Positions 1 through 64,000 of a stretch of DNA of 64,000 nucleotides are shown piece by piece; positions within the stretch are counted from its first letter, which is position 1; each line of letters begins with the position of its first letter. The notes beneath the pieces are model-generated. The model searched no databases, was not told where the DNA came from, and was given only the letters and a program-made list of their open reading frames with translations. The position numbers and the translations under genes were made by a program. This DNA comes from an uncultured Acidobacteriota bacterium (GTDB taxonomy: Bacteria > Acidobacteriota > Vicinamibacteria > Vicinamibacterales > SCN-69-37), in the NCBI GenBank assembly GCA_963798795.1, contig CAWCUZ010000001.1:1076729-1140728 (forward strand). Direction: 5' to 3'.

Positions 1-1639
1 AGCACGTGCGGCCGGAACGCCTGCGCCGTCTTGACGACCAGCGACTCGGCCGGGTACGCCTTGCCGTTCACGGTGAACGGTGCGGTCGCGCGCAGCACGC
101 TGACGCCCGACTTGATGAGGGCGTTCACGAAATCCACTGCATTGTGCGAAGTCCGGCTGGTCGGACGGCATGATGTAGCCGCGCGGGTCGCGCAGCGCTT
201 TGGCCGTCAGCGCGTCGTAGAGCGCCATGTCGCCGCCCCGGCCGCCGAAGCCCCCGCCGCCGCGTCCGCCGCCGCCTCCCGCACCGCGTCCGGCGTTCGG
301 CAGCGCCGACTGGCCGCCGGCGATTTGCTCGCACACCGCCGGGTTGTCCTTGTGGACGTCCGCGCAGACGCGCGCTGCCTTGTGCGGCGTGAACGTCCAG
401 TGATCCTCGCTGCCCCACTGAATCTCGTCGCGCCCCATCTGATAGATCCGGTAGAGCAGGCTCTCGCGGTACCGCGAGGCAAAGTCGAGCACCGCGCGGT
501 TGGCCGTGATCGAGTAGTCCACCGACTGCCGGAAATGCCAGACCTGCTGCGGCTGGATCGGCCACCACCAGCTCGCCTCCGGCACGGCGAAACGCGGCGT
601 GAACGGAATCTCGCTGGGATTCGGTCCGCCGACCGTTTCGGTCAGGATGCCAATCTGGTTGTGGAAGTACGCCGTCGTGCGGAACCCGCCGTTCCACCAG
701 GTCGAGTACGGCTGTCCCTTGCGGTTGACGACGCCCGGCTTGCCCTCCTCGATGAAGCGGGCCGCCATCACGGCGCCGATCAAATCGATATCGGCCGGGA
801 TCTCCGGGTGGAAGTAGTAGTTGAACGGATCACGGAACGGCGGTGCGAACATCACCGAGCCGGCCGGCCCGGACTGGTGATGGTTGTACATGATCTGCGG
901 GATACCACTCGCGATACATCACGCGGCTGACGTTGGTCGTCTCCGGCAGCGCATTCATGAACGAATCGCGGTTGTCGTCGTGGCCGGCGTAGTGGTTCCA
1001 GAGCACGCGGCGGGTTCGTGCTGCCGTGCTGCATGTACCAGTCGGCCACCAGGTCCATGCCGTCCGGATTCGCCGGCGTGCACAGCAGGATCACGTCGTC
1101 GAGGAACCGCTGCGTTTCCGCGTCGGTGCGGGACACCATCTGGTAGACCATCTCGAGCAGCTGCTGCGCGCCCAGCGTCTCCGTGGCGTGCAGCCCGCCG
1201 TCGATCCAGACCACCGCCTTGCCCTCGCTGGCGAGCGCGTGCGCCTGATCGTCGGTCAGCCCCTCGGCGTGCGACAGCGGGCCGAGATCTGCCTGGTAGC
1301 GATCGATGTTCCGCGTAATTCTCGGGCGACGTGATGATGGCCATCAGGTGCGGCCGGCCCTTCCGCCGTTTTGCCGATCTCGACGACGTGAATCCGCGGC
1401 GAGTCCTGTTCGAGCTTGTGCCAGTACGCGATGAGCTGCTGATAGTCGGCGAGGAAATAGTCGTCGCCGAGATTGTGGCCCCATACGTCCTTGGGCGAGG
1501 TCACGCGGCCCGCCTGGGCCGGCGCGGGCGCGGCCACCGGGGCGCGCATGACCGCTCCGGGCTCGTTCCCGGCCACCAGGCCCGCGCCACTCAGCCCGAC
1601 GACCACCAACCCGACCAGGATCCACTGATACTTGCGCAT
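1..1639 (-). pseudogene. M14-family zinc carboxypeptidase, secreted. The 3' end runs off the window and the frame is broken about five times.
   Basis: Signal peptide MRKYQWILVGLVVVGLSGAG in ORF 1256..1672. Family-typical segments then lie in different minus-strand frames: VEIGKTAEG / MAIITSPENY / RNIDRYQ...VVWIDGGLHATETLGAQQLLEMVYQMV...CTPANPDGMDLVADWYMQHGS (ORF 852..1214) / RVLWNHYAGHDDNRDSFMN / QIMYNHHQSGPAGSVMFAPPFRDPFNYYFHPE...WWNGGFRTTAYFHNQIGILTE (hand translation). Shifts fall near 1350, 1315, 1010, 905 and 155. Confidence 0.8.
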
Positions 1640-1678
1640 TGCTCTGCCCTCCGAGGTGGCTAACGATAGCACGGCGCG

Positions 1679-3350
<1,672 letters not shown>

Positions 3351-3354
<4 letters not shown>

Positions 3355-5206
3355 TCGACCCTGAATCCGCCCGGCGTCCGGCTGCGCGGCACCTCCGGTA
3401 CGGGCACCTCCGGCGTGAAGTCCTCGCCGGGATTGATGAAGCGGTTGCGCTCGAAGTTGTACTGCTTCTCGTAGAGCTGGCGATACCGGCCGTCCTGGGC
3501 GAGCAGCTCCTCGTGCGTCCCCCGCTCCACGATCTCTCCGCCTTCGACGACGAGAATCTGATCCGCGCTGCGAATCGTCGACAGCCGGTGCGCGATGACG
3601 AAGGTCGTCCTCCCGCGCCGCAGCGACCGCAGGCCGTCCTGAATCATCATCTCGCTCTCGCTGTCGAGGCTCGACGTCGCCTCGTCGAGCAGGAGGATGC
3701 GCGGATTCGCCAGCATCGGCGCGCGCAATCGCCACGCGCTGCCGCTGGCCGCCCGAGAGCCGGACGCCGCGCTCGCCGACCGTCGTGTCGTACCCCTGCT
3801 CGAACCGGGTGATGAACTCGTCCGCGTGCGCGATCCGGCTCACCCGCTCGATGTCGTCGGGCGCGGCCCCCGGCCGCCCGTAGGCGATGTTCTCCGCGAT
3901 CGTCCCGTCGAACAGAAAATTGTCCTGCAGGACCACGCCCAGCTGGCGACGGTAGTCGGCCAGCCGGAGCGACGCCAGGTCGCGGCCGTCGACGCGCACC
4001 GTGCCCTGCGTCGGGCGGTTGAAGGCCATGACCAGGCTGATCAGCGTGCTCTTGCCCGATCCCGACGACCCGACGAGCGCCGTCGTCGTGCCGGCGGGCG
4101 CCCGGAAACTGACGTCCTTGAGCACCGGAACGCCCGGGCTTGTACTCGAACCAGACGTGCTCGAACTCGATGTTGCCCTCGATGTCGGCGACGGCCTGCT
4201 TGGCAAGGTCGTCGGCGTCCTCCCGGCGCCGTGCTCAGCAGTTCGTGGATGCGGTCGAGCCCGGCGAACGCCTCCGTGATCTGCGTCCCGATCGACGCAA
4301 TCTGCACGATCGGCATCGCCGTCAGCCCGGTGAAGATCACGTACTGCGCCAGCTCGCCCGAGGTCATCGTGCCGCCGGCGATCGCGCGGCCGCCCACGAT
4401 GATGATCACCACGCCGATGGCGCCGACCACGACGCTCGAGAACGACGAAAGCGCCGAGACGCCGGTCATCGATTTGGCGACATTGCGCAGCAGCTTGTGC
4501 GCGCCTTTCGTGAACACGAGGTCCTCGCGCCGCTCCGCCGTGTAGATCTTCACGACGCGCACGCCGCCGAGCGCCTGGTTGAGGCGCCCGGTGAGGTCGG
4601 CCGTGATCTTGCCGCGGTCGCGGAACAGCGGCCGCAAGGTCTTGAACGCGTAGCCCATGCCGCCGCCGAACGCCGCCAGGACGACGAGTACGGTCAGGGT
4701 GAGATGCCAGTCGATGACGAACAGCCACACGATCGCCACGCCGCCGTGACCACACTGCCGGTCAGCTGCACGAGGCCCGTGCCCACCAGGTTGCGAATGC
4801 CCTCGGCATCGTTCATCACGCGGGAGATGAGCACGCCCGTCTGGGTGCTGTCGAAGTAGCGGACCGGCAGCCGCATGACGTGCGCTTCGACCCGGCGGCG
4901 CATGTCGGTGATCGCCCGCTGGGCGGCCACGCCGAGGATCTGCGAGTTGCCGAAGGCCGTGACCGCCTGCACGACCGTGGCGCCGATCCCGGCCCAGGCG
5001 AGCTTCGGCAGGATCGACAGATCCCCGCGCACGACCACGTCGTCGACGAAGTACTTCGACAGCGCCGGCAGCACCAGACCCGACGCGCGGTTGACGAGCA
5101 TCAGGGTCAGGCCGAGCCCGAGCCGCCAGCGATGGCGCCAGACGAGCTGGCGCGCCTCCGCCCAGGCCGACGACCAGCGGACCCGGGGCTTGCGGGGTCC
5201 GTTCAT
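3351..5206 (-). pseudogene. ABC exporter, fused permease/ATPase (MsbA/ABCB type), with about four frameshifts.
   Basis: The N-terminal TMD is in ORF 4694..5251 (from MNGPRKPRVRW) and the TMD continues in ORF 4041..4739. The segment REDADDLAKQAVADIEGNIEFEHVWFEYK is in a third frame. Walker A GSSGSGKSTLISLV and [13 protein letters not shown] are inside ORF 2473..4755. The Walker B and C-terminus ([16 protein letters not shown]...AHRLSTI) are in ORF 3351..3728. Shifts fall near 4742, 4228, 4133 and 3719. Confidence 0.85.
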
Positions 5207-5328
5207 ACCGCGACGGAGGGGCAATGCCGGGGGCGACGACAGCGTGACCAACCCATCAAGGATACACGCGGCGCGCCGGCGCCTCCACGACCCGTTCGGG
5301 CAGTCTATGATCGGTCTCGGACCGCGCC

Positions 5329-6397
5329 GTGACCTCGCCCCACCCCGCTTCCCCCGCCGAGCCGGGCGGCCCGCGCGCCCCCGCCCTCGACTGGGCGGAC
5401 CTGCCCGACCAGGCGCTGCTCGCGCGGCGGTTCTGCGACCTGCCCCTGTCGATTGCGGGAGCTGGCTGGAGGCGCGCGTCAGCGACCTCTACGCGGACCT
5501 GGCCGCGCGCGGCCTGACCTTCCAGCCCCACGTCTGGCTGTCGGAGGAGTGGTTCTCGCCCGACGGCGTGCCGGGCATTGCCATTCCGTTCTACCTGGCG
5601 CATCCGCGGCTGATGCCGCCTCGAGAAGGCGCAGATGCTGGAAGTGGAGGGCGGCACGCCCGAGTGGTGCATGCAGATCCTCCGGCACGAGGCGGGCCAT
5701 GCCTTCGACAACGCCTACGCACCTCCGGCGCCGGCGCCGGCGGCTGCAGCTGTTCGGATCGCCGCGCACGCCCTACCCGGATTTCTACCTGCCAAAGCCC
5801 TACTCGAAGAGCTTCGTCCTGCACCTCGACTCGTGGTACGCGCAGAGCCATCCGGACGAGGACTTTGCGGAAACGTTCGCCGTGTGGCTGACGCCCGACA
5901 GCGACTGGCGCGCGCGATACGAGGGCTGGCCGGCGCTGCGCAAGCTGGAGCTCATGGACGATCTGATGCGCGAGATCGCCGGCCGGCCGCCCGTCGTCAC
6001 CACGCGGCGCCGGTCGTCGAGCCGATCGCCAGGCTGAAGACCACGCTCCGTCGCCACTACGCGCGCAAGCGCGAGCACTACGGCCTGGAACACCCGAACT
6101 TCTACGACCGCGACCTGCGGCGGCTCTTCTCGGCCGCCCCCGAATACCGCAAGAACCGCAAGGCCTCGCGGTTCATCCACCGCATCCGGCGCGACGTGCG
6201 ACGGCTGGTGGCGGAGTGGACCGGCGCCTACCAGTACACGATCGACCGCGTCATCGAGGACATGGTCGGGCCGCTGCGATGAGCTGAACCTGCGCCTGAA
6301 GTACCCTGAGGACCGCACCAAGCTCGACTTCACGATGCTGCTCGTCGTGCAGACGATGAACTACCTGCACTCGGGACGGCATCGGCTCGCGTTGTGA
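5329..6397 (+). pseudogene. Putative zinc-binding metallopeptidase (HExxH, Peptidase_Mx-like), with about five frameshifts.
   Basis: A continuous conserved-looking protein can be assembled across frames: WADLPDQALLARRFCDLPLSIAG / SWLEARVSDLYADLAARGLTFQPHVWLSEEWFSPDGVPGIAIPFYLAHPRLM / RLEKAQMLEVEGGTPEWCMQILRHEAGHAFDNAY / ...YLPKPYSKSFVLHLDSWYAQSHPDEDFAETFAVWL... / VVEPIARLKTTLRRHYARKREHYG...IEDMVGPL / DELNLRLKYPEDRTKLDFTMLLVVQTMNYLHSGRHRLAL. Shifts fall near 5457, 5617, 5722, 6015 and 6279. The start codon is uncertain. Confidence 0.7.
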
Positions 6398-6410
6398 TAC
6401 GGACATGGCC

Positions 6411-6571
6411 GATTCGTGATTCGTGATTCGTGATTCGTGATTTGCGATTTGCGATTTGCGATTGCTGATTGATTGAACGATTGAGTGATTGATTGAACGA
6501 TTGGCCGGCCGATTGCCGATAGCCGATAGCCGATCCGATTGACGCTTGCCGATAGGAGATTGCCGATGATC
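6411..6571. repeat. Heptamer-phased tandem array: (GATTCGT)x4, (GATTTGC)x3, then degenerate GATT/CCGATAG-type 7-mers.
   Basis: Read directly: gattcgt x4 (6411-6438), gatttgc x3 (6439-6459), then gattgct gattgat tgaacga ttgagtg attgatt gaacgat tggccgg ccgattg ccgatag ccgatag ccgatcc gattgac gcttgcc gatagga gattgcc gatgatc. The 7-nt register is kept for about 23 units up to the ATG at 6566. Confidence 0.9.
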
Positions 6572-7912
6572 TGCCTGCTCCTCCTGACCTTGTGGCCGCA
6601 GGCGCCGCAGTGGATTGACGCGTACCGGGCGCCGGCCGCGCGACTGCTGCAGGCGGCGCAGGCCGACGACCACGCGTGGCGGCGGCTCGCCGAGCTCACT
6701 GATACCTACGGCAACCGCCTGTCCGGCTCGCGCACCCTCGAGCAGGCGATCGACTGGGCCGTCGCCACCATGAAGGCTGACGGACTCGAGAACGTGCACA
6801 AGGAGCCGGTCATGGTGCCGCACTGGGTGCGCGGGCGCGAGAGCCTGACGCTGCTCTCGCCCGTCGAACAGCCGCTCGTGATGATCGGCCTCGGCAATTC
6901 GGTGGGCACGCCGGCCGGTGGCGTCGAAGGCGACGTCGTCGTCGTCGGCAGCTTCGACGACCTGCAGACGCGCGCGGCGGACGTGAAGGGCCGGATCGTG
7001 CTCTTCAACGTGCCGTTCACGAACTACGGCGAGACGGTGGTCTATCGCACGATCGGGCCGTCACGCGTGGCGCAGCTCGGAGCGATCGCCATGCTGCTGC
7101 GGTCGGTTGGGCCGCCGGGACTGCGCACACCGCACACCGGCGTCACCCACTACGCCGACGGCGTGCCGCAGATTCCCGCGGCGGCCATTCCCACCGAGGA
7201 CGCCGATCGGTTCCAGCGCTTGCAGGACCGCGGCGCACCCATCCGCGTCCGCCTGATGATGGAGGGCCGCTTCGAGCCCGATTCGCAGTCCTATAACGTC
7301 GTCGGCGAGCTGCGCGGCCGCGAGCTGCCCGACCAGGTCGTGCTCGTCGGCGGACACATCGACTCGTGGGACGTCGGCGCCGGCGCCACCGACGACGGTG
7401 GGGGGTGCATTGCCACCTGGGAGGCGGTCCGGTTGATGAAGGCGCTCAATCTGCGGCCCCGGCGAACGGTGCGCGTCGTGCTCTTCACCAACGAGGAGAA
7501 CGGCGCGCGCGGCGGCGCGGGCTACCGCGACGCACATCGCGCCGAGCTCGACAACCATCTCGTGCTGCTCGAGTCGGACGGCGGCGTGTTCAAGCCGACC
7601 GGCTTCGGGTTCACCGGTCCGGACGAGTCGAGGGCGACCGTCAGGACGATCGCGGGCCTGCTGGCGCCGATCGGCGCCACGGCCGTCCAGTCCGCCGGCG
7701 GCGGCACCGACATCGAGCCCGCCGCGACCGAGGGCCACGTCCCGATGCTCGAGCACCTGGACGAGGGCGAGTACTTCCTCATCCACCACACGCCCGCCGA
7801 CACCATCGCGCGGATCGACCCGCAGCAACTCGCGCAGAACGTCGGCGCGATCGCGGTGATGGCGTACACGACCGCCGACCTGCCGTTCCCGTTCCGGCCG
7901 GGCACGCGCTAG
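6566..7912 (+). CDS. M28-family aminopeptidase with a PA domain, secreted.
   Basis: ORF 6539..7912. It has a PA-domain stretch (GDVVVVGSFDDLQTRAADVKGRIVLFN) and M28 metal-ligand context (VVLVGGHIDSWDVGAGATDDGGG, VVLFTNEENGARGG). ATG 6566 (MICLLLLTLW) is preferred over TTG 6539. The frame is intact. Confidence 0.85.
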   Translation: MICLLLLTLWPQAPQWIDAYRAPAARLLQAAQADDHAWRRLAELTDTYGNRLSGSRTLEQAIDWAVATMKADGLENVHKEPVMVPHWVRGRESLTLLSPVEQPLVMIGLGNSVGTPAGGVEGDVVVVGSFDDLQTRAADVKGRIVLFNVPFTNYGETVVYRTIGPSRVAQLGAIAMLLRSVGPPGLRTPHTGVTHYADGVPQIPAAAIPTEDADRFQRLQDRGAPIRVRLMMEGRFEPDSQSYNVVGELRGRELPDQVVLVGGHIDSWDVGAGATDDGGGCIATWEAVRLMKALNLRPRRTVRVVLFTNEENGARGGAGYRDAHRAELDNHLVLLESDGGVFKPTGFGFTGPDESRATVRTIAGLLAPIGATAVQSAGGGTDIEPAATEGHVPMLEHLDEGEYFLIHHTPADTIARIDPQQLAQNVGAIAVMAYTTADLPFPFRPGTR

Positions 7913-7938
7913 ACGTCCGCCCGCCAATGGAGGACGGT

Positions 7939-8001
7939 CGCCGGGGCTGAAGACCCGGCGCTCCAGGGAACGGATGGAGCCCCGGGGCTGCAGCCCCGGG
8001 G
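7939..8001. terminator. Two GC-rich hairpins between convergent genes, probably a bidirectional terminator.
   Basis: A 7-bp stem cgccggg/cccggcg with a loop containing ctgaa lies at 7939-7960. A perfect 22-nt palindrome ccccggggctgcagccccgggg lies at 7980-8001. Both sit between the M28 stop (7912) and the ChaN stop (8007). Confidence 0.55.
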
Positions 8002-8006
8002 ACGCG

Positions 8007-8930
8007 TCAGTCTTCCTTCAGCGTGTAGACGAGAAAATCGGCGCGCGCGCGCTCCCTCTCGTCCGGCGCGAGCGCGTCGAGGTTGTCCACCGGCAGCACG
8101 GAAATGACGACGACGCGCCGGCCCGGGAGGCGGCGCATGGCCCGTGCGGCCGTGCCCTCGTGGAAATCGGTATGGAACGCGCCGTTGAAATGCACGACGA
8201 GCGGATACTTGCCGCCGGCCGACGCGGCCTCATAGGCCTGCGCCACCGATTCGCCCATCGTCTCGTCCTTGAGACACTGGGCGAGATAGAAGCGCTCGAG
8301 CGTCTGGCGCGCGGCGGTTGCCGCGTGCTCGTCTCCCCCTTCGGCGCCGGGATGCCCGCTCATCGCCTCGCCGAACCGCTTGAAGTAGTCGTCGTCGGTC
8401 GGACACTGCAGGTCGGCGGCGAACCATCTTCGTTCGAGTTCCGGCAGGTTCTTCAGCGCACCCAGGCCCGATTTGGACACGTCAGACGCGACCTGCCGCG
8501 GCACGTTCGTGGCGATCACGGGCCAGTCGTGCGCAATGGCCAGATCGACGAGCGGCTTGTAGTCGGTCGCATAGCGCGGCCAGGGCCGCGAATCCGCCAG
8601 GAATGCGGCCTCATCCTCATGCCCCATGGCGAAATGGTCGAGCGACTCCTGCACGTCGCGCTCGAACATCTCGAGCCCGACCGTGATGTCGGCGCGCCGG
8701 CGCGCGAGTCCTTCGAGCACCGCCAGCTCCAGCACGTGTGTGTTGGGATCGTCGTGCTGTTCGCCGACGAAGACCACGTCGGCCGTCACCAGCCGCGCCA
8801 GCATCGTCTCGAAGTCCGCGAACTGCCCGCGGGAGGTGTCGAATACGCGCTGCGGCACGTAGCGCGCCTGCGCGTGCATCACGACCCCGGCCGACACCGC
8901 CATCGCCGCCACCACGAGAAGACGTCTCAT
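8007..8930 (-). CDS. ChaN-family (haem-binding / Tiki-like) lipoprotein.
   Basis: This is the C-terminal 307 aa of ORF 8007..9122, starting at MRRLLVVAAMAVSAGVVMHA. ChaN-like motifs are present: VVFVGEQHDDPNTHVLELAVLEGL, VGLEMFERDVQ, YKPLVDLA, and HFNGAFHTDFHEGT. Confidence 0.7.
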   Translation of the reverse strand: MRRLLVVAAMAVSAGVVMHAQARYVPQRVFDTSRGQFADFETMLARLVTADVVFVGEQHDDPNTHVLELAVLEGLARRRADITVGLEMFERDVQESLDHFAMGHEDEAAFLADSRPWPRYATDYKPLVDLAIAHDWPVIATNVPRQVASDVSKSGLGALKNLPELERRWFAADLQCPTDDDYFKRFGEAMSGHPGAEGGDEHAATAARQTLERFYLAQCLKDETMGESVAQAYEAASAGGKYPLVVHFNGAFHTDFHEGTAARAMRRLPGRRVVVISVLPVDNLDALAPDERERARADFLVYTLKED

Positions 8931-8971
8931 ACGGTGACTATACGGTCCCGATGGGAGCGCGTAAACGCGTG

Positions 8972-11116
8972 TTATTTCCCAAACCGGACCTGCAGCTCGG
9001 CCCAGCCGGTCGCTTCGAGGTACTCGATGCGCAGACGATGCCGCCCGCCGTCGAGCGCGATGTGATCGACGACCGATTCGTGCACGGACCAGCGGTCGAG
9101 CGCCAGGCGTCCGTCCACCCACACGCGCACGCCATCGTCGCTGATGACGGTCATGTCGGTTGAGCCGGCCGGCAGTTGCACGTCGCCGTCGGCGCGCAGG
9201 GCGACGCGGTCGGGTGGCAGGTCCGGCGCCAGGGCGCCGCCGCTGAGGTAGTCGAGGTGACGGGCCTCGACCGTCTTGATCGGCTTGCCACGCAGGACGG
9301 CCGCGAACGCATCCGGCGCTGTCACCGGATCGGCCGTCTCGCTGTAGGTCCAGAACGACACGCGCCAGTCGACAGCCGGATCGAACTGCGTGTAGCCGAA
9401 CGGCACACGGGCACCGGCAGCATAGTGCACGCCCCGCGGCGTGACGACCTCGGCGCCGACATAGTCGAGGGTGATCGCGAGGTCCGTGCCGTCGCCGTCG
9501 ATCTGCACCGCGACATCGCCGGGGACATCACCCGACCGCGCGGTCAGGCGCCCGCCGGTGATTGACGCCAGCATCCACTGTCCGGGCGGACCGAGCACGC
9601 GGAGCTTCAGCGGCCGATCGCCCGGCCGGCCCGCGGGCCACGCCTTCGGCGACCGATAGTCGTACGGTCCCCACTCGTCGACGATGATGGCGTCGCGGCC
9701 GCGGCGGGCGCCGGCGGGAAGCCGCGCGGCCGTGGAACGCGGGCCGGGCGGCGCAGCGGGCAGGTCCGACCGCGTGGGAGGTGACGCCGGCTCGAATGCC
9801 AGCGCGCGCACGTCCGCACCCGTCTGAAGCGGCACGCCGACCCGGTCGTAGCGGTTGCCGGACACGTTGACATCGCTTGTGCGCAGCAGGTTCAGCGCGG
9901 TCTTGTTGCCGCTGAACGTGTTGCCGTCGATGGTGTAGTCGTGGCTGCGGGTGTCGCGCGTCTTCGGATAGCCCCAGTTCGGGTCCTGCGACGCGTTGGC
10001 CCACACGCGAATCGCGGTCTCGTCTCCATCGAACCGGTTGTCGGCGATGACGATGTGCTGGCCGTGCTCGATGGCGATGCCGTCGGTGTTCTTCGAGAAG
10101 CTGTTGTCGATGAAGTACGTGTCGAAGCTGTAACCGCCCCACACGCCGTGCCAGCAGTCGTCGATGCGATTGCCGAAGAACCGGTTGCGGCTGAACGTGG
10201 CCTCGATGCCGTTGGCGACCGCGTGGCTGAAGTCGTTCCCGACGAACACGTTGTCGTTCGCGCCCCCCTGCCCCGTGTCCATCGTCGACTGCCCCGCCCA
10301 CAGGAAGAGCCCGTCGCCGCCGTGCGTCGCCGAGTTGTCGGCGACGAGGTTGCGGCTCGACTGCTCGTACATCAGGAGCGCGGCCGAGTCCTGGCCGCGG
10401 TTGTAGAACCCGTGGCTGTATCCGCGCACATCCCAGTCGAGACGGTTGCGCGCGATGGTGCTGTCGGTCGTCCGATAGAGGCCGATGCCCAGCCCCGACA
10501 TCCACGAGAAGGTGTTGTCGGTGACGGTCAGGCGCGCCGACCGCGTGACCATCAGGCCGTTCTGCCCCTGGACGGCGGTGTTGCCGCTGACCTCGGCTTC
10601 GTCGCAATCGGCCAGGTAGACGGCGGCGCCGTAGCGCAGCCACTGGTCGTGTTCGTTGTCGTGGTGCGTGAGCCAGTCGACGAGGCTCTCCTTTTCGATG
10701 CCGCTCCACAGCCGCGCCTTCCAGTTGTAGCTGAAGTCGTTGTCGACGAGGTGCAGGCGCGGCGAGTGCCGGCCGAGCACGGCGACCTTGTAGCCGCGGA
10801 CCGCGGCGTGGCGAATCGTGACGTCGGCTCCGCCCTCGACCAGGATACCGGTGCCCGAGTAGCCGTCCGGCTCCGCGATCGGATCGCCGCCTTCGATCGT
10901 GACGCCGGTGAAATCGACAACGACGTGTTCGCCGCGAACGGTGATGGCGGGCGTGTCGACATCGGCGCTGGCGAGCCGATAGGTGCCCGGGCGAATCCTG
11001 ACCGAGTGGTCGATGACCATGCCGCCGACCGGCGTGACGAGCGGCGGCGCTTGACGCGCGCTCGCCACCGCGCCGGCGGCGACCAGGCCCGCGACGGTCA
11101 GCAGTCGAAGTCTCAT
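8972..11116 (-). CDS. Secreted right-handed parallel beta-helix repeat protein with a C-terminal PA14-like domain.
   Basis: ORF of 714 aa with signal peptide MRLRLLTVAGLVAAGAVASA. It carries repeated NxxxxN/G beta-helix turns (VSGNTAVQGQNGLMV, VTDNTFSWMSGLGIGL, ADNSATHGGDGLFLW, VGNDFSHAVANGIEA). The C-terminal part (VISDDGVRVWVDGRLALDRWSVHESVVDHIALDGGRHRLRIEYLEATGWAELQVRF) is PA14-like. The frame is intact. Confidence 0.75.
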   Translation of the reverse strand: MRLRLLTVAGLVAAGAVASARQAPPLVTPVGGMVIDHSVRIRPGTYRLASADVDTPAITVRGEHVVVDFTGVTIEGGDPIAEPDGYSGTGILVEGGADVTIRHAAVRGYKVAVLGRHSPRLHLVDNDFSYNWKARLWSGIEKESLVDWLTHHDNEHDQWLRYGAAVYLADCDEAEVSGNTAVQGQNGLMVTRSARLTVTDNTFSWMSGLGIGLYRTTDSTIARNRLDWDVRGYSHGFYNRGQDSAALLMYEQSSRNLVADNSATHGGDGLFLWAGQSTMDTGQGGANDNVFVGNDFSHAVANGIEATFSRNRFFGNRIDDCWHGVWGGYSFDTYFIDNSFSKNTDGIAIEHGQHIVIADNRFDGDETAIRVWANASQDPNWGYPKTRDTRSHDYTIDGNTFSGNKTALNLLRTSDVNVSGNRYDRVGVPLQTGADVRALAFEPASPPTRSDLPAAPPGPRSTAARLPAGARRGRDAIIVDEWGPYDYRSPKAWPAGRPGDRPLKLRVLGPPGQWMLASITGGRLTARSGDVPGDVAVQIDGDGTDLAITLDYVGAEVVTPRGVHYAAGARVPFGYTQFDPAVDWRVSFWTYSETADPVTAPDAFAAVLRGKPIKTVEARHLDYLSGGALAPDLPPDRVALRADGDVQLPAGSTDMTVISDDGVRVWVDGRLALDRWSVHESVVDHIALDGGRHRLRIEYLEATGWAELQVRFGK

Positions 11117-11164
11117 GGGAGGGCTACTCTAACCGGGCCCCAACCGGGCTCGTCGAACGCCGCC

Positions 11165-13241
11165 CTACACGCCGAACACTTCGGGCTTCCACTCGAGGCC
11201 CAGCTCACTCGGCGGCGCCATGTAGCCGGCCAGCGCCGAGGCGGCGACGACCGCGGGGCTCGCCAGATAGCCCTCGCCGCCGAGCCCCATGCGGTTCTGC
11301 CAGTTGCGATTGAACGACGTGATCGCGCGCTGGCCGCGCGTGAGGCGCGTCCTCGCCCTGGCCGAAGCACGGGCCGCACCAGGACTGGCGGATCACGGCG
11401 CCGGCGGCGCGGAACACGCTGGCCACGGACTCGCCGCCGAGCCGTTGGTCCGGGCGCTCGATTTCGCGCCGCACGCCGCCCGAGCCCGGAAATACCGTGA
11501 ACTCGCGCGCGGCCCGCGTGATCCCCTGCGCCCGCGCGGCCCGAATCACGAGCGCCGCCTGCAGCAGGTCGTCGTAGCTGCCGTTGGTGCACGATCCGAT
11601 CAGCGCCTTGTCGAACGTGATGCGCTCGCGCGCCACCTCGTCGGCTGGAAACGCGTTACCCGGACTGAACGGCTTGGCAATCATCGGCGCCACGTCGCCC
11701 AGCTCGAACGTCTCGTCGATGGCGAACGCCGCATCGGGCCCGGGGACGGCGGCCGGATACGGCAGACCGTCGATGCCCTTCTCGCGATACCAGGCGCGCG
11801 TCACCTCGTCGGCCGCAAAGACGCCGTTGAGGGCCTCGGCCTCCGCCATCATGTTGGCGATCGTGTTGCGCGAGACCATCGGCAACTGCCGGTCGCGGTC
11901 GACGAACTCCACGCTCATCCCCTGCGACTGCTTCGCGCCCCAGCGGCGCAGCAGTTCGAGCACGATGTCCTTGCCGCCCACCCACGGGTTGAGCCGCCCC
12001 GTGAACACCACCCGTCGCTGGCGCGCCAGCGTGAAGTAGACGTAGCCCGTCGACCACCCGAACCCGAGCGTCGTCGAGCCGACGCCGATCCCGACCGCGC
12101 CGTAGGCGCCGTAGGCCCGGCTGTGCGAGTCGGCCCCGGGGATGAACTGGCCCGGCAGGACGAGCCCCTGCTCGGGGAAGTAGAAGTGGAAGATACCGTC
12201 GCCCGGCGTCGCGTAGTACGGCTTGACCAGTTCCTGCTGCCCGGCGAACGCGCGGCCGATGGAGGTCTGCCGCTCGTCCTCCGCCTTGCCGGTGAAGACG
12301 AAGTGGTCGTTGGCAATCGCCGCCTGGCGCGGATAGATCGTGTCGCCGCCCGTGATCTGGTTGAACGTGTGGATGGCGAAGGGCGCCGTGCCATCGGATG
12401 CGGGCAGCAGGTCCGCGTAGACCCGGAGTGTCGAGCCGGGCTTGAATTCCTCGCGGCGGAGGGCGCGGTCCACCCGGTGCGCCCAGACGATCTGCTCGGT
12501 CGACGTCATGCCCCGGGCCAGCGCCTCATCGGGCCAGTCGAGCGACGGCGGCGTCTCGACCGACTGCCGGAACTCCCGGCGGCCGACCGCAAAAATTCCG
12601 CCGCTCCGCCGAATCTCCTCTTCCTTGGCCGACAGCGGCAAGGGCTGGTACGTCTTTCCCTGCGCGACGTTGGTCAGCTCGCGCGTGAGCGGATCGAACG
12701 AGAACTCGTCGCCGTCGCGCGCGTCCGCCACGGCCTCGGGCGCCTGGACGACGTGCAGGCCGAGGTTGAACGCGTTGCGGCGGAAGATGTCGCCCATGTT
12801 CTGGCCGCAGACGATCACCATCTCCCGTCCGACCTCGTCGGCCACGGCCTTCAGCCCGGCGGGGCTCATCTCGCGCGACGATCCGATCGCGAAGCGATCG
12901 CCGGCGATCACGAACGTCTGCCCGGCGTGAACGCGCTGCCGGAAGTCGGGCATCAGATAGCGGAACGCCCCCGCCTTCCAGCGCTCGTCCAGCCTGTCGA
13001 GGCTCTCGGAGACGCAGTCGGCCGCCGGCGTGATCTGATCCGTGTCGATCGCGTCGAGCTTCTTCGTCCCGGGCGGCGCCTTCGGATCCCAGAAGATGAG
13101 GGCGTGACCCGTGAGGCGCCCACCAGTCTGGGTCGCCGCCGCGGCTCCCGAACCGGTCGTCTCGGGAGCGCCAGGCAGACTGTCGAGCGCGACACCCGGC
13201 TTGAGTCGAGCGGGCGTGATCCTGTGCATCTCTGGAGACAC
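11165..13241 (-). pseudogene. Aconitase-family dehydratase with an N-terminal LeuD-like swivel domain fused to a LeuC-like catalytic domain. One frameshift lies near the C-terminus.
   Basis: ORF 11205..13241 has a swivel-like N-terminus (FVIAGDRFAIGSSRE, GQNMGDIFRRNAFNLGL) followed by a catalytic region (GADSHSRAYGAYGAVGIGVG, IGSCTNGSYDDL, SWCGPCFGQG). After CGPCFGQGEDA the conserved tail LTRGQRAITSFNRNWQNRMGLGGEGYLASPAVVAASALAGYMAPPSELGLEWKPEVFGV continues in another frame to the stop at 11165. An extra base lies near 11345. Confidence 0.75.
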
Positions 13242-13263
13242 TCTACCGCAGGCTCAGACGTAG

Positions 13264-13317
13264 CCGCAGGGCTTCAGCCCTGCGGTCCGCAAGCCGCGGC
13301 GGGCTGAAGCCCGCCGC
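13264..13317. terminator. Tandem GC-rich tetraloop hairpins (GGGC-TTCA-GCCC and GGGC-TGAA-GCCC).
   Basis: ccgcagggc ttca gccctgcgg lies at 13264-13285 and gcggcgggc tgaa gcccgccgc at 13296-13317. On the minus strand they sit directly after the stop of the small Cys-rich gene. Confidence 0.5.
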
Positions 13318-13527
13318 CTACACCTGGCTGCCCTTCTCATACCCCGCGCAGACGACGACGGGCAGCCGCGGGAACTTCGGAAAGCTCGGGTCGGTCTTCG
13401 ACTTCTCGCACAGCACGAACCGGCTCCCGCGGTCGCTGGTCACCACGCGCCGATGTCGGCACGTGGCACACAGACCCGGCGGCCGGTCTTGCCCGGATGC
13501 CAGCGAATCGTCCATCATTGATCCCAT
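13318..13527 (-). CDS. Small conserved Cys-rich protein (CxxC...C...C), function unknown.
   Basis: ORF 13318..13605. The likely start is one of the internal Met codons (MGSMMDDS, 13515-13527). The core is CATCRHRRVVTSDRGSRFVLCEKSKTDPSFPKFPRLPVVVCAGYE. Confidence 0.5.
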   Translation of the reverse strand: MGSMMDDSLASGQDRPPGLCATCRHRRVVTSDRGSRFVLCEKSKTDPSFPKFPRLPVVVCAGYEKGSQV

Positions 13528-13915
13528 GTTCACATCGGAGGCGACGACGCGCGGCATCCGCGTTTCCGTGGTGTCGGAGTACGCACCCGATCGCTCGCGC
13601 CCCACGCAGCAGCAGTGGTTCTTCGTCTACACGATCACGATCGCCAACCAGGGCGAACTGACCGTCAAGCTGCTCACCCGCCACTGGATCATCACCGACG
13701 GGACCGGCCATGTGGAAGAGGTCCGCGGCCCCGGCGTCGTCGCCCAGCAGCCGGTCCTGGGCCCGGGCGAGGCGTTCCGCTATTCGTCGGGCTGCCCGCT
13801 GACGACTCCGTTCGGCACCATGGAAGGCACCTACCAGATGGTGACGCCCGAGGGCGAGGAGTTCGACGTCCGGATCGCGCCGTTCACGCTGAGCGAACCG
13901 TATACGGTGCACTGA
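13526..13915 (+). CDS. apaG: ApaG (DUF525) protein.
   Basis: ORF 13463..13915 from MFTSEATTRGIRVSV. It is ApaG-like throughout: WFFVYTITIANQGELTVKLLTRHWIITDGTGHVEEVRGPGVVAQQPVLGPGEAFRYSSG. Confidence 0.85.
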   Translation: MFTSEATTRGIRVSVVSEYAPDRSRPTQQQWFFVYTITIANQGELTVKLLTRHWIITDGTGHVEEVRGPGVVAQQPVLGPGEAFRYSSGCPLTTPFGTMEGTYQMVTPEGEEFDVRIAPFTLSEPYTVH

Positions 13916-13984
13916 GTGACCGGCCGGGCCGCCGGGCTGGACCGCGGCCGGCACCGCACGAACCGGTGCGGCCGTCGCATCCGT

Positions 13985-14575
13985 TCACGCGAACACGCAC
14001 TCCCTGCCGAGCGCCTCCCGCAGCCGGGCGAGGTACTCCTCCCGCGGAATCTCCACCGCCCCGAACTGCTCGAGGTGCTCCGTTGTCCACTGCGTGTCGA
14101 GCATCGCGAAGCCGCGCCGGCACAGCCGATCGACCAGCGCCACGAGCGCGACTTTCGAGGCGTCCGTTTCCCGGTGGAACATCGACTCGCCGAAGAATGC
14201 GCCGCCCAGGTGCACGCCGTAGAGCCCGCCCGCCAGCCCATCGCCGTGCCAGGCCTCGACCGAGTGCGCGATCCCCATCCGGTGCAGCGCCTTGTAGCTC
14301 TCCACGATGGTCTCGCTGATCCACGTCCCTTCGCCCGGGCGCTCGGCGCACGCGCGCATCACGGCCTCGAACGCCGTGTCGACGCGAATCTCGAACCGGC
14401 CGCCGCGCACCACCCGCGCGAGCCGCGCCGGCACGTGGAACGTGTCAAGGGGCAGGACGCCGCGCGGGTCGGGTGAGAACCACCCGATCTGCCCGTCTTC
14501 CAGCGCCATCGGGAAGATGCCCTCGCGATAGGCCCGCACGAGGAGGGCCGGGTTGATCGCGCGTGGCGTGTGCAT
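13985..14575 (-). CDS. aat: Leucyl/phenylalanyl-tRNA--protein transferase.
   Basis: ORF of 196 aa with LLVRAYREGIFPMA, IGWFSPDPRGVLPLD, GGLYGVHLGGAFFGESMF and MLDTQWTTEHLEQFGAVEIPREEY. Confidence 0.9.
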   Translation of the reverse strand: MHTPRAINPALLVRAYREGIFPMALEDGQIGWFSPDPRGVLPLDTFHVPARLARVVRGGRFEIRVDTAFEAVMRACAERPGEGTWISETIVESYKALHRMGIAHSVEAWHGDGLAGGLYGVHLGGAFFGESMFHRETDASKVALVALVDRLCRRGFAMLDTQWTTEHLEQFGAVEIPREEYLARLREALGRECVFA

Positions 14576-14627
14576 GGATCTCAGTGCCGTTTCGGCATCG
14601 AATCGAGGATACCTGCCGGCCGCGGCG

Positions 14628-15644
14628 TCAGCAGTACGTCCGCCGAATCGAGGGAATCAGGTACTCGCGAAAGGCGCGCCCGAAATCGAAGCGCGGCGCA
14701 AATCCCCAGTCGCGGCGAGCCGGCGCGTCGTCCACGTCGGCCGGCCAGGTGTCGACGATGCCCTGGCGCTTGGCGTCCACCTGGAAGGAGATGTCGGCCG
14801 ACGGGAAGGCGCGGATCACTTCGGCGCGCACCTCCTCGGCCGTCGGCGCGAACGCGCCGACGTTGTAGGCCGTCTGCGACAGCGACGCCCGCGACGCCCG
14901 TGCCAGCGCCAGCAGCGCCTCCACGCCATCGGGCATCGCCATGAACGGAATGCGCGTGTCGGCGCGGACAAAACAGGCGTAGGGCTCGCCGCGCGCCGCG
15001 GCATGGATCATCTCGGGGGCAAAATCGGACGTGCCGCCCGACGGCATCGTGGCGGCGGAAATCAGCCCCGGGAACCGGACCGCTCGAAAGTCCACGCGCC
15101 CGTGCGGCGCGTCGGCGCTCAATTGCTTGTAGTGGTGCGCGTAGTATCGCCCGAGCTCCTCGCAGTACAGCTTGTTGCACCCGTACATCGTCGTCGGATG
15201 CGTCCACTGGTCTTCACCGACGCGCCCGGCTTGCGTCTTGATCTCGAGGCTCGGCAGCCCGTACACCGCAATCGACGAGGGATACAGGAAGATCACGGGC
15301 CGGCCGTGCGACTCCGCCTGGTGCTGCGCGAACTCGAGGAGGTTCAGCGTGCCCTCGACGTTCACCTCGTGCGCGGTCACCGGCGAGAACTCGGACCGGG
15401 TCGACAGCAGCGCGGCCAGGTGAAAGACACGATCGACCTCGAACTCGGCCACCAGGCGCTCGAGCAGCGGCCGGTCGAGAATCGACCCGGTCATCTCGCG
15501 GGCGACGTGGGGCGACAGCGCCGGGTCGAGCGGCGACAGGTCGAGGGTGACGATGGCGGTCTGCGGGTCGTCGGCGAGACGGGCGATCAGCCCGTGACCG
15601 ATTTCGCCGCCGGCGCCGGTGATGAGCACGGCAGGTTTACGCAC
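14628..15644 (-). CDS. NAD-dependent epimerase/dehydratase family protein (SDR-type L-threonine 3-dehydrogenase-like).
   Basis: ORF of 338 aa with a Rossmann motif VLITGAGGEIGHGL and the YGCNK catalytic Tyr/Lys (YxxxK) motif. Confidence 0.75.
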   Translation of the reverse strand: MRKPAVLITGAGGEIGHGLIARLADDPQTAIVTLDLSPLDPALSPHVAREMTGSILDRPLLERLVAEFEVDRVFHLAALLSTRSEFSPVTAHEVNVEGTLNLLEFAQHQAESHGRPVIFLYPSSIAVYGLPSLEIKTQAGRVGEDQWTHPTTMYGCNKLYCEELGRYYAHHYKQLSADAPHGRVDFRAVRFPGLISAATMPSGGTSDFAPEMIHAAARGEPYACFVRADTRIPFMAMPDGVEALLALARASRASLSQTAYNVGAFAPTAEEVRAEVIRAFPSADISFQVDAKRQGIVDTWPADVDDAPARRDWGFAPRFDFGRAFREYLIPSIRRTYC

Positions 15645-15666
15645 GAAGGCGCATTCTAGCCGCGCT

Positions 15667-16524
15667 CTACAGATTCCGCATCAGGATCAGCCCGTGCACG
15701 ACCGACGCCACGATCGACAGCAGCGACAGGCCGAGACAGGCGAGCGCGACGACCAGGTGGTCGATGCGCTCGGGCTTGAGCGGGTCGAGCAGTTGCGCCG
15801 CGAGGAAGCCGCCGGCAAAGCCGCCGGCGTGCGCGTAGTTGTCCACGCCGCGCATGACGAGGCCGAACACGAACAGGATCACCGCGTAGTACAGCGCCTG
15901 CGAGTGCACGACCCGCGACCCGGTGCGTCGCCCGTAATAGACGAGCGCCCCGAGCAGGCCGAAAATCGCCGCGGAGGCGCCGACCGTCAGCTGCGCCCCC
16001 TGCAGCATCGGCAGGAACGGCAGGTAGGCGCCGGCCGTCGACGTGACGGCGAATCCCACCGCGCCCGCCACCGTGTAAATGATGACCATCCGGCCCGGCC
16101 CGTACAGCTCCGCCACTTCCGGCGCGAGCTGCCGAATCCACAGCAGGTTGAAGAGGATGTGCAGCACGCCGCCGTGCAGCCACGACGCGCTGACGATCGT
16201 CCACCAGCGGTGCAGCCCGAAGACCGGCCCCGCACCGCTCGCGCCGAACAGGAACAGACTCTGGGCGCTGGGCACCAGAAAGTCGAGTCCGCCGCCGGCG
16301 ACCGTCGGCCCCGACCACAGCAGCGTCAGCACGTACACGACGACGCACGTGGCGGTGACGAACGGGACGAAGCCGAGATCCTGACCGAGCCGCCGGATCG
16401 CCGGCGCGAATCCCCAGAGCCCGGGGTTGCGCCGGCCGCAGTGGTAGCACCGATCGTCGTTGACCCCGACCAGATAGCCGCAAGACACACAGACAACCGA
16501 GCCACTGGTCTGACGCTTGAACAT
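15667..16524 (-). CDS. Rhomboid-family intramembrane serine protease with an N-terminal zinc ribbon.
   Basis: This is the last 285 aa of track ORF 15667..17691, from MFKRQTSGSVVCVSCGYLVGVNDDRCYHCG. It has WLHGGVLHILFNLLW, GASAAIFGLLGA (catalytic Ser context) and AHAGGFAGG (His). Confidence 0.85.
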   Translation of the reverse strand: MFKRQTSGSVVCVSCGYLVGVNDDRCYHCGRRNPGLWGFAPAIRRLGQDLGFVPFVTATCVVVYVLTLLWSGPTVAGGGLDFLVPSAQSLFLFGASGAGPVFGLHRWWTIVSASWLHGGVLHILFNLLWIRQLAPEVAELYGPGRMVIIYTVAGAVGFAVTSTAGAYLPFLPMLQGAQLTVGASAAIFGLLGALVYYGRRTGSRVVHSQALYYAVILFVFGLVMRGVDNYAHAGGFAGGFLAAQLLDPLKPERIDHLVVALACLGLSLLSIVASVVHGLILMRNL

Positions 16525-16557
16525 TCGCCGCAGAATAGCATGGCGTAGGATCAGCCC

Positions 16558-17514
16558 GTGCGAGTGCTGGTCACCGGCGGTACGGGCTATCTGGGCGGCG
16601 CGGTGGTGCGCGTGCTCGCCGAGCGCGGCCACCAGCCGGTCGTCTTCGCGCGGCACGCGTCGTCTGCGCGGCTGCCGGGCGAGGCGGTCGACGCGGACAT
16701 CCGCGATCGCGCGGCCCTCGAGCGCGCCGCACACGGCGTCGACGCCATCTGCCACATGGCCGCACTGGTCAAGGTGTGGCGACCCGATCCGCACGAGTTC
16801 GACGAGATCAACATCGGCGGCCTCGACCGCGTGCTGCACGTGGTCGCCGCGCAGGGCGTCCCGCGGCTCGTCTACACGTCGTCGTTCCTCGCCCGGCCGC
16901 CCGCCGGACGCACCGCACCGCTCCAGGCCAACGACTACCAGCGCACCAAGGCGGTCGCGTACGCGCACGCCCGCCGGGCGCAGCAGTCTGGCGCTCCGAT
17001 CGTCATTCTGATTCCGGGGCTGATCTACGGTCCCGGCCTGTTGTCGGACGGCAACCTGCTGGGACGCCTGCTGGCCGATCACTTCGCCAGACGCCTGCCG
17101 GGTCTCGTCGGCGCCGATCGGATCTGGTCGTTCGCGTGGGTCGAGGACGTGGCGCAGGCGCACGTGGCGGCTCTCGAGCACGAGCGCCCGGCGGCGGAGT
17201 ACACCCTGGGCGGCGACAACGCCCCGCAGATTCGCGCGTTCGAGATCCTCCGGCAGCTCCGGGGTGGACGCCTGCCCCGCCGCATCCCGGACTGGCTCGC
17301 GATCGCCGGCGGCCTCGGCGGCGACGCCTACGCGCGCCTGTTCGGGCGTCCTCCCCTGCTCACTCGCCGCACCGTGCAGATCCTCCGGTGCGACTGGCCG
17401 CTCGATCATGCGGCGGCCGCGCGGGACCTCGCCTATCGCGTCAGGCCGCTCGCAGACGGCATCGGCCGCACCGTCGCCGAACTCGACCGAACTGCGGCAT
17501 CCTCGTCTACGTAG
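16558..17514 (+). CDS. NAD-dependent epimerase/dehydratase (extended SDR) family protein.
   Basis: ORF of 318 aa with MRVLVTGGTGYLGGAVV and a YQRTK (YxxxK) motif. Confidence 0.75.
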   Translation: MRVLVTGGTGYLGGAVVRVLAERGHQPVVFARHASSARLPGEAVDADIRDRAALERAAHGVDAICHMAALVKVWRPDPHEFDEINIGGLDRVLHVVAAQGVPRLVYTSSFLARPPAGRTAPLQANDYQRTKAVAYAHARRAQQSGAPIVILIPGLIYGPGLLSDGNLLGRLLADHFARRLPGLVGADRIWSFAWVEDVAQAHVAALEHERPAAEYTLGGDNAPQIRAFEILRQLRGGRLPRRIPDWLAIAGGLGGDAYARLFGRPPLLTRRTVQILRCDWPLDHAAAARDLAYRVRPLADGIGRTVAELDRTAASSST

Positions 17515-17590
17515 ACTCTCGTACCCGAGCGCGGCCATCGTCGCGCCCCGCGAGTCGAATGGCCTAACCGGCCGATCAGGTGTCCGTCTA

Positions 17591-18172
17591 ATGAAGCAGA
17601 TGCATCCGGACGACGCGGCTGCCGTCGCGCGAGCGAAGGGCGGCGACGAGGAGGCCTTTCGGACGCTGGTCGAACGGCATTCCCGGAGCATCTACCGGCT
17701 GGCGTATCGAATGACCGGTCGACCGGAGGATGCCGAAGATGTGGTGCAGGACGCGTTCGTGCGCGCTTACCGGCAGCTTGGCCGGTTCGAAGCGCGATCG
17801 AATTTCGCCACGTGGCTGTACCGGATTGCGTTCAACTGCGCGATTGACCATATGAGAAGCCGCCCGCATCGGGAGCACTCCGAACCGCACGACACGCTGG
17901 AACACCTCGCGCCGCACCAGTCCGGCCCGTCGCTCGATGACCTCGTGTTTGCCGCCGAGATCAACGTGCAGGTCCAGACGGCCCTCCAGGCGCTCAGCGA
18001 GCAGGAACGCGCGGCGTTTCTGATGCGCCACTATCACGGCTGTTCGATCGACGAGATCTGCGGCGTGCTCGGGCTCAAGTCCAACGCCGCCAAGCACTCG
18101 ATCTTCCGCGCCGTCCGCAAGATGCGCAGCGCCCTGAAGCCCCTGATGGATGCCCGCCATGCATGCCAGTGA
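17591..18172 (+). CDS. ECF (sigma-70 family) RNA polymerase sigma factor.
   Basis: This is the last 193 aa of ORF 17264..18172, from MKQMHPDD. Region 2 (DAEDVVQDAFVRAY...FATWLYRIAFNCAIDHMR) and region 4 (LSEQERAAFLMRHYHGCSIDEICGVLGLKSNAAKHSIFRAVRKMR) are recognisable. Confidence 0.9.
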   Translation: MKQMHPDDAAAVARAKGGDEEAFRTLVERHSRSIYRLAYRMTGRPEDAEDVVQDAFVRAYRQLGRFEARSNFATWLYRIAFNCAIDHMRSRPHREHSEPHDTLEHLAPHQSGPSLDDLVFAAEINVQVQTALQALSEQERAAFLMRHYHGCSIDEICGVLGLKSNAAKHSIFRAVRKMRSALKPLMDARHACQ

Positions 18173-18953
18173 AGACGACCTGATTCTCCATTTCTACGGC
18201 GACGCCGACGGCGAGTCCGCGGCGCGCGTCGACGCGCACCTGGCCGGCTGCGGTGCGTGCCGCCAGACGTTCAACGAGCTTCAGGACACGCTGAGGCTCG
18301 TCGACGCGGCTGCGGTGCCCGAGCCCGGCCCGGCGTTCGAGCGCGTGACGTGGGCTCGGGTGCAGGCCGCCATCGGGTCGGCCCGTCCGCGGCGGGCGGC
18401 CTGGTGGACCACCCGCCCGCTGCTCTGGGCCGCGAGCCTCGTCCTCGTAGCGATGGTCAGCGGCGCCGTGGCCGTGCGGTGGTTCCGGCCTTCGACGGCC
18501 GCGTCGACCACGACTGCAACGGCCGGGGCGCGGCCGGGCGCCACCGCCACGGGCGCGGATCGCCCGGCGAGCCGCACGCGCGAGCGGCTGCTGCTCTCCG
18601 CGCTCGACGATCACTTCCAGCAGACGGAGCTGCTGCTCGTCGAGATCATGAATTCTCCGGCGGCGGGCGGCGAACTGCAGTTCGAGCGGCAAACGGCCGG
18701 CGACCTCGTCGCGTCAAACCGGCTGTACCACGAGACGGCCGTCATGAACGGCGACGTGAGGCTGGCGCAGATGCTCGAGGATCTGGAAACCGTGCTCGTC
18801 GAAGTGGCGCACGCGCCGGCCCGGGTCGAAGCCGCCGACCTGACCTCCCTGCGCGACCGGATCACGGACGACAGTCTGCTCTTCAAGGTGCGGGCCGTCT
18901 CGAGCGAGGTTCGTAAGCGCCAGCGCGATTTGATTTCGGACGCCAGTGAGTGA
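18150..18953 (+). CDS. Anti-sigma factor (zf-HC2 type) with one transmembrane helix.
   Basis: The ORF overlaps the sigma gene's end. It has the HxxxCxxC motif AHLAGCGACRQTF and a TM segment PLLWAASLVLVAMVSGAVAV. Confidence 0.75.
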   Translation: MPAMHASEDDLILHFYGDADGESAARVDAHLAGCGACRQTFNELQDTLRLVDAAAVPEPGPAFERVTWARVQAAIGSARPRRAAWWTTRPLLWAASLVLVAMVSGAVAVRWFRPSTAASTTTATAGARPGATATGADRPASRTRERLLLSALDDHFQQTELLLVEIMNSPAAGGELQFERQTAGDLVASNRLYHETAVMNGDVRLAQMLEDLETVLVEVAHAPARVEAADLTSLRDRITDDSLLFKVRAVSSEVRKRQRDLISDASE

Positions 18954-18960
18954 GGACCCC

Positions 18961-20586
18961 ATGACACGACTGCCTGCTTTCGTCGGTTTCGCTCTTCTCG
19001 TTCCCGTGGCCGTCGCCGCGCAGCCGGCGCCGCGGCCCGCGCCGCCGGCGCCGCGGCCGACCCAGACGCCGATGGTCGTGCCGGCGCCCGCGCCCCGAGT
19101 CCTGGCGCCGGAGCTCCCGCCGCTGCCCGAGGTCGCGCTCGCGCCCCGGCCCGATCTGGATCTGATGCCGCTGGCTCCCCTGCCCATGCTGGCCCCCGTT
19201 CCGCCCCAGCGGGTAGTGATCGATCCCGACGCGGTCGACGCCATTCGCCAGGCCGCTGAAGCGGCGCGTGACGCCGCGCGCGATGCGCGGCGCGTCGATC
19301 TGGATGCGATGCGCCAGGCCATGGACGAAGCGCGCGTCCAGCTGCACGACTTCCGATTCGACATGCCCGACATCCACGTGCCCCTGCCGGACGCGCACGT
19401 GTGGAGCGACTTCGACCTGCAGGCGTCTCCCTGGGTCACGGCCGACCAGGGCGCCAGCAGCGACGCGAGCCTCTACAGCAACGGCCTCGGCTACATCCAG
19501 CGCCACAACTACGACCAGGCCATCGTCTACTTCGACCGCGCGCTCGCGCGGAAAGGCACGCATGGCGAGGGGGCCCTGTACTGGAAGGCGTTCGCGCAGT
19601 ACAAGCTCGGCAAGACCACCGAGGCGCTGGCCGCGATCGCGGACCTGCGCAAGAGCTATCCGCAGAGCTCGTACCTGAACGACGCCAAAGTGCTCGAGGC
19701 CGACGTCCGGAAACTCGACGGCCAGCCGGTCAACGTGGCCGGCATGGACGACGAGGAGCTGAAGATCCTCGCCATTCACGGCATCCTGAACGCGGATCCG
19801 GATCGGGCGCTGCCCCTGATCGAGGGCGTGCTCAACGCCACGAACTCGTTGTCGGTCAAGAAGGAGGCGCTCTACGTGCTCGCCGGCAGCGACGACGCGC
19901 GCGCGCACCAGATCCTGCTGAAGTACGCCAAGGGCGCGGGGAATCCGGATCTGCAGAGCCTCGCGATCCGGTACCTGGCGAGCACGGGCAAGCAGCAGAC
20001 GACCGCCGCGGAGCTGCGCGAGATCTACGAATCGACCCAGGACCCCGCCATCCGCTCGGCGATCATCGACGCCTACGCGCGGTCCGGCAACAAGAACGCC
20101 CTGTTCACGATCATCAGCTCCAGCGGCAGCACGCCGGTCGCGCTGCGGCAGCGCGCGGTGAACGGCGTCGGCGACCTGGCGACCCCCCAGGAAATCTGGA
20201 CGCTCTACCAGAAGGAAGAGAACCGCGATCTGCGGATGCAGATGGTGAGCGCGTTCAGCTCGATGGGCGCGATCGACCAGCTGACCGAGGTCGCGAAAAC
20301 GGAGAAGGACCCGGCGGTGAAGCAGCGCGCCATCCGATCGCTCGGCAACGCCAAGGCCGACAAGACCGGTTCGGTCCTCACGACAATCTATGCCGCCGAT
20401 TCCGACAAGGACACGCGCAAGACGATCATCTCGGCGCTCGCGAACCAGGGCAACGCCGAGGCCCTCGTCGCCCTCGCCCGCAAGGAGACGAGCCTGGATC
20501 TGAAGACCGAGATCGTCCGCCGGCTGTCGGACATGGCGCCGAAGTCGAAGGTGGCGGCGGACTATTTGATGGAAGTCATCAAGTAA
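18961..20586 (+). CDS. Secreted TPR plus HEAT-repeat protein.
   Basis: ORF 18946..20586, using ATG 18961 (MTRLPAFVGFALLVPVAVAAQ). A Pro-rich linker is followed by a TPR-like part (YDQAIVYFDRALARKG...ALYWKAFAQYKLGKTTEALAAI) and then repeated HEAT-like units (DPAIRSAIIDAYARSGN, DPAVKQRAIRSLGN, DKDTRKTIISALANQGN). Confidence 0.65.
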   Translation: MTRLPAFVGFALLVPVAVAAQPAPRPAPPAPRPTQTPMVVPAPAPRVLAPELPPLPEVALAPRPDLDLMPLAPLPMLAPVPPQRVVIDPDAVDAIRQAAEAARDAARDARRVDLDAMRQAMDEARVQLHDFRFDMPDIHVPLPDAHVWSDFDLQASPWVTADQGASSDASLYSNGLGYIQRHNYDQAIVYFDRALARKGTHGEGALYWKAFAQYKLGKTTEALAAIADLRKSYPQSSYLNDAKVLEADVRKLDGQPVNVAGMDDEELKILAIHGILNADPDRALPLIEGVLNATNSLSVKKEALYVLAGSDDARAHQILLKYAKGAGNPDLQSLAIRYLASTGKQQTTAAELREIYESTQDPAIRSAIIDAYARSGNKNALFTIISSSGSTPVALRQRAVNGVGDLATPQEIWTLYQKEENRDLRMQMVSAFSSMGAIDQLTEVAKTEKDPAVKQRAIRSLGNAKADKTGSVLTTIYAADSDKDTRKTIISALANQGNAEALVALARKETSLDLKTEIVRRLSDMAPKSKVAADYLMEVIK

Positions 20587-20619
20587 GGCAGAAGGCAAAA
20601 GGCAGAAGGCAGAAGGCAA
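20585..20619. repeat. Heptamer tandem array (AAGGCAG/AAGGCAA) x5.
   Basis: aaggcag aaggcaa aaggcag aaggcag aaggcaa starts inside the TAA stop of the upstream HEAT gene and ends 20 nt before the next ATG. Confidence 0.9.
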
Positions 20620-20639
20620 CAGTTTCGGAGCGCCGCCCT

Positions 20640-21760
20640 ATGCGCGTATTGCTCGCAAGCGCCATGTTGCTGGCTGCGGCGACGGCCGGCACGGCCTTCC
20701 AGGCCCCGGCTGCGCAAGTGCCGTCGCAGATCCAGGTCCAGAACGGCCGGATCGAGCCGCGGCCGGGCACCGACATCGCCGCGGAGGCCGCGCGCCTCGC
20801 GCCGCCGGCCGGCGCCGATCCGGTCTGGCTCGGCTGGCGCGTGCCCATCGTCGCGGGCGGCCGCGGCGGCTGCAGCTGGTACGTCGACGACGGCACGGGA
20901 CCGATGGGAATCCGCGCGTCGGTCCTCGAATCCTCCGGCGCGCGGCTGCCGCAGATTGCGCCGCCGACCGGCCCCGTGCCGATCGAGGCCGGCACCGGCC
21001 TGATGGTGCTCCTCCGCCTGCTGGACGGCCAGGTCGAGCGGATTCGCACGCTCGGAGACGACTGCCCCATCGATGCCGGCGGCCGCACCCTGTACCTGGC
21101 TCGCCGGCGTCACCCCCGCCGCGAGCCTCGCCTACCTGGACACCCTGACCCACGGCGCCGCGCCGGCCGACATGACGCCGAACGCGTGGCGCCGCCGGGC
21201 CGAAGCGGCCGTCTCGGCGATTGGCCAGCACGGGGACGCGGCTGCGGACGCACTGCTCGACCGGCTCCTGTCGACTGCGAATGATGCGGCGCTCCGGCAG
21301 CAGGCCGCCTCCGTGCTCGCCTCCACCCGAGGCGCGCACGGGTTCGACGCCGTGCGTCGGGCGATAGCCGCCGAGCGCGACCCCGCCGTCCGGCGCAGCC
21401 TCGTCGTCGCACTGGGCCAGACCCGCCAGCCCCAGACCCCTGAGGCGCTGCTCACCCTGGCGCGCCGCGATGCCGACGCCAGGGTGCGCAGCGAGGCGGC
21501 CTACTACTACGCCGTGCGGGCGGGCCCGGCCGGTGTGGCCAACGTGAAGGCATTGATCGCGAGCGACATGGACAGCAGCGTCCGCCGGCGTGCAGTGTCC
21601 GGCCTGGCGGCCCTGCCCGGCGACGTGGCGGTTCCGGATTCTGATCGAGCTGGCGCGAACGAGCCAGGACCTGGAGGTCCGGAAACAGGCCGTCTCGCAG
21701 CTCGGCCGCAGCAAGGACGCGCGCGCCGTCGCCTTCCTCGAGGAACTCATCAAGGGCTGA
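20640..21760 (+). pseudogene. Secreted HEAT-repeat protein with two frameshifts.
   Basis: MRVLLASAMLLAAATAGTAFQ...DCPIDAGGRTLY is inside ORF 19401..21284. It continues as WLAGVTPAASLAYL...ERDPAVRRSLVVALGQT...DADARVRSEAAYYYA...DSSVRRRAVSGLAALPGDVAVP in ORF 21073..22005. It then ends as ILIELARTSQDLEVRKQAVSQLGRSKDARAVAFLEELIKG in the third frame, with stop 21758-21760. Shifts fall near 21095 and 21637. Confidence 0.65.
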
Positions 21761-21800
21761 CGTGCGATACACTCCTCAGGTTTACGGAGGAGGTTCCACG

Positions 21801-24800
21801 ATGTCACGCCCAAGACGCCTCAGCGTTCCGATGGCCGTCGGCTGCGCCGTGCTCTGCACGGCCTGGGGAATCCAGGCCGGGGCGGCTCGCGCTGACCGGC
21901 AGACGGCCGCGCCCCCCGGCCTGGATCCTGCGCTGCTCGCCACGTTTCAGTGGCGGAGCCTCGGCCCGGATCGCGGCGGCCGCTCGCTCGCCGTCTCGGG
22001 CGTGAAGGGTCAGCCGGACGTCGGCTACTTCGGCGCCACGGGCGGCGGGCTCTGGAAGACGACGGACCGCGGCGATACCTGGGCGCCGGTCACGGACGGT
22101 CAGGTGCACAGCGGCTCGGTGGGCGCCGTCGCCGTCTCCGAGAGCAACCCCGACGTCGTCTACATCGGCATGGGCGAGTCGTGTATCCGCGGCAACATCC
22201 AGCCCGGGGACGGCGTCTACAGGTCCACCGACGCGGGCAAGACCTGGACGCACGTGGGGTTTTCGGACTCCGACGCCATCGCCAAGGTCCGGATCCATCC
22301 GACCAATCCCGACATCGTGTTCGTCGCCTCGTTCGGCAAGTACGGCGGGCCGAGCCCTGAGCGCGGCGTGTTCAAGACGACCGACGGCGGCCGGACGTGG
22401 AACAAGGTCCTGTTCCGCGATGACAAGACCGGCGGCGTCGACATCGCCATCGACCACAACAACCCGGCCGTGATGTACGCGGCGCTCTGGGAGGCGTTCC
22501 GCAAGGAATACACGATGTCGAGCGGCGGGCCTGGCAGCGGCCTGTTCAAGTCGACGGACGGCGGCGACACCTGGAGGGAAATCACCCGGAACCAGGGCCT
22601 GCCCTCGGGCATCGACGGCAAGATCGGCGTGGCCGTGTCGGGCGCGGATTCCAGCCGCGTCTACGCCATCGTCGAGAACGCGAACGGCGGGCTGTTCCGA
22701 TCGGACGACGCCGGCGCCACCTGGACGCTCGCCAACAACGAGCGCAGCATCCGCCAGCGCGCGTTCTACTACACGCATATCACCGCCGACCCGCACAACA
22801 AGGATCTGCTGTACGTGCTGAACGTCGGCACCTTCCGCTCGACGGATGCGGGCAAGACAATGGTCCGATTCGCCGGCGGCGATTCGCATGACCTGTGGAT
22901 CGATCCGGACGACTCCGAGCACGTGATGCACGCGAGCGACGGCGGCGGCGCGATCACCTATGACGCCAGCGCGCCGAACCGCAATTGGACCTCGCGGGAC
23001 TATCCGACCGGGCAGTTCTACCACGTGATTCCGACGGCCCACGTGCCCTACCAGATCTGCGGCGCACAGCAGGACAGCAGCACTGTCTGCATCCCGAGCA
23101 CTCCGTCGGGCGGCGGTGGCCGGGGCGGCCGCGGCGGACGCGGCGGGAGCGCGCCCACCAGCTACAGCCCCGGCGGCGCCGAGCCCGGCTACATCGCGCC
23201 CGATCCGAAGGACCCCGACGTGTTCTTCTCGGGCAGCAACAACGGCGGCTTTATGGACTACGTCAACCGGCGCACCGGCGAGCGGCGCGAGGTCCATCCG
23301 TACCCGCGCATGTTCTCCGGCGAACCGTCGAGCGCGCTCGTCGAACGGGTCCAGTGGACGTACCCGATCGTCTTCTCGCCCGTCGATCCGAACGTGCTCT
23401 TCACCGCCACCCAGCACGTGTGGCGGACGACCAGCGGCGGACAGACGTGGGACCGCATCAGCGACGACCTGACGCGGCACGACCCGTCGACGATGGGCGA
23501 TTCGGGCGGACCGATCACACACGACATGAACGGTCCGGAGGTGTACGCGACGGTCTTCGCGCTCGGCCCATCCAAGGTCGACGTGAACGTGCTCTGGGCG
23601 GGCTCTGACGACGGGCTCGTCAACGTGACGCGCGACGGCGGCAGGACGTGGACGAACGTGACGCCGCCGGGCATGCCGGACTTCGGCCGCGTGAGCATCA
23701 TCGACGCGTCGACGTTCGACGCCGGCACGGCCTACGTGGCCGTCAAGCGGCCGCTGCTGAACGACAAGGCGCCCTACCTCTTCCGCACCCACGACTTCGG
23801 CCGGACCTGGACGAAGATCGTCAACGGCCTCGGCCCGCTCGACTACGTGCACACGGTGCGCGAGGACCCCACGCGCCAGGGGCTGCTCTACGCCGGCACG
23901 CAGCATGGCGTGTACTACTCGTACGACGACGGTGGTACCTGGCGGTCGCTGTCGCTGAACCTGCCCGACACGCAGGTGTCGGACCTGTGGGTCGTCGACA
24001 GCGACATCGCGATCGCGACGCACGGACGCGGGTTCTACATCCTCGACCACATCGCGCCGCTGCGGCAGTACGGCGCGCAGCCCGCCGCGGCGAGCGATGC
24101 CGTCCTGTTCAAGCCAGACGCGGCGATTCGCTCCGCGGGCAACGCGACCATCGAGTACTGGCTGAAGCAGCCGGTCGGCACTCTCACCCTCGACGTCGTC
24201 GACCCGAAGGGAACGGTCGTCCATTCGTTCTCGAGCAACGCCGCGGCCGGTGGTGGAGGCGGACGCGGCGGGCGCGGCGGCGGCGGGGCTGGCGCGGGAC
24301 GCGGCGGCGGCCGCGGGCAGGCACCAGCACCGGCGGCGCCGTCGGCGAGCGTCGGATCGCCAGGCGCCGGATGCGGCCCAGGCGGAGGCGGCTTCGGGGG
24401 ATTCGGCGGCCGCGGCGGCCGTGGCGGCGGAGCCGCGGGCCCCACGCCCGCGCCGGCCACTGTCGGGTTGAACTGCGTGACGTGGAACCTGCGTTATCCC
24501 GATGCGGTCGGCTTCCCGGGGATGATCCTGTGGGGCGGCGGCCTGAGCGGGCCGGCCGCGGCTCCCGGAACCTACCAGGTGCGGCTCACCGCGAACGGCA
24601 GGACGCAGACCCAGCCGCTCGTCATCAAGCGACACCCGTGGCACGCCGCGACCGACGCCGACCTGCAGGAGCAGTTCGACCTGGCGATCCAGGTCCGCGA
24701 CAAGGTCACCGAGGCGAATCAGGCGGTGATCCAGATTCGCCGAATCCAGGACGCGGTCGGTGACCGCCTCGGCAAGTCATCCGATGCGCGGCTCAAGTCG

Positions 24801-25103
24801 GCGGGCGACCGGCTGAAGACGAACCTCAGCGCGGTCGAGGAGACCATCTACCAGGTCCGCAACGAGAGCGGTCAGGACCCGCTGAACTTCCCGATCAAGC
24901 TGAACAACCGGCTGGCCACTCTGCTGTCGGTCGTCAGCGACGGCGACGGCAAACCCATCGGAAACGCGCGGCCGATCTTCAACGACCTGACCGCGGAGCT
25001 GAAGGTGCAGACCGACAAACTGCAGCAGGTACTGACCGCCGACCTGACGGCGTTCAACACCGAAGCGCGGAGGCTGGGGCTGGAGCCGATCAGCGACAAG
25101 TGA
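21801..25103 (+). CDS. Secreted BNR/Asp-box, sortilin (VPS10)-like beta-propeller protein with Gly/Arg-rich inserts.
   Basis: ORF 21762..25103, using ATG 21801 (MSRPRRLSVPMAVGCAVLCTAWG). Repeated Asp-box motifs are present: KTTDRGDTW, RSTDAGKTW, KTTDGGRTW, KSTDGGDTW, RSDDAGATW, RSTDAGKTM, RTTSGGQTW, VTRDGGRTW, RTHDFGRTW and YSYDDGGTW. The frame is intact over 3.3 kb. Confidence 0.85.
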   Translation: MSRPRRLSVPMAVGCAVLCTAWGIQAGAARADRQTAAPPGLDPALLATFQWRSLGPDRGGRSLAVSGVKGQPDVGYFGATGGGLWKTTDRGDTWAPVTDGQVHSGSVGAVAVSESNPDVVYIGMGESCIRGNIQPGDGVYRSTDAGKTWTHVGFSDSDAIAKVRIHPTNPDIVFVASFGKYGGPSPERGVFKTTDGGRTWNKVLFRDDKTGGVDIAIDHNNPAVMYAALWEAFRKEYTMSSGGPGSGLFKSTDGGDTWREITRNQGLPSGIDGKIGVAVSGADSSRVYAIVENANGGLFRSDDAGATWTLANNERSIRQRAFYYTHITADPHNKDLLYVLNVGTFRSTDAGKTMVRFAGGDSHDLWIDPDDSEHVMHASDGGGAITYDASAPNRNWTSRDYPTGQFYHVIPTAHVPYQICGAQQDSSTVCIPSTPSGGGGRGGRGGRGGSAPTSYSPGGAEPGYIAPDPKDPDVFFSGSNNGGFMDYVNRRTGERREVHPYPRMFSGEPSSALVERVQWTYPIVFSPVDPNVLFTATQHVWRTTSGGQTWDRISDDLTRHDPSTMGDSGGPITHDMNGPEVYATVFALGPSKVDVNVLWAGSDDGLVNVTRDGGRTWTNVTPPGMPDFGRVSIIDASTFDAGTAYVAVKRPLLNDKAPYLFRTHDFGRTWTKIVNGLGPLDYVHTVREDPTRQGLLYAGTQHGVYYSYDDGGTWRSLSLNLPDTQVSDLWVVDSDIAIATHGRGFYILDHIAPLRQYGAQPAAASDAVLFKPDAAIRSAGNATIEYWLKQPVGTLTLDVVDPKGTVVHSFSSNAAAGGGGGRGGRGGGGAGAGRGGGRGQAPAPAAPSASVGSPGAGCGPGGGGFGGFGGRGGRGGGAAGPTPAPATVGLNCVTWNLRYPDAVGFPGMILWGGGLSGPAAAPGTYQVRLTANGRTQTQPLVIKRHPWHAATDADLQEQFDLAIQVRDKVTEANQAVIQIRRIQDAVGDRLGKSSDARLKSAGDRLKTNLSAVEETIYQVRNESGQDPLNFPIKLNNRLATLLSVVSDGDGKPIGNARPIFNDLTAELKVQTDKLQQVLTADLTAFNTEARRLGLEPISDK

Positions 25104-25224
25104 TTGGGAGATTTGGCGATTTGGCGATTTGGAGATCTGGTTGCAGCGTTCCAAACCGGCAATCTCCAAACCTCCAAACCTCCAAACCTCCAAATCTCCA
25201 AATCTCCAAATCTCAATCCCAATC
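25102..25224. repeat. Opposed arrays of an 8-nt unit (GATTTGGN vs NCCAAATC) forming a long imperfect hairpin.
   Basis: The left arm is gattggga gatttggc gatttggc gatttgga gatctggt (25102-25141), followed by the spacer tgcagcgt. The right arm is tccaaacc ggcaatc tccaaacc x3 tccaaatc x3 tcaatccc aatc (25150-25224). The outermost gattggga pairs with tcccaatc at 25217-25224. The array lies between convergent genes. Confidence 0.9.
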
Positions 25225-25242
25225 GTCGAATCCCGCCTCGCA

Positions 25243-25788
25243 TCAGTGGACGCCGTGTCCCATCTGCAGCAGGTGGGGATCGGCGCCGAGACGGCGAATC
25301 GCCATCTCCCACGACGCCTGGGGCGGAATCTCGAAGATGAGGTCCAGCTCCACGGGCATGATCAGCCAGGCCGACTCGGCCAGTTCCGTATCGAGCTGGC
25401 CGGGACCCCAACCGGCGTAGCCGGCGAGCACGTGGGTGCGGCGCGGCAGCGGCTGCGCCGTGAGCACGCGGCGCAGCAGGACGGGCGACGCCGACAGATA
25501 CAACCCGGCACCGAGTTCGCGCGACTCGACGCCGTCCGGTTGCTGTGACGTCAGGATCCATCCGCGCTGCGGTTCGACCGGGCCGCCGATGAGCAGCGGC
25601 AGGTCGTTCGGTTGACTCAGCGGCGGATCCAGGCTCACCGCCCGCGCGGCCTCGACTTCCGAGGGCCGATTGACGATCAGGCCCAGCGCGCCCTCGGGCG
25701 CGTGCTCGCACAGAAGCACGACGGACCGCGCGAAATTCGGATCGATCAGCTGCGGCATCGAGAGAAGGAGGGCGGGTGCGAGCGACAT
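25243..25788 (-). CDS. YqgE/AlgH family protein (UPF0301).
   Basis: ORF 25243..25914 from internal MSLAPALLLSMPQLIDPNFARSVVLLCEH...GLIVNRP...GGPV...AGYAGWGPGQLDTELAESAWL. The upstream part of the ORF merely translates the repeat array. Confidence 0.85.
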   Translation of the reverse strand: MSLAPALLLSMPQLIDPNFARSVVLLCEHAPEGALGLIVNRPSEVEAARAVSLDPPLSQPNDLPLLIGGPVEPQRGWILTSQQPDGVESRELGAGLYLSASPVLLRRVLTAQPLPRRTHVLAGYAGWGPGQLDTELAESAWLIMPVELDLIFEIPPQASWEMAIRRLGADPHLLQMGHGVH

Positions 25789-25808
25789 GAGATCGATAGT
25801 AGCAGGTG

Positions 25809-25965
25809 GCTCGGGTCGCTCAGGTCTGTCGGGGCCCTGGGGTCCTTCAGGTCCGAGGCGCGGCGGTCCCGGTCGGCGATTGACGATGGCCCAATCGCGA
25901 TTGGAGATTGCCAAGCGACGATTGCCGGTGCGTGGGTCTCGGGTCCCTCAGGTCCCTCGGGTCCG
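25809..25965. repeat. Nonamer-phased arrays (GCTCGGGTC-type and TCGGGTCCC-type) flanking a GATTG-rich segment.
   Basis: The first block is gctcgggtc gctcaggtc tgtcggggc cctggggtc cttcaggtc (25809-25853). The middle segment is ggcgattgacgatggcccaatcgcgattggagattgccaagcgacgattgcc. The second block is tcgggtccc tcaggtccc tcgggtccg (25939-25965), which overlaps the last codons and stop of queG. Confidence 0.8.
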
Positions 25966-26877
25966 GGCGGCGGTGGCGTAGCGAAGCGAGCGCCGGATGC
26001 GGCGGAGGCCGGCGCGGCGCATCGCGCTGCCCTTCAGGAGCGTCCGCCACGCGTCGTCGGACAGCCGGCACAGGTCGACGAGCCGCGGGAACGCCAGACC
26101 GTCGCGCGGCTGCCAGGCCGGATCGTCGCTGACGGCCGCGCGCCGGTTCCACGGACACACGTCCTGACAGATGTCGCACCCCAGAATCTCTTTGCGCACC
26201 GCCGGCTGCCGCGAGGTGTCCACCTCGCCGCGCGCTTCGATGGTCAGATACGACAGGCAGCGGGTGGCATCCAGTTCGTACGGCTGCACGATGGCGCCCG
26301 TCGGACACGCATCGAGGCACCGGGTGCAGGTGCCGCAGTGATCGACCGCCGGCGCATCGGGCTCGAGTTCCGCGTTGGTGAGCACCTCGCCGAGGAACAG
26401 CCACGATCCGATCTGCCGGTTGATGACGCAGGTGTTCTTGCCGATCCAGCCGAGGCCCGCCTGCTCGGCGAACACGCGCTCCTGCACGGGCCCCGCGTCC
26501 ACACACGAGAACGCTTCGAAGCCTTCCCCGGCCGCCTCGCGTAGACGCCGCAGCAGGTCGCGCAGCCGGTTGCGCAGGACCTCGTGGTAGTCGTCGCCCC
26601 ACGCGTAGCGGGAAATCGCCACGCGGTCCGCATCGGTGATCTCGGTCGAATAGGGCCGGTCGGTGTTGTAGACGCACGCGACGGACACGACCGACCGTGC
26701 GGTCGGCAGCACGCGCGCGGGATCCAGCCGTTCGTCGAGAGACTCGGCCAGATACCGCATGTCGCCAGCGCGTCCAGCGGCAATCCAGTCGGCGAGCCGC
26801 GCGAGACGCGGATGCCGCTCGGCGCGCGCGACACCGCACAGGTCGAAGCCGGCCTCGCGCGCCGCCGCCTTCACCAT
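25948..26877 (-). CDS. queG: Epoxyqueuosine reductase QueG.
   Basis: This is the last 309 aa of track ORF 25948..27807, from MVKAAAREAGFDLCGVA. It has ISRYAWGDDYH, GLGWIGKNTCVI, two 4Fe-4S Cys clusters (CGTCTRCLDACPTGA, CDICQDVCPWN) and a HEAT-like tail. Confidence 0.9.
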   Translation of the reverse strand: MVKAAAREAGFDLCGVARAERHPRLARLADWIAAGRAGDMRYLAESLDERLDPARVLPTARSVVSVACVYNTDRPYSTEITDADRVAISRYAWGDDYHEVLRNRLRDLLRRLREAAGEGFEAFSCVDAGPVQERVFAEQAGLGWIGKNTCVINRQIGSWLFLGEVLTNAELEPDAPAVDHCGTCTRCLDACPTGAIVQPYELDATRCLSYLTIEARGEVDTSRQPAVRKEILGCDICQDVCPWNRRAAVSDDPAWQPRDGLAFPRLVDLCRLSDDAWRTLLKGSAMRRAGLRRIRRSLRYATAARTRGT

Positions 26878-26981
26878 CAAGGAGTCGAGCACACGTCGAG
26901 TGGTACTGGGCCCTGGGCTGTCGGTCGTGGGCAGGCGCCCCGAGGCTTCCGCCCCGGCCGAGCAGCGGGAGCCGGCGTGCG

Positions 26982-29678
26982 TCAGCCGCGCGCCAGCCGC
27001 CGGAGCACGTACGGCAGGATTCCGCCGTGCCGGAACGCGGCGAATTCCTCGGGCGTGTCGATGCGAACGACGACCTGGACGTCCGCGGACGTGCCGTCGG
27101 GGCGCCGCGCGGTGACGGTCAGCCTGACGGGCGGCCGCTCGCCGGCGTCGAACGCCTCGACGTCGAACAGCTCGCGGCCGGTGAGGCCGAGCGAGGCCGC
27201 CGATTCGCCGGCCGGAAACTGCAGCGGCAGGACGCCCATGTTGACGAGATTGCTGCGGTGGATCCGCTCGAAGCTCTCGGCGAGCACGGCCTTCACGCCG
27301 AGCAGCAGGGTCCCTTTGGCGGCCCAGTCGCGCGACGATCCGGACCCGTACTCCTTGCCGGCAACGACGATCAGCGGCACGCCGGCATCGCGGTATTTCA
27401 TGGCCGCGTCGTAGATCGACATCACGCCGTCGTCGGGCAGATAGGTCGTCCAGCCGCCCTCGGTGCCGGGCGCCAACTGGTTCTTGAGGCGCACGTTCGC
27501 GAACGTGCCGCGCATCATCACCTCGTGGTTGCCGCGCCGGGCGCCGTACGAGTTGAAGTCCTTCGGCGTCACGCCCTGGGCGATCAGGTACCTGCCCGCC
27601 GGGCTGTCCGCCTTGATCGATCCGGCCGGGGAAATGTGGTCGGTCGTGATGCTGTCGCCGAGCAGCGCGAGCACGCGCGCGTTGCGGAGCGGCGTGAACG
27701 CCGGCGGCTCGGGCGTCAGGTCCTCGAGGAATGGCGGGCGCCGGATGTAGGTGGACGCCGGATCCCAGACGAAACGATCGCCGGTCGGCACGGGCAGCCC
27801 GCGCCACAACTCGTCACCATCGAAGACGTGCGCATATCGCTGCCGGAACATGTCGGCCGACACCGACGCCAGCATCGTCTCGTGGATCTCGCGCTGCGTC
27901 GGCCAGATGTCGGCCAGGAACACCGGCCGACCGTCGGCGCCCGTGCCGAGCGGATCCTTTGACACGTCCACGTTCATCGATCCGGCCAGTGCATACGCGA
28001 CGACGAGCGGCGGCGAGGCCAGGTAGTTGGCGCGCACGTCCTGCTGGATGCGCCCCTCGAAGTTCCGGTTCCCCGACAGCACCGCGCAGACGACGAGTTG
28101 CCGTTCGCGCACTTCGGCGGCAATCGCCTCCGGCAGCGGTCCGCTGTTGCCGATGCAGGTCGTGCAGCCGTACCCGACGAGATTGAAGCCGAGTGCGTCC
28201 AGATAGGTCTGCAGACCCGACTTCGTCAGGTAATCGGTCACGACCTTCGAGCCTGGCGCGAGGCTGGTCTTGACCCAGGGCTTCGTCTTCAACCCGCGCT
28301 CGACGGCCTTCCGTGCCACGAGACCGGCGCCGATCATGACGCTCGGATTGGACGTGTTCGTGCAGCTCGTGATGGCCGCGATGACGACCGACCCGTGCTC
28401 GAGCGCGGTCGCCGTCGCCACGGCTTCCGCCGCCGCGACGCCGCCGCCCGACGACGCCGGCGGCTGGCTGAGCCCCTTCTGCAGATCGGGCAGCGCGGCG
28501 GCAAAGGAGCGTTTGGCCTGCGCGAGCGGAACACGATCCTGAGGCCGCCGCGGGCCGGCCAGGCTCGGCTCCACGGCGCCGAGGTCCAGCGCCAGCCCGC
28601 CGGCATACTCGGCCTCGGGGCTGGCGTCGGTGCGGAACAGCCCCTGGGCCTTGGCGTACGCCTCGACGAACGCCACGTGCTCGGCATCGCGTCCGGTGAG
28701 GCGCAGGTAGTCGAGCGTCATATCGTCGATCGGAAAGACCGCGACCGTCGCGCCGTACTCCGGGCACATGTTGCCGAGCGTGACCCGGTCGGCAATCGTC
28801 AGGTGTTTCAATCCCGCGCCGAAGAACTCGACGAACGACCCCACGACGCCCTTCCGGCGCAGCGACTCGGTGACGGTCAGGACCAGGTCGGTGGCCGTCG
28901 TGCCCTCGCGCAGCCGGCCCGTGAGCCGGTAGCCGATCACCGGCGGAATCAGCATCGAGCTGGGCTGGCCGAGCATCGCCGCTTCCGCCTCGATGCCGCC
29001 GACGCCCCACCCCACCACGCCGAGGCCGTTCACCATCGTCGTGTGCGAGTCGGTGCCGAACACGGTATCGGGGTATGCGAGCGTCCGGCCGCCAGCCGCG
29101 GTCCGGCACACGACCCGGGCGAGATACTCGATGTTCACCTGGTGCACGATGCCGGTCTCGGGCGGCACGACCCGGAAATTGCGGAACGCCGTCTGGCCCC
29201 AGCGCAGGAAGGTGTAGCGCTCGCGATTGCGGTGGTACTCCATCTCGGCATTGAGGCCGAGCGCCTTCGGGGAGCCGAAGTAGTCGACCTGGACGGAGTG
29301 ATCGATGACCAGCTCGACCGGCTGGAGCGGGTTCACACGCTCGGGGTCGCCGCCGAGCTGGGCGATGCCGTCGCGCATCGCGGCCAGGTCCACGACGCAG
29401 GGCACGCCGGTGAAGTCCTGCAGCAGGACCCGCGCCGGCATGAACGAGATCTCCGTCTGCTCGCGCGCGCCGCGCGCCAGCGCCTCGATGTCGGCCGGCG
29501 AGACGAACGCCCCGTCCTCGCGACGCAGCAGGTTCTCGAGGAGGATCTTGAGCGAATACGGCAGCCGCTCGACGCGGCCGAATCCGCCCTGCGCGGCCAG
29601 CGCCGGCAGGCTGTAGAACTCGGACGGGACGCCGCCCAGCGTCGCCGTCGTGCGGGTGCGGAAGGAATCGTGAGACAT
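26982..29678 (-). CDS. acnA: Aconitate hydratase A.
   Basis: ORF of 898 aa, intact and AcnA-like end to end: [77 protein letters not shown], and [16 protein letters not shown]. Confidence 0.95.
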
Positions 29679-29681
29679 CGG

Positions 29682-30377
29682 TCAGAACCCGATCAACAGG
29701 CCGGCGAGGAACGTGCCGGCCACGAGATGCCGGCGGTCGCCGAGATGGAAGACATTCGACCGCTCGGTCAGGCGGGCCTCGGCGCGGATCCCCAGCCGGT
29801 GGATGAGGCCGCCGCCACCCTGTCGCCACCAGTATTTCACGCCTCCACCAGCATTGGCGACGTGCCCGTTCCCGGCGATCTGCCGATCCGACGAGAGGCC
29901 GCGCAACCAGCCGGCCGCTCCTCGCGCGAACCACTCGGCGCGCCCGCGCCGCCGGAGGGTCCACAGCGCCGCGCCTTCCAGCGCAAACTGGGAGACCGGC
30001 GTGGTGAGCGTGAGGGCGTCGGCCCCGTCGACGTCCGCTGAAATGCGCGTCTCGATCTGTCCGCGCATCCAGCTGCCGGACAGCTCGGCCGACAGCCGCC
30101 GGCCGACCCGCATCGAGACCGCACCCTCGAGTCCGGCGCCGGCCCCCAGCCGGTTCTCGGTGGCGAACACGGGCAAGGGCGAGCCGTCTCCGGTGAGCAG
30201 GTCGGCGCTCATCGTGCCAAGCGAGGAGGTCGAGGCTCCGGCGAATGCCATCGACAAATCGACCGCATGGCCGGCGGAGGCCGGCGGCCCGACCGCCTGT
30301 GGTGCGGCGTGCACCCGCGCCACGCCCGCCTCCACGACAAGGAGGCCCACCGCAGCGAGCGCCACGAGGGTCCTCAT
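29682..30377 (-). CDS. Predicted outer-membrane beta-barrel protein.
   Basis: ORF of 231 aa with signal peptide MRTLVALAAVGLLVVEAGVARVHA, alternating Gly/aromatic beta-strand-like segments and a C-terminal ...FLAGLLIGF ending in Phe. Its ATG overlaps the stop of the upstream protease gene. Confidence 0.55.
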   Translation of the reverse strand: MRTLVALAAVGLLVVEAGVARVHAAPQAVGPPASAGHAVDLSMAFAGASTSSLGTMSADLLTGDGSPLPVFATENRLGAGAGLEGAVSMRVGRRLSAELSGSWMRGQIETRISADVDGADALTLTTPVSQFALEGAALWTLRRRGRAEWFARGAAGWLRGLSSDRQIAGNGHVANAGGGVKYWWRQGGGGLIHRLGIRAEARLTERSNVFHLGDRRHLVAGTFLAGLLIGF

Positions 30378-31393
30378 TTCGACTTCACCGCAATCTCGAT
30401 CGGCGACGCCGCGCCCCCGGCCGGCACCGACACCAGGCGCTCGAAGTAGGCGGGCCGGAAATCGAGATCCACGAACGTGTCCTCGTCGAAGAAACTGTCG
30501 ATGTCGGCGTCGTCCAGCGGCTCGGCTCGAATGACGTAGAGACCGGGTGTCAGGCCGCCGAGGACGAAGCTCCCCTGCTCATCGAGCGAGAATCCCCCGA
30601 CGAGCGTCCCCGTCGCCATGGAGAGCGCCGTCACGTGTGCGCCGAACACGCCGCGGCCGGCCAGCGTGACCCGTCCGCTGACGGCGCCGAGGTCCTGGCG
30701 GAACGCCGGCGTCCGATACACGTCCTGGATGCCTGCGACGTCGTCCGGCTTCAGGGTGCGGTCGACGAGGCTGCCCGGCGCGTAGGCGATCGGGAACATC
30801 ACCGCCCGCTTGCCGAGCACGCGGCGCCCCCCGTCGGGCCGCAGCTCCGTCTCGCCGAGTGCCGAGTGCGAAAGCCCCAGCAGGTGGCCGACCTCATGGA
30901 GCGCCACCGACTGCAGGTCGTACCGGCCGGCCTCTCCGTTCGCCGATGCCGACCACGTGAACGCCGGCGTCAGGTTGAAGAAGATGTCGGATTCGACGAG
31001 CGATCCATCCGTCTCGTCGACGACGAACGTCGTCGCGGCGAGCGTGCGCTCGAGTTCCGGACGCGCGCGGAACCCCATGACGTTGGCGCCGTCGTCGGCG
31101 AACGGCTCGTTGGAGGTGAACCCGCCGAACTGGCCGCTGATGCCGGTGCCGGGCACGGCGCCCCAGGTCGCGAACGCATGGTCGATCGCGGTCTGCAGGT
31201 CCGCGGCGCTCACCCCGGGCGCGTCGCGGTTGGTGACGAAGTACGGCACGGGAAACCGGGACCACCGCAAGCCCACGACCTGCGTCCCGACCCGAGCGCC
31301 GAGTTTGAGGTAGGCGCGCGCGGCCGGCGTCAGTCCGGACCCCAGCCCGAGAGCCACCAGCAGCACCACGGGCCTGGCGAGCCGACGGGTCAT
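30374..31393 (-). CDS. Matrixin (M10)-like zinc metalloprotease with a C-terminal carboxypeptidase-regulatory-like beta-sandwich.
   Basis: ORF of 339 aa with signal peptide MTRRLARPVVLLVALGLG and the zinc motif HEVGHLLGLSHS followed by a Met-turn candidate (AVMFP). The C-terminal part is GRVTLAGRGVFGAHVTAL...GLYVIRAEP. Confidence 0.8.
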   Translation of the reverse strand: MTRRLARPVVLLVALGLGSGLTPAARAYLKLGARVGTQVVGLRWSRFPVPYFVTNRDAPGVSAADLQTAIDHAFATWGAVPGTGISGQFGGFTSNEPFADDGANVMGFRARPELERTLAATTFVVDETDGSLVESDIFFNLTPAFTWSASANGEAGRYDLQSVALHEVGHLLGLSHSALGETELRPDGGRRVLGKRAVMFPIAYAPGSLVDRTLKPDDVAGIQDVYRTPAFRQDLGAVSGRVTLAGRGVFGAHVTALSMATGTLVGGFSLDEQGSFVLGGLTPGLYVIRAEPLDDADIDSFFDEDTFVDLDFRPAYFERLVSVPAGGAASPIEIAVKSK

Positions 31394-31953
31394 CGGCCGC
31401 CCGTGCCTTGACGCGCGCGCGTGGCCTGCACCAGCCGCACGAGCCCCTCGAACTCGGAGGGTGAAAGCCCGTGGCGGCGCGGTTCCCCACGGTTGACTCG
31501 GCCCGACGGCGCGGTGACGCCGGCCAGAAGCGGCGGATCCACCACGGCGCGGCCGCTCGCCGGTTCCGCCCGCACGTGGACGACCCCCATCGTCAGGCCG
31601 ATCGGACGCCAGTACCCATCGGCTCCGCGCCGGAGAAAGCAGAACACCTGTTCGCCCGCGCGGAGTTGCGGCGCGCCAATCATCACGTACCGGTACCGCC
31701 CGATCTCGCCGCCGGGGAACCTGAGCGAGACGAACGCCTGCGGCGACCCCTTCAGCACGCGATCGACCGCCAGCGTGGCGACCGACTCCACGCCGGATCG
31801 AGGCACCTCCACCGACCGCACGTCGGTGACGCGGCCGCGCACGATCAACTCCGCGTCGTCGACGAGCCCGCGGAACTCAGTAGGGATGACGACGGTCGCC
31901 GAAGCCGAAGCGGCCAGCGCCACGATCACGGTGGCTGTGAGACAGAAGCGCAT
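31390..31953 (-). CDS. Secreted hypothetical protein, first gene of a three-gene overlapping unit.
   Basis: ORF of 187 aa with signal peptide MRFCLTATVIVALAASASA. I recognise no family motif. Its stop overlaps the start of the matrixin gene. Confidence 0.5.
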   Translation of the reverse strand: MRFCLTATVIVALAASASATVVIPTEFRGLVDDAELIVRGRVTDVRSVEVPRSGVESVATLAVDRVLKGSPQAFVSLRFPGGEIGRYRYVMIGAPQLRAGEQVFCFLRRGADGYWRPIGLTMGVVHVRAEPASGRAVVDPPLLAGVTAPSGRVNRGEPRRHGLSPSEFEGLVRLVQATRARQGTGGR

Positions 31954-32015
31954 AAAGGGGGACGGGAGATTTTTCCACAGATTCGGGCGATCCGGGGACA
32001 GAGGATGGGCTGACG

Positions 32016-32072
32016 GAATTCAAGGATTCAAGGAATCAAGGATTCGAGGATTTGGGAGTTCAAGATTCAGAG
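32016..32072. repeat. Octamer tandem array (GATTCAAG-type) x7.
   Basis: gaattcaag gattcaag gaatcaag gattcgag gatttggg agttcaag attcagag. The array overlaps the lpxB stop codon (32060-32062). Confidence 0.85.
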
Positions 32073-33241
32073 TGCAGCATTCGGAGGACGGCTGCCGCCG
32101 CGCGCGCCGAGGCGCCCGGCCCGCCCAGACGTGCCCGGACCTCGGCCAGATCGCGGCGCATCGTGCTCGCGCGCGCCTCATCGGTCAACAGCGAGACCGC
32201 CTCGTCGGCGACGCGTTCGGGCGTGAAGGCGTCCTGAATCAGTTCCGGCACGACCGCGCGGCCGGCCACCAGATTGACCATGCCGTACGTGCTGACCCTG
32301 ACGACCCGCCGGCCGAGCCCGTAGGTCATCGGCGAGAGCCGATAGACGATCACCATGGGCCGGCCGTGCAGCGCGGTCTGGATGGTCGCCGTGCCGGACG
32401 CGGTGACCACCGCGTCCGACGCGGCGAGCACGTCGTCGGTGGCGTGCTCGACGACGGCGAGCGGCAGACCGGCCGCTCGCACGGCGTCGAGCGGCGCGAA
32501 CAAGTCGTCGTCGAGGGACGGGGCGCGGGCCAGCAGGAACTGGACGCCGGGCCGCCGCGCCGCGATCCGCGGCGCGGCGGCGGCGAGCGTCGGCAGGATG
32601 TGGCGCAGCTCGCTCGGGCGACTGCCCGGCAGCAGCGCCAGGATCGGCCGGCCGGGATCCAGGTCGACCGAGGCGAGAAATGCGTCCCGCGCGCGCCCGG
32701 CCTGCGTCAACTCCACGAGCGGATGTCCGACGAACTCCACCGGCACGCCGGCCTGCTCGTACATCTCCGCCTCGAACGGAAAGATCACCAGCATGCGGTC
32801 GACGTACCGCCGGATCGTCCGGAGCCGGCCGGGCCGCCAGGCCCAGAGCTGCGGGCTGACGTAGTAGACGATCCGCACGCCCCGGTCACGCAGCGCCGGC
32901 AGCAAGCGGAAATTGAAATCAGGGAAATCAATGGCGACAAACACGTCCGGCCGCCGCTCGCGCGCCGCCTCGCGCAGCTCGCGGAGCATCCGCCACGACT
33001 GCGGCAGCACGGAGAGCGCTTCGACGAGTCCGGTGACGGTGAAACCGCGATAGTCGCCGAGGAGATCGGCGCCGGCGGCGGCGAGCCGCGGTCCACCGAA
33101 CCCGAACGCCTGCACGCCGGGCCGCAGCGCGGTCAGCTCGCGCACGAGCGCGCCGGCATACAGATCGCCCGACGCCTCACCGCACGAGATCATCACGCGG
33201 GGCGGCCCGGCGCCGCGCCCGGCCGGCGGCGCGGGACTCAC
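32060..33241 (-). CDS. lpxB: Lipid-A-disaccharide synthase.
   Basis: ORF of 393 aa with MISCGEASGDLYAGALVREL, DFPDFNFRLLP, YYVSPQLWAWRPGR, FPFEAEMY, VGHPLV and ASGTATIQTALHGRPMVIVYR. The exact start (33241 or the internal Met) is uncertain. Confidence 0.9.
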   Translation of the reverse strand: MSPAPPAGRGAGPPRVMISCGEASGDLYAGALVRELTALRPGVQAFGFGGPRLAAAGADLLGDYRGFTVTGLVEALSVLPQSWRMLRELREAARERRPDVFVAIDFPDFNFRLLPALRDRGVRIVYYVSPQLWAWRPGRLRTIRRYVDRMLVIFPFEAEMYEQAGVPVEFVGHPLVELTQAGRARDAFLASVDLDPGRPILALLPGSRPSELRHILPTLAAAAPRIAARRPGVQFLLARAPSLDDDLFAPLDAVRAAGLPLAVVEHATDDVLAASDAVVTASGTATIQTALHGRPMVIVYRLSPMTYGLGRRVVRVSTYGMVNLVAGRAVVPELIQDAFTPERVADEAVSLLTDEARASTMRRDLAEVRARLGGPGASARAAAAVLRMLHSES

Positions 33242-34761
33242 CGGCCCGGGCGGCGCGGCCCGGCCGTTCGGCCGCCCGACGGCGGCGCCCGGCGGAGCGT
33301 TGGCGAGTTCAGGTCGAGCTCGCTGAGGGGAATCCGCTCGAAGTCGTCGAAACCCAGCGCCTTCAGCTGATCGACGAACCTGGCCGCGTCGCCGACCAGC
33401 ACGATCGACAACCGGTCGGGCCTCAGTAAGGCGCGCGCGACGCGGTCGACGTCCTCCACGGTCACCGCGTTGACGCGATCGCGGAACGTCTCGAGGTCCT
33501 TCAGATCCAGGCCGTAGAAGAGCTGGTTGAGCACCTGGAGGGCGATCGCACTCGGCGTTTCGACGGTCAGTGGGAAGCTGCCGGCCAGAAAGTCCCGCGC
33601 CCCCGCCAGTTCACGCGCGTCGACGGGCGTCCGCTGAAGCCGGGCGAATTCGTCCACCATCAGCCGCAGCGCCTCGCCGGTCGTCGGCGACCGCGTATTG
33701 GTCTGGGCGACCATTTCGCCGGCGCCCTTGAAGGCGTGCAGGTCGGCCGAGGCGCCGTAGGTCAGGCCGCGATCGCTTCGCAGCACGCCGAACAGCCGGT
33801 TGGCGCCCTCGCCGCCGAGGATGCGAATCGCCATGTCGAGCGTCAGATAGTCCGGATTCGTCCGCGCGATCGACAGATGGCCGATCCGGATCTCGGTCTG
33901 CGCCGAACCTGGCCGATCGATGACGACGACGCGCCGGATCGGCGCCGGCGGCTCGATCGGCGCGATGGTCGGCACGTCCTTGCGCGCCCAGTCCCCGAAG
34001 GCCCGCTCGGCCGCCGCGAAGGCCTCGTCGGCGGTAATGTCACCGACGATCGCGAGCAGCGCGTTGTTCGGCAGGAACCAGGTGTCGTGAAACGCCACCA
34101 GGTCCTCGCGCTTGAGCCGGCTGATCGACTCCGGCGTCCCGTCCCCAGGCCGCCCGTACGGGTGATATCCGAACACGAGCCGGTCGAAGACGATGTCGGC
34201 CACGTAGTCCGGATCGTCGTAGCTCACCTGCAGGCTCGACAGCGCCTGGCGCCGCTCGCGCTCGATTTCGTCCGGCGCGAACGCCGGACGCTGCACCATG
34301 TCGGCTGCCAGCCCGAGCGCCAGGTCGGTCCGGTCGTTCACGACGGCGCCGCTGACGAACGTCAGCTCGTTGCCGGCGCCGGCGCCGAGGATGCCCCCGG
34401 CCGACTCGATGAGGTCCGCAATCTGCTCGGAGGACTTCGTGGTCGTCCCCTGGTCGAGCAGCGACGCCACGAATCCGGCCACGCCGGGTTTGTCGGCTGG
34501 CTCCTGCATCGCGCCCGCGCGGACGAGCAGCCGGAAATCGATCGAGGGCTGTTCGTGGTGCATGACGACGAGCACCTGCAGCCCGTTCTTCAGCGTGCGG
34601 ATCTCATAGGGCGGAAAGGAGACCGGGTGTTCGGCCAGCGGCCGCGGGCGCCTGATCGCTCGGCCACTCCTGCCGCTGAGCCGCGGGCGCGGCGACCCGA
34701 AGCTCACTGCCGCCAGCAGCGCCGCGCCGGCCAGGACGGCGGACCGCCGCCGCGCGGTCAT
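33238..34761 (-). CDS. M16-family (pitrilysin) peptidase homologue lacking the HxxEH motif, probably a non-catalytic partner subunit.
   Basis: ORF of 507 aa with an M16 fold signature but VAGFVASLLDQGT where HxxEH would be. It overlaps lpxB and the upstream M16 gene by 4 nt each. Confidence 0.75.
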   Translation of the reverse strand: MTARRRSAVLAGAALLAAVSFGSPRPRLSGRSGRAIRRPRPLAEHPVSFPPYEIRTLKNGLQVLVVMHHEQPSIDFRLLVRAGAMQEPADKPGVAGFVASLLDQGTTTKSSEQIADLIESAGGILGAGAGNELTFVSGAVVNDRTDLALGLAADMVQRPAFAPDEIERERRQALSSLQVSYDDPDYVADIVFDRLVFGYHPYGRPGDGTPESISRLKREDLVAFHDTWFLPNNALLAIVGDITADEAFAAAERAFGDWARKDVPTIAPIEPPAPIRRVVVIDRPGSAQTEIRIGHLSIARTNPDYLTLDMAIRILGGEGANRLFGVLRSDRGLTYGASADLHAFKGAGEMVAQTNTRSPTTGEALRLMVDEFARLQRTPVDARELAGARDFLAGSFPLTVETPSAIALQVLNQLFYGLDLKDLETFRDRVNAVTVEDVDRVARALLRPDRLSIVLVGDAARFVDQLKALGFDDFERIPLSELDLNSPTLRRAPPSGGRTAGPRRPGR

Positions 34762-36123
34762 TGCCCGCCTCCGGTCCCGGCGGCGGCTGCGGGCAGCACG
34801 GTCAGCCGCATGCGCGACTCGGGCGTGAAGTAGTTCGTCGCCACGCGCTGCACGTCCTCGGCGGTCACGTTCTGGAAGAGGTCGAACTCGCCGTCAGCCG
34901 TCCTGATGTCGTTGTGGATCACGATGGCGTGCGCGAGCTGCAGCGCTTTCTGCCGCACCGTCTCGCGGCCGAGGATGTAGTCGCGGGCGAACTGCCGCTT
35001 GGCCCGGTTCAGCTCCTCGGCGGTGATGCCCTCGCTCTTGATGCGATCGATCTGCCGCTGCAGCTCGTCCATGACTTCATCGGGCTGATGCCCGGGCTGG
35101 ACGATCGCGACGGCGTAAAAGAGATTCGGATCCTCGATCAGCTTCGCCTCGCCGAACGCCGCCAGCGCCAGCTGCTTCTCGTAGACGAGATCCTGGTAGA
35201 TGCGCGAGCTGTCCCCGTCGGACAGGATCTTCGCCAGGATGTGCAGTGGATACGAGTCCGGGATTGCCGTCGTAGGTGATGTGATAGGACACGACCACGG
35301 CCGGCAGCGGCCAGTTCTCCGTCACCGTGAAGCGCGCCTCGGCCGTGTGCGCCGGCTCCGCGGCAATGTCGCGCGGCACGGGCCGGCCCTTCGGTACGCG
35401 GCCGAGATACTGCTCGACCAGGTCCTCCGCCTGCTTCGTCTCGAAGTCGCCGACGAGCGCCACCGTGGCGTTGTTCGGCACGTAGTAGGTGTCGTGGAAG
35501 GCCCGCACATCGTCAATCGACGCCGCCTCCAGGTCCGCCATGCTGCCGATCGTCTGGTGCTTGTAGGGATGTGTCGTGAACGCCTTGTCGAAGATGATCT
35601 CCGACAGCCGGCCGAACGGCTGGTTCTCGAACCGCATCCGGCGCTCTTCCTTGACGACTTCGCGCTCGGTCGTGAACTTGTCCTCGCTCACGTCGAGCGA
35701 CGCCATCCGGTCGGCCTCGAGCCACAGCGCCATCGGCAGGGACTGCGCCGGGACGGTTTCCCAGTAGATCGTTGTGTCCTCGTCCGTGAAGGCGTTGGAC
35801 TGGCCACCGATGCTCGTGATGAGCGACGGGTGCTGATCGGGCCGCACGTTCTTCGAGCCCTTGAACATCAGGTGCTCGAACAGATGCGCAAACCCGGTCC
35901 GGCCCGGCTTCTCGTCCCGCGAACCGACGTGGTACCAGATCGCCACGTGGACGATCGGCGTCGAGTGATCCTCCAGATAGACCACCTGCAGCCCGTTGGC
36001 CAGCGTGTTCATCGTGTAGTCGAATTTCGGCGGGCGGGGCACCGCGGCCGGCGCCGCGGCGCTCGGCACCACGAACAGGGCGCCCAGCAGGGCCGTCGCA
36101 CGCAGACATTTCGAGCCGATCAT
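34758..36123 (-). pseudogene. M16-family zinc peptidase (catalytic, HxxEH) with one frameshift.
   Basis: ORF 35077..36171 from MIGSKCLRATALLGALFVV carries GFAHLFEHLMFKG, EREVVKEER and more, up to VVSYHITYDGNP. The conserved continuation DSYPLHILAKILSDGDSSRIYQDLVYEKQLALAAFGEAKLIEDPNLFYAVAIVQPGHQPDEVMDELQRQIDRIK... is in the frame of ORF 34758..35072. An extra base lies near 35260. Confidence 0.8.
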
Positions 36124-36190
36124 CAACCGATTATAGACGGCGGCCGCCGCCTCCCGCGGAGCGCGGCGCACCCGATGGGCCCGTCCGCGG

Positions 36191-37234
36191 CTATCGCTTC
36201 TGCTCTTCGAGGCGCCTGAGGCGCTCCGTCAAGTCGCGCAGGCTCTCGCGCAGCTCCGACAGCCGCCGCAGCAGCACGACCGATTCGCGCCAGTCGTCCA
36301 CGTCGACGGCCGGGATGCCTGCCACATGGCGGCCCGGCTCCACGTCCTTGGTGACGGCGGACTTGGCGCCGACCATCGCGCCGCGGCCAAGCCGCACGTG
36401 CCCGGTCGCGCCCGACTGCCCCGCCATGACCACGTCGTCCTCGAGGAGGGTGCTGCCGGCGATCCCGACCTGCGCCGCGAGCAGCACGTTCCGGCCGATG
36501 TGGACGCCGTGCGCCACCTGGACCAGGTTGTCGATCTTGGCTCCAGCCCCGATGCGCGTTTCGCCCACGGCCGGCCGATCGATGGCCGAGTGCGCGCCGA
36601 TCTCGACGTCGTCTTCCACGATGACCCGGCCGACCTGCGGGATCTTCTGATGCGTGCCGTCCTGCCGCCGCGCGAACCCGAACCCGTCGCTTCCGATCAC
36701 CGCGCCGTCCTGCACGACGACGCGGTCGCCGATCTCGACGCCATCCCGGATCGACACGTGCGCATGCACGACACAGTCGCGGCCGAGCACGACGCCCGCG
36801 CCGACTACCACGTGGGGATGGAGGACGGTCCCGGCGCCGATGCGCGCTCCGGCGCCGACGACGACGCATGGCGCGATACTCGCGTCCGCGCCGATCTCGG
36901 CCGTCGGGTCGATGGCCGCAAGCGGACTGATGCCCGCCGGCGGCCGTGCCGGCGGCGTGAGCAGGGCCACGGCGTCCGCAAACGCGAGATACGGCTGCGG
37001 CGTCCGCAGCACCGCGCACGGCGCGCCGTTCACCGTGTCGTCGGCGATGACCGCCGAGGCGTGCGTGGCGGCGAGCCGTGAGGCGTACTTGGGATTGGCG
37101 AGGAACGTGACGTCCCCCGGCTGGGCGCTTTCGATCCCCGCGACGCGGGTGACGTCGACCGAGCCGTCACCCTCCAGGCGGCAGCCGAGTTGGCGCGCCA
37201 GTTCCGCCAGTGTCACGGCGCGCGAGTATACCAT
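36191..37234 (-). CDS. lpxD: UDP-3-O-acylglucosamine N-acyltransferase.
   Basis: This is the last 347 aa of track ORF 36191..37699, from MVYSRAVTLAELARQLG. It has hexapeptide repeats throughout, FLANPKY, and GFGFARRQDGTHQKIPQVGRVIVEDDVEIGA. Confidence 0.9.
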   Translation of the reverse strand: MVYSRAVTLAELARQLGCRLEGDGSVDVTRVAGIESAQPGDVTFLANPKYASRLAATHASAVIADDTVNGAPCAVLRTPQPYLAFADAVALLTPPARPPAGISPLAAIDPTAEIGADASIAPCVVVGAGARIGAGTVLHPHVVVGAGVVLGRDCVVHAHVSIRDGVEIGDRVVVQDGAVIGSDGFGFARRQDGTHQKIPQVGRVIVEDDVEIGAHSAIDRPAVGETRIGAGAKIDNLVQVAHGVHIGRNVLLAAQVGIAGSTLLEDDVVMAGQSGATGHVRLGRGAMVGAKSAVTKDVEPGRHVAGIPAVDVDDWRESVVLLRRLSELRESLRDLTERLRRLEEQKR

Positions 37235-37242
37235 CCGGTCGA

Positions 37243-37914
37243 TCAGCCCCGCTGTGCCACGCGGGCCAGGTGCGCGGCCAGCCGCGGCAGCCCGAGGGCC
37301 CCCGCCACGTCCTCGACAGTCTGCCGCCGAGCCGGCTCTGTCTCCTGCAGCGCGCGCGCGAGCCGCGTGAGGTCGGCAGACGGCTGTCGCCGCCACTGCA
37401 CGCGACGCCGGCCGTGATCGGCGCCCCGCATCGACAGGAGATGGCCCACCGCCCGAAACAGGAAGTAGAACCCGATGACATTGGGGCCGGGCAGCAGCGC
37501 AACCGGAATCGAGGCGACGGCCAGCACCGCATTGACGAGCATCCACCGGCGGTGGCGCCGGAGGTCGTGATTGAGCTGGCGGCGGAGGATCTGCTCCGCG
37601 CGGGGGCCGTCGAGCTCGTCCGGGTGGACGAGCCGGGCCTCGCCCTCGCGTCGCAGGCGCCAGAGCAGCCGCTGTTCGGCGACCGCCTCCGCGATCCACC
37701 GGACGAGCACCCGGCGCACGCGGCCATGCGACACGTCGTGGGCCTCGCCCTGCCGCACGCGCTCGCCTTCGGCCGCGACCCGGCTCACGAACGCGCCCAG
37801 GCGGTCGCGCCAGGACGCCGCGGGTGACGCCGCGTCGCCGGCCGCAGGCTCGGCCGCCGGCTCGCAGTAGAGCTCGTACCGGTCGGCGCCGACCGGGATC
37901 AGGAACACCTCCAT
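37243..37914 (-). CDS. Conserved hypothetical membrane protein.
   Basis: ORF of 223 aa. It starts MEVFLIPVGADRYELYCE and has two hydrophobic helices (WMLVNAVLAVASIPVALLPGPNVIGFYFLFRAVGHLL). It is tightly spaced upstream of lpxD. Confidence 0.5.
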   Translation of the reverse strand: MEVFLIPVGADRYELYCEPAAEPAAGDAASPAASWRDRLGAFVSRVAAEGERVRQGEAHDVSHGRVRRVLVRWIAEAVAEQRLLWRLRREGEARLVHPDELDGPRAEQILRRQLNHDLRRHRRWMLVNAVLAVASIPVALLPGPNVIGFYFLFRAVGHLLSMRGADHGRRRVQWRRQPSADLTRLARALQETEPARRQTVEDVAGALGLPRLAAHLARVAQRG

Positions 37915-37924
37915 CAGCGGGGAG

Positions 37925-38848
37925 TCAGCGCGCCGGCCGCCGGGCAGGGCGCGGGTCGGCGCCGGGAAGCTTGGGTTTGCCGGCGCGCGTCCAGGCGGCC
38001 GCGATCACGCTGGCGACGCCGCTCGCGGAATCGCTCAATCGCCGCTCCAGAATCGTTCGCGCGCCGTCGAAGAACGCGGCGTAGTACGCGTCGTCATAGC
38101 CGGAATGCGCGGAGGCGGCGCGACGATCGGCGTCGAGCAGCGGTGCGACGAGCGACTGACTCTCGACGAGCTGGGCGAAGACGAAGCCGACGGCGTCCGC
38201 GATCGGCGTGACGCGCACCGGGGCGAGCGTCAGCCGGTCGAGGTTGCGCAGCACGAGCGCCGTCTCGAAGCGCGCATGGATGCCGCGCTGGCCCGTCAAC
38301 TGGCCGTCGTGGTTCGCGGTGGCGTGGAACGGCTGGTGCGCGTCCTCGACGTAGTGCGCCAGCACCGCGGCGATGTAGCGAGCGTTGTCGGCGGCGTACG
38401 GACGGTCGGGCCGCCCGATGTCGCGGAACGCGGCGACCAGCCGGTCGAACATCTCCCCGACGCGCCACGGCAGCCATCCGTTGCGATCGGCGGCCTGCTG
38501 GCCGTACTTCGCGACGTAGGCGGTCCAATCGTGGGGGACACCGCGAAACGGCGGCGGCTCGCCCAGGCCATCGATGTCGAGATAGTGATTGGGATCCTCG
38601 GCGCCGCGTTCGTTGCGCAGCCCGACCACGCGCCAGAGATCGGGATCGGCACTGTGCTCGCCGATGAAGTCGCGCTGGCTCTGGAAGAACGGCCGGATCT
38701 CGAGCGGCAGGCCGTCGATGGCGCGGCGGGTCAGCATCCGGTGCACGTCCATGCCCCACGCGCCGATCGACGCCGGGGCCATGAGCGCCGCGGCGAGCAG
38801 CATCGCCGTCATCGCACCGAATCGTCGCCGCAACCGGGCCAATCGCAC
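37925..38848 (-). CDS. S1/P1 nuclease / zinc-dependent phospholipase C superfamily protein, secreted.
   Basis: ORF of 307 aa. The signal peptide ends in ...ASIGAWGMDVHRML (a mature N-terminal Trp plus His is typical of this superfamily). Further His/Asp ligand candidates are HSADPD, NHYLDID and LAHYVEDAHQPFHAT. The family call is tentative. Confidence 0.5.
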   Translation of the reverse strand: MRLARLRRRFGAMTAMLLAAALMAPASIGAWGMDVHRMLTRRAIDGLPLEIRPFFQSQRDFIGEHSADPDLWRVVGLRNERGAEDPNHYLDIDGLGEPPPFRGVPHDWTAYVAKYGQQAADRNGWLPWRVGEMFDRLVAAFRDIGRPDRPYAADNARYIAAVLAHYVEDAHQPFHATANHDGQLTGQRGIHARFETALVLRNLDRLTLAPVRVTPIADAVGFVFAQLVESQSLVAPLLDADRRAASAHSGYDDAYYAAFFDGARTILERRLSDSASGVASVIAAAWTRAGKPKLPGADPRPARRPAR

Positions 38849-38876
38849 CGCGTCACCATGCTAGCATCCCGGTGAG

Positions 38877-39173
38877 ATGCCCTCGAAACTGACGCGCGAC
38901 GAGGTCCGTCGGGTGGCCGAGCTCGCCCACCTGGCCTTGACCGACGCCGAGATCGATCTGTTCACGACCCAGCTCGACGGCATTCTCACGATGGCCGAAG
39001 AGGTCCAGCGGATCGACACGACCGGCGTCCCCGAGACCCCGCACCCGGCGGGCGACGCCGCGGCCTGGCGCGAGGATGCGCCGGCCGGCTCGCTCGACCG
39101 GGCCGACGCGCTCGCCAACGCGCCGGACGCGTCGCCCGACCGTGCCTTCTTCCGCGTCCCGAAGGTGCTCTGA
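38877..39173 (+). CDS. gatC: Asp/Glu-tRNA(Asn/Gln) amidotransferase subunit C.
   Basis: ORF of 98 aa with [47 protein letters not shown] and FFRVPKVL. Confidence 0.9.
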
Positions 39174-39183
39174 TCCCACCGAC

Positions 39184-40626
39184 ATGTCCGACGAGCTGAC
39201 GACCGCTCTCGCGCAGCGCGACGCGATTCGGCGCCGTAGGGTCTCGGCGCGCGAGCTGGCCGTGCGCGCCCTTGCGCGCATCGAGGCCCGGGACGGGCAT
39301 CTGCACGCGTTTCAACTGGTCGAGCCGGCGCGCACTCTCGCCCGCGCCGACGCCATCGACCGCGCCGGTCCATCCGACGCGCCGCTCGCCGGCGTGCCGG
39401 TGGCCGTCAAGGACAACATCGCCGTTCGCGGAATGCCCACCACGGCCGGCTCGCGGATGCTGGCGTCGTACGTGCCGCCCTTCGATGCCACGGTCGTCCG
39501 CCGCCTCGAAGCCGCCGGCGCCCTCGTCGTCGGCAAGACGGTGTGCGACGAGTTCGCGATGGGATCGTCCACCGAGAATTCCGCGTTCGGGCCGTCGCGT
39601 AATCCCTGGGCCACCGATCGGACTCCTGGCGGGTCGAGCGGCGGATCGGCCGTGGCCGTGGCTGCGGGGCTGACGCCGCTCGCACTCGGATCGGACACGG
39701 GGGGTTCCATCCGCCAGCCGGCCGCCTTGTGCGGCGTCGTGGGTGTCAAGCCGACCTACGGTCGCGTCTCGCGCTACGGCCTGGTCGCGTTCGCGTCCTC
39801 GCTCGACCAGATCGGCCCGATCGCCACCAGCGTAGCCGATACCGCCCTGGCGCTCGAGGTGCTCAGCGGGTCCGATGTGCACGACGCGACGTCGGCCGCG
39901 CGCGACGTGCCGCCCTGGAGTGCACAGCTCGAGGCGCCGGTCGCCGGTCTGCGCGTCGGCGTTCCGCGCCACCTCCTCGAACGCGGCATCGAAGCCGGCG
40001 TGGCGGCCCGATTCGAGCACGCGCTAAGCGTGCTGGTGGACCGCAGCATCGCCGTGCGGACCATCGAGCTGCCGCACAGCCGCGCCGCCATTGCCGTCTA
40101 CTACCTGGTCGCCACCGCGGAAGCCAGTTCCAACCTGGCCCGCTACGACGGCGTCCGCTACGGGTTGCGCGTGGCAGCCGGGACGGTGGACGAGATGTTC
40201 GAGCGCTCCCGGAGCGCCGGCTTCGGCGCGGAGGTCAAGCGCCGCATCATGCTCGGCACGTACGTGCTCAGCGCCGGCTACTACGACGCGTATTATCGAA
40301 AGGCCCAGCAGGTTCGCACGCTCATTCGCGACGACTTCGACCGGGCATTCCAGGACGTCGACGTCGTGGCGCTGCCGACCAGCCCCACGACCGCATTCCA
40401 GCTCGGGGCGCGAACGGCCGACCCGCTGCAGATGTATCTGGCCGACGTCTTCACGGTCAGCGCCTCGCTGGCCGGACTCCCCGCACTCAGCGTACCCTGC
40501 GGCCTGGCCCCGGACGGACTGCCGGTGGGCCTGCAGCTCATCGGCCGCGCCTGGGACGAGGCGACGATTCTCCGGATCGCCCACCAGTATCAGCAGGCGG
40601 CACCGACGGCTCTTCCGGCCGTGTGA
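39184..40626 (+). CDS. gatA: Asp/Glu-tRNA(Asn/Gln) amidotransferase subunit A.
   Basis: ORF 39076..40626 from [11 protein letters not shown]. The amidase signature is present: [65 protein letters not shown], and [13 protein letters not shown]. Confidence 0.95.
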
Positions 40627-41309
40627 GCCGGCTCTTCGCGACAAGCCCGATCCCGATCGGCGCCACCCACGGCACCAGCGCCGTCCAGCCGGTCAGCAGG
40701 CCCATGCGGGCGTTGACCATCACGAACAAGGCCGTGTGCAGCGTGACGCCGGCCATCACGAGGCTCGTGGCGTACTCGGTACCGCCAGAGCGCCTCCGAC
40801 GCGCGTGCCCGGTCGGCGTAGCGCAGGTCCCCCAGGCCGATCGCAAATCCGATCGGCGCAATGATCAGGAAGGGCCACTCCCCCCACGCCGCTGACGCGG
40901 GAAAGAAGACGAGCGTGGCGACGACCGACGCGGTGTTCAGGAGGGCGTGAACCCACGACCGGATGCGTCGCGGCGCTTCGCGCGCGGCAAGGACCGCCGC
41001 GCCGTGCTGCACGGGCACCACGATGGTCACGAGCAGGTACAACCCGAGCCAGGCCGTTCGCCGCACGGCCTGCAGCCAGCGGGTTGTCACGTCGCCGGGC
41101 GGCAGCGCGAGGCCAGGAGCGATGAGGGCGAGCAAGGCAACGAAGCCGCCCACAAGGCCCAGCGCTCCGGCGAGCACGACGAATCGCCGGCTGGCCGCGA
41201 GGTGCTCCGCGCTGCCGACCGACGAGCGTGCCGTGATCCAGAACACGACGGCAGTCAGGGCGGCCAGAGCCAGGACGGCAGGCTCCAGAACGGTGAGCAC
41301 AACGGTCAC
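40538..41309 (-). pseudogene. Polytopic membrane protein of unknown family, probably with one frameshift. The 3' end is uncertain.
   Basis: ORF 40590..41309 is hydrophobic up to ...IAPIGFAIGLGDLRYADRA, then turns Arg/Gly-rich. A hydrophobic continuation [51 protein letters not shown] is in the frame of ORF 40538..40861. The shift is near 40790. The predicted tail would overlap the gatA 3' end. Confidence 0.4.
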
Positions 41310-41380
41310 GAGAGCCGGATCTTAGTCCCGCACGTGCGCGTCCGTGTAGATCGGGGGCGGCGCTCGGCGAGCGCCGCTGG

Positions 41381-41707
41381 TCAGGCGTGCGCCGGCCGGC
41401 GGGCGGATTGAACGATGAGCAGCACCAGCGCCGCCACGATGACAACCGGTACGAGCGGGGCGAGCACGGCCAGCACCAGCGCGACGCCCGCCAGCACGCC
41501 CGCAAACGCGAGCGCGCCGACCAGCGCGACGCCAACCAGCACCAAAACCGCCTTCAACAGCAGAAACGGCAGCGCCACCGCCCAGAAAAGCAGGCGGAAC
41601 GGGAGCAGCACCATCCAGAGCAGGACCCGCAGGAAGACGAACAGCACGCCAAGAGCAACGGCGCCCGCGAGCGCGAAGGCGGCAAATACGGCAACGGGAG
41701 CACCCAT
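41381..41707 (-). CDS. Small, very hydrophobic membrane protein (hypothetical).
   Basis: The ORF of 108 aa is almost entirely A/L/V/F helices (three or four TM segments). The alternative plus-strand ORFs here are Arg/Gln-rich shadows. Confidence 0.4.
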   Translation of the reverse strand: MGAPVAVFAAFALAGAVALGVLFVFLRVLLWMVLLPFRLLFWAVALPFLLLKAVLVLVGVALVGALAFAGVLAGVALVLAVLAPLVPVVIVAALVLLIVQSARRPAHA

Positions 41708-41774
41708 GCGAACCTCAACCCCGCCCCGCCAGGCGGCGGGACGGGGGTCATAGAGATTCGACGGAAACGACGGC

Positions 41775-42212
41775 TCAGCCGTTCACGGGAATCTGCCGCG
41801 GCCGCGCTTCGTCGCGCCGGGGCAGAGTGAGCGTCAGCACGCCGTCCTCGTAACTGGCCTGCACGTGCTCGGCGTCCACCGCCTGCGGCAGCGTGAAGCT
41901 GCGCCGGAACGAGCCATAGCTGCGCTCCAGCCGGTGATACCGGTCGCGGTTGACGTCACGGTCGAACGCGCGCTCGCCCTCAATCGTGAGGACGTTGTTC
42001 TCGAGCGTCACCTTGATGTCCTCGCGCTTCAGGCCGGGCAGTTCCACCTTGACCACCGCGTCCTTCGTGTCGGTGTCGTAGATGTCGACGGCCGGCGTCC
42101 AGCCGCCGCTCGTCGTCGGCTCGCTGCCGAAAAAGTCATCGAACATCCGGTTCAGGCGGTCCACCTCGACGGCAGCCAGGCCACTCATCGGGCTCCAACG
42201 GGTCAGTGTCAT
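41775..42212 (-). CDS. Hsp20/alpha-crystallin small heat-shock protein.
   Basis: ORF 41775..42278 from MTLTRWSPMSG. The alpha-crystallin domain is PAVDIYDTDTKDAVVKVELPGLKREDIKVTLENNVLTIEGER...ERSYGSFRRSFTLP...ASYEDGVLTLTLP. The RBS gaggagga lies upstream of the ATG. Confidence 0.9.
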   Translation of the reverse strand: MTLTRWSPMSGLAAVEVDRLNRMFDDFFGSEPTTSGGWTPAVDIYDTDTKDAVVKVELPGLKREDIKVTLENNVLTIEGERAFDRDVNRDRYHRLERSYGSFRRSFTLPQAVDAEHVQASYEDGVLTLTLPRRDEARPRQIPVNG

Positions 42213-42249
42213 GGTCGGTCTCCTCCTCAAGGGTCGATTCGTTAGAGAC

Positions 42250-42278
42250 ATGATAGCCACTATATTAGCTTCTGTCAA
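42250..42278 (-). promoter_or_regulatory. Near-consensus sigma-70-type promoter for the minus-strand hsp20 gene.
   Basis: The minus strand reads TTGACA (42278-42273), a 17-nt spacer, then TATCAT (42255-42250), about 40 nt upstream of the ATG at 42212. It sits inside an unusually AT-rich island (42241-42320). Confidence 0.55.
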
Positions 42279-42377
42279 ACATATTATATGAGTGCATACA
42301 ACGCATATTTAGAACACCGTCCAGCTGACAAAGCGAACCCTCGGCTCCTTCCGGGTTGCCTTGTATGATCGACACTC

Positions 42378-42821
42378 GTGACGCCCCCTGCACCAGACGA
42401 AGAAACCCGTGATCTGGCGGACGACGCCCAGCGGCTGTTGCAGCAGCTCGACCGCGAGCTGGCCGGGGCCCCTGGCACCAGCGGCGACTGCCGGCCTCCG
42501 ATCGACGTCGTGGAGCTGCCCTCCGCTGTCGAGGTCGTCGTCGACGTCCCCGGCGTGCCCGCGCAGGCGCTGCGCGTCGCGGTGCGGCGCAACCGCGTGC
42601 TGGTCGTCGGCGCCAAGCGCGGGGCGGCGCCGACGCCCGACGCGCGGTTTCATGTCGCCGAGCGCAGCTACGGCCAGTTCGCTCGCGCCGTCCGCGTGGA
42701 GGGCGCGTTCGACATCGCCGGCGCGCGCGCCGTCGTGGCCTCGGGCCAGTTGCGGGTGATTCTGCCGCGCCGCGAGGACCGCCGGGGACAGCTCTTCGAC
42801 GTGCCGGTGGAGCGCGGATGA
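42378..42821 (+). CDS. Hsp20/alpha-crystallin family protein (divergent second copy).
   Basis: ORF of 147 aa with a GTG start. It has PPIDVVELPSAVEVVVDVPGVPAQALRVAVRRNRVLVVGAK...ERSYGQFARAVRVEGAFD...ASGQLRVILP. Confidence 0.8.
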   Translation: MTPPAPDEETRDLADDAQRLLQQLDRELAGAPGTSGDCRPPIDVVELPSAVEVVVDVPGVPAQALRVAVRRNRVLVVGAKRGAAPTPDARFHVAERSYGQFARAVRVEGAFDIAGARAVVASGQLRVILPRREDRRGQLFDVPVERG

Positions 42822-43647
42822 TCCGCCTGCTGTTCATCGGCGACATCGTCGGCCGGCCGGGCCGCGAGATCGTTCGCCGGGGACTCGCGGCCATCGTCGC
42901 GCATCGCCGGATCGACCTGGTCATCGCCAACGTCGAGAACGCCGCCGCGGGTTTCGGCGTAACGCCGGACATCGCCGACGACCTGCTCGAGCGCGGGGTC
43001 CACGTGATGACCGGCGGCAATCACATCTGGGACAAGAAGGAGATCCTCCCCTACATCGATCGCCAGCCGCGCCTGCTCCGGCCGGCGAACTTTCCGGCCG
43101 GCGCCCCGGGGCGCGGCATCTGCGTCGCGCAGACCGCGTCGGGCGTCCCGGTCGCGCGTGATCAACGTCATGGGCCGCGTCTTCATGAATCGACGATCGA
43201 CGACCCGTTCCGCATCGGCCGAGGCGGCGATCGAGGCGCTCGCCGGCGAGGCGCGCGTCATCTTCGTGGACTTCCACGCCGAGGCGACGTCCGAGAAGGT
43301 CGCGATGGGCTGGCACCTCGACGGCCGCGTCACCGCGGTCGTCGGCACGCACACCCACGTGCAGACGGCCGACGACCGCGTCCTGCCCCGCGGCACGGCC
43401 TACATCACGCGACGTCGGCATGACCGGTCCGCACGACTAGGTGATCGGCGTCGAGCGGGCCGCCGTGATACAGCGCTTCCTGACGGGCCTGCCGCAGCGG
43501 TTCGAGACCGCCACCGAGAACCCGCGCCTGAACGCCGTCATCGTCACGGCCGACGACGCCACGGGCCGCGCGGCCGGCATCGAACGGCTCAGCCTCGCCG
43601 CCGAGGACGTCGAGGCGCTGGTCGCGGCGCCGGCCGCGACCTCCTGA
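42818..43647 (+). pseudogene. ymdB: YmdB-family metallophosphoesterase (2',3'-cyclic-nucleotide 2'-phosphodiesterase) with four frameshifts and one in-frame TAG.
   Basis: MIRLLFIGDIVGRPGRE...[42 protein letters not shown]...GVPVA is in ORF 42818..43423. The remaining segments change frame as follows: [11 protein letters not shown] (ORF 43158 frame) / [11 protein letters not shown] (back in the first frame) / [62 protein letters not shown] / [30 protein letters not shown]... (ORF 43441..43647). Shifts fall near 43155, 43190, 43220 and 43408. The TAG is at 43438-43440. Confidence 0.85.
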
Positions 43648-43658
43648 ACACGGCTCGC

Positions 43659-45032
43659 ATGGACGACTGGCTCCGCTCCCCTTCGACGAGCCGCGCGCGC
43701 CCGCGCCCGGCGCCGCCGCTCTCGGTCAGCGAGCTGACGATGCGCCTGAAGGCGCTCGTCGAATCGGGATTCGCCGGCGTGGCGGTCGAGGGCGAGATTT
43801 CGAACTGCAGGCAATGGAGCTCGGGCCACATCTACTTCACCCTCAAGGACGAGCACGCGCAGCTGCGCGCCGTCATGTTCCGCGCGACCGCCCGCCTGCT
43901 CAAGTTCACGCCTCGAGGACGGCCTGCACGTCGTGGCGCGCGGCCGCCTCAGCGTGTACGAGGTCCAGCGGCGACTATCAGCTCATCTGCGACGCCGTCG
44001 AGCCGCGACGGACTCGGCGCCCTGCAGCTCGCGTTCGAGCAGCTCAAGCGACGCTGCAGGCCGAGGGACTGTTCGACCAGGCCCGGAAGCGGCCGCTGCC
44101 GGTTCTGCCGCGCCGGATCGGCGTCGTCACGTCGCTCGACGGCGCGGCCGTGCGCGACATCGTCCGCGTGCTCACGACGCGCCATCCCACGGCGCGCATC
44201 CTCGTCCGGGCGGCGCGGGTGCAGGGCGACGGCGCCGCCGAGGATCTCGACGCGGGCCCTCAGGGCCGTCGCGCGCGCGCCCGGCGTGGACGTCGTCATC
44301 ATCGGCCGCGGCGGCGGATCGGCCGAGGACCTGTGGGCCTTCAATGACGAGGGCCTCGCCCGGGCGATCGCGACCTGCCCCGTGCCGGTCATCTCGGCTG
44401 TCGGCCACGAGGTGGACTTCACGATCGCGGATTTCGTCGCGGACGTGCGCGCCGCCACGCCGTCCAATGCGGCGGAGCTGGTCGTCGAGCGCGCCGACCA
44501 CTTCTGCGCGCGGATCGATCGCGCCGAGCATCGGCTGCGCTTCGCCGCCCGCCGCGGCGTCGAGCGGCGTCTGCAGGCGGCGGATCGCGTTGACGGGCGG
44601 CTCCGCCGCTGGCCCACCGCGGTCCTGCTCCGCGCCCGCGAGGCGGACGAGATCAACGGCCGCCTGGCCCGCCTGATGCAGGTCCGGGTCACCCGTGTCG
44701 GCCAGCTGCTCGAGCGCCTGCGACGGCGACTCGAGCGGCGGAACGTGCGCCAGGTGGCGGCCGACCTGCGGACCCGGATCGTGCGCGCTGACGGACGACT
44801 GGCGGCGCTGGCCATGCGCCGGCGCCTCGCCGCCGAGGGGCGGGCGCGCGAACTGGCCGCGCGGCTCGATTCGCTCAGCCCGCTGGCCGTGCTCGGCCGC
44901 GGCTATGCGGTCTGTTGGAACGAGACGCGCACGAGTATCATTCGTTCGTCGCGCAGCGTGGCGCCGGGCGACGGCGTTCGCGTCACGCTGGCCGAAGGCG
45001 AGCTGGAGTGTCGCGTGGAACATCGCTCATGA
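43659..45032 (+). pseudogene. xseA: Exodeoxyribonuclease VII large subunit with five frameshifts in a 340-bp stretch.
   Basis: The N-terminal OB fold ([65 protein letters not shown]) is in the frame of ORF 43158..45032. The next four segments change frame: [19 protein letters not shown] / [13 protein letters not shown] / [13 protein letters not shown] / [67 protein letters not shown]. The gene then returns to the first frame for [40 protein letters not shown]...[28 protein letters not shown] and runs to the end. Shifts fall near 43912, 43970, 44010, 44050 and 44250. Confidence 0.85.
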
Positions 45033-45271
45033 GTGCCGAAATCAAGGACTTCGAGTCCGCCCTCGCCGAACTCGAGCAGATCGTCAAGCAGCTCGAGGAG
45101 GGCGACCTGCCCCTGGACGCGTCGCTCGCGCTGTTCGAGCGCGGCGTCGCGCTGTCGCGCTACTGCCACGACCAGCTCGGGGCGGCCGAACGCCGCATCG
45201 AGCAGCTCACCGAGCGGGGCGAGGTCAAGGACGCCTCCCAGCTGGTCGACCCCTCCGACACCGAGCGTTGA
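45029..45271 (+). CDS. xseB: Exodeoxyribonuclease VII small subunit.
   Basis: ORF 44915..45271 from [50 protein letters not shown]. Its ATG overlaps the xseA stop. Confidence 0.9.
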
Positions 45272-45284
45272 CCGCCAGCCGCCC

Positions 45285-46244
45285 GTGTCCGCCCAAGCGC
45301 CGCCGCTCGCGTCCTATCTCGAGGCGATGCGGCGCGTGGTCGACGCCGCTCTGGACCACGCGATGCCGGCCGACGCGCCGACGCTCATCACCGATGCCGC
45401 CCGCTACTCACTGCTCGGCGGGGGCAAACGCTTCCGCCCGTGCCTGACCCTGGCGACGGCCGAGGCCGTGGCGGCCTCGCGCGCTGAGCCGCCCGATCAT
45501 GCCGCGGCCCTGGCGCTCCCGGGCGCCTGCGCCGTCGAGATGGTTCACACCTACTCGCTCATCCACGACGACCTGCCGGCGATGGACGACGACTCGCTCA
45601 GGCGCGGCCGGTCGACGTCGCACGTGGTGTTCGGCGACGGGCTCGCCATTCTGGCCGGCGACGCGCTGCTCACCGAGGCGTTCGCCGTGCTGGCCGAGCG
45701 TCCGAGCCGGCTGGCGCCCGCCGGCGCCCGCGCCGCGCCCGTCGCGCGCCGGCTTGCCGCCGTGGCGCGGCTGGCCGCGGCGGCCGGAGCCGCAGGCATG
45801 GCGGGCGGCCAGGCCATCGACCTGGCCGGCGCGGGCCAGGTCACCGGCCGCGCGGCCGCGGCCTTCGACGAGCAGTCGCTCGCCGACATGCACGCGCGCA
45901 AGACCGGCGCGCTCATTCGCGCCGCCTGCGCGCTTGGCGCCATCCTCACCGGCGCGCCGCCGGACGCCGTGGCCGCCATCGACGACTACGCGCGCGAGAT
46001 CGGCCTGGGATTTCAGATCGCCGACGACATCCTCGACGTCGAAGGGTCCGATCAGCAGCTCGGCAAAACGGCCGGCAAGGACGCCGCGGCGGGCAAGCCG
46101 ACCTATCCGGCGCTGTTCGGTCTGGATCGTTCGCGGACGCTGGCGCGCGAGTGCGTCGCCCGCGCGCACGCTGCGCTGGCCCGCGCCGGGTTGAGCGGCC
46201 GCTTGGACGAGATCGCCACGTGGACGGTGGCCCGGGTCTCCTGA
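45285..46244 (+). CDS. ispA: Polyprenyl (farnesyl/geranylgeranyl) diphosphate synthase.
   Basis: This lies in the frame of ORF 45033..46244. GTG 45285 is the first plausible start before LASYLEAMRRVVDAALD. It has GGKRFRP, the first DDxxD (LIHDDLPAMDDDSLRRGR), KTGALI, and the second motif (FQIADDILD). Confidence 0.85.
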   Translation: MSAQAPPLASYLEAMRRVVDAALDHAMPADAPTLITDAARYSLLGGGKRFRPCLTLATAEAVAASRAEPPDHAAALALPGACAVEMVHTYSLIHDDLPAMDDDSLRRGRSTSHVVFGDGLAILAGDALLTEAFAVLAERPSRLAPAGARAAPVARRLAAVARLAAAAGAAGMAGGQAIDLAGAGQVTGRAAAAFDEQSLADMHARKTGALIRAACALGAILTGAPPDAVAAIDDYAREIGLGFQIADDILDVEGSDQQLGKTAGKDAAAGKPTYPALFGLDRSRTLARECVARAHAALARAGLSGRLDEIATWTVARVS

Positions 46245-46254
46245 GGCGCGCCCG

Positions 46255-47019
46255 ATGCCCCGGGTCCGGCTCGATCACCTGCTCGTCTCGCGCGGACTGG
46301 CCGGTTCGCGTGAGCGGGCGCGCGCGCTCATTCTCGCCGGCGACGTGTTGGTGGCCGGCCGGACCGAAGACAAGGCCGGCACGCTCGTCGACCCCGACGC
46401 CGCCGTGGTGCTCCGCGCGCCGGACCATCCGTGGGTCGGCCGGGGCGGCGTCAAGCTCGCGCATGCCCTCGGGGCGCTTGCGATCGATGTCACGGGCGCG
46501 ACGGCGCTCGACATCGGCGCCTCGACGGGCGGATTCACCGACGTGCTGCTGCAGCGCGGCGCCCGGCACGTCGTCGCCCTCGACGTCGGCCGCGGCCAGA
46601 TCGACTGGCGCCTGCGGACCGACCGCCGCGTCACGGTCATCGAAAGCGCGAACGCGCGGCGACTCCGGCCGGAGGATCTGCCCGCCGCCACGCGGACCTT
46701 CGATCTCGTCACCGTCGACGTCTCGTTCATCTCGCTGCGCCACATCCTGCCGGTGCTGCCGCCGCTGCTGGCCGAGGGTGGGTGCGTTCTCGTGCTCGTC
46801 AAGCCGCAATTCGAGGCCGGACGCGACCAGGTGTCGCGCGGCGGCATCGTGCGCGATCCCGCCGTGCACGAACGGGTGGTCACCGACGTGGTGGCCGGGG
46901 CGCATCAGATAGGATTGGAGCGCACCGGGTTCGTGCCCTCCCCGATCGAGGGCGCCGAGGGCAATCGCGAATTCTTCGTGCGGTTCGAGCGGCGCGAATC
47001 CGGTCCGGCCCAGCCATGA
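46255..47019 (+). CDS. tlyA: TlyA-family rRNA 2'-O-methyltransferase (S4 domain plus FtsJ-like methyltransferase).
   Basis: ORF of 254 aa with RLDHLLVSRGLAGSRERARALILAGDV, VGRGGVKLAHAL, LDIGASTGGFTDVLLQRGARHVVALDVG, DVSFISL, and LVKPQFEAG. Confidence 0.9.
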   Translation: MPRVRLDHLLVSRGLAGSRERARALILAGDVLVAGRTEDKAGTLVDPDAAVVLRAPDHPWVGRGGVKLAHALGALAIDVTGATALDIGASTGGFTDVLLQRGARHVVALDVGRGQIDWRLRTDRRVTVIESANARRLRPEDLPAATRTFDLVTVDVSFISLRHILPVLPPLLAEGGCVLVLVKPQFEAGRDQVSRGGIVRDPAVHERVVTDVVAGAHQIGLERTGFVPSPIEGAEGNREFFVRFERRESGPAQP

Positions 47020-47903
47020 CACGTCCAATCCGGCGCGCCGGCCTGATGGCCCGCCACACGATCCCCGACGCGGTCTCGACGCTCGCCCAGGCAGCCGCGT
47101 GGCTCGCCGGGCACGGGTGCGAGCCCGTTGTCGACGCCGCGAGCGCCGTCCCCGCCGCCGCCTTCGACCGCTGGGAACGGGTGGACCGCGACGCGCTCGC
47201 CGGCAGCGTGGACGTGCTCATTGCGTTCGGCGGGGATGGCACGCTGCTCGAAGCCGCCGGCGTCGTGGCCCGGTCCGCGGCGGACGTGCCCCTGCTCGGC
47301 GTGAACCTGGGCCGGCTGGGGTTTCTCACGGAGGTCGGACGCGCCGAGCTCGTGCCGGCCCTCGAAGCACTGCTGTCCGGCAGGACGCGCACCGAAGACC
47401 GCCTGATGCTCGCCGGCGTCGTCGAGCGCGGACAGGACCTCGTCGAGGACCGGATCGCGCTCAACGACGTCGTGGTGACCCGCGGACCGCTGTCGCGCAT
47501 GATCGAGATCGACGTGGCCGTCGACGACCAGTTCGTCTGTCACGTCAAGGCCGACGGCGTCATCATCGCCACGGCGACCGGCTCGACCGCCTACAACCTC
47601 TCGGCGGGCGGGCCGATCGTGCACCCGTCGGTGGATGCGCTCGTCCTCACGCCGATTGCACCGCACACGCTCACCAACCGTCCGATCGTGCTGCCGGCCG
47701 CGGCGCAGGTCACGCTGCGACCCGCCCCCGATTCCGAGCCGAGCGATCTGGTGGCGACGTTCGACGGCCAGTTCGGCGTGGCGTTGACCGACCGCGACCT
47801 CTTCACGATTCGCCGTGCCGACCGGGTGCTGCGGCTGCTGAGGACCACGGCGCGGACGCACTTCGACATGCTCCGTGAAAAGCTCAAGTGGGGCGGCGCC
47901 TGA
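47016..47903 (+). CDS. nadK: NAD kinase.
   Basis: This is the last 295 aa of ORF 46431..47903, from MTRPIRRAGL. It has FGGDGTLL, GVNLGRLGFLTE, LNDVVV, DGVIIATATGSTAYNLSAGGPIV and LTPIAPH. Its ATG overlaps the tlyA stop. Confidence 0.9.
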   Translation: MTRPIRRAGLMARHTIPDAVSTLAQAAAWLAGHGCEPVVDAASAVPAAAFDRWERVDRDALAGSVDVLIAFGGDGTLLEAAGVVARSAADVPLLGVNLGRLGFLTEVGRAELVPALEALLSGRTRTEDRLMLAGVVERGQDLVEDRIALNDVVVTRGPLSRMIEIDVAVDDQFVCHVKADGVIIATATGSTAYNLSAGGPIVHPSVDALVLTPIAPHTLTNRPIVLPAAAQVTLRPAPDSEPSDLVATFDGQFGVALTDRDLFTIRRADRVLRLLRTTARTHFDMLREKLKWGGA

Positions 47904-47913
47904 GCGGCGCGCG

Positions 47914-48933
47914 CTACCGGTTGCGGAAGTACTTGATCTGCCACTTCGCGACGTTGCGGTTGTGCTCGGCCAGCGTCGTCGCGAAGGCGTGCGTACCGTC
48001 GTTCTTGCTCACGAAATAGAGATACGGCACGTCCGCGGGGTGCACGGCCGCTTCGAGGGAGGCGCGCCCCGGCGAGGCGATCGGACCGGGCGGAAGTCCC
48101 GCGTACCGGTAGGTGTTGTACGGCGAATCGATCTGCAGGTCCTTCTTCGACAGGTTGCGGTTCCACCGCCCGGCCAGCATCAGCGCGTAGATCACGGTCG
48201 GGTCGCATTGCAGCACCATGCCGCGCGCCAGGCGGTTCTCGTAGACGGCGGCGATGATCGGCCGTTCGTCCGGCTGGGCCGTTTCCTTCTCCACGATGGA
48301 CGCGATCGTCACGACGTCGTGCGCGCTCAAGTGCCGCTCCGCCGCCGCGGCACGCAGTTGCGCGTCGAACGCGCGGGCGAAGCCGGCCACCATGGCGGCC
48401 ACCGTGCCCTCGGCCCCCGCCCTGCGCGGCAGCGAATAGGTATCCGGGAACAGGTAGCCCTCCAGGTTCGCGGCGCCGGGATCGAACGTCGCGATGGGCG
48501 ACGGATCCGCGGCCGCCGCCCGGAAGGCATCGGCCGTGCCGAGCCCGCTGTTCGCGAAGATGTCCCCCATCTCGGCGATCGTGCGGCCCTCGGGGAAGGT
48601 GACAGTTCGGGTGAACACGTCGCCGCGCGCGAGGCGCGCGACGACCTCGCCCGGCCTGGCCGCGTCCGCAAAGCGGTATTCGCCGGCCTGTAGCCGGCGG
48701 TCCTCGCCGGCCAGCCGGGCGGCCACCCGGAACGTCAGCTCGTCCGGCACGACACCCGCCTGCGTGAGGAGTCGTCCGATGGTGCTCACGCTGGCCCCGG
48801 CCGGCAGTTCGACGAACACCTCGTCGCCGGCAAAGCCGCGATAGGGCGTGACGAGCTGCTGCCGCAACCACCAGCCGGCGGCGGCCGCCGCCGCAAGCCC
48901 GAGCAGGACCAGCACCAGAAGCGCGCGGCGCAT
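47914..48933 (-). CDS. mltG: Endolytic murein transglycosylase MltG (YceG).
   Basis: ORF 47914..49074 from MRRALLVLVLLGLAAAAAAGWW. It has VTFPEGRTIAEM, LEGYLFPDTY, ASIVEKET, VYENRLARGMVLQCDPTVIYA, SPYNTYRYAGLPPGPIASPG and LYFVSKNDGTHAF. Confidence 0.9.
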   Translation of the reverse strand: MRRALLVLVLLGLAAAAAAGWWLRQQLVTPYRGFAGDEVFVELPAGASVSTIGRLLTQAGVVPDELTFRVAARLAGEDRRLQAGEYRFADAARPGEVVARLARGDVFTRTVTFPEGRTIAEMGDIFANSGLGTADAFRAAAADPSPIATFDPGAANLEGYLFPDTYSLPRRAGAEGTVAAMVAGFARAFDAQLRAAAAERHLSAHDVVTIASIVEKETAQPDERPIIAAVYENRLARGMVLQCDPTVIYALMLAGRWNRNLSKKDLQIDSPYNTYRYAGLPPGPIASPGRASLEAAVHPADVPYLYFVSKNDGTHAFATTLAEHNRNVAKWQIKYFRNR

Positions 48934-48934
48934 G

Positions 48935-49405
48935 TCAGCCTCCCGCGGTGGCGCGGCGCGCGGCCGGGCCGAGCGCGGAATCCAGGAAGTCCTGCAGGAT
49001 GATGGCGGCGGCCGCGGCATCCAGCCGGGCCTTGCGCCGCCGCCAGTCACGCTCGCGCTCGGCGAGCCGGGCATCGGCCTCGTGACTCGTCAGTCGCTCG
49101 TCCTGCAGATGGACGGGCAGCGACGTCGCCGCCGCCAACGCGTCCGTGAACGCGCGCACCGCCGGCGTCTGCTCGTTGTCCTCGCCGTTCAGCCGCCGCG
49201 GCAGGCCGACGACGACCGCGGCAATGCCGGCCGCGTCGTCGTCCTGCTTCCGCCACTCGTCGAGAAGGGCGGCCAGCCTGACGGCCGAGTCGCGCGGCGT
49301 GGCGCCCGCCGCCAGGGTCTGCCACGGACGCGCCAGGACCCCTGTGCCGTCCGACAGCGCCAGGCCGATTCGCCGCCGCCCGTAGTCCACGCCGAGGACC
49401 CGCAT
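48935..49405 (-). CDS. ruvX: YqgF/RuvX putative pre-16S rRNA nuclease (Holliday junction resolvase-like).
   Basis: ORF of 156 aa with MRVLGVDYGRRRIGLALSD, VVGLPRRLNGEDNEQ, DERLTSHEA and AAAAIILQDFLD. Confidence 0.9.
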   Translation of the reverse strand: MRVLGVDYGRRRIGLALSDGTGVLARPWQTLAAGATPRDSAVRLAALLDEWRKQDDDAAGIAAVVVGLPRRLNGEDNEQTPAVRAFTDALAAATSLPVHLQDERLTSHEADARLAERERDWRRRKARLDAAAAAIILQDFLDSALGPAARRATAGG

Positions 49406-49554
49406 ACCACTAAGCGTATTACGGTCCGAGGCCGTGTCGAGGTGAGGGCGGGCCTGCCCCGCTTTGCAGGGACTGACCCGCTGGCCGGTTCGGCGCGATC
49501 CGCCCGGATGCCAGGGCAGGCGTCTGACAGCGCCACTTGGGCGATAATGCCTTC

Positions 49555-50715
49555 ATGTCCTCGAAGTCCCGCTGGGTTATCTTTCTGATTTCGACCCCGC
49601 TCGTCGTGTTCACCGCCGTCGGCGGCCTGCTGGGCGCGTCGGCGGCGCAGTCGGAAAGCTTCACCCATCTGAAGGTGTTCGAGGACGTCGTGTCGCTCAT
49701 CGTCAGCGCCTACGTCGAACCCGTCGATGCCGACAAGGTCATGGAAGGCGCCATGCGCGGCCTGGCCGATGGCCTCGACCCGGCGAGCGCGTACCTGACG
49801 CCCGATGACGTGGCGACGCTCCAGGCGGGCACTCCGCTGCCGGCCGGGGACGTGGGGCTGACGGTCACCCGCCAGTTCTATCTGCGCGTGGTCGGCGTCC
49901 GGGACGGGTCGCCGGCGGCGCGCGCGGGACTGCGGACCGGCGATTACATTCGAGCCATCGACGGCAAGCCGACGCGGGATGTCTCGGCGTTCACCGGCAC
50001 ACGCTGGCTGCATGGCGATCCCGGATCCAAAGTCGAATTGACGGTCATTCGAGGCAACGCAGCCGATCCGCACGTCATGCCCCTGGTCCGCGAGGCACCG
50101 GCCCGGGAACTGGTAACGGGCCGGACGATGCCGACCGGCGAAGGCTACGTGCGCATCGTCAGTTTCCGGGAGGGCGCTGCGGCGGCGCTGCGGAGCCGGA
50201 TCGCGGCACTCCAGAAGTCCGGGGTCGCGATGGCCGTCATCGACCTGCGCGGCGTGGCGGACGGACCGCCGGAGGAAGGCATTGCCGCCGCGCGGCTGTT
50301 CGTCAAAGAGGGGACCATCGCCATCCGCCAGGGCCGCGGCCCCGATCGCACCACCATCGAAGCCGGGTCCGGTGACGGCGCGCTGACGCTGCCGATCGTC
50401 CTGCTCGTGTCGAACGGCACGGCGAATGCCGCCGAGGTTTTTGCGGCCGCCCTCGACGGCCACGACCGGGCGGACCTGGTCGGCGAGCCGACCGCGGGAC
50501 TGGCCGCTCTGCAGCATCTGGTGCTCCTGCCCGAAAATCGCGGCCTGTGGATGACCTACGAGCGCTATCTCACGCTGAACGGCGACCCCCTCCACGAGCG
50601 CGGCTTGCGGCCCGACGTGGTCGTGGAAGAACCGGTCGTCGGATTCGACGAGACGCCGCCGGCCACCGACGAGCCGCTCAACACGGCGCTCGCACGGCTT
50701 CACGGGAAGTCATAA
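49555..50715 (+). CDS. S41 (C-terminal processing peptidase) homologue with a PDZ domain. Both catalytic-dyad positions are substituted.
   Basis: ORF 49537..50715, using ATG 49555 (MSSKSRWVIFLISTPLVVF). The PDZ domain is GLTVTRQFYLRVVGVRDGSPAARAGLRTGDYIRAIDG. The S41 core is VIDLRGVADGP...IVLLVSNGTANAAEVFAAALDGHDRADLVGEPTAGLAALQ, where the family consensus is GSASASE...TFGKGxxQ. Confidence 0.8.
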   Translation: MSSKSRWVIFLISTPLVVFTAVGGLLGASAAQSESFTHLKVFEDVVSLIVSAYVEPVDADKVMEGAMRGLADGLDPASAYLTPDDVATLQAGTPLPAGDVGLTVTRQFYLRVVGVRDGSPAARAGLRTGDYIRAIDGKPTRDVSAFTGTRWLHGDPGSKVELTVIRGNAADPHVMPLVREAPARELVTGRTMPTGEGYVRIVSFREGAAAALRSRIAALQKSGVAMAVIDLRGVADGPPEEGIAAARLFVKEGTIAIRQGRGPDRTTIEAGSGDGALTLPIVLLVSNGTANAAEVFAAALDGHDRADLVGEPTAGLAALQHLVLLPENRGLWMTYERYLTLNGDPLHERGLRPDVVVEEPVVGFDETPPATDEPLNTALARLHGKS

Positions 50716-50842
50716 GGTCCCAAGGTCCGAGGGTTCGCGGAACGAGCCGACGCGTGCCTCATTGTTTGAAAGAAGCTGGCCAGCGTCAGTTCGTTCGTCG
50801 GCCCCTGGGACCTTGGGACTCTGGGACCTTGGGACCTCTGAG
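50714..50842. repeat. Opposed octamer arrays (AAGGTCCC-type vs CCTTGGGA-type) around a 65-nt AT-richer spacer.
   Basis: The left arm is aaggtccc aaggtccg agggttcg (50714-50737), starting inside the TAA stop of the S41 gene. The right arm is cctggga ccttggga ctctggga ccttggga cctctgag (50804-50842). The units are reverse complements of each other. Confidence 0.85.
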
Positions 50843-50891
50843 ATATACTGAACGTTCGCCGTGGGCCCGATGCCTGCGGCAGAGGTGCCGT

Positions 50892-50968
50892 AGGCGCGTA
50901 GCTCAGCTGGTTAGAGCGCCTGCTTGACATGCAGGAGGTCGGCGGTTCGAGTCCGCCCGTGCCTACCA
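50892..50968 (+). tRNA. tRNA-Val (anticodon GAC) with CCA encoded.
   Basis: A cloverleaf can be read by hand. The acceptor stem is aggcgcg/cgtgcct (one G-U pair). The D-arm is gctc-agctggtta-gagc. The anticodon arm is cctgc-ttGACat-gcagg. The variable loop is aggtc. The T-arm is ggcgg-ttcgagt-ccgcc. The discriminator is A, followed by CCA. Confidence 0.9.
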
Positions 50969-50970
50969 AC

Positions 50971-51048
50971 GAACGCTGAACCTGGAACCCGGAACCGAAC
51001 CTGGAACTCTGAACCGAACCGGGAACCCTGAACCGGGAACCCGCAACC
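50971..51048. repeat. Heptamer-phased array with a GAACC core (about 11 copies).
   Basis: gaacg ct gaacc tg gaacc cg gaacc gaacc tg gaact ct gaacc gaacc gg gaacc ct gaacc gg gaacc cg caacc. The array fills the whole gap between tRNA-Val and the thrS GTG at 51053. Confidence 0.85.
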
Positions 51049-51052
51049 TGCC

Positions 51053-52984
51053 GTGTCTGCTTCGATCACAATCACCCTGCCCGATGGATCCCAGCGCCCC
51101 GTGCCGCGCGGCACGACGGTGCAGGCGTTCGCCTCCGAAGCGGTGCCCCCCGGCGTGCTGCGCAAGGCGCTGGCGGCGTCGGTCGACGGCCGCCTCGTGG
51201 ATCTGAACGCTCCGCTCGAGGGGAACGGCACGGTGAAGCTCGTGACGCCGGACGACCCGAACGCGCTGCCGCTCTACCGGCACTCGACGGCGCACCTGCT
51301 CGCGGCGGCGGTGACGCAACTGTTTCCCGGGGCGCAGTGCGGCATCGGACCGGCCACCGACGAGGGCTTCTTCTACGACTTCGTCGTCGACCGGCCGTTC
51401 GTGCCGGAGGATCTGGAGCAGATCGAGGCGCGGATGCGGGAACTGGCGCGCGAGGACCTGCCGTACGAGCGGCAAATGTGGCCGCGCGACGAGGCCATCG
51501 CGTTCTTCACCGAACGCGGCGAGCCACTGAAGGTGCAGCTCATCGAAGAGAAGACCGCCGGCCAGCGCACCGTCTCCTGCTACGCGATCAAGGATCGCGA
51601 GACCTTCGTGGATTTCTGCATCGGGCCGCACGTGCCGTCCACCGGCCGGCTGAAGGCGTTCAAGCTGCTCAATGCCTCGAACGCCTACTGGAAGGGCGAT
51701 GCGCACAACCAGCCGATGCAGCGGATCTCCGGCACGGCCTTCTTCAAGGAAGACGAGCTGAAGCAGCATCTGCATCGGATCGAGGAAGCGAAGAAGCGCG
51801 ACCACCGCAGGCTCGGGCGCGAGCTTGGCCTCTTCATGTTCCATCCCTGGTCGCCGGGCGCCGCGTTCTGGCTGGGCAAGGGGACGACGCTCTACAACCT
51901 CCTCGCCGCGTACATGCGCGGGGTGCTCTTCCCGGCGGGCTACCAGGAAGTCAAGACGCCGCTCGTCTACAACAAGGCGCTCTGGGAGACGTCGGGCCAC
52001 TGGCAGCACTACCGCAAGAACATGTTCCTGGTGGAGTCCGAGGACGCCGAGATGGGCTTCAAGGCCATGAACTGCCCCGGCCACATGCTGGTGTTCGCGC
52101 AGGAGACCCGCAGTTATCGCGACCTCCCGCTGCGCCTCCACGAACAGACGCCGCTCCATCGCAACGAGGCCTCGGGCGTGCTGTCGGGCCTCACGCGCGT
52201 CCGGCAGTTCGCTCAGGACGACGCGCACTGCTTCGTCATGGAGTCGCAGATCGGCGAGGAGGTCGAGCGGCTGCTCGGCCTCGTCAAGCGGGTCTACGGC
52301 GACTTCGGCCTCGAGTACGACGTCAAGCTGTCGACCCGGCCCGAGGAGTATCTCGGCGAGCGGGCCACCTGGGACCACGCCGAAGCGGAGTTGAAGAACG
52401 CGCTCGAGGCCGCCGGCGTGCCGTATCGGATCAACGACGGCGACGGCGCGTTCTACGGCCCCAAGGTCGACTTCGACGTCAGGGACGCCATCGGCCGGAC
52501 GTGGCAGTGCGCTACCATCCAGCTCGACTACCAGATCCCCACGCGCTTCGACCTGAAGTACATCGGGGCCGACAACGCCGAACACCGTCCGGTGGTCATC
52601 CACCGCGCGATCTTCGGCAGTTTCGAGCGGTTCATCGCGCTCCTCATCGAGCACTACGCGGGCGCGTTCCCGCTCTGGCTGGCGCCCGTCCAGGCGATCG
52701 TGCTGCCGATCGCCGACCGGCACGCGCCCTACGCCGGGACGGTCCGCGACCGGCTGGCCGTGGCCGGGCTGCGCGTCGAACTGGACGGACGGCAGGAGAA
52801 GATTGGTTATAAGATTCGGGAAGCCCAGCTGCAGAAGGTGCCGTACATGCTCGTCATCGGCGACCGGGAAGCGGCCGAAGGCACGGTGGCGGTGCGGAGC
52901 CGCGCCGCGGGCGATCAGGGTGCCCGCGCGGTGGAGGCGTTTCTCGACGCGGCGCGCGCCGAGATCGCGGAGCGGCGTTCCTAG
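51053..52984 (+). CDS. thrS: Threonine--tRNA ligase.
   Basis: ORF of 643 aa, intact, with a GTG start. It has a TGS domain (ITLPDGSQRPVPRGTTV), HSTAHLLAAAV, FCIGPHVPSTG, RDHRRLGRELGLF, MNCPGH, and RVRQFAQDDAHCF. Confidence 0.95.
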   Translation: MSASITITLPDGSQRPVPRGTTVQAFASEAVPPGVLRKALAASVDGRLVDLNAPLEGNGTVKLVTPDDPNALPLYRHSTAHLLAAAVTQLFPGAQCGIGPATDEGFFYDFVVDRPFVPEDLEQIEARMRELAREDLPYERQMWPRDEAIAFFTERGEPLKVQLIEEKTAGQRTVSCYAIKDRETFVDFCIGPHVPSTGRLKAFKLLNASNAYWKGDAHNQPMQRISGTAFFKEDELKQHLHRIEEAKKRDHRRLGRELGLFMFHPWSPGAAFWLGKGTTLYNLLAAYMRGVLFPAGYQEVKTPLVYNKALWETSGHWQHYRKNMFLVESEDAEMGFKAMNCPGHMLVFAQETRSYRDLPLRLHEQTPLHRNEASGVLSGLTRVRQFAQDDAHCFVMESQIGEEVERLLGLVKRVYGDFGLEYDVKLSTRPEEYLGERATWDHAEAELKNALEAAGVPYRINDGDGAFYGPKVDFDVRDAIGRTWQCATIQLDYQIPTRFDLKYIGADNAEHRPVVIHRAIFGSFERFIALLIEHYAGAFPLWLAPVQAIVLPIADRHAPYAGTVRDRLAVAGLRVELDGRQEKIGYKIREAQLQKVPYMLVIGDREAAEGTVAVRSRAAGDQGARAVEAFLDAARAEIAERRS

Positions 52985-52993
52985 GAGGTAGTT

Positions 52994-53566
52994 ATCGCTT
53001 ACGACCGCGGACCCCGGCGCGACGACCGCGTCCGGATCAACGAACGGATTCGGGTGCGCGAAATCCGCGTCATCGACGACGGCGGCGAGCAGCTCGGCAT
53101 CATGCCGCCGCCGCAGGCGCTTCAGTTGGCGCGCAGCAAGGGACTCGACCTGGTCGAGATCTCGCCCACGGCCATGCCGCCGGTCTGCCGGATCATGGAC
53201 TTCGGGAAGTACCAGTACGACCAGCAGAAGCGCGCGAGGGCCGCGCGCAAGCACCAGCGGACGATCGAGGTCAAGGAGATCAAGTTCCGCCCGAAGGTGG
53301 ACGAGCACGACTATCAGTTCAAGAAGAAGCACATCGAGCGCTTCCTCGCGGAGGGGGACAAGGTCAAAGCGACGATCTTCTTCCGCGGACGCGAGAACGC
53401 GCACCCGGAAATCGGCCGGCGGATTCTCGACCGGCTGACGATGGAACTGAGCGACGTGGCCGTCATCGAGTCGGAACCGCAGAAGGAAGGCAACCAGCTC
53501 CATACGATCCTCGCCCCGCGCCCCGGTGCGCGGCGCGCCGTCGCGGCGGAGCGAAGCGGGGTCTGA
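52994..53566 (+). CDS. infC: Translation initiation factor IF-3, probably with a non-canonical ATC start.
   Basis: Track ORF 53054..53566 begins at an internal GTG. The same frame is open back to the thrS TAG and encodes IAYDRGPRRDDRVRINERIRVREIRVIDDGGEQLGI, which matches the conserved IF-3 N-terminus (RIN.EIR..EVRL). The only start-like codon is ATC at 52994, 5 nt after AGGAGG (52983-52988). Confidence 0.8.
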   Translation: MAYDRGPRRDDRVRINERIRVREIRVIDDGGEQLGIMPPPQALQLARSKGLDLVEISPTAMPPVCRIMDFGKYQYDQQKRARAARKHQRTIEVKEIKFRPKVDEHDYQFKKKHIERFLAEGDKVKATIFFRGRENAHPEIGRRILDRLTMELSDVAVIESEPQKEGNQLHTILAPRPGARRAVAAERSGV

Positions 53567-53607
53567 CCCGGTGACGAAGCGGGGCTGACCCTCTGACGGA
53601 AACACCT

Positions 53608-53805
53608 ATGCCGAAACTCAAAACGCACCGAGGCGCCGCCAAGCGCTTCAAGAAGACCGGCACCGGCAAGATCAAGCGCACGAAGGCGTTCCGGCGCCAC
53701 ATCCTGACGAGCAAGCCGAAGCAGCGCAAGCGCCACATGCGCGGCATGGAGATCGTGTCTCCCGCCGACGCGCCGCGCCTCAAGCGCATGCTTCCCTACG
53801 ACTGA
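53608..53805 (+). CDS. rpmI: 50S ribosomal protein L35.
   Basis: ORF of 65 aa: [36 protein letters not shown]. Confidence 0.95.
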
Positions 53806-53812
53806 GGTCGCC

Positions 53813-54181
53813 ATGCCCCGCGTAAAACGAGGAACCGTCCGGCGCGCCAAGCGCAAGAAGCTGCTCAAGCGCACCAAGGGCTTCTACGCCAACAAGAGCA
53901 AGCTCTATCGCGCCGCCAAGGAGGCCGCCGACAAGGCCCTCAGCTACGCCTATGCCGGGCGGCGCCGCAAGAAACGCGATTTCCGCCGGCTGTGGGTCGT
54001 GCGCATCAACGCCGCGGCTCGCGAGAACGGCCTGACCTACGGACAGTTGATCAACGGCCTCAAAGCCGCCGGCGTCGGGCTCGATCGCAAGAGCCTCGCC
54101 GAGCTGGCCGTCCACCATCCGGCGGCCTTCGCCCGCGTGGCCGAGCAGGCGCGCGGGGCCCAGCCCGCCCGGCCCGCCTAG
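53813..54181 (+). CDS. rplT: 50S ribosomal protein L20.
   Basis: ORF of 122 aa: MPRVKRGTVRRAKRKKLLKRTKGFYANKSKLYRAAKEA...RRRKKRDFRRLWVVRINAAAR. Confidence 0.95.
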   Translation: MPRVKRGTVRRAKRKKLLKRTKGFYANKSKLYRAAKEAADKALSYAYAGRRRKKRDFRRLWVVRINAAARENGLTYGQLINGLKAAGVGLDRKSLAELAVHHPAAFARVAEQARGAQPARPA

Positions 54182-54232
54182 CGCCCGCACCCCGGCGGCC
54201 CCGACGGGACGCCGGGACCGGCCGGTCGCCTC

Positions 54233-55285
54233 ATGACGGAGTCCGATCCCGAGATCCAGCGCATCCGCGACCGCTTCGACGAAGCGATGGCGGCGGTGCG
54301 CTCGCTCGAGGAATTGACGGCCGTCCGTCACCGATTCCTCAACCGCACCGACGGCGAGGCCACGACGGCGGTGAAGGCCATCGCGAGCCGGCCGCCCGAG
54401 GCGCGCCGCACGTTCGGCGCCGAGGCCAACGCGCTCAAGCGCGAGATCGAAGCGGGGCTCGGCGCGCGCGAAGCCGTCCTGCGCGCCGGCGCGCCCGTGG
54501 CCGGCGCCATCGACCTCACGCTGGCGCCGCGGACGCCGACCGCCGGACGCCGGCATCCACTCACCCAGGTGCGCGAGCGGATCGAAGACATCTTCCTGGA
54601 GATGGGCTACGCGATCATCGAGGGCCCGGAGCTCGAGGACGACTGGCACAACTTCGAGGCCTTGAACATGCCGCCCGAGCATCCGGCGCGCGACATGCAG
54701 GACACGCTCTACCTGGCCGCGCCGCTGCCGGTGGCCGGCCCGCGGCCCGCCACCCTGCTCCGCACCCACACGTCGGGCATGCAGATCCGCCACATGGAAT
54801 CCACCTCGCCGCCGATCCGCGTGATCGCGCCGGGCCGCGTGTATCGGCGCGACAACTTCGACGCGACCCATACGCCGATGTTCACGCAGGTGGAGGGACT
54901 GGTCGTCGACGAGGGCGTGAGCCTCGGCGACTTGAAGGGCACCCTCCAGGCGTTCGCCGACCGGTTCTTCGATACCCACGTCGCCACGCGGTTTCGCCCC
55001 AGCTTCTTTCCGTACACCGAGCCATCGGCCGAGCTGGACGTCCAATGCCAGGGCTGTCATGGCGCCGGGTGCCCGCTCTGCAAACAGACCGGCTGGCTCG
55101 AAGTGCTCGGGTGCGGGATGGTGCATCCGGCCGTGTTCGAGGCCGTCGGCTACGATGCCGACCGCTACACGGGGTTCGCGTTCGGCGTCGGCATCGAGCG
55201 CCTGGCGCTGCGGCTCTACGGCGTCGACGACATCCGGATGTTCTACGAGAACGACCTGCGCTTCCTGACCCAGTTGCCGCTGTGA
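54233..55285 (+). CDS. pheS: Phenylalanine--tRNA ligase alpha subunit.
   Basis: ORF of 350 aa with HPLTQVRERIEDIFLEMGY, FEALNMPPEHPARDMQDTLY, LLRTHTSGMQIR, GRVYRRDNFDATHTPMFTQVEGL, FRPSFFPYTEPSAE and GFAFGVGIERLA. Confidence 0.95.
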   Translation: MTESDPEIQRIRDRFDEAMAAVRSLEELTAVRHRFLNRTDGEATTAVKAIASRPPEARRTFGAEANALKREIEAGLGAREAVLRAGAPVAGAIDLTLAPRTPTAGRRHPLTQVRERIEDIFLEMGYAIIEGPELEDDWHNFEALNMPPEHPARDMQDTLYLAAPLPVAGPRPATLLRTHTSGMQIRHMESTSPPIRVIAPGRVYRRDNFDATHTPMFTQVEGLVVDEGVSLGDLKGTLQAFADRFFDTHVATRFRPSFFPYTEPSAELDVQCQGCHGAGCPLCKQTGWLEVLGCGMVHPAVFEAVGYDADRYTGFAFGVGIERLALRLYGVDDIRMFYENDLRFLTQLPL

Positions 55286-57327
55286 AGGTTCCGCTGTCCT
55301 GGCTTCGTGAATTCGTGGACGTGCCCGCCGATCCCGCGGTCGTCGCGGCGCGGCTGGCGGCGTGCGGCTTCGAGGTCGCCGGCATCGAGGGCGACGTGAT
55401 CGACTTCGAGATCACGGCGAATCGACCCGACTGCCTGAGCGTCTACGGCCTGGCGCGCGAAGCCGCGGCCGCATTCGACCGCCCCCTCGCGCCGCTCGAT
55501 GCGACCCTGCCGGCCCGGCCGGCAGAGGACGCCGCCCGCGTGCCGGTCACCATCGAGAGCGCCGCGTGCGGCCGTTACGTGCTGGCCGGCGCCACCGTCA
55601 CCGTGACGCCCTCGCCCGGCTGGCTGGCCGATCGGCTGGCCGCCGCCGGCGTCCGGCCGATCAACAGCGTCGTCGACGCCACCAACTACGTGATGCTCGA
55701 GATGGGCCATCCGATGCACGCCTTCGACGCCTCGCGGCTGGCGGGGCCGGAACTCCACGTCCGGCTCGCGCGCCCGGGTGAACGCCTGACGACGCTCGAC
55801 GGGCAGACGCGCTCGCTCGACGAGCGGATGCTGGTCATTGCCGACCGAGACCGCGCCGTGGCGGTGGCCGGGGTCATGGGCGGCGCAGCGTCGGAAGTCT
55901 CGGACGCCACGCGGCGGATCGCCATCGAGAGCGCCTGGTTCGAACCGGCATCAGTGCGCGCCACGAGCCGGCGGCTCGGCCTCCAGTCCGAAGCGTCCGC
56001 GCGCTTCGAGCGCGGCGCGGATCCGAACGGGCCCGCCGCGGCCGTCGCGCGGGCGCTCGCGCTGCTGGTCCGCCTGGATGCCGGCGTCTCCATTGGTGAC
56101 GTCGTCGACGTCTGGCCGCGGCCCGCGACGCCGCGCACGGTCCGCCTGACGCGCGCGGCGCTCGATCGGCTGCTCGGCGCCGCGGTGCCGGACGCCGACG
56201 TCGGCCGGATCCTCACGCGGCTCGGTTTCGGCATCTCGCCGGCGGCAGAGGGCTGGCGGGTCGAGGTGCCCACTTTCCGCGTCGACGTATCGCGCGAGGC
56301 GGATCTCATCGAGGAAGTCGGCCGGCATTGGGGCTTCGACCGGGTCACTCCCAGGTTTCCGGCGCTGCGGACCGCGCCGCGCCCCAGTGCGCCGACCGTG
56401 GCCCTGGCGCGCCGCATCCGCCGCCTGCTCGCCGGCGCCGGCCTGCAGGAGGCCGCTACGTTCAGCTTCCTCGAGCACGCTGCGGCCGAGCCGTTCGTGG
56501 CTGACGCCGCGACGCTCGCGCCCATCGCGAATCCCCTGTCGGAGAAGTTCGCCGTGCTGCGGCCATCGCTGCTGCCGGGTCTGCTCGACGCCGTCGCCTA
56601 CAACACCCGCCGCGGCACACGCGACGTCCGGCTCTTCGAGATCGGCTCCGTCTTCTCGGCCGGCGGCGAGCGGTTGCAGATCGGATGGCTGGTCACCGGC
56701 GCCTGGGGCGCGCACTGGAGCGGATCCGGTCACCCGGCCGACGCGTTCGACGCCACCGGCGTGGCGCACCTGATCGCCGCCGCCCTCGACCTCACGCTCG
56801 AAATCCGGCCGTCCGGCGACCTCCCGGGCCTCGTGGCCGGGCGCTGCGCGCGCCTCCTGGCCACGAACGACGGGCGAACGGCGCCGTTCGGAGTCGTCGG
56901 GCAGATCGATCCCCGGGCCGCGGCAGCGCGCGGCGTGCCGGCGGCCGACGAGGTCTTCGGTGGCGTCCTCGATCTGGTGCTCGACGAGGCACTCGTCGAG
57001 GCCGCCGGTCGCGCGCGGCCCATCGCGCCGCTGCCCCGCCACCCGTCGATCGTCCGCGATCTGTCGATCGTGGTCGACGAACGCTTGCCAGCCGACTCGG
57101 TTCGTGGCACTATCCGGGCCAACGCGCCGTCCACGCTCGCGGACGTGCGCGAGTTCGATCGGTACCAGGGCAAAGGCGTCGCGTCCGGCCGGGTCAGCCT
57201 GTCGATGCGTCTCACGTTCCGGGATCCCGATCGCACGCTGACCGACAGTGAAGTGCGGCAGGCTGTCGACGCGATCGTCGCCGCGCTCGCGCGGGAGCAC
57301 GGCGCCACGCTGCGCGGCCTCCCTTGA
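55282..57327 (+). CDS. pheT: Phenylalanine--tRNA ligase beta subunit (short form, 681 aa).
   Basis: The GTG overlaps the pheS stop, in the frame of track ORF 53992..57327. It has VKVPLSWLREFVDVP, FEITANRPDCLSVYGLAREAAA, the B3/4 domain (INSVVDATNYVMLEMGHPMHAFD), the B5 domain, and a C-terminal FDX-ACB-like domain (RHPSIVRDLSIVVDE...FDRYQGKGV...SLSMRLTFRDPDRTLTDSEV). Confidence 0.9.
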   Translation: MKVPLSWLREFVDVPADPAVVAARLAACGFEVAGIEGDVIDFEITANRPDCLSVYGLAREAAAAFDRPLAPLDATLPARPAEDAARVPVTIESAACGRYVLAGATVTVTPSPGWLADRLAAAGVRPINSVVDATNYVMLEMGHPMHAFDASRLAGPELHVRLARPGERLTTLDGQTRSLDERMLVIADRDRAVAVAGVMGGAASEVSDATRRIAIESAWFEPASVRATSRRLGLQSEASARFERGADPNGPAAAVARALALLVRLDAGVSIGDVVDVWPRPATPRTVRLTRAALDRLLGAAVPDADVGRILTRLGFGISPAAEGWRVEVPTFRVDVSREADLIEEVGRHWGFDRVTPRFPALRTAPRPSAPTVALARRIRRLLAGAGLQEAATFSFLEHAAAEPFVADAATLAPIANPLSEKFAVLRPSLLPGLLDAVAYNTRRGTRDVRLFEIGSVFSAGGERLQIGWLVTGAWGAHWSGSGHPADAFDATGVAHLIAAALDLTLEIRPSGDLPGLVAGRCARLLATNDGRTAPFGVVGQIDPRAAAARGVPAADEVFGGVLDLVLDEALVEAAGRARPIAPLPRHPSIVRDLSIVVDERLPADSVRGTIRANAPSTLADVREFDRYQGKGVASGRVSLSMRLTFRDPDRTLTDSEVRQAVDAIVAALAREHGATLRGLP

Positions 57328-57346
57328 GATGAGAGCGGAGTGACCG

Positions 57347-57622
57347 ATGGCACGCACCGGGACCACCGTGGATCTTCAGCCCATCGACCGACTGGAAGAA
57401 AAAGTCCGGCAACTCGTCGGCGTGATCGACACGCTGCGCGCCGAACGCGCCAAGGCGCTCGACGAAGCGGCCCGGCTGCAGCGCGAGCTCGAAACGGCGC
57501 GCGCCCGGCTCGGCGAGGCCGCCGGCGCCTCGGCCGAGGTGACGTCGCTGCGCGAGGAGCGCGAGCTCATCCGCAATCGCGTCGTGCAGATGATTGCGCA
57601 GATCGACAAGCTCGGCCTCTAG
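57347..57622 (+). CDS. ZapB-like coiled-coil cell-division protein.
   Basis: ORF of 91 aa with heptad-rich sequence (LEEKVRQLVGVIDTLRAERAKALDEAARLQRELETARARL). It sits immediately upstream of zapA. Confidence 0.6.
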   Translation: MARTGTTVDLQPIDRLEEKVRQLVGVIDTLRAERAKALDEAARLQRELETARARLGEAAGASAEVTSLREERELIRNRVVQMIAQIDKLGL

Positions 57623-57632
57623 ATTCCCGCTC

Positions 57633-57950
57633 ATGGAGAGCCGCGTCATTCACGTCGATATCCACGGCCAGCGCTACGCCATCCGCAGCGCGCTCGACGG
57701 GGCGTACGTGTGCGAGCTGGCGGCCTACCTCGACGAGAAGATGCGGCTCGCCGCCGCCGAGCTCCAGAGCGCCGACACGATGCGGATTGCCGTCGTCGCC
57801 GCATTGAACGTGGCGGACGAGCTGTTTCGTGCACGCGCCGACAGCCGCGGCGTCGAGGGCCGGCTCCTCGACCGCACCGCCGAAATCGAGCGGCTCGTGG
57901 ATGCGGTGCTCGCCGGCGCCGATGAACGCGCCGTCGCCGCCAACAGCTGA
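57633..57950 (+). CDS. zapA: Cell division protein ZapA.
   Basis: ORF 57594..57950 from MESRVIHVDIHGQRYAIRSALDGAYVCELAAYLDEKMRLAA...RIAVVAALNVADELF. Confidence 0.8.
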   Translation: MESRVIHVDIHGQRYAIRSALDGAYVCELAAYLDEKMRLAAAELQSADTMRIAVVAALNVADELFRARADSRGVEGRLLDRTAEIERLVDAVLAGADERAVAANS

Positions 57951-57984
57951 GCAGCGCGCCCGGTCCGCATGCTAAGATGCCCGA

Positions 57985-58176
57985 GGACTTCGAGTTCCCT
58001 GCTTTGCACGTGATGGTTCGGAGTGTCGCTTGAGCCAACGTCACGTCCAAAGTGAGCCGCGACGTTGCGTGGTGTGCATGCCTCCGCAGTGAGGAAGCCT
58101 GAAGCGCGACTTCTCGAGTGGCTCCACCTGCTTTGCAGGTTCATCCGACCTCCCCACACGGCAAAGCGGGGTCCTT
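57985..58176 (+). ncRNA. ssrS: 6S RNA (SsrS). The ends are approximate.
   Basis: It fills the non-coding gap after zapA, which is the classical zapA-ssrS synteny. The closing helix pairs CCCUGCUUUGC (57997-58007) with GCAAAGCGGGG (58161-58171). The core GGUGUGCAUGC-CCUCcgcaguGAGG-AAGCCUGAAGCGCGAC (58070-58110) closely parallels the E. coli 6S segment GGUGAGCAUGC-hairpin-AAGCCUUAAAACUGCGAC as I recall it. A possible -10 box TAAGAT lies at 57973-57978. Confidence 0.75.
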
Positions 58177-58180
58177 TCCG

Positions 58181-59189
58181 ATGACGACTGTCGCCGCGCT
58201 CGGTGAGCGCGCGCTCGTCGAGCGCGTGCGGCAGCGCGCTGGCGCGGCCCCCCCCTACGTCGCGCTCGGGATCGGCGACGACGCCGCGGCGATCGAACCC
58301 GAGCGCGGCACGATCGACGTCCTGACCACCGACAGTCTCATCGAAGACGTGCACTTCCGGCGGGCCACCACACCACTGGCGGCCGTGGGGCACAAGGCGC
58401 TCGCCGTCAATCTCAGCGACCTCGCCGCCATGGGCGCTCGACCGCGCGCCGCGCTGCTCAGCCTCGCCCTGCCGCCCGATCTCCACGATCGCCGACTTCG
58501 ACGCCCTGCTCGACGGACTGCTGGCGCTGGCCGTCGATTCGAAATGTCCCCTGATCGGCGGCAACATGGCACGTTCTCCGGGACCGGTCGTGGTGGATGT
58601 GACCGTGGCCGGCGCCGTCCGGCGTCGGCACCTCCTCACCCGCGGCGGCGGACGTCCCGGTGATGAGCTCTACGTGACCGGCCGGCTGGGCGCCGCGGCG
58701 GCGGGCTGGTCCATGCTCGAGGCCGGACGAGCGCGGGCCGATCTGGACGCGGCGGCCGGCGAATGCGTGGTCCGCTACGAGCGCCCCGCCCCTCGACTTC
58801 GCTGCGGCTGGGCCGTCGCCCGCACCCGCGCCGCGCGTGCCTGCATGGACCTGTCCGACGGCCTGGCCGACGCCGCCCGCCAGATGGCCGCGGCGGCCGG
58901 TCTGGGTGTCATCGTCGAAACCAGCCGCGTGCCCGTTCACCCCGGCGCCCGCGACTGGGCCGCCGGTTCCGGGGGCGACGCGCTGAACTGGGCCCTCTCA
59001 GGGGGTGAGGACTACGAGTTGCTGTTCGCCGTCGCGCCGAGGTCTCGGCGGAAGTTCCTGGCTGCTGTCGGCCGATGCCGGCACGTGAATGTGACGCTGG
59101 TCGGGCACCTGACCGCCCAGGCCGGCGCGTGGCTCCAGAACCCCGACGGCCGTCTGCAGCCGTTGCCAGAGGGCTTTTCGCACTTCTGA
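58181..59189 (+). pseudogene. thiL: Thiamine-monophosphate kinase with one frameshift.
   Basis: ORF 58118..58663 from MTTVAALGERALVERV carries GIGDDAAAIEP, TTDSLIEDVHF, GHKALAVNLSDLAAMGARP and LLSLALPPDL. The continuation TIADFDALLDGLLALAVDSKCPLIGGNMARSPGPVVVDVTVAG... is in the frame of ORF 58566..59189, which also holds CMDLSDGLADA and LSGGEDYELLFA. An extra base lies near 58483. Confidence 0.85.
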
Positions 59190-59302
59190 CTCCAGCCGGC
59201 AGTGCGCTCTAATCTATCTGTTTTCAGTAACTTACAACTCTGGATGGGAAATATTTCCGTGCGACGCGGGTCCGACCCCGGGGTACGATCGTCTGAACAG
59301 AC

Positions 59303-59770
59303 ATGTTCCTGTCCCGGTCGATACGGCGGAAGCTGCTGGCGACTGCCCTGAGCGCGCTCGGGTTCGTCCTGCTGTACGAGGCGTCCACGATCGATTCCCA
59401 CACCATCGCCAGTCTGGCGGCACAGTCGGGCGTGGCGCCCCGGTTCGCGGCGGGATCTCAGGCGCAGTTCACGGCCACCGCCTACTGCAAGGGACAGACG
59501 ACGGCCTCGGGCGTGGCGGTCCGGTCGGGCATCGTCGCCGCCGACCCCAACCTGCTCCCGCTCGGATCCGTCATCCGAATCGACGACGGGCCCGAGCGCT
59601 ATCGCGGGATCTACACCGTGATGGACACCGGCCCGAAGGTGCAGGGCCGGCACATCGACGTCTACATCTGGAGCTGCTACGAAGCGCTCGACTTCGGGCG
59701 GCGGTCGCTGAACGTCACGGTGCTCCGCCACGGGTATCGTCCGAACGATCTGGCCCGGCGCGGCAACTGA
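59303..59770 (+). CDS. 3D-domain (MltA/RlpA-like double-psi beta-barrel) protein, membrane anchored.
   Basis: ORF of 155 aa with a TM anchor LLATALSALGFVLLY and the 3D domain FTATAYCKGQTTASGVAVRSGIVAADPNLLPLGSVIRIDD...YTVMDTGPKVQGRHIDVYIWS. Confidence 0.75.
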   Translation: MFLSRSIRRKLLATALSALGFVLLYEASTIDSHTIASLAAQSGVAPRFAAGSQAQFTATAYCKGQTTASGVAVRSGIVAADPNLLPLGSVIRIDDGPERYRGIYTVMDTGPKVQGRHIDVYIWSCYEALDFGRRSLNVTVLRHGYRPNDLARRGN

Positions 59771-59776
59771 CGCACG

Positions 59777-61512
59777 TCAGGTTTCCTGCTCCCGATACTG
59801 CAACTGATACAGCCGGTAGTAGAGCCCGCGCCGGGCCAGCAGTTCCTGGTGGGTGCCGCTCTCGCGCAGCTCGCCCTTGTGCAGTACCAGGATGCGATTC
59901 ATGTCCTGGATCGTCGAGAGCCGGTGCGCGATCGCGAGGACGGTGCGGTCCGCCATCAGGACGTGGAGCGCGTCCTGGATGAGCCGTTCCGTCTCGGTAT
60001 CGATGCTCGAGGTCGCCTCGTCGAGCACCAGCACCGGCGGATCGAACGCCAGGGCCCGCGCGAACGACAGCAGCTGTTTTTCGCCGACCGACAGCGTCGC
60101 GCCGCGCTCGGCGACCGCGGCCTGGTAGCCGCCGGGCAGCGCCTCGATGAATCGATCGGCGCGGACGGCCGTCGCGGCGCGTCTGACCGCGTCGTCTCAA
60201 ATGTCGGCGCGGCCCAGCCGGATGTTGCCGGCGATGGTCCCGGAAAACAGGTGCACGTCCTGCAGGACCAGCCCGAACCGCGCCCGCAGATCGGCCAGGT
60301 CCAGGCCGCGGACGTCGAGGCCGTCGACCAGGATGCGCCCGCGCGAGACGTCGTAGAAGCGCAACAGCAGGTTGATGAGCGTCGTCTTGCCCGACCCGGT
60401 CGCACCGACGATGCCGATTCGCTCGCCCGGCTCGACGACGAACGACACGTCGCGCAGCACGTACTGCTCGTCCTGGTAGGCGAACCACACGTGGTCGAAC
60501 TCGATCCGCCCGATCCGCCGGGTTGCCGCGGGCGCCAGGGCCGGTGTCGGCAGCGGCGAGTCGATCGCGACCGGCGTGTCGAGCAGGGTGAAGATGCGCT
60601 CCGAAGCGGCCATCGCGCCCTGCAGGATGTTGAACTTCTCGGACAGGTCGCTGATCGGCTGGAAGAACCGGCGCGAGTACTGGAGAAACGCGACGAGCAC
60701 GCCGATGCTGACCACGCCGTCCAGCGACCACCCTCCGCCGATCCAGATGATCAGCGCGCCCGAGAGCGCGGCCAGGATTTCGATCGCCGGATAGAACACG
60801 GCGTAGTAGAAGATCGCCGCGAGGTTGACGTCGCGGTGTTCGCGGTTGATCGCGTCGAACCGCCGGAAGACCCGGGCCTCCTGGCCGAACAGCTGGACGG
60901 TGGACATGCCCGTGATGTGTTCCTGCAGAAAGGCGTTGAGCCGCGCCACCAGCGCCCGTACCTGGCGGTACGACTCGCGCACGTGGTGCCGGAACCAGGC
61001 CGTCGTCCAGCCGATGAGGGGCAGCACCGTGAACGCCACCAGCGCCAGGCGCCAGTTCATGACCAGCATGACCACCATGATTCCGGCCAGCACGAGCACG
61101 TCGCCGACCACCGTCACGACGCCGGACGCGAACAGATCGTTCAGCGCGTCGACGTCGGTCGTGACGCGCGTCATCAGCCGGCCGACCGGATTGCGGTCGT
61201 AGTAGGCGAGATCGAGGCGTTGCAGGTGCGCGAACACCTGCATGCGGAGCCGGTGCATGATGCGCTGGCCCGTCGCCTGCAGGATGTAGGTCTGCCCGTA
61301 CTCGAACGACGAACGCCGCCGCCAGCAGCCCGAGGAACAGCAGGACGATGCGGCCCAGGCCCGCCAGCGTCGCCGGTCGTGATGTAGCGGTCGATGGCCT
61401 GCTGGGTGACCCAGGGCTGCGCCAGCTCGACGACCGAGCCGCCGAGAATCCCGACGAGCGCGAGCGAGACGGCGAGCTTGTGCGGCCCGAGATAGGTCAG
61501 CAGCCGCCGCAT
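59777..61512 (-). pseudogene. ABC exporter, fused permease/ATPase (second of a pair), with two frameshifts and one in-frame TGA.
   Basis: MRRLLTYLGPHKLAVSLALVGILGGSVVELAQPWVTQQAIDRYITTGD is in ORF 61174..61512. LAGLGRIVLLFLGLLAAAFVV is in the third frame. FEYGQTYILQATGQRIMHRLR...GATGSGKTTLINLL...GNIRLGRADI is in ORF 60197..61717. After TGA (60197-60199), the same frame continues [70 protein letters not shown]... to 59777. Shifts fall near 61373 and 61305. Confidence 0.85.
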
Positions 61513-61563
61513 CAGGCGCGCGTCGTACGCTTTGCCGATGACGTCGTCGCTGCATGGCCGCTC

Positions 61564-63331
61564 TCAGGCCTCCCGGAGTTCCTGCTTCGAGCATCTGCCG
61601 GCGGTGCAGCTCGGCGTAGACGCCGCCCAGGTTCACCAGCTCGTCGTGCGTGCCGCGCTCGACGATCCGGCCCCGCGACAGCACGACGATCCGATCCGCG
61701 TCGCGCACCGTGGACACGCGATGCGAGACGAGCCATGCCGTGCGGCCCGCCGCACGTCCCGCAGTTGCATGAGGATGGCGGCCTCGGTCGACGTGTCCAC
61801 CGCCGACAGCGCATCATCGAGGACGAGAATGCGCGGATCGACCGCCACGGCGCGCGCGATGGCCGTCCGCTGGCTTCTGGCCGCCCGACAGCGTGATGCC
61901 GCGCTCGCCCACCAGCGTGTCGAAGCCGCGGTCGAATCCGGCGACTTCGGACGCGAGCGCCGCCGTGTCCGCCGACGCCTCGATGCGTCGGCGGGCGGCC
62001 GGTTCCTCGGCGTCGCCCGAGAGGCCGAAGCCCACATTGCCGGCGACCGTGTCGGAGAACAGAAACGGCTCCTGCGGCACCACGCCGATCGCGCCGCGAA
62101 GCCGCGCGAGCGGAATCTCGAGCACGTCGACGCCGTCGATGAAGACCGAGCCGGGCGGCGGGTCGTGCAGCCGCGGCAGCAGGTTCACCAGCGTCGACTT
62201 GCCGGAACCGGTGGCGCCCACCAGCGCGAGCGTGCGCCCGGTTCCACCGTCAGGCTACACATCGTGGAGCGCGTCGGCCGCCGCGCCGGGTACCGGAACG
62301 TCAGGTGGCGGATCTCCACGCGCCCGTGGATCCCCGCGGCGAGCGCCTCCGGCCGCGCGGCCGCGTCGTTGACGGCCGGCGCCGTGTCCATCACCTCGAG
62401 CATGCGGCTCCATGATGCGGCGCCGCGCTGGATGATGTTCGTCACCCAGCCGAAGGCGATGAGCGGCCAGGTCAGCAGCACCAGATAGCGGCTGAAGGCG
62501 ACGAAGTCGCCCAGCGTGATCCGCTGCGCGATGACGTCGCGCCCGCCGACCCACAGCACCAGGGCGGCGCTCGTGCCCAGGCAGACCGTCAGCGTCGGGA
62601 AGAACGCCGCCTGCAGCCGAATCAGGCCGAAGTTGCGGCGGACGTACTCGTCGTTCGCGGCACGGAACCGCCCGATCTCGCTCGACTCCTGGCGGTAGGC
62701 GCGAACGACGCGGACGCCCGCGAGCGCCTCCTGCACGACCGCGCTCAGCTCCGACAGCTGCGCCTGGATGCCTTCGAACCGCTCGTGGATGACCCGGCCG
62801 AAGTGCCGCGTCGCCAGCGTCACCGCCGGCATCGGCAGGAGCGCGATGAGCGTCAGCCGCACGTCGATCGTGAACATCAGGACGATCGCCAGCACGAACC
62901 CTAGAACCGTGGTGGCCGAAGTACATGACGGCGGGCCCCAGCATCATGCGGACGGCGCCCAAATCGTTGGTGGCACGCGACATCAGGTCGCCGGTCCGGT
63001 TACTCTGGTAGTAGCCGGCGGACAGGCGCTCGAGGTGGGCAAAAAAATCGTTCCGGAGCGCATATTCCATGCGCCGGGAAGCGCCGATAAAGTATTTGCG
63101 CATCAGGTACCGGAACACGCCGTCCCCCACGGCCAGCGCCAGGGTGAGCACGGCATAGGCGGCCAGCACGGAGCGGTCGACGCCCCGCGTGAGGCCGTCG
63201 ACGACGTACTTGAGGATCCAGGGCGAGACGAGCGAGATGGAAGTGCCCGCCAGGACGCAGGCGAGGCCGATCAGCAAGTCGCGGCGCGCGCTGCGGACGT
63301 ATGGCAGCAACCGTCCGAGCGCCCCACGCAT
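61564..63331 (-). pseudogene. ABC exporter, fused permease/ATPase (first of a pair), with about seven frameshifts.
   Basis: MRGALGRLLPYVRSARRDLLIGLACVLAG...GPAVMYFG is inside ORF 62255..63712. The TMD ATTVLGFVLAIVLMFTIDV...EIRHLTFRYP is in ORF 62185..62895. The next segments change frame: GAAADALHDV / SLTVEPG / [20 protein letters not shown]...LSGGQK (ORF 61814..62221) / [30 protein letters not shown] (ORF 61633..62037) / [37 protein letters not shown]...RRQMLE / KQELREA, with the stop at 61564. Shifts fall near 62920, 62295, 62258, 62236, 61890, 61745 and 61590. Confidence 0.8.
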
Positions 63332-63346
63332 GGAGGCAGTATAGCA

Positions 63347-64000
63347 ATGCAGGATCGCACCACCCGTCGCACCGGCCGGCGCGCCGGCTTCGTGATCACC
63401 GCCGCGGCGCTCGCGCTGGCGCTCCCAGGCGCCGCCCGCGCGCAGTACTCGGCCCCCCGCCTGGCGTCGGATCAGCCGATCGGCGAGCGCTACCACGTCG
63501 AAGTGAGCGGCACGTTCTGGAACCCGAGCCCCACCGGCACCGTGTCGAGCGAACAGTGGGGGCTGGTCGGGTCCGACATCGACTTCACGAACGATCTCGG
63601 CTTCGCCCAGACGCGATTCAAGGAATTCCGCCTCGTCCTGCGTCCCACCACCCGGTCCAAGTTCCGCATCCAGTACACGCCGGTGCAGTACTCGGCGGCG
63701 TCCACCCTGCACCGCGACATCGTCTTCAACGGCATCAGATTCCCGGTGGCGCTGCCGGTGCAGTCGGAGTTCGGCTGGAAGGTGTGGCGCTTCGGCTACG
63801 AGTACGACGTGGCCTACGACCGGTGGGGCTACGTCGGCGTGGTGCTCGAGGGGCGCTACAGCGAGCTGACGACGACTCTGAGCGCCCCCCCCATCGCCGA
63901 AGAATTCACGCGCGCCAAGGCGCCGCTGCCGGCGATCGGCGGGGTGGCTCGGGTGTACGTCGTGCCGAGCGTCGCGATCAACTTCGAGTTGACCGGCATG
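63347..64000 (+). CDS. Predicted outer-membrane beta-barrel protein. It is partial and continues past the window end.
   Basis: This gene is not in the ORF track because no stop is reached. Hand translation from ATG 63347 gives MQDRTTRRTGRRAGFVITAAALALALPGAARAQYS...YHVEVSGTFWNPSPTGTVSSEQWGLVGSDIDFTNDLGF...FRIQYTPVQYSA...WKVWRFGYEYDVAYDRWGYVGVVLEGRY... It has a signal peptide and alternating aromatic beta-strand pattern, and stays open for all 218 codons. Confidence 0.6.
   Translation, partial: MQDRTTRRTGRRAGFVITAAALALALPGAARAQYSAPRLASDQPIGERYHVEVSGTFWNPSPTGTVSSEQWGLVGSDIDFTNDLGFAQTRFKEFRLVLRPTTRSKFRIQYTPVQYSAASTLHRDIVFNGIRFPVALPVQSEFGWKVWRFGYEYDVAYDRWGYVGVVLEGRYSELTTTLSAPPIAEEFTRAKAPLPAIGGVARVYVVPSVAINFELTGM

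Follow-up and report, generated by a model that had tools for sequence, protein, structure and literature searches.

Short tandem arrays in intergenic DNA of Vicinamibacterales: a lineage-wide example of a described repeat class, with a probable origin in slippage

Why do so many of the longer gaps between genes in this stretch of DNA consist of units of only 7-9 nucleotides, and do such arrays represent an element class of their own? We addressed these questions for the whole 64-kb stretch (termed the window), which derives from a soil bacterium of the Vicinamibacterales (Acidobacteriota), together with 70 related loci (71 genomes, 1.4 Mb including the window). An earlier note had listed seven loci with tandem arrays, and Tandem Repeats Finder (TRF) detected arrays at each of them. 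These arrays are not due to chance: eight were found in gaps of the window, compared to none in 49 of 50 dinucleotide-preserving shuffles and a single one in the remaining shuffle. The arrays and the tRNA gene used as a landmark are as follows.

Array A, 6410..6567: composite heptamer array, GATTCGT (4.6 copies), then GATTTGC (3-4 copies), TGATTGATTGAACGATTGAG and GCCGATW (8.9 copies); TRF and sequence
Array A, middle block: 20-nt unit TGATTGATTGAACGATTGAG, 1.9 copies
Array B, 20585..20618: AAGGCAG, 4.9 copies; TRF
Array C, left arm, 25102..25140: GATTGGGA, two copies of GATTTGGC, GATTTGGA and GATCTGG; TRF, GATTTGGM, 4.9 copies
Array C, right arm, 25150..25226: three copies of TCCAAACC, three of TCCAAATC and TCAATCCCAATC; TRF 25150-25214, CTCCAAAY, 6.4 copies
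Array D, left run, 25806..25859: six degenerate 9-mers, GGTSNNTCR; TRF 25803-25826, 2.7 copies, score 34, weak
Array D, core, 25877..25927: GATTG-type units, CGATTGA CGATGGCC CAATCG CGATTGGA GATTGCC and further units
Array D, right run, 25934..25966: GGGTCTCG GGTCCCTCA GGTCCCTCG GGTCCGGG; TRF 25938-25964, 3.0 copies, weak
Array E, 32018..32072: ATTCAAGG-type 8-mers, 4.4 clear copies plus degenerate ones; TRF 32018-32052
Array F, left arm, 50716..50737: AAGGTCCC AAGGTCCG AGGG, only about two units
Array F, centre, 50738..50804: unique GC-rich stem-loop, GAACGAGCCGACGC ... GCGTCAGTTCGTTC
Array F, right arm, 50805..50840: four copies of TGGGACCT, inverted complement of the left arm; TRF
tRNA-Val(GAC) gene, 50892..50968, plus strand: outside the arrays, anchor of the orthologous comparison
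Array G, 50978..51050: 11 GAACCYG-type heptamers, 74% matches; TRF

The position of the arrays relative to the flanking genes was determined with our own gene calls, in which gene starts are imprecise. As had been proposed, arrays tend to begin at stop codons. Array B starts within the TAA (20584-20586) of a HEAT/TPR protein gene, the left arm of array C within the TGA (25101-25103) of a BNR/sortilin-like gene, and reading of the sequence places the opening of array F within the TAA (50713-50715) of an S41 peptidase gene. Lineage-wide, with the end of a stop codon taken as zero, 47 of 157 arrays begin between -3 and +4 nt, and TAA and TAG are in excess next to arrays (p = 0.004). Array A starts 13 nt past the TGA (6395-6397) of a frameshifted upstream gene and reaches the Shine-Dalgarno sequence GGAG (6555-6558) and the ATG (6566) of a gene encoding an M28 peptidase (Pfam); its blocks of identical adjacent units are what local duplication would be expected to produce. 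Array B, which lacks an inverted partner and whose RNA is unstructured (fold z +1.8), ends 21 nt short of the next gene's ATG (20640). The left run of array D lies directly upstream, in the minus-strand sense, of the algH start (25788) and gave no fold signal (z +0.2 to +1.0), while its right run covers the queG stop codon (25948-25950, minus strand) and the final five queG codons. Likewise, degenerate copies of array E, the RNA of which is unstructured (z -0.2), reach across the lpxB stop codon (32060-32062, minus strand).

We subsequently compared non-coding with coding DNA over the window and the 70 related loci. Non-coding DNA contains 176 arrays in 145 kb (about 1.2 per kb) and coding DNA 44 in 1255 kb, which corresponds to a 35-fold difference in density. 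Across the lineage, 166 arrays were counted in gaps, compared to 0-4 after shuffling. Overall, 220 arrays in 1.40 Mb amount to 15.7 per 100 kb, in contrast to 2-4 per 100 kb in distant metagenomic loci of similar GC content and to zero, one, and zero arrays in control 50-kb stretches from Ralstonia, Sinorhizobium, and the thrS region of E. coli, respectively. The arrays are thus a pervasive feature of Vicinamibacterales genomes. Calling their occurrence systematic, as the earlier note did, goes too far: they are present in six of the eight clearly non-coding, low-GC window gaps of at least 80 nt, and the gaps 42189-42377, which is the divergent HSP20 promoter region, and 59190-59302 consist of ordinary unique sequence free of arrays. 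Nor do they occur alike between convergent, tandem, and divergent gene pairs. No divergent pair in the window carries an array, and lineage-wide they are found in 12% of the divergent gaps (the poorest class) versus 33-40% of the convergent gaps (the richest). Their GC content is indeed low (0.54), but since non-repeat intergenic DNA of the window has values of 0.47-0.54, this property is not specific to arrays.

The statement that no described class shows this organization is not supported. Such a class has already been described, as LSSR5-11, as the GGGAATC pairs of Xanthomonas, and as cyanobacterial STRRs, and the window is a lineage-wide example of it. LSSR5-11, i.e. long simple-sequence repeats with units of 5-11 bp, were defined by Mrázek, Guo and Shah (PNAS 2007), as cited in PMC4692102 (its ref. 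33). According to that secondary account, their typical hosts are non-pathogens whose genomes are large and exceed 60% G+C, heptamers are conspicuous among them, and polymerase slippage is the proposed cause; Huang and Mrázek (2014, PMC4060949) note that mismatch repair copes well with loops of 1-3 nt but badly with larger ones. As far as that account goes, the arrays of the window share with LSSR5-11 the over-representation of tandem 5-11-nt units in intergenic DNA, and they differ in their high density. The absence of 5-6-nt units, the inverted pairing of one half, and the start at stop codons were measured here and are not taken from the LSSR literature; in the later literature on these repeats, we found no statement on Vicinamibacterales. 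The repeats of Xanthomonas (GGGAATC) and Nostoc (GGGGA(T/C)T) form heptamer arrays of 2-26 units that are 89-93% intergenic, 70-75 of them as inverted pairs with the potential to form stem-loops, located near the 3' end of the upstream gene in Xanthomonas; they are rarest between divergent genes, and their position is conserved between species while length and sequence vary (Rehm et al. 2015, PMC4692102). Intergenic heptamer arrays, inverted pairs, and a scarcity in divergent gaps are common to both systems. But there a single G-rich unit capable of forming G-quadruplexes is used genome-wide, whereas the 176 arrays here comprise 128 distinct canonical units in loose genome-specific families, only 31% of units contain a G3/C3 run, and 8- and 9-nt units are also common.

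Cyanobacterial STRR heptamers and the TAACTGA repeats of Beggiatoaceae are also intergenic direct heptamer repeats, with 2 to 43 copies per set, and often adjoin the start codons of ordinary genes, among them genes for ribosomal proteins (MacGregor 2015, PMC4679880). They consist of one or a few fixed heptamers per genome, in contrast to the diverse units here, and lie mostly just upstream of start codons, which led to the suggestion of a translational regulator; our arrays lie mostly behind stop codons and have no strand bias. Abundant prokaryotic "satellite" families derived from 6-8-nt microsatellites, e.g. in Burkholderia, and species-specific scattered families in Chloroflexus aurantiacus and Mesorhizobium ciceri ((AGGGGAGT)2) have been attributed to replication errors and a possible transposition mechanism (Subirana and Messeguer 2019, PMC6749651). 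That study scored repeats of at least 10 nt and does not describe inverted pairing or stop-codon adjacency, and the string "Acidobacter" does not occur in its main text. Finally, PMC9879509 describes Borg tandem repeats as pervasive, direct, fast-evolving, recently formed, and of independent origin at many sites, features that the arrays studied here share. In that account, Borgs are archaeal extrachromosomal elements with repeats frequently inside genes, where they form disordered protein regions, whereas our arrays are nearly excluded from coding DNA.

Comparison of relatives revealed a fast turnover. Locus L164 shares synteny and about 78% nucleotide identity with the window. Its junction orthologous to array B is 11 nt long and array-free, the queG-algH junction (site of array D) and the lpxB junction (site of array E) measure 10 nt each, and an array of its own is present elsewhere. 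L032 and L034 are 94% identical, the latter being a metagenome-derived genome built from short reads at low coverage. Both arms of one hairpin have different copy numbers in the two, and two whole arrays are not common to both. A whole inverted pair upstream of rpmI is found in L032 and missing from L034. New arrays resemble the local sequence, as illustrated by GCCTGGGT in L034 beside GCCAGTGGGG in L032. Among orthologous gaps of less than 82% identity, an array is still present in 15 of 50, with an identical unit in only five. Within arrays, units that lie further apart are less alike, their identity dropping from 0.877 to 0.826.

Copy-number change, gain and loss between relatives, and this decay of unit identity led us to infer an origin by slippage or duplication. 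The arrays are probably microsatellite-like filler of the LSSR type, made by slippage, close to neutral and fast-evolving, and not a new kind of element. Strand slippage or tandem duplication in the course of replication or repair would create them and keep remodelling them, and they would persist only at sites where additional DNA is not selected against: in the otherwise compact operon junctions that separate a stop codon from the next ribosome-binding site, in convergent gaps, and upstream of promoters that can dispense with a -35 box. Such a restriction would account for the abutment to stop codons, the depletion in divergent gaps, and the differences in units from locus to locus. Any individual array would be dispensable, and any function, such as that of a 3'-end hairpin, generic and secondary. 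Nor is there a sign of an RNA role that depends on sequence: the base composition of arrays is not biased with regard to transcription direction, hairpins are similarly stable in sense and antisense, and array regions gave no Rfam matches. Of the roles considered in the earlier note, a by-product of a lineage-specific replication or repair bias is thus favored, in line with the excess in this lineage, the fast turnover, the symmetry with respect to strand and RNA, and the insertion into junctions that measure 10-11 nt in a relative.

Slippage alone does not explain all features of the arrays. Unit lengths in the lineage are 7 nt (n=119), 8 nt (n=30), and 9 nt (n=19), and units of 5-6 nt do not occur. 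Units also form genome-specific families: 24% of the heptamer pairs from different gaps of the same genome differ by at most 1 nt, compared to 4.6% of those from different genomes and about 2% under the null. The 12-mer TTGGAGATTGCC is common to arrays A, C, and D of the window, being located in the core of array D between the two 9-mer runs, and several genomes show similarities of 56-167 nt between different gaps. In L074, one composite palindrome with arms of about 60 nt is present three times with the same order of AGTGCNA variants. The unit-length spectrum, the unit families, the L074 palindrome, and the TAA/TAG excess are all beyond slippage alone. Some copying between gaps therefore has to be assumed from the families and the L074 palindrome, and arrays may in part have spread within a genome by this route.

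Another proposal takes the arrays for dispersed mobile elements in the first place, comparable to REPINs or MITEs, that is, heptad-armed palindromes copied by a transposase in trans, with slippage as a later modification only. In the REP/BIME/REPIN elements of proteobacteria, each REP is a unique, imperfect palindrome 20-40 nt long, conserved in sequence and associated with a RAYT transposase. Like the arrays, these elements are extragenic, lie mostly in convergent gaps and at the 3' ends of genes, adopt hairpins when present as inverted doublets, and comprise genome-specific families of individually dispensable members. The similarities between gaps described above, together with the GATTG-type units inside the 9-mers of array D, speak for such a mobility. 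But the arms here are tandem arrays of variable copy number with locus-specific units, as is evident from the 128 distinct units; the L074 copies have variable, unconserved centers, and neither target-site duplications nor fixed termini were found for them; new arrays look like their surroundings; half of all arrays are single and unpaired; and none of the 62 of 64 called window genes that were scanned encodes a transposase, RAYT, or integrase domain. We therefore regard primary mobility as distinctly improbable.

In contrast to the earlier claim that terminal inverted repeats are lacking, the regions 25102-25226 and 50716-50840 are inverted pairs forming long hairpins (z about -6). The right arm of array C is the inverted complement of the left one, mirrors even the outermost variant unit (GATTGGGA/TCCCAATC), and is separated by 16 nt from the stop (25243) of the algH-like gene, which is convergent; the hairpin has -49 kcal/mol on the plus and -65.7 kcal/mol on the minus strand, and none of 200 shuffles was as stable. 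In array F, both arms prolong the central stem-loop outwards (50706-50850: -73.5 kcal/mol, z -5.8). Such inverted pairs make up about half of the lineage's arrays, with a mean energy of -70 kcal/mol across 47 gaps. In slippage-made filler, the two arms would have grown around a central GC-rich hairpin, with possible stems of 40-60 bp, and template switching or selection may have kept them complementary.

Alternatively, the inverted pairs could be functional 3'-end RNA structures, i.e. factor-independent terminators or insulators separating transcription units, barriers to 3' exonucleases, or long double-stranded RNAs for processing by RNase III, the repeats being a mere growth mode of the stems. 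The stability of the hairpins, the richness of convergent gaps, and the location of arrays C (between convergent genes) and F (precisely in the interval from a stop codon to the tRNA-Val promoter) agree with this idea. At the position of array F, L021, L027, and L028 carry canonical terminators (hairpin plus T-run) and L015 a long unique palindrome; the canonical terminators are compatible with a terminator role of paired arrays. Moreover, canonical terminators are not enriched in the window (two found, five expected). But no T-run follows the hairpins of C and F, the sense strand is not favored over the antisense strand (26 versus 21, p = 0.44), paired arrays are equally common in co-directional (47/106) and convergent gaps (10/21), the pair upstream of rpmI is absent in L034, and unstructured single arrays remain uncovered. 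Altogether, a 3'-end function as the primary explanation appears rather unlikely, and the insulating structured spacer proposed earlier is possible for the hairpin-forming half and not for the others.

The genome-specific families could also point to platforms for a repeat-reading DNA- or RNA-binding protein (nucleoid-associated, regulatory, or G-quadruplex-related), whose putative specificity would co-evolve with the unit that dominates a given genome. GGG/CCC runs are found in 55 of 176 units (37.7 +/- 4.3 expected), the palindromic steps TA, AT, CG, and GC are depleted, and three heptamers would span two helical turns. A common reader protein is very improbable given at least four unit families within this single 64-kb window, gain and loss beside essential genes between close relatives, and the lack of a known candidate protein.

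The region around tRNA-Val bears on a last possibility, contingency loci in which, as in phase variation, copy-number change switches or tunes neighboring genes. The order tRNA-Val, then thrS is kept in synteny in 77 of 81 loci, and for this reason the tRNA gene anchored the orthologous comparison. The right arm of array F stops 3 nt before the conserved -10 box (TATACT, 50844-50849) of the tRNA-Val promoter and therefore sits at the -35 position; a TTGAC -35 box is present in none of eight promoters with an array versus 25 of 63 without. Besides this location, the variable copy number between relatives and the extension of arrays A and G to start codons would suit contingency. But the neighbors (thrS, tRNA-Val, lpxB, queG, aconitase) are ordinary housekeeping genes and not surface or variable functions, stop codons precede most arrays, and arrays are rarest in the promoter-containing divergent gaps. 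Moreover, the array end nearest to the promoter or start codon is fixed, and therefore changes in copy number leave the spacing unaltered. The contingency role suggested in the earlier note thus finds no support, and we give it hardly any credence. Array G fills the tRNA-Val-thrS spacer up to the GTG at 51053 with unstructured RNA (fold z +0.3). In 78 orthologous loci this spacer ranges from 7 to 282 nt, and therefore nothing inside it is required.

Tandem Repeats Finder, run on the whole window, recovered short-period arrays at all seven loci (A to G) listed in the earlier note. Arrays C and F each consist of two opposed arms; array F adjoins the promoter of tRNA-Val(GAC), and array G fills the spacer between this tRNA and thrS.

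Short-period arrays of the window, with tRNA-Val for reference
6410-6567, array A: GATTCGT x4.6, followed by GATTTGC, a 20-mer x1.9 and GCCGATW x8.9
20585-20618, array B: AAGGCAG x4.9
25102-25140, array C, first arm: GATTTGGM x4.9, opposed to 25150-25214, second arm: CTCCAAAY x6.4
25803-25826 and 25938-25964, array D: two weak 9-mer runs flanking core units of the GATTG type
32018-32052, array E: ATTCAAGG x4.4
50716-50737, array F, first arm: AAGGTCCS, about two units, opposed to 50805-50840, second arm: TGGGACCT x4
50892-50968, tRNA-Val(GAC)
50978-51050, array G: GAACCYG x11

Gaps were defined from our own gene calls, which are based on codon usage, and strict criteria (period 6-10, at least three copies, score of at least 40) were applied to arrays. 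The window gaps contained eight arrays under these criteria, compared to none in 49 and one in a single run of 50 dinucleotide-preserving shuffles. Shuffled gaps are thus almost array-free, which excludes chance and confirms the core observation. The statement that intergenic DNA is built systematically from such units was too strong, however: among the eight low-GC gaps that are clearly non-coding and 80 nt or longer, six hold arrays, but gaps 42189-42377 (flanked by divergent HSP20 genes) and 59190-59302 consist of unique sequence of the ordinary kind. Many further apparent gaps in the window are coding, and several genes are frameshifted. Split or fused genes were noted at 5453-6397 (one gene in three frames), 20640-22005, 4041-5206, 60197-62895 and 43158-45032; ABC transporter genes lie in pieces, and one ORF joins a YmdB-like domain to one of the exonuclease VII large subunit. 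Such a pattern suggests indel errors of a long-read assembly, or pseudogenes. At 52985-53053, infC appears to use a non-canonical ATC/ATT start about 8-10 nt past the thrS stop codon (GGAGGTAGTT ATC GCT TAC ...), so that the apparent 69-nt "gap" would be coding sequence.

Some of the described properties had to be revised. The arrays are indeed low in GC (0.54 on average, in a window of 0.70), but this is not specific to them, since the non-repeat intergenic DNA of the window has a GC content of 0.47-0.54. Arrays had been placed between divergent gene pairs as well, but none was found at any divergent pair in the window. The recurrence of cores across loci holds in part: GATT-type units recur at arrays A, C, D and E, and the 12-mer TTGGAGATTGCC is common to A, C and D. 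The right 9-mer run of array D (25934-25966) includes the stop codon of queG and the five codons before it, indicating that arrays can extend into, or originate from, the 3' ends of genes.

A search with ThrRS (51053-52984) gave 80 related loci of at most 22 kb each (L001-L080) from metagenome-derived genomes of Vicinamibacterales, with 73-82% identity for the best relatives; these come from soil and other environmental metagenomes. The window and the 70 loci that permitted gene calling (1.40 Mb) were used to determine array density. The excess over chance in intergenic DNA, for which the earlier note had proposed a scan, is directly observed in this set: non-coding DNA holds 176 arrays in 145 kb (1.21 per kb) and coding DNA 44 in 1255 kb (0.035 per kb), a 35-fold difference, and shuffling of 812 lineage gaps yielded 0-4 arrays per run compared to 166 observed. 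The same pipeline found no array in 50 kb of a Ralstonia megaplasmid (66% GC), a single array, of hexamers, in 50 kb from Sinorhizobium pSymB, and none in a 50-kb region of E. coli carrying the same thrS-infC-rpmI-rplT-pheST operon. Metagenomic loci of similar GC content with distant homologues of the BNR protein encoded in the window had 2-4 arrays per 100 kb, those with closer homologues 11.5. Comparison of these densities shows that the arrays are enriched in, yet not exclusive to, the Vicinamibacterales lineage. Dozens of metagenome-derived genomes, independent of each other and sequenced in different projects, contain such arrays, so that an assembly artefact is ruled out. A literature search for Vicinamibacter and tandem repeats found no paper.

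Heptamers dominate the arrays in gaps (n=119), followed by units of 8 nt (n=30), 9 nt (n=19), 10 nt (n=3) and 4 nt (n=1); arrays with 5- or 6-nt units were absent from the lineage gaps. The copy number has a median of 4.6 and a maximum of 24.9. The 176 arrays comprise 128 distinct canonical units, and at least four unit families are present in the 64-kb window alone. Within a genome, 24% of heptamer pairs from different gaps differ by at most 1 nt, compared to 4.6% for pairs from different genomes and about 2% when the letters of the units are permuted. The lineage units avoid the steps TA, AT, CG and GC, and 55 of 176 contain GGG or CCC (37.7 +/- 4.3 expected), in the window only those of arrays F (TGGGACCT) and D. 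Unit identity drops with distance inside an array, from 0.877 to 0.826. Within-genome blast between gaps, our screen for dispersed copies, gave matches in several genomes; the rate between genomes offers no usable control, as orthologous tRNA and other conserved regions inflate it. One family of 8-10-nt units (YCYTYSGTG / CACSRARGR) was seen in several genomes (L032, L035, L039, L041, L057, L076). In L041 it is present in many gaps, and inverted pairs are frequent in this family (e.g. L041 1890-2051 and 3045-3103; L039 4058-4111), and the GATTCGT array of the window, read as TTCGTGA, has the TTCGTG core in common with it.

Across the lineage, 47 of 157 arrays start at -3 to +4 nt relative to a stop-codon end, which bears out the reported start at stop codons. 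The stop codon often lies inside the first unit, as in repeated TAGGGGC or in TAA-GGCAG AAGGCAA. Arrays are present in 33% of convergent, 16% of co-directional and 12% of divergent gaps. A stop codon in contact with an array is TAA in 25%, TAG in 44% and TGA in 31% of cases, compared to 14%, 31% and 55% for all other genes (chi-square p = 0.004); near arrays, TAA and TAG together thus make up 69% vs 45% elsewhere (window and L001-L080). Possible reasons for this excess are the expression level of the genes, a preference of arrays for TA sites, or a reshaping of the stop codon by the array. Pfam assigned housekeeping functions to the called window genes (62 of 64 covered) and detected no transposase, RAYT or integrase among them, within the 64 kb of the window (genome size at least 2.7 Mb). 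Contingency (phase-variation) loci have their repeat in the promoter or 5' coding region of a variable gene (surface, restriction-modification), where copy number alters spacing or frame; they were rejected as an explanation, since the arrays follow stop codons of housekeeping genes and are rarest in divergent gaps.

The promoter upstream of tRNA-Val(GAC) is strongly conserved. In nearly all of 71 loci, a -10 box TATACT (window 50844-50849) followed by GNNCGTTCG is located about 40-45 nt upstream of the tRNA. An extended -10 TG (TGnTATACT) is found in 48 and a TTGAC -35 box in 25 of the 71 loci; the window promoter has neither a TG at the canonical position nor a -35 box. Array F is placed between the preceding stop codon and this promoter, and arrays at this site extend to a few bases short of the -10 box. 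The TTGAC element was found in none of eight array-bearing loci, compared to 25 of 63 others, which fits arrays filling whatever DNA is unconstrained. At the position of array F, some relatives carry canonical terminators consisting of a hairpin and a T-run (L021, L027, L028) or a long unique palindrome (L015), which favours a role for the paired class of arrays.

Such pairs are frequent. An inverted-complement match within 250 nt was found for 83 of 176 arrays, compared to 0, 6 and 11 for the reverse-only, complement-only and direct controls. The earlier note denied terminal inverted repeats, but two loci of the window have them, namely C and F; the other five (A, B, D, E, G) do not. In folding analyses, C (on both strands) and F form long hairpins (z about -6), the arms of F extending a unique GC-rich central stem-loop, whereas B, D, E and G are unstructured (z -0.2 to +1.8). 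Relative L074 carries three copies of one composite palindrome, whose arms (about 60 nt) have their AGTGCNA variants in an identical order and enclose a centre that varies. The centres of the three copies are unrelated, and no target-site duplication flanks them.

We did not observe any asymmetry that would point to a function in RNA. Single arrays in co-directional gaps have no sense-strand composition bias (G>C 38 vs 27, p = 0.16), which argues against RNA roles in Rho utilisation (C-rich) or resembling a Shine-Dalgarno sequence (purine-rich). Among 47 co-directional gaps with array hairpins, 26 had the more stable fold on the sense strand and 21 on the antisense strand (p = 0.44), and G-U pairs numbered 205 vs 173; selection on the RNA is thus not apparent. 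A T-run 3' of the hairpin is absent at C and F; a consensus scan found no canonical intrinsic terminator at any array, and its count for the window was below that of the shuffles. The arrays thus do not qualify as canonical intrinsic (Rho-independent) terminators, in which a U-run directly follows a GC-rich hairpin. Above the Rfam threshold, the window contains only tRNA-Val and 6S RNA.

Turnover of the arrays was directly visible between relatives. The close pair L032 and L034 (94% nucleotide identity, not the same species) supports the expectation that copy number differs between genomes: both carry a AAAGTGGA / ACTTTTCC hairpin between tRNA-Val and thrS, which in L034 is longer by about one unit on one arm and by about four on the other. 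Only L032 has an inverted pair of AATKCAG units upstream of rpmI, and only L034 a GCCTGGGT x6 array after rpmI. The latter adjoins GCCAGTGGGG, which looks like the seed of this array. The closest relative found, L164 (AlgH 88% identical), shows synteny to positions 19544-35325 of the window, with about 78% nucleotide identity. In L164, the queG-algH, lpxB-downstream and HEAT-downstream junctions measure 10, 10 and 11 nt, compared to 159, 106 and 53 nt in the window, where they hold arrays D, E and B, respectively; conversely, L164 has an inverted pair of its own at a junction that is array-free in the window. Arrays are thus dispensable at orthologous sites. In genome pairs below 82% identity, an array was kept in 15 of 50 orthologous gaps, with the unit unchanged in only five. 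A same-species strain was found neither by exact-protein matches of L20, L35, AlgH and the 100%-identical P0001, nor by an AlgH homology search (next-best 88%) or a metagenome scan for the BNR protein (at most 71% identity).

The order tRNA-Val to thrS is syntenic in 77 of 81 loci, with a spacer of 7-282 nt. Short spacers have room for a ribosome-binding site only, and long ones contain arrays or elements of an unrelated palindromic family. Related units group in small clades, among which short spacers are scattered. Two non-tandem palindromic families were noted in this spacer of relatives, both beginning at the 3' end of the tRNA, just before position 10001. Type 1 (TTCGACTCG..CTCGCTCATGGCRGGCC..TCCTGAGCGAGC..GCGAGTCGAAGGA) occurs in L009, L012, L019, L020, L030, L040, L046, L065, L066 and L073, and type 2 (RCCTTCGCTCAC..GAGCTTCGGYTGGCAAGCC..GCGAAGGY) in L003, L015, L023, L027, L031, L043, L044, L051, L059, L067, L071 and L072. 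Both are REP- or MITE-like, sometimes in 2-3 copies, and neither is present in the window.

The earlier note knew of no described class with this organization, but such a class has been described (PMC4692102, PMC4060949, PMC6749651), and the arrays reveal no new one. According to Mrázek, Guo and Shah (2007), as cited by Rehm et al. (PMC4692102), SSRs with longer units typify non-pathogens with large GC-rich genomes, and heptamers are over-represented, for which the footprint of the polymerase active site together with slippage was proposed. Huang and Mrázek (PMC4060949) described intergenic over-representation of 6-11 bp repeats in some genomes and poor repair of loops larger than 3 nt. Families derived from 6-8-nt units, species-specific and scattered through single genomes, were reported by Subirana and Messeguer (PMC6749651). 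Our arrays share traits of LSSR5-11: head-to-tail units of 5-11 nt beyond chance (Tandem Repeats Finder and shuffles), concentration in non-coding DNA, and the length polymorphism between related genomes expected from slippage (L032 vs L034). Hosts of LSSR5-11 would be free-living, with large genomes above 60% G+C; the GC content here is 0.70, and the source contig of at least 2.71 Mb sets a lower bound for the genome size. The GGGAATC arrays of Xanthomonas (183-186 per genome) are 89-93% intergenic and near the upstream ORF, fewest between divergent genes, conserved in position but variable in length, and 70-75 form inverted pairs (Rehm et al., PMC4692102). The intergenic location near the 3' end of the upstream gene and the many inverted pairs are found here as well. 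Unlike in Xanthomonas and Nostoc, however, no single unit (GGGAATC / GGGGAYT) dominates genome-wide, and a G3 tract with G-quadruplex potential is not part of each unit (GGG or CCC in 55 of 176).

Other classes fit less well. CRISPR arrays had rightly been dismissed, and are rejected here: they have repeats of 23-47 nt with unique spacers of comparable length in between, whereas our units of 7-9 nt follow head to tail without spacers. REP/REPIN elements have a conserved imperfect palindrome of 20-40 nt genome-wide, whereas the arms here are tandem arrays of variable copy number with units particular to each locus. Terminal inverted repeats as in MITEs are present at C, F and the 83 of 176 paired lineage arrays, but the three L074 copies have neither a target-site duplication nor conserved internal sequence. 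Compared to the described arrays, ours differ in their host lineage, for which no report was found, in how diverse the units are, in how often 8- and 9-mers occur, and in an adjacency to stop codons that was quantified.

Most likely, these are long simple-sequence repeats resembling microsatellites, which would be made and remodelled by strand slippage or tandem duplication and would last only where additional DNA is tolerated. With operon junctions of about 10 nt, the sole permissive point would be between stop codon and ribosome-binding site, which could produce the sharp peak of array starts at stop codons without targeted insertion. Inverted arms may grow around pre-existing hairpins, with complementarity kept by template switching or selection. 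Slippage as the molecular process and this mode of arm growth are what we infer. They leave unexplained the lack of 5-6-nt units, the genome-specific families, the three-copy palindrome of L074 and the TAA/TAG excess. The first three go beyond simple slippage and would suit an undescribed lineage-specific system, in which composite palindromes with modular arms of 7-nt arrays and a variable centre are copied next to stop codons, or are kept uniform by a dedicated trans factor (a transposase-like enzyme or a heptad-reading protein) that also sets the 7-nt minimum. We consider such a system improbable and favour microsatellite-like repeats.

Simple-sequence repeats dominated by heptamers are a known but poorly understood class in the non-coding DNA of genomes that are large and GC-rich, and these results extend it to a soil order that is abundant and for the most part uncultured. 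A sizeable part of the intergenic DNA of Vicinamibacterales is fast-turnover repeat filler that should not be taken for conserved regulatory sequence and will mislead motif finders as well as predictors of small RNAs and terminators. At the same time, the arrays are natural variable-copy-number markers for strain resolution. The question why slippage in bacteria favours units of 7 nt can be put to an unusually clean dataset here, since the arrays number in the hundreds, are independent and differ in unit; the dataset also suits the question how inverted arrays stay complementary.

Two further features of the window were noted. A 22-nt direct repeat, CGAAGCGGGGTCTGACCCGSTGA x2.1 (53552-53598), extends over the infC end and the junction of 41 nt between infC and rpmI, with a small hairpin per copy, and could be related to L20-dependent control of rpmI-rplT. 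The 6S RNA (57993-58176, plus strand; Rfam RF00013, 74.5 bits) is encoded directly after zapA and before thiL, a zapA-ssrS order that is also that of E. coli.

Follow-up and report, generated by a model that had tools for sequence, protein, structure and literature searches.

A layered heptanucleotide array in a peptidase gene spacer, and the abundance of 7–8-nt intergenic arrays in Vicinamibacterales-like Acidobacteriota

In this work we have analysed a repeat tract that lies immediately upstream of an M28 peptidase gene in a 64-kb stretch of Vicinamibacterales-like Acidobacteriota DNA (the window), taken from a single 2.7-Mb contig. We consider, with a probability of about 65%, that this tract is a slippage-generated intergenic heptanucleotide SSR of the 5–11-nt class, a fast-evolving spacer filler that reflects a habit of the whole lineage. 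The locus itself is an ordinary bacterial heptamer microsatellite in a gene spacer. It fills a 168-nt spacer that runs from the TGA stop codon (6395–6397) of a Peptidase_Mx-like gene, on the left, to the ATG (6566) of the M28 gene, on the right, and the GC content of this spacer is about 52%, compared with 70% for the 64-kb window. The features of the locus are the following:

5335–6397, plus strand: Peptidase_Mx-like putative zinc metallopeptidase gene with a HEAGH motif, stop codon TGA at 6395–6397 (tblastn)
6398–6410, plus strand: 13-nt non-repeat linker, TACGGACATGGCC, directly 3' of the stop codon
6411–6442, plus strand: perfect (GATTCGT) array, 4.6 copies (TRF, 100% match, score 64)
6439–6463, plus strand: perfect (GATTTGC) array, 3.6 copies, in a common register with (GATTCGT) (TRF and perfect-run scan)
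6460–6473, plus strand: variant units GATTGCT and GATTGAT, both in phase 0 (sequence reading)
6466–6503, plus strand: direct duplication of the 20-nt unit TGATTGATTGAACGATTGAG, 1.9 copies, where the 7-nt register breaks (TRF period 20, 100% match)
6500–6513, unstranded: palindrome GGCCGGCC, where the two arrays join (inverted-repeat search)
6509–6569, plus strand: second array, degenerate (CCGATNG), about 9 copies (lag-7 z 5.5)
6554–6558, plus strand: SD-like AGGAG, 7 nt 5' of the ATG, across the junction of two degenerate units (sequence)
6566–7912, plus strand: M28 peptidase gene with a PA domain, 448 amino acids from ATG 6566 (PF04389, 2.5e-28; PF02225)

The repetitive nature of the spacer is well above chance, as the lag-7 self-match of positions 6411–6571 was 0.604 against 0.26 ± 0.04 in 2000 dinucleotide-preserving shuffles (z 8.2), none of which scored as high. 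This agrees with the tandem (GATTCGT) and (GATTTGC) runs reported in a preliminary description of this DNA, which are indeed perfect over 4.6 and 3.6 copies. That description had also proposed one unbroken 7-nt phase for about 160 nt, which we could not reproduce: the periodicity is strong on both sides (z 8.0 for 6411–6473 and z 5.5 for 6509–6571) and absent in the 35 nt between them (6474–6508, lag-7 0.21, z −0.5). Following the GAT trinucleotide along the tract, it stays in phase 0 up to 6467, passes through phases 4, 5, 6, 3 and 4, and settles in phase 2 in the CCGATNG units of 6509–6536; it then returns to phase 0 because one CCGAT unit (6530–6534) has only 5 nt, and the chance of regaining the starting phase in this way is 1 in 7. 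Likewise, the 18-nt block TGATTGATTGAACGATTG, which had been placed at a 21-nt (3×7) offset, has its copies at 6466 and 6486, that is, 20 nt apart, in accordance with the TRF period of 20, and the lag-21 match of 0.42 in the tract is only the third harmonic of lag 7. Neither the main lag of 7 nor the 20-nt offset of the longer duplication corresponds to iteron-type spacing (10–11 or 21–22 bp). In the second array the units are, in order, CCGATTG, CCGATAG, CCGATAG, CCGAT, CCGATTG, ACGCTTG, CCGATAG, GAGATTG and CCGATGA, and TRF describes it as 8.9 copies of period 7 at 6508–6567, with 70% match and 7% indels. The last recognisable unit, CCGATGA (6563–6569), does contain the ATG at 6566, as had been noticed before. 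That a 7-nt period is neither helical nor codon-like, a further remark of the earlier reading, is no anomaly, heptamers having been reported as the dominant long-SSR class of bacteria (Mrazek 2007, as summarized in PMC4679880 and PMC4692102).

This anatomy can be read as a succession of layers. A seed resembling CGATTG or CCGAT would have been multiplied by recurrent slipped-strand duplication, leaving an older, decayed CCGATNG array at the 3' side, a secondary 20-nt duplication, and two young perfect blocks at the 5' side; the GATTCGT block at 6411–6442 is the youngest part of the tract. The decayed 3' array would now hold the SD and the ATG of the M28 gene, and the growth of the array would have lengthened the Peptidase_Mx–M28 spacer to 168 nt, compared with mostly about 13–65 nt in array-free relatives. 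Coding readings of the tract were also considered and discarded. A small ORF inside the array, starting at ATG 6406, terminates after 4 codons, and two antisense ORFs (6251–6823 and 6361–6699) failed a GC3-based gene screen and were treated as chance ORFs.

The two genes that flank the array belong to a recognisable neighbourhood. A weak PF15887 match was found on the orthologues of the Peptidase_Mx-like protein in three relatives (L086–L088; relatives are given below by such numbers), and homologues of the M28 peptidase carry the JGI name carboxypeptidase Q. A search of 5.8 billion proteins returned P0001 as the sole identical entry (100% over 448 amino acids, with one member, the source protein). 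No second contig of the source species was found by exact-protein look-up, and the scans of genome and metagenome contigs gave matches of at most 76% identity. The best relatives of the M28 protein, with 72–76% identity, come from MAGs labelled Vicinamibacterales or Acidobacteriota, and the gene order common to the nearest ones is Peptidase_Mx, M28, haem-binding protein, NosD/PA14 protein and aconitase. In the left flank the TonB-receptor protein of L001 gave no match, and an ABC transporter is found there instead.

The history of the array becomes clearer when the orthologous spacer is compared in about 22 distinct relatives that retain the Peptidase_Mx–M28 gene pair. Around 11 of the 22 carry an array in this spacer, with at least 8 unrelated units: AAGTCG-type in L001, L003 and L066, GGGTAAT(T) in L005 and L022, AAGCCAG in L043, CAACTGA-like in L086, AGGCTGG in L048, GAGTCCC/GGTCCGC in L034, and AAGGCTT, as an inverted pair, in L044. 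The array-free spacers are mostly about 13–65 nt long, and the two genes are just some 13–20 nt apart in L007, L035, L088 and L042. Some of these short spacers contain an SD (AAGGAG in L088, GGAGG in L035) and others a TATACT −10-like box 7–9 nt 5' of the ATG (L004, L037, L042 and L087), while a few array-free spacers are long (roughly 85–145 nt in L002, L059 and L049) and form GC-rich hairpins. Among the nearest relatives (75–76% identity), L086 has the CAACTGA-like array, L087 is array-free and L088 has a spacer of only 18 nt. The GATT array is therefore younger than the splits from L086, L087 and L088.

Closer pairs of relatives reveal how such arrays change. L051 and L058 are 97% identical, with no difference in the flanks over the part compared, and differ at their array by 14 nt, exactly two GGCTGGG units; furthermore, one unit variant (G to T) is present in four units of this array. 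In the orthologous spacer, the arrays of L001 and L003 have both ends in common but one has two internal 8-nt units more than the other, and a 62-nt insertion that carries an array separates L042 from L048 (about 89% identical) in the same spacer. These whole-unit differences support slippage-type growth together with a concerted spread of variants, and we infer replication slippage as the generating process. The same slippage-type process would give the layered GATTCGT, GATTTGC and CCGATNG anatomy described above, and such arrays would turn over faster than species diverge, changing by whole units.

The array in front of the M28 gene is not alone, since six spacers of the 64-kb window bear arrays, the M28 spacer and five more:

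20585–20618, plus strand: (AAGGCAG), 4.9 copies, beginning within the TAA that terminates the upstream gene (TRF)
25102–25214, unstranded: inverted pair of (GATTTGGN), 4.9 copies, and (CTCCAAAY), 6.4 copies, with convergent genes on either side and forming a long hairpin (TRF and fold)
32018–32052, unstranded: (ATTCAAGG), 4.4 copies, with minus-strand genes on both sides (TRF)
50806–50840, plus strand: (TGGGACCT), 4 copies, upstream of tRNA-Val (50892–50968) (TRF)
50978–51050, plus strand: (GAACCYG), 11 copies, in the interval separating tRNA-Val from the next gene (TRF)

A TRF census of all the DNA fetched extends this observation to the lineage. The Vicinamibacterales-like set (340 kb, including the near-duplicate pair L004/L041) contained 37 arrays of period 7 and 22 of period 8, the Pyrinomonadaceae-like set (153 kb) 11 and 1, and the 266 kb from other taxa, high-GC genomes among them, none of either period. 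For each of periods 4, 5, 6, 10 and 11 there were at most 4 arrays in the Vicinamibacterales-like set. There, 49 of the 59 arrays of period 7–8 are non-coding, and the density is about one array per 6–7 kb of sampled sequence. Perfect arrays of at least 3 copies numbered 6 at period 7 and 5 at period 8 in this set, against 0.0 in shuffles, and none was found at period 5 or at periods 9–12. Array ends typically lie 0–20 nt from a stop or start codon. The features of the long-SSR class are therefore all found here: perfect tandem copies beyond chance, a mostly intergenic location, period 7 as the most frequent one and, at the sister arrays of L051/L058, L001/L003 and L042/L048, length variation by whole units. 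According to this, the spacers of Vicinamibacterales-like Acidobacteriota, and less so of Pyrinomonadaceae-like ones, would commonly be filled by 7–8-nt arrays. These arrays may be neutral filler, but the sharp 7–8-nt peak and the very high density are specific to the lineage.

A motif common to the arrays of the window was considered, as GATT occurs in three of them, but the minimal cyclic edit distances between the units of the different spacers are at least 2, mostly 3–4, which equals the background between genomes. The window thus has unrelated units and not a single-consensus family of the STRR or TAACTGA type. Near-identical units do recur in several spacers of one genome in L034 (3 spacers) and L022 (2 spacers), and this reuse hints at dispersal or at a sequence preference.

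The quality of the assembly deserves some attention. Long-read consensus errors in the single 2.7-Mb source contig could have produced the tract, or just its precise length and register, and the adjoining 3 kb are in fact rich in 1–2-nt indels. The Peptidase_Mx-like gene (5335–6394) has at least 4 frame switches in spite of 77–88% amino-acid identity to its orthologues (tblastn with those of L001 and L088), the ABC-transporter gene (3354–5206) has 5, and a single frameshift is present in the aconitase gene. Reading frames are intact in the M28, haem-binding, NosD-like and DUF525 genes. A DNA alignment showed 1–2-nt insertions peculiar to the window, several of them within short G or C runs, so that the indels to the left of the array look like long-read consensus error. 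However, similar arrays fill the orthologous spacer in independent short-read assemblies (MEGAHIT k141, SPAdes NODE and JGI contigs), and random indel errors do not produce perfect 4-copy heptamers. An artefactual origin is thus extremely improbable, and what is at risk is not the existence of the array but its details (±1 nt, possibly the number of units). As the adjoining assembly is so rich in small indels, single-base statements on the register of the tract, ours included, are provisional.

With regard to function, the preliminary description had proposed that the whole promoter and 5' UTR of the M28 gene is built from repeats. The spacer up to the ATG is indeed repeat-derived, but the promoter part of the proposal is not supported, as our promoter and terminator scan of 5500–8200 gave neither a sigma-70-like hexamer pair nor an intrinsic terminator. 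The start codon itself is ambiguous. ATG 6566, the public gene call, is preceded by the AGGAG at 6554–6558, and relatives have GGAGG at the matching position; the frame is open back to 6530, and starting at TTG 6539 instead would extend the protein by MTLADRRLP and, by N-terminal comparison, give a signal peptide of the length usual in relatives. The perfect repeats lie outside the ORF. The SD–ATG distance is fixed at 7 nt, and since both elements lie outside the perfect repeats, the number of units cannot alter it. For this reason any effect of the array on M28 expression should be at most modest and not of a switch type, arising from an intercistronic or 5' leader region made longer and richer in AT. 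The short SD-type spacers of some relatives would fit co-transcription of the Peptidase_Mx and M28 genes, which would make the array an intercistronic spacer and not a promoter.

These data bear on the idea that the tract is a phase-variable contingency locus, in which gain or loss of units shifts the promoter geometry or the promoter-to-start spacing and so tunes or switches the M28 gene. Perfect repeats slip readily once they have 4 or more units, comparable arrays differ by whole-unit indels between close relatives, and in L044 and L048 a TATACT −10-like box stands immediately 3' of the array, so that arrays can occupy promoter-upstream DNA. Of the earlier idea that gain or loss of units would change the promoter-to-start spacing, the gain and loss of units is borne out at such arrays in the lineage, though not a promoter spacing tuned by them. 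There is no −35/−10 pair in or near the array, the SD–ATG spacing is independent of the number of units, and the gene pair of some relatives is about 13–20 nt apart with an SD, in an operon-like manner. Moreover, the same type of array is found in many spacers whatever the function of the genes, even on either side of a tRNA gene, and the usual profile of contingency genes is poorly matched by a secreted peptidase of housekeeping type in a free-living soil bacterium. Heptamers of Xanthomonas were likewise judged negatively in this respect (PMC4692102). Altogether we regard phase variation at this locus as very unlikely.

A different possibility is that the array works as a leader RNA element, a transcribed, AT-richer and weakly structured tract that aids ribosome loading (as a standby site or an S1-type enhancer) or seats an RNA-binding protein. 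Arrays do lie directly 5' of start codons, running up to the SD or the ATG, and in L043 and L086 the array reaches the ATG directly and stands in place of any SD, so direct arrays may be leaders. The composition points in the same direction (52% GC in a 70% GC genome, and a mean GC of 0.57 over all arrays), and roles of S1, Csp and CsrA have been discussed for the TAACTGA repeats of Beggiatoaceae (PMC4679880). However, the units vary between spacers of one genome and between species at one spacer, which makes a single sequence-specific binder unlikely, and the Peptidase_Mx–M28 spacer is array-free in about half of the relatives. Neither does folding favour a leader selected to be unstructured, as the RNA of the M28 spacer folds only slightly better than its shuffles (z −1.8) and the arrays as a whole are no more and no less structured than composition-matched ones (mean z −0.06). 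An informal count of purine or strand bias of the units relative to the downstream gene was not consistent between the two orientation groups. At the gathering score, Rfam gave only 6S RNA and a tRNA in the whole window, and at E ≤ 1 only a chance miRNA match (E 0.12) in 6300–6700. We therefore consider a leader function of the GATT array unlikely.

Where a function looks more convincing is in the arrays that come as inverted pairs. An inverted partner was found for 15 of 17 arrays in convergent spacers against 11 of 30 elsewhere (Fisher p 0.0008), and between convergent genes these pairs fold into hairpins reaching about 80 bp, such as those at 25096–25240 of the window (−49 kcal/mol, z −5.6) and at 383–556 of L002 (−131 kcal/mol, z −12.7). 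At least this subclass, at convergent gene ends, looks functional. The GATT array does not show the REP-like or terminator hairpin that other arrays of the class do: no inverted partner was found in 6200–6800, where GGCCGGCC is the only inverted repeat. The convergent pairs, the reuse of units and the SD-less cases thus keep a functional reading alive for the class, but none of them bears in particular on the GATT array, which is direct and has no partner. One may go further and imagine that a lineage-specific process builds a large part of the intergenic DNA of Vicinamibacterales, and less so of other Acidobacteriota, from 7–8-nt arrays that are then co-opted, the inverted pairs as long hairpin terminators or insulators of convergent genes and the direct arrays as tunable leaders or spacers 5' of start codons, with some genomes spreading a preferred unit to several spacers. 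If this were true, M28 expression would be controlled in part by the GATTCGT/GATTTGC array, as a functioning element of tunable length and not as filler, although we find such a general co-option quite doubtful.

The reading of the tract as a slippage-generated spacer SSR agrees with what has been described in other bacteria. In many bacteria heptamers outnumber the other long-SSR classes, and polymerase slippage has been put forward to explain them (Mrazek 2007, as cited in PMC4679880 and PMC4692102). Some genomes have an excess of 6–11-nt repeats in their intergenic DNA (PMC4060949), and the 5–11-nt SSR class has been described in Xanthomonas, Nostoc and Burkholderia. The GGGAATC repeats of Xanthomonas and the GGGGAYT repeats of Nostoc/Anabaena are 89–93% intergenic, lie near ORF ends, vary in length between close relatives and were judged unlikely to be phase-variation devices (PMC4692102). 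The arrays described here resemble them in their tandem 7-nt units, their intergenic location near ORF ends, their high number per genome, the variation of length and sequence in close relatives, the occasional inverted pairs and the lack of a link with phase-variation genes. They differ in that there is no genome-wide consensus, every spacer of the window having its own unit, in that 8-nt units are nearly as frequent as 7-nt ones, and in that the units are not of the G-quadruplex type. The density of about one array per 6–7 kb is a further difference, and Vicinamibacterales is not among the lineages named in the literature that we examined.

A similar comparison can be made with the STRR of cyanobacteria (Calothrix and Nostoc; mentioned in PMC4692102), which are also tandem heptamers in the non-coding DNA of free-living bacteria. 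STRR belong to a small set of defined families (three heptamers) that recur throughout the genome, whereas the units found here are heterogeneous and reuse is seen only in some genomes (L034 and L022). The TAACTGA repeats of Beggiatoaceae immediately precede start codons, in many cases where no canonical ribosome-binding site is present, and their translational role is a proposal (PMC4679880). They share with our arrays the direct heptamers within a few nt upstream of start codons, but they are one fixed heptamer, in 2–6 copies, across distant phyla, whereas in the present case units are peculiar to each locus, arrays are longer and built in layers, and there is an SD. Finally, the contingency loci of Moraxella (the poly-G of uspA1 and the AGAT of uspA2), Neisseria and Haemophilus also place a slippage-prone repeat upstream of a coding sequence. 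Those SSRs, however, have units of 1–5 nt, lie by defined promoter elements of surface or host-interaction genes, and have a demonstrated polymorphism within strains.

Our literature search, the coverage of which was incomplete, found no report of such arrays in Acidobacteriota. The lineage-wide pattern is the more useful part of this work: the excess of 7–8-nt arrays, the complete turnover of units at one orthologous spacer and the hairpin-forming inverted pairs. In practical terms it is also a warning for annotation, as spacer lengths and start-codon calls are unstable in these MAGs. If the pattern is confirmed on complete genomes, an abundant soil lineage would stand among the bacterial groups richest in heptamers and octamers, and it would be a good system in which to ask why bacteria prefer a slippage unit of 7–8 nt, a question that dates from the 2007 survey.

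The spacer between convergent genes at window 25096-25240 is occupied by an inverted pair of tandem 8-mer arrays, GATTTGGN (4.9 copies) and CTCCAAAY (6.4 copies), which when folded as RNA form a long hairpin of -49 kcal/mol (z -5.6 relative to shuffles). Convergent-gene spacers of relatives, whose DNA loci carry L handles with positions in locus coordinates, are likewise made up over nearly their whole length of inverted pairs of 7-8-nt arrays.

Convergent-gene spacers of relatives with inverted pairs of 7-8-nt arrays
L002, 383-556
L001, 7347-7431
L047, 4534-4672
L056, 954-1120
L044, 1216-1329

The hairpin of L002 383-556 reaches ∼80 bp and -131 kcal/mol (z -12.7), and overall an inverted partner was present for 15 of the 17 arrays lying in convergent spacers.

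In two relatives, identical or one-mismatch units are found in separate spacers of the same genome: units of the ACTC[TCG]GG family in L034 (at 2331, 5804, 7299, and 7427) and GGGTAATT units in L022 (at 5850 and 11832). Within the window, no sharing of units between spacers was found. The tRNA-Val gene (window 50892-50968) has a different array on each side, TGGGACCT x4 upstream and GAACCYG x11 downstream, both within 50806-51050. At window 20585-20618 (AAG-TAA-GGCAG...) and at 25102 (AAG-TGA-TTGGG...), the array starts within the upstream gene's stop codon, and the units of these two arrays may have been seeded from that gene's own 3' end.

Other repeated or structured elements were also observed. 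GC-rich hairpins with a CTGAAG-type loop recur in different species, either downstream or upstream of the gene for the M28 peptidase, and these hairpins, together with a perfect palindrome, may represent a small REP-like family.

Other structured elements
Window 7935-8002, CTGAAG-type-loop hairpin, GGGGCTGAAGACCC
L002 and L059 spacers, CTGAAG-type-loop hairpin, GGCGGGCTGAAGCCCGCC
Window ∼7981-8002, perfect palindrome, CCCCGGGGCTGCAGCCCCGGGG
Window 53552-53598, 22-nt tandem duplication, CGAAGCGGGGTCTGACCCGCTGA x2.1, with a small GGGTC...GACCC hairpin inside each copy
Window 57993-58176, 6S RNA (RF00013, 74.5 bits)

Frame switches affect the ABC transporter gene (five) and the Peptidase_Mx-like gene (at least four), both in the 3354-6394 region of the window, and the aconitase gene (one, at ∼11345). 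These genes are otherwise well conserved and the genes beside them are intact; the switches look like indel errors of the long-read consensus, densest immediately left of the heptamer array.

Regarding the start of the M28 gene, its reading frame is open from window 6530 onward (region 6530-6568). The annotated ATG (6566) leaves only ∼12 residues ahead of the conserved mature N-terminus; if translation began at TTG 6539 instead, the protein would carry MTLADRRLPMICLLLLTLWPQA, a predicted signal peptide of usual length with an RR n-region. A Shine-Dalgarno sequence precedes the gene in the window, L001, L003, L005, and L022, in place of a conserved TATACT (or TATAAT-like) box located 7-9 nt 5' of the ATG (∼5975-6000 in locus coordinates, or equivalent) in L004, L006, L008, L037, L042, L044, L048, and L087. 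As the M28 start lacks a Shine-Dalgarno sequence in these eight relatives, the position of the box suggests that their M28 mRNA is leaderless or has a very short leader.

Follow-up and report, generated by a model that had tools for sequence, protein, structure and literature searches.

Between two convergent genes of an uncultured Vicinamibacterales bacterium, a run of tandem octamers is followed by a longer run of their reverse complements, which raises the question of whether the hairpin built from them is a gene-end signal of unusual construction, a site with some other function or a by-product of mutation. The stretch of DNA analysed here (the window) comprises 64 kb of a 2.7-Mb contig from a genome with 70% GC. 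On the + strand, positions 21762–25103 encode a BNR/Asp-box protein of the sortilin-Vps10 type (1100–1113 aa according to the ORF list and translation; Pfam PF15902, 1.6e-26, and PF02012, 1.4e-10), the homologue alignments of which reach the final residues of the protein. Facing it on the − strand lies yqgE/algH (DUF179; 25243–25788; translation of 181 aa; Pfam PF02622, 1.3e-40), the last gene in the string aconitase-queG-yqgE, and locus L162 shows the identical gene order. The stop codons of the BNR gene (TGA, 25101–25103) and of yqgE (25243–25245) are separated by 139 nt, most of which is occupied by the two arrays and their spacer; the first repeat unit overlaps the BNR stop codon and the base of the hairpin is 18 nt away from that of yqgE. 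The YqgE protein of the window is a 100% match to P0001 (181 aa), which forms a single-member cluster, the next relative being 88% identical; exact-protein look-ups for YqgE and the BNR protein returned no matching contig.

Anatomy and folding of the arrays

The left arm (25102–25141, + strand, 40 nt) consists of five GATTTGGN-type octamers starting at the second base of the TGA, i.e. GATTGGGA (25102–25109), GATTTGGC (25110–25117 and 25118–25125), GATTTGGA (25126–25133) and GATCTGGT (25134–25141). It is followed by the 8-nt spacer TGCAGCGT (25142–25149), which in the folds yields no more than a small and weak hairpin core together with the adjoining units. The right arm (25150–25224, 75 nt) is made up of about nine NCCAAAYC octamers in two blocks: the inner block (25150–25188) contains TCCAAACC (25150–25157), an irregular GGCAATC (25158–25164) and three further TCCAAACC units (25165–25188), and the outer block (25189–25224) contains three TCCAAATC units (25189–25212), TCAA and TCCCAATC (25217–25224). 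Since TCCCAATC is the exact reverse complement of GATTGGGA, the outermost units pair and the outermost variant is mirrored across both arms. Direct reading of the sequence thus confirms the observation of the first-pass annotation, including the unequal arm lengths.

Both arrays have a period of 8 in TRF (4.9 and 6.4 copies; 87% and 97% matches) and are long-unit simple sequence repeats as commonly defined, i.e. non-coding head-to-tail units of 5–11 nt. Identical variant units stand in contiguous blocks within the arms, and a repeat search found 39-nt arms that are 82–85% complementary in several registers. With up to two mismatches, GATTTGGNGATTTGG occurs ten times in the 64-kb window, where 0.12 occurrences are expected by chance, and nine of the ten are at the hairpin.

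The RNA folds confirmed that the opposed arrays make a repeat-built hairpin, with −50.2 kcal/mol (z −6.0) for the + strand and −63.6 kcal/mol (z −6.4) for the − strand, and none of 200 shuffles was as stable as the native fold; with DNA parameters, the values were −29.6 and −33.9 kcal/mol. Due to the unequal arms, the first-pass annotation had expected a slippery stem with many registers of pairing. Instead, the partition function and base-pair probabilities place 87–100% of the pairing in one dominant register on both strands (p 0.87–1.0), and alternative registers reach 3–6% on the − strand alone. The stem of this register is about 35 bp long, with a GC content of around 50%, and consists of 7-bp helices split by single mismatches, which fall repeatedly at the same unit position; the length had been put at an order of magnitude above the usual terminator stem and is in fact three to four times that of such a stem. 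The left arm pairs with the outer right-arm block, which on the yqgE-sense strand reads GATTTGGA and in this resembles the array after yqgE in relative L086, while the four inner TCCAAACC units are looped out. According to the minimum free energy fold and the pair probabilities, the inner block is unpaired on the + strand, where it forms a loop of about 45 nt that is rich in C and poor in G; on the − strand it is partially paired via G-U.

Relatives and recurrence

The hairpin is not conserved in sequence among the relatives compared: it was found neither in the syntenic genomes L015, L052 and L004 nor among 78 yqgE loci, and in L052 only 10 nt lie between the two stop codons. The only relative with the octamer of the window is L086, where five units form a single array on the same strand, after yqgE. 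In L015, and probably also in L086, yqgE is followed by an AMP-binding enzyme gene that is missing in the window, and therefore the junction has been rearranged. Within the 78 yqgE loci, which are not independent of one another, the 3′ end of the gene carries strong structure in 13, nine of which are array-built with at least seven different units. Other relatives, e.g. L162, have an ordinary hairpin at this place, and the two arms of L094 mirror each other in a variant unit. On the other side of the gene, L161 and L162 have queG directly adjoining yqgE, and the window has an array-filled spacer there. When near-identical locus pairs were compared for copy-number change, indels were found only in coding sequence. 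Unit-wise expansion, as already suggested by the first-pass annotation, is supported by the blocks of identical variants, the unequal arms, the octamers of L086 and the absence of the hairpin from syntenic relatives.

The hairpin belongs to a repeat-built kind of which related soil bacteria have further examples. We searched 1.1 Mb of related Acidobacteriota and Gemmatimonadota DNA for inverted repeats outside coding sequence whose arms reach 20 nt or more, and about 20 of the 33 long intergenic inverted repeats were built of 7–9-nt tandem units. The unit sequences of these hairpins vary by locus, and most begin 0–6 nt past a stop codon. A purine-rich 5′ arm combined with a pyrimidine-rich 3′ arm was seen in 25 of 29 array-built hairpins, which is the polarity of the A-tract and T-tract in bidirectional terminators. 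Based on gene calls from a rough GC3-based caller, convergent intergenic regions showed strong structure (z ≤ −3.5) in 34% of cases and arrays in 20%, compared with 14% and 12% for co-directional and 5% and 8% for divergent regions. The recurrence of the class and its concentration at gene 3′ ends favour the ordinary terminator-like reading, which the first-pass annotation had played down.

Single arrays also occur without a partner in 5′ and intra-operon spacers of the window (6410–6567; 25786–25947, z +0.8); therefore, arrays as such need no 3′-end function. Related units (RATTTGGN, GTGATTGG) are present at unrelated loci and genomes, i.e. L119, L053, L142, L144, L162 and the viral contigs L166 and L168. 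Scanning viral contigs for the unit returned unrelated arrays, one of them opposed (L168), which has no bearing on function. Literature linking Vicinamibacter with tandem repeats was not found, and literature searches on tandem or inverted repeats in Acidobacteria and Gemmatimonadetes yielded nothing on opposed-array hairpins.

A putative shared 3′ end and its rivals

We give about an even chance to the hairpin being a putative shared 3′-end element, i.e. a terminator or exonuclease barrier, which was built and remodelled by slippage and inverted copying. The transcript from either side would adopt a single dominant hairpin fold of about 35 bp, which the BNR and yqgE mRNAs would share as a 3′-end element. 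It may act as a non-canonical (‘I/X-shaped’, without a U-tract) terminator or pause site and/or block 3′-to-5′ exonucleases, and would keep converging transcription out of the opposite gene. The array was possibly seeded at the stop codon and extended by replication slippage in 8-nt steps, the loops of which would exceed efficient mismatch repair. The arms would be related through inverted copying (template switching), with a later further expansion of one arm, and the odd construction would be a trace of this origin, not of a special function. Quasipalindrome template-switch mutagenesis and slipped-strand mispairing are a mechanism, not a family; they would account for the mirrored variant units and the unit gains in one arm. 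Both the role in termination or stabilisation and the origin by slippage and template switching are what we infer from these data.

Support for transcripts ending at the hairpin is indirect and comes from the enrichment of structure in convergent spacers. Terminators composed of a hairpin plus a T-run are not enriched in this genome region (three found versus 6.5 expected), and therefore other 3′ signals must be in use. The terminator-scan criterion detected no U-tract after the stem, the trails being GUCGAAUCCC on the + strand (two U in ten) and ACUUGUCGCU on the − strand (four U in ten). In WebGeSTer, I- and X-shaped terminators are stable hairpins no more than about 50 nt from the stop codon with at most three U in the trail, the X-shaped hairpin being shared by convergent genes (PMC3013805). 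The present hairpin overlaps one stop codon, lies 18 nt from the other, has a z of about −6 and is common to two convergent genes; the − strand trail is borderline L-shaped under the same definition. More terminators without a U-trail have been reported for GC-rich genomes, and the convergent ‘X-shaped’ form is a recognised type (PMC3013805). Against a terminator stand the stem, which is much longer than termination requires, the equally stable sense and antisense folds without a G-U sign of RNA-level selection, and L052, which does with 10 nt between the stop codons. Across 23 class members, neither the sense nor the antisense fold was consistently favoured in energy, which makes the G-U asymmetry uninformative.

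The main rival is a neutral mutational by-product: units of 7–9 nt slip in tolerant spacers, the arrays are occasionally inverted by template switching, and the functionless hairpin persists at gene ends because it is harmless there. We regard this as a serious possibility, though not the one we favour. It agrees with units that are private to each locus, with a hairpin that is absent from syntenic relatives, with the four inner TCCAAACC units as unpaired surplus, with the lack of a sense-strand folding bias, and with structureless arrays in a divergent spacer and in the queG–yqgE spacer, two genes that elsewhere abut. The recurrence of mismatches at the same unit position is in line with it as well; therefore, homogenisation within arms outruns correction between them. 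In addition, some prokaryotes have an excess of simple sequence repeats with 6–11-nt units between their genes, and mismatch repair is weak on larger loops (PMC4060949). However, opposed pairs far exceed what is expected from two independent arrays, structure and arrays both rank convergent over co-directional over divergent regions, and array-built hairpins arose repeatedly at the yqgE end with different units. The polarity seen in 25 of 29 hairpins would require an extra assumption from the neutral view, e.g. seeding at stop codons.

A role beyond that of a 3′-end hairpin gained no support from these data. An array bound by protein, which had been among the functions proposed by the first-pass annotation, appears unlikely. 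The factor would be a nucleoid protein or global regulator on DNA, or an RNA-binding factor reading the GGA/GGAG of the yqgE-sense strand, where GGAG recurs every 8 nt. The related units at unrelated loci and genomes fit such an array, as do the paired tandem-repeat sites of Geobacter metallireducens, which are proposed regulator targets (PMC2700814). On the other hand, the units vary widely across the class without a common motif, the unit makes a hairpin at this locus only within the 64-kb window, and a candidate binding protein was not found. With its period of 8 bp, the array runs out of phase with the DNA helix and probably turns successive sites to different faces, which argues against a one-face array. 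Very unlikely, in our view, is that a small mobile element (of the MITE, REP/BIME or integron attC type) inserted between the genes and left the hairpin as its remnant, despite the extragenic palindrome at a gene end and the rearranged junction. A second copy is not present within the 64-kb window, there is no transposase or integrase near the hairpin in the ORF list or by Pfam, and L086 has a positional homologue of the yqgE-proximal arm, which speaks for local growth and not insertion. A MITE was rejected given that no target-site duplication, i.e. no flanking direct repeat of more than 2 nt, was seen; a REP/BIME lacks its GTAG/CGTC tag; and for an integron attC the core sites RYYYAAC and GTTRRRY are absent and the hairpin is flanked by conserved genes in synteny instead of cassettes. 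Hardly credible is a DNA cruciform, again an earlier suggestion, or another non-B structure that acts in replication, recombination or supercoiling. The long inverted repeat and its single-stranded DNA fold energies would allow it, but central pairing is poor, the stable register is interrupted by a mismatch every 8 bp and encloses an effective loop of about 45 nt, and the 3′-end bias points to transcription. A poor centre, a large loop and periodic mismatches each raise the cost of cruciform extrusion.

Beyond this locus, it is tempting to speculate that hairpins of opposed 7–9-nt arrays are a distinct and widespread gene-end architecture of soil Acidobacteriota and Gemmatimonadota, putatively serving as their main factor-independent terminators or 3′ stabilisers, or as factor-binding arrays; we propose this tentatively and with some doubt. 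They would then originate repeatedly at stop codons in a cycle in which slippage and inverted copying reinforce each other; their polarity would be fixed, with the 5′ arm rich in purines, and their unit vocabulary limited. Both phyla are abundant in soil, difficult to culture and have few canonical terminators, and to our knowledge little is known about their transcript ends. If gene ends in both phyla were usually signalled by repeat-built hairpins, a new model would be needed for predicting their terminators and mapping their operons, and the hairpins would show clearly how simple mutation can make functional RNA structure de novo, with rapid sequence turnover beneath a conserved architecture. 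If neutral, they would mark a lineage-specific slippage and template-switch bias, relevant to the assembly of MAGs and to repeat counts as strain markers. Either way, the single locus is unremarkable for its own genome.

Known systems and other identities considered

Usual terminators have stems of 7–14 bp, 4-nt loops and about −18 kcal/mol (PMC3013805), whereas the present hairpin, the terminator activity of which is putative, consists of tandem 8-mers with around 50% GC and has a loop of about 45 nt on a periodically mismatched stem of about 35 bp. A canonical (L-shaped) terminator, i.e. a GC-rich stem of about 5–14 bp with a 3–8-nt loop and a U-tract directly behind it, was rejected on the same features. 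The ‘I-shaped’ and ‘X-shaped’ terminators of WebGeSTer likewise are stable post-stop hairpins without a U-run, common to converging genes in the X-shaped case (PMC3013805), and an unusually long stem is shared with the long-stem terminator TerR of plasmid pLS20 (PMC10325885). REP/BIME elements are likewise imperfect intergenic palindromes, which frequently lie at the 3′ ends of genes and have been proposed to act in termination and in stabilising mRNA (PMC3733652, PMC2817692). However, a REP is a single conserved sequence of 20–40 nt that is dispersed in many copies, carries a GTAG/CGTC tag and is linked to RAYT transposases, whereas the hairpin described here has a private sequence with internal tandem periodicity.

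Several other identities were considered. The RNA scaffold of the first-pass annotation, or an independent sRNA, gained no support: promoter-like sites were not found in 15000–34999, and no Rfam family matched at gathering thresholds. At E ≤ 1, Rfam returned only sub-threshold models of eukaryotic miRNA precursors, i.e. a generic long hairpin. Some arrays would fit a CsrA-type GGA sponge or a multi-frame stop-codon array, but GGA is not common to the class and the left arm of the present hairpin contains no further stop codons. The G-poor, C-rich right arm resembles a Rho rut site on the + strand but is mostly paired.

Long-unit simple sequence repeats, i.e. the cyanobacterial STRR heptamers, the G-rich heptamers of Xanthomonas and Nostoc (PMC4692102), the TAACTGA arrays of Beggiatoaceae (PMC4679880) and those surveyed elsewhere (PMC4060949), are likewise tandem 6–9-nt units restricted to intergenic DNA. 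The Xanthomonas heptamers adjoin or overlap stop codons, as here (PMC4692102), and the Beggiatoaceae arrays are biased towards 5′-UTRs (PMC4679880). They are direct arrays of one genome-wide unit, with one inverted case reported, whereas here the two arrays are opposed and fold into a hairpin, with units that differ between loci.

In Geobacter metallireducens, 24, 21 and 8 site pairs (classes 1–3), read as sites of a regulator (IHF/HU), likewise consist of three to five tandem 7–9-mers in opposite-strand pairs at variable distance in intergenic DNA (PMC2700814), and the present arrays are tandem 7–9-mers paired on opposite strands as well. There, however, one consensus (e.g. GTTGCTYN) is found at 8–24 places of the genome, sometimes by IS elements, whereas here the units are locus-specific and the pairs adjoin stop codons; the 64-kb window contains no second array pair, and similar units stand at other loci of other genomes. 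A wider architecture of paired tandem arrays, if there is one, has a precedent in Geobacter.

Anatomy and folding of the hairpin

The palindrome at 25102-25224 occupies 123 nt of the 139-nt stop-to-stop gap between the gene of a BNR/Asp-box, sortilin-Vps10-type protein (1100-1113 aa; TGA ending at 25103) and yqgE/algH (DUF179; 25243-25788, - strand), the terminal gene of an aconitase-queG-yqgE string, which converges on it from the right. The window derives from a Vicinamibacterales (Acidobacteriota) MAG, and named relatives carry the same order label; its GC content is 70 % and its low-GC islands are intergenic. The left arm (25102-25141) consists of five octamers, i.e. GATTGGGA, two copies of GATTTGGC, GATTTGGA and GATCTGGT, the first of which opens with the last two bases of the BNR stop codon. 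It is followed by an 8-nt spacer (TGCAGCGT, 25142-25149) and the right arm (25150-25224), composed of TCCAAACC, an irregular GGCAATC, three further TCCAAACC, three TCCAAATC, TCAA and TCCCAATC; the outermost units of the hairpin are exact reverse complements of each other.

Direct reading thus bore out the sequence description of the first-pass annotation, as did TRF, which called both arrays, an inverted-repeat search, which returned 39-nt arms with 82-85 % complementarity, and shuffle tests. The unit pattern occurs ten times in the window, nine of them inside the hairpin, against 0.12 occurrences expected. Predicted RNA folds reach -50.2 kcal/mol (z -6.0) on the + strand and -63.6 kcal/mol (z -6.4) on the - strand, and none of 200 dinucleotide shuffles matched this stability on either strand. 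The hairpin is a genuine feature, and chance is excluded.

The interpretation in the first-pass annotation fared only partly as well, since it had taken the unequal arms to form a slippery stem with many alternative registers. According to the pair probabilities, a single register dominates on either strand, with the left arm bound to the outer block of the right arm (25189-25224; P 0.99-1.0 on the + strand and 0.87-0.90 on the - strand). Shifts by one or two units account for only 3-6 %, and this on the - strand alone; slippage of the stem is therefore thermodynamically unsupported. Single mismatches at position 8 of the unit (C opposite U) divide the stem of about 35 bp into 7-bp helices, and there is also a 4-nt bulge. 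A loop of about 45 nt, rich in C and poor in G, arises from the four inner TCCAAACC units on the + strand; on the - strand these units are partly paired through G-U, which makes this fold 13-15 kcal/mol more stable.

Neither side of the hairpin carries a downstream T-run, and within 15000-34999 canonical terminators were not enriched (3 found versus 6.5 expected); the scan of that stretch turned up no promoter-like site either. Rfam gave no match to the hairpin at gathering thresholds; relaxing the cut-off to E <= 1 brought up sub-threshold eukaryotic miRNA-precursor models alone, which simply mean a generic long hairpin.

A recurrent class at gene ends

Across the compared loci, TRF called many pairs of reverse-complement arrays, 13-100 nt apart and with a unit differing per locus, e.g. 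AAACCACG/TTTCGTGG (locus L051), GGAAGACG/CGTCTTCC (L050), GACACGAG/CCTCGTCT (L083), the heptamers AGTNAGA/TCTNACT (L112) and CATGGAGA/TCTCCATG (L113). A blast-based scan of 1.1 Mb (arms >= 20 nt, >= 80 % match, spacing up to 160 nt) yielded 37 inverted repeats, 33 of them non-coding, of which about 20 were built from 7-9-nt tandem units when judged by eye and 8 by a strict automatic criterion. Hosts include several Acidobacteriota classes, Gemmatimonadota and, at one locus, Chloroflexota. Class members mostly start 0-6 nt past a stop codon, and periods 7 and 8 predominate among 87 non-coding arrays. The window hairpin is not exceptional, but an ordinary member of a class common in its lineage. 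In several arrays the stop codon lies inside the repeated unit (TAGGCGA in L044, TGATGTGG in L162, GATTTGGTGA in L144), and at a period of 7 or 8 this places stops in all three frames.

The 3' end of yqgE could be scored in 78 loci. An array starts within 30 nt of the stop in about 19 of them, and strong structure is present in 13, nine of which are array-built with at least seven different units; the architecture therefore arose repeatedly at this one gene end.

Intergenic regions of 50-260 nt, delimited with a rough GC3-based gene caller that places gene starts approximately, showed strong structure (z <= -3.5) in 34 % of convergent (n=50), 14 % of co-directional (n=121) and 5 % of divergent cases (n=38), with arrays in 20, 12 and 8 %, respectively. 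Such a gradient is expected if hairpins act at gene 3' ends in these lineages. Of 29 array-built hairpins, 25 combine a purine-rich 5' arm with a pyrimidine-rich 3' arm (binomial P ~1e-4, the loci being not fully independent). This polarity reads identically on either strand and agrees with that of the A-tract and T-tract in bidirectional terminators, but could equally be explained by the seeding of arrays at purine-rich stop codons.

GC-rich, REP-like palindromes (e.g. CCCCGGGGCTGCAGCCCCGGGG and GCCGGACCTTCAGGTCCGGC) lie at other gene ends (window 7930-8010; L108 1752-1915 and 3558-3656; L099 815-873), so that ordinary 3' hairpins coexist, as a second kind, with the array-built ones.

Relatives of the junction and competing explanations

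Among 160 loci from a BNR-protein genome scan and a YqgE metagenome scan, plus two from exact-protein look-ups, BNR-yqgE synteny is kept in three genomes, i.e. L052, where only 10 nt separate the stops, and L015 and L004, which have an additional gene in the gap. In L015, a small AATGAGGC array follows the BNR stop, and the additional gene (7229-8761), after yqgE, encodes an AMP-binding (acyl-CoA ligase-like) enzyme. A gene of this type, judged from its translated start alone, also follows yqgE in L086 (from ~640) and several other loci. Since it is absent from the window (compare 25104-25242), the junction has been rearranged, and the hairpin lies at the site of a deletion or rearrangement. 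In this lineage, the end of yqgE is a breakpoint of recombination or rearrangement. Two pairs of loci (L087 and L088, L155 and L157) are 91-99 % identical through yqgE and diverge completely at its stop codon.

The hairpin sequence is not conserved among the relatives compared. On the yqgE-sense strand and immediately past the yqgE stop, L086 (YqgE 84 % identical) carries CAATTTGGA GATCTGGA GATTTGGG GATTTGGA, matching the right arm of the window in unit, strand and position and lacking an opposing arm. In L162 (YqgE 86 % identical) yqgE is followed by an ordinary hairpin of 18 bp bearing A and T runs, and in L161 by small GC hairpins. The yqgE-proximal array predates the window's genome, and the opposing arm is private to it.

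We infer, with about even confidence, that the hairpin is a shared 3'-end element of both converging mRNAs, of the convergent type that lacks a U-tract. It would terminate transcription or make it pause and/or block 3' exonucleases. Its proposed mode of action resembles that of I/X-shaped non-canonical terminators (PMC3013805), with an unusually long stem for which TerR (PMC10325885) offers a comparison. The 8-nt units would have expanded by slippage from a stop-codon seed and the arms would be related through inverted copying, as the outer variant GATTGGGA is mirrored in the window hairpin and ACTTCAA/TTGAAGT in L094; the tandem construction may thus record the hairpin's origin. Only the role and the mutational route are inferential; the anatomy, folding and distribution reported above were observed directly. 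The main rival, appreciably less probable, keeps this slippage and inverted copying and dispenses with function. In its direction, class members fold with equal stability in sense and antisense, i.e. without a G-U signature of RNA-level selection, and arrays occur in about 6 of 35 window spacers of >= 40 nt. Those at 6410-6567, 20585-20618, both tRNA-Val flanks and the queG-yqgE spacer are unpaired, which gives arrays as such the look of a mutational habit shared across the lineage. Both the inner TCCAAACC block and the periodic mismatch demonstrate that intra-arm duplication outpaces matching between arms.

The anatomy described most closely, and very similar, is that of paired tandem-repeat sites in Geobacter metallireducens (PMC2700814), which differ in forming multi-copy families of one unit. 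A binding array, as proposed for those sites, is improbable here: related units (RATTTGGN, GTGATTGG) do recur at unrelated loci and genomes, but no motif is common to the whole class. A cruciform role and a mobile element as source are likewise unlikely. The position resembles that of REP/BIME elements, but these are defined by dispersed copies and an end tag, neither of which the hairpin shows in the window. The arms are of the same kind as surveyed long-unit SSRs (PMC4060949), which adjoin stop codons in Xanthomonas (PMC4692102). The class represents gene-end hairpins continually rebuilt from tandem 7-9-mers, a variation on known kinds. An incomplete literature search found no description of the architecture in Acidobacteriota or Gemmatimonadota; there is a faint hint that the class is previously undescribed.

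Other arrays and elements

The ~160-nt run at 6410-6567, an apparent divergent promoter spacer, comprises GATTCGT x4, GATTTGC x3, GATTGAT/GAACGATTGAG blocks and about eight GCCGATT/GCCGATAG, all in one orientation and without a hairpin; a GATT core is common to many of these units and those of the hairpin. At 20585-20618, a single AAGGCAG x5 array without inverted partner begins within the TAA stop of the upstream + strand gene, about 20 nt before the next ATG. The queG-yqgE spacer (25786-25970, ~160 nt) is unstructured (z +0.8) and holds GGGACC-type 9-mers overlapping the queG stop, CAATC-type units and a 12-mer, GGCAATCTCCAA, found in inverted orientation in the right arm of the hairpin. As queG and yqgE abut or overlap in L161 and L162, this spacer is a lineage-specific expansion inside the operon.

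Between two - strand genes, 32018-32070 contains ATTCAAGG x4.4 followed by degenerate units, the + strand reading CAAGGAUUCAAGGAAUCAAGGAUUCGAGGA, i.e. repeated A(N)GGA-like motifs. The tRNA-Val gene (50892-50968) is flanked by TGGGACCT x4 upstream (50806-50840) and GAACCYG x11 downstream (50978-51050), which are not mutually complementary. In the BNR protein, Gly/Arg-rich low-complexity inserts (GGGGRGGRGGRGG…) derive from GGC-rich coding repeats at 23109-23146 and 24258-24430. The GC minimum of the window (45 %; 42205-42346), a divergent spacer without tandem arrays, is probably a promoter region, and 57993-58176 (+ strand) encodes a full-length 6S RNA (RF00013, 74.5 bits).

On viral contigs, opposed, hairpin-forming arrays of a related unit, CAAATCAC/GTGATTGA, lie at 4500-4650 of L168, and a promoter-like TTGACA…TAGAAT in L166 (2850-2910) is immediately followed by GATTTGGG x5. 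Finally, BNR paralogues of three different genomes (L020 3308-3438, L027 370-513 and L030 3238-3365) are preceded by a conserved inverted repeat (…GTAGACAGCAGG, ~80 nt, CCTGCTGTCTAC…), perhaps a conserved element of regulatory or RNA type.
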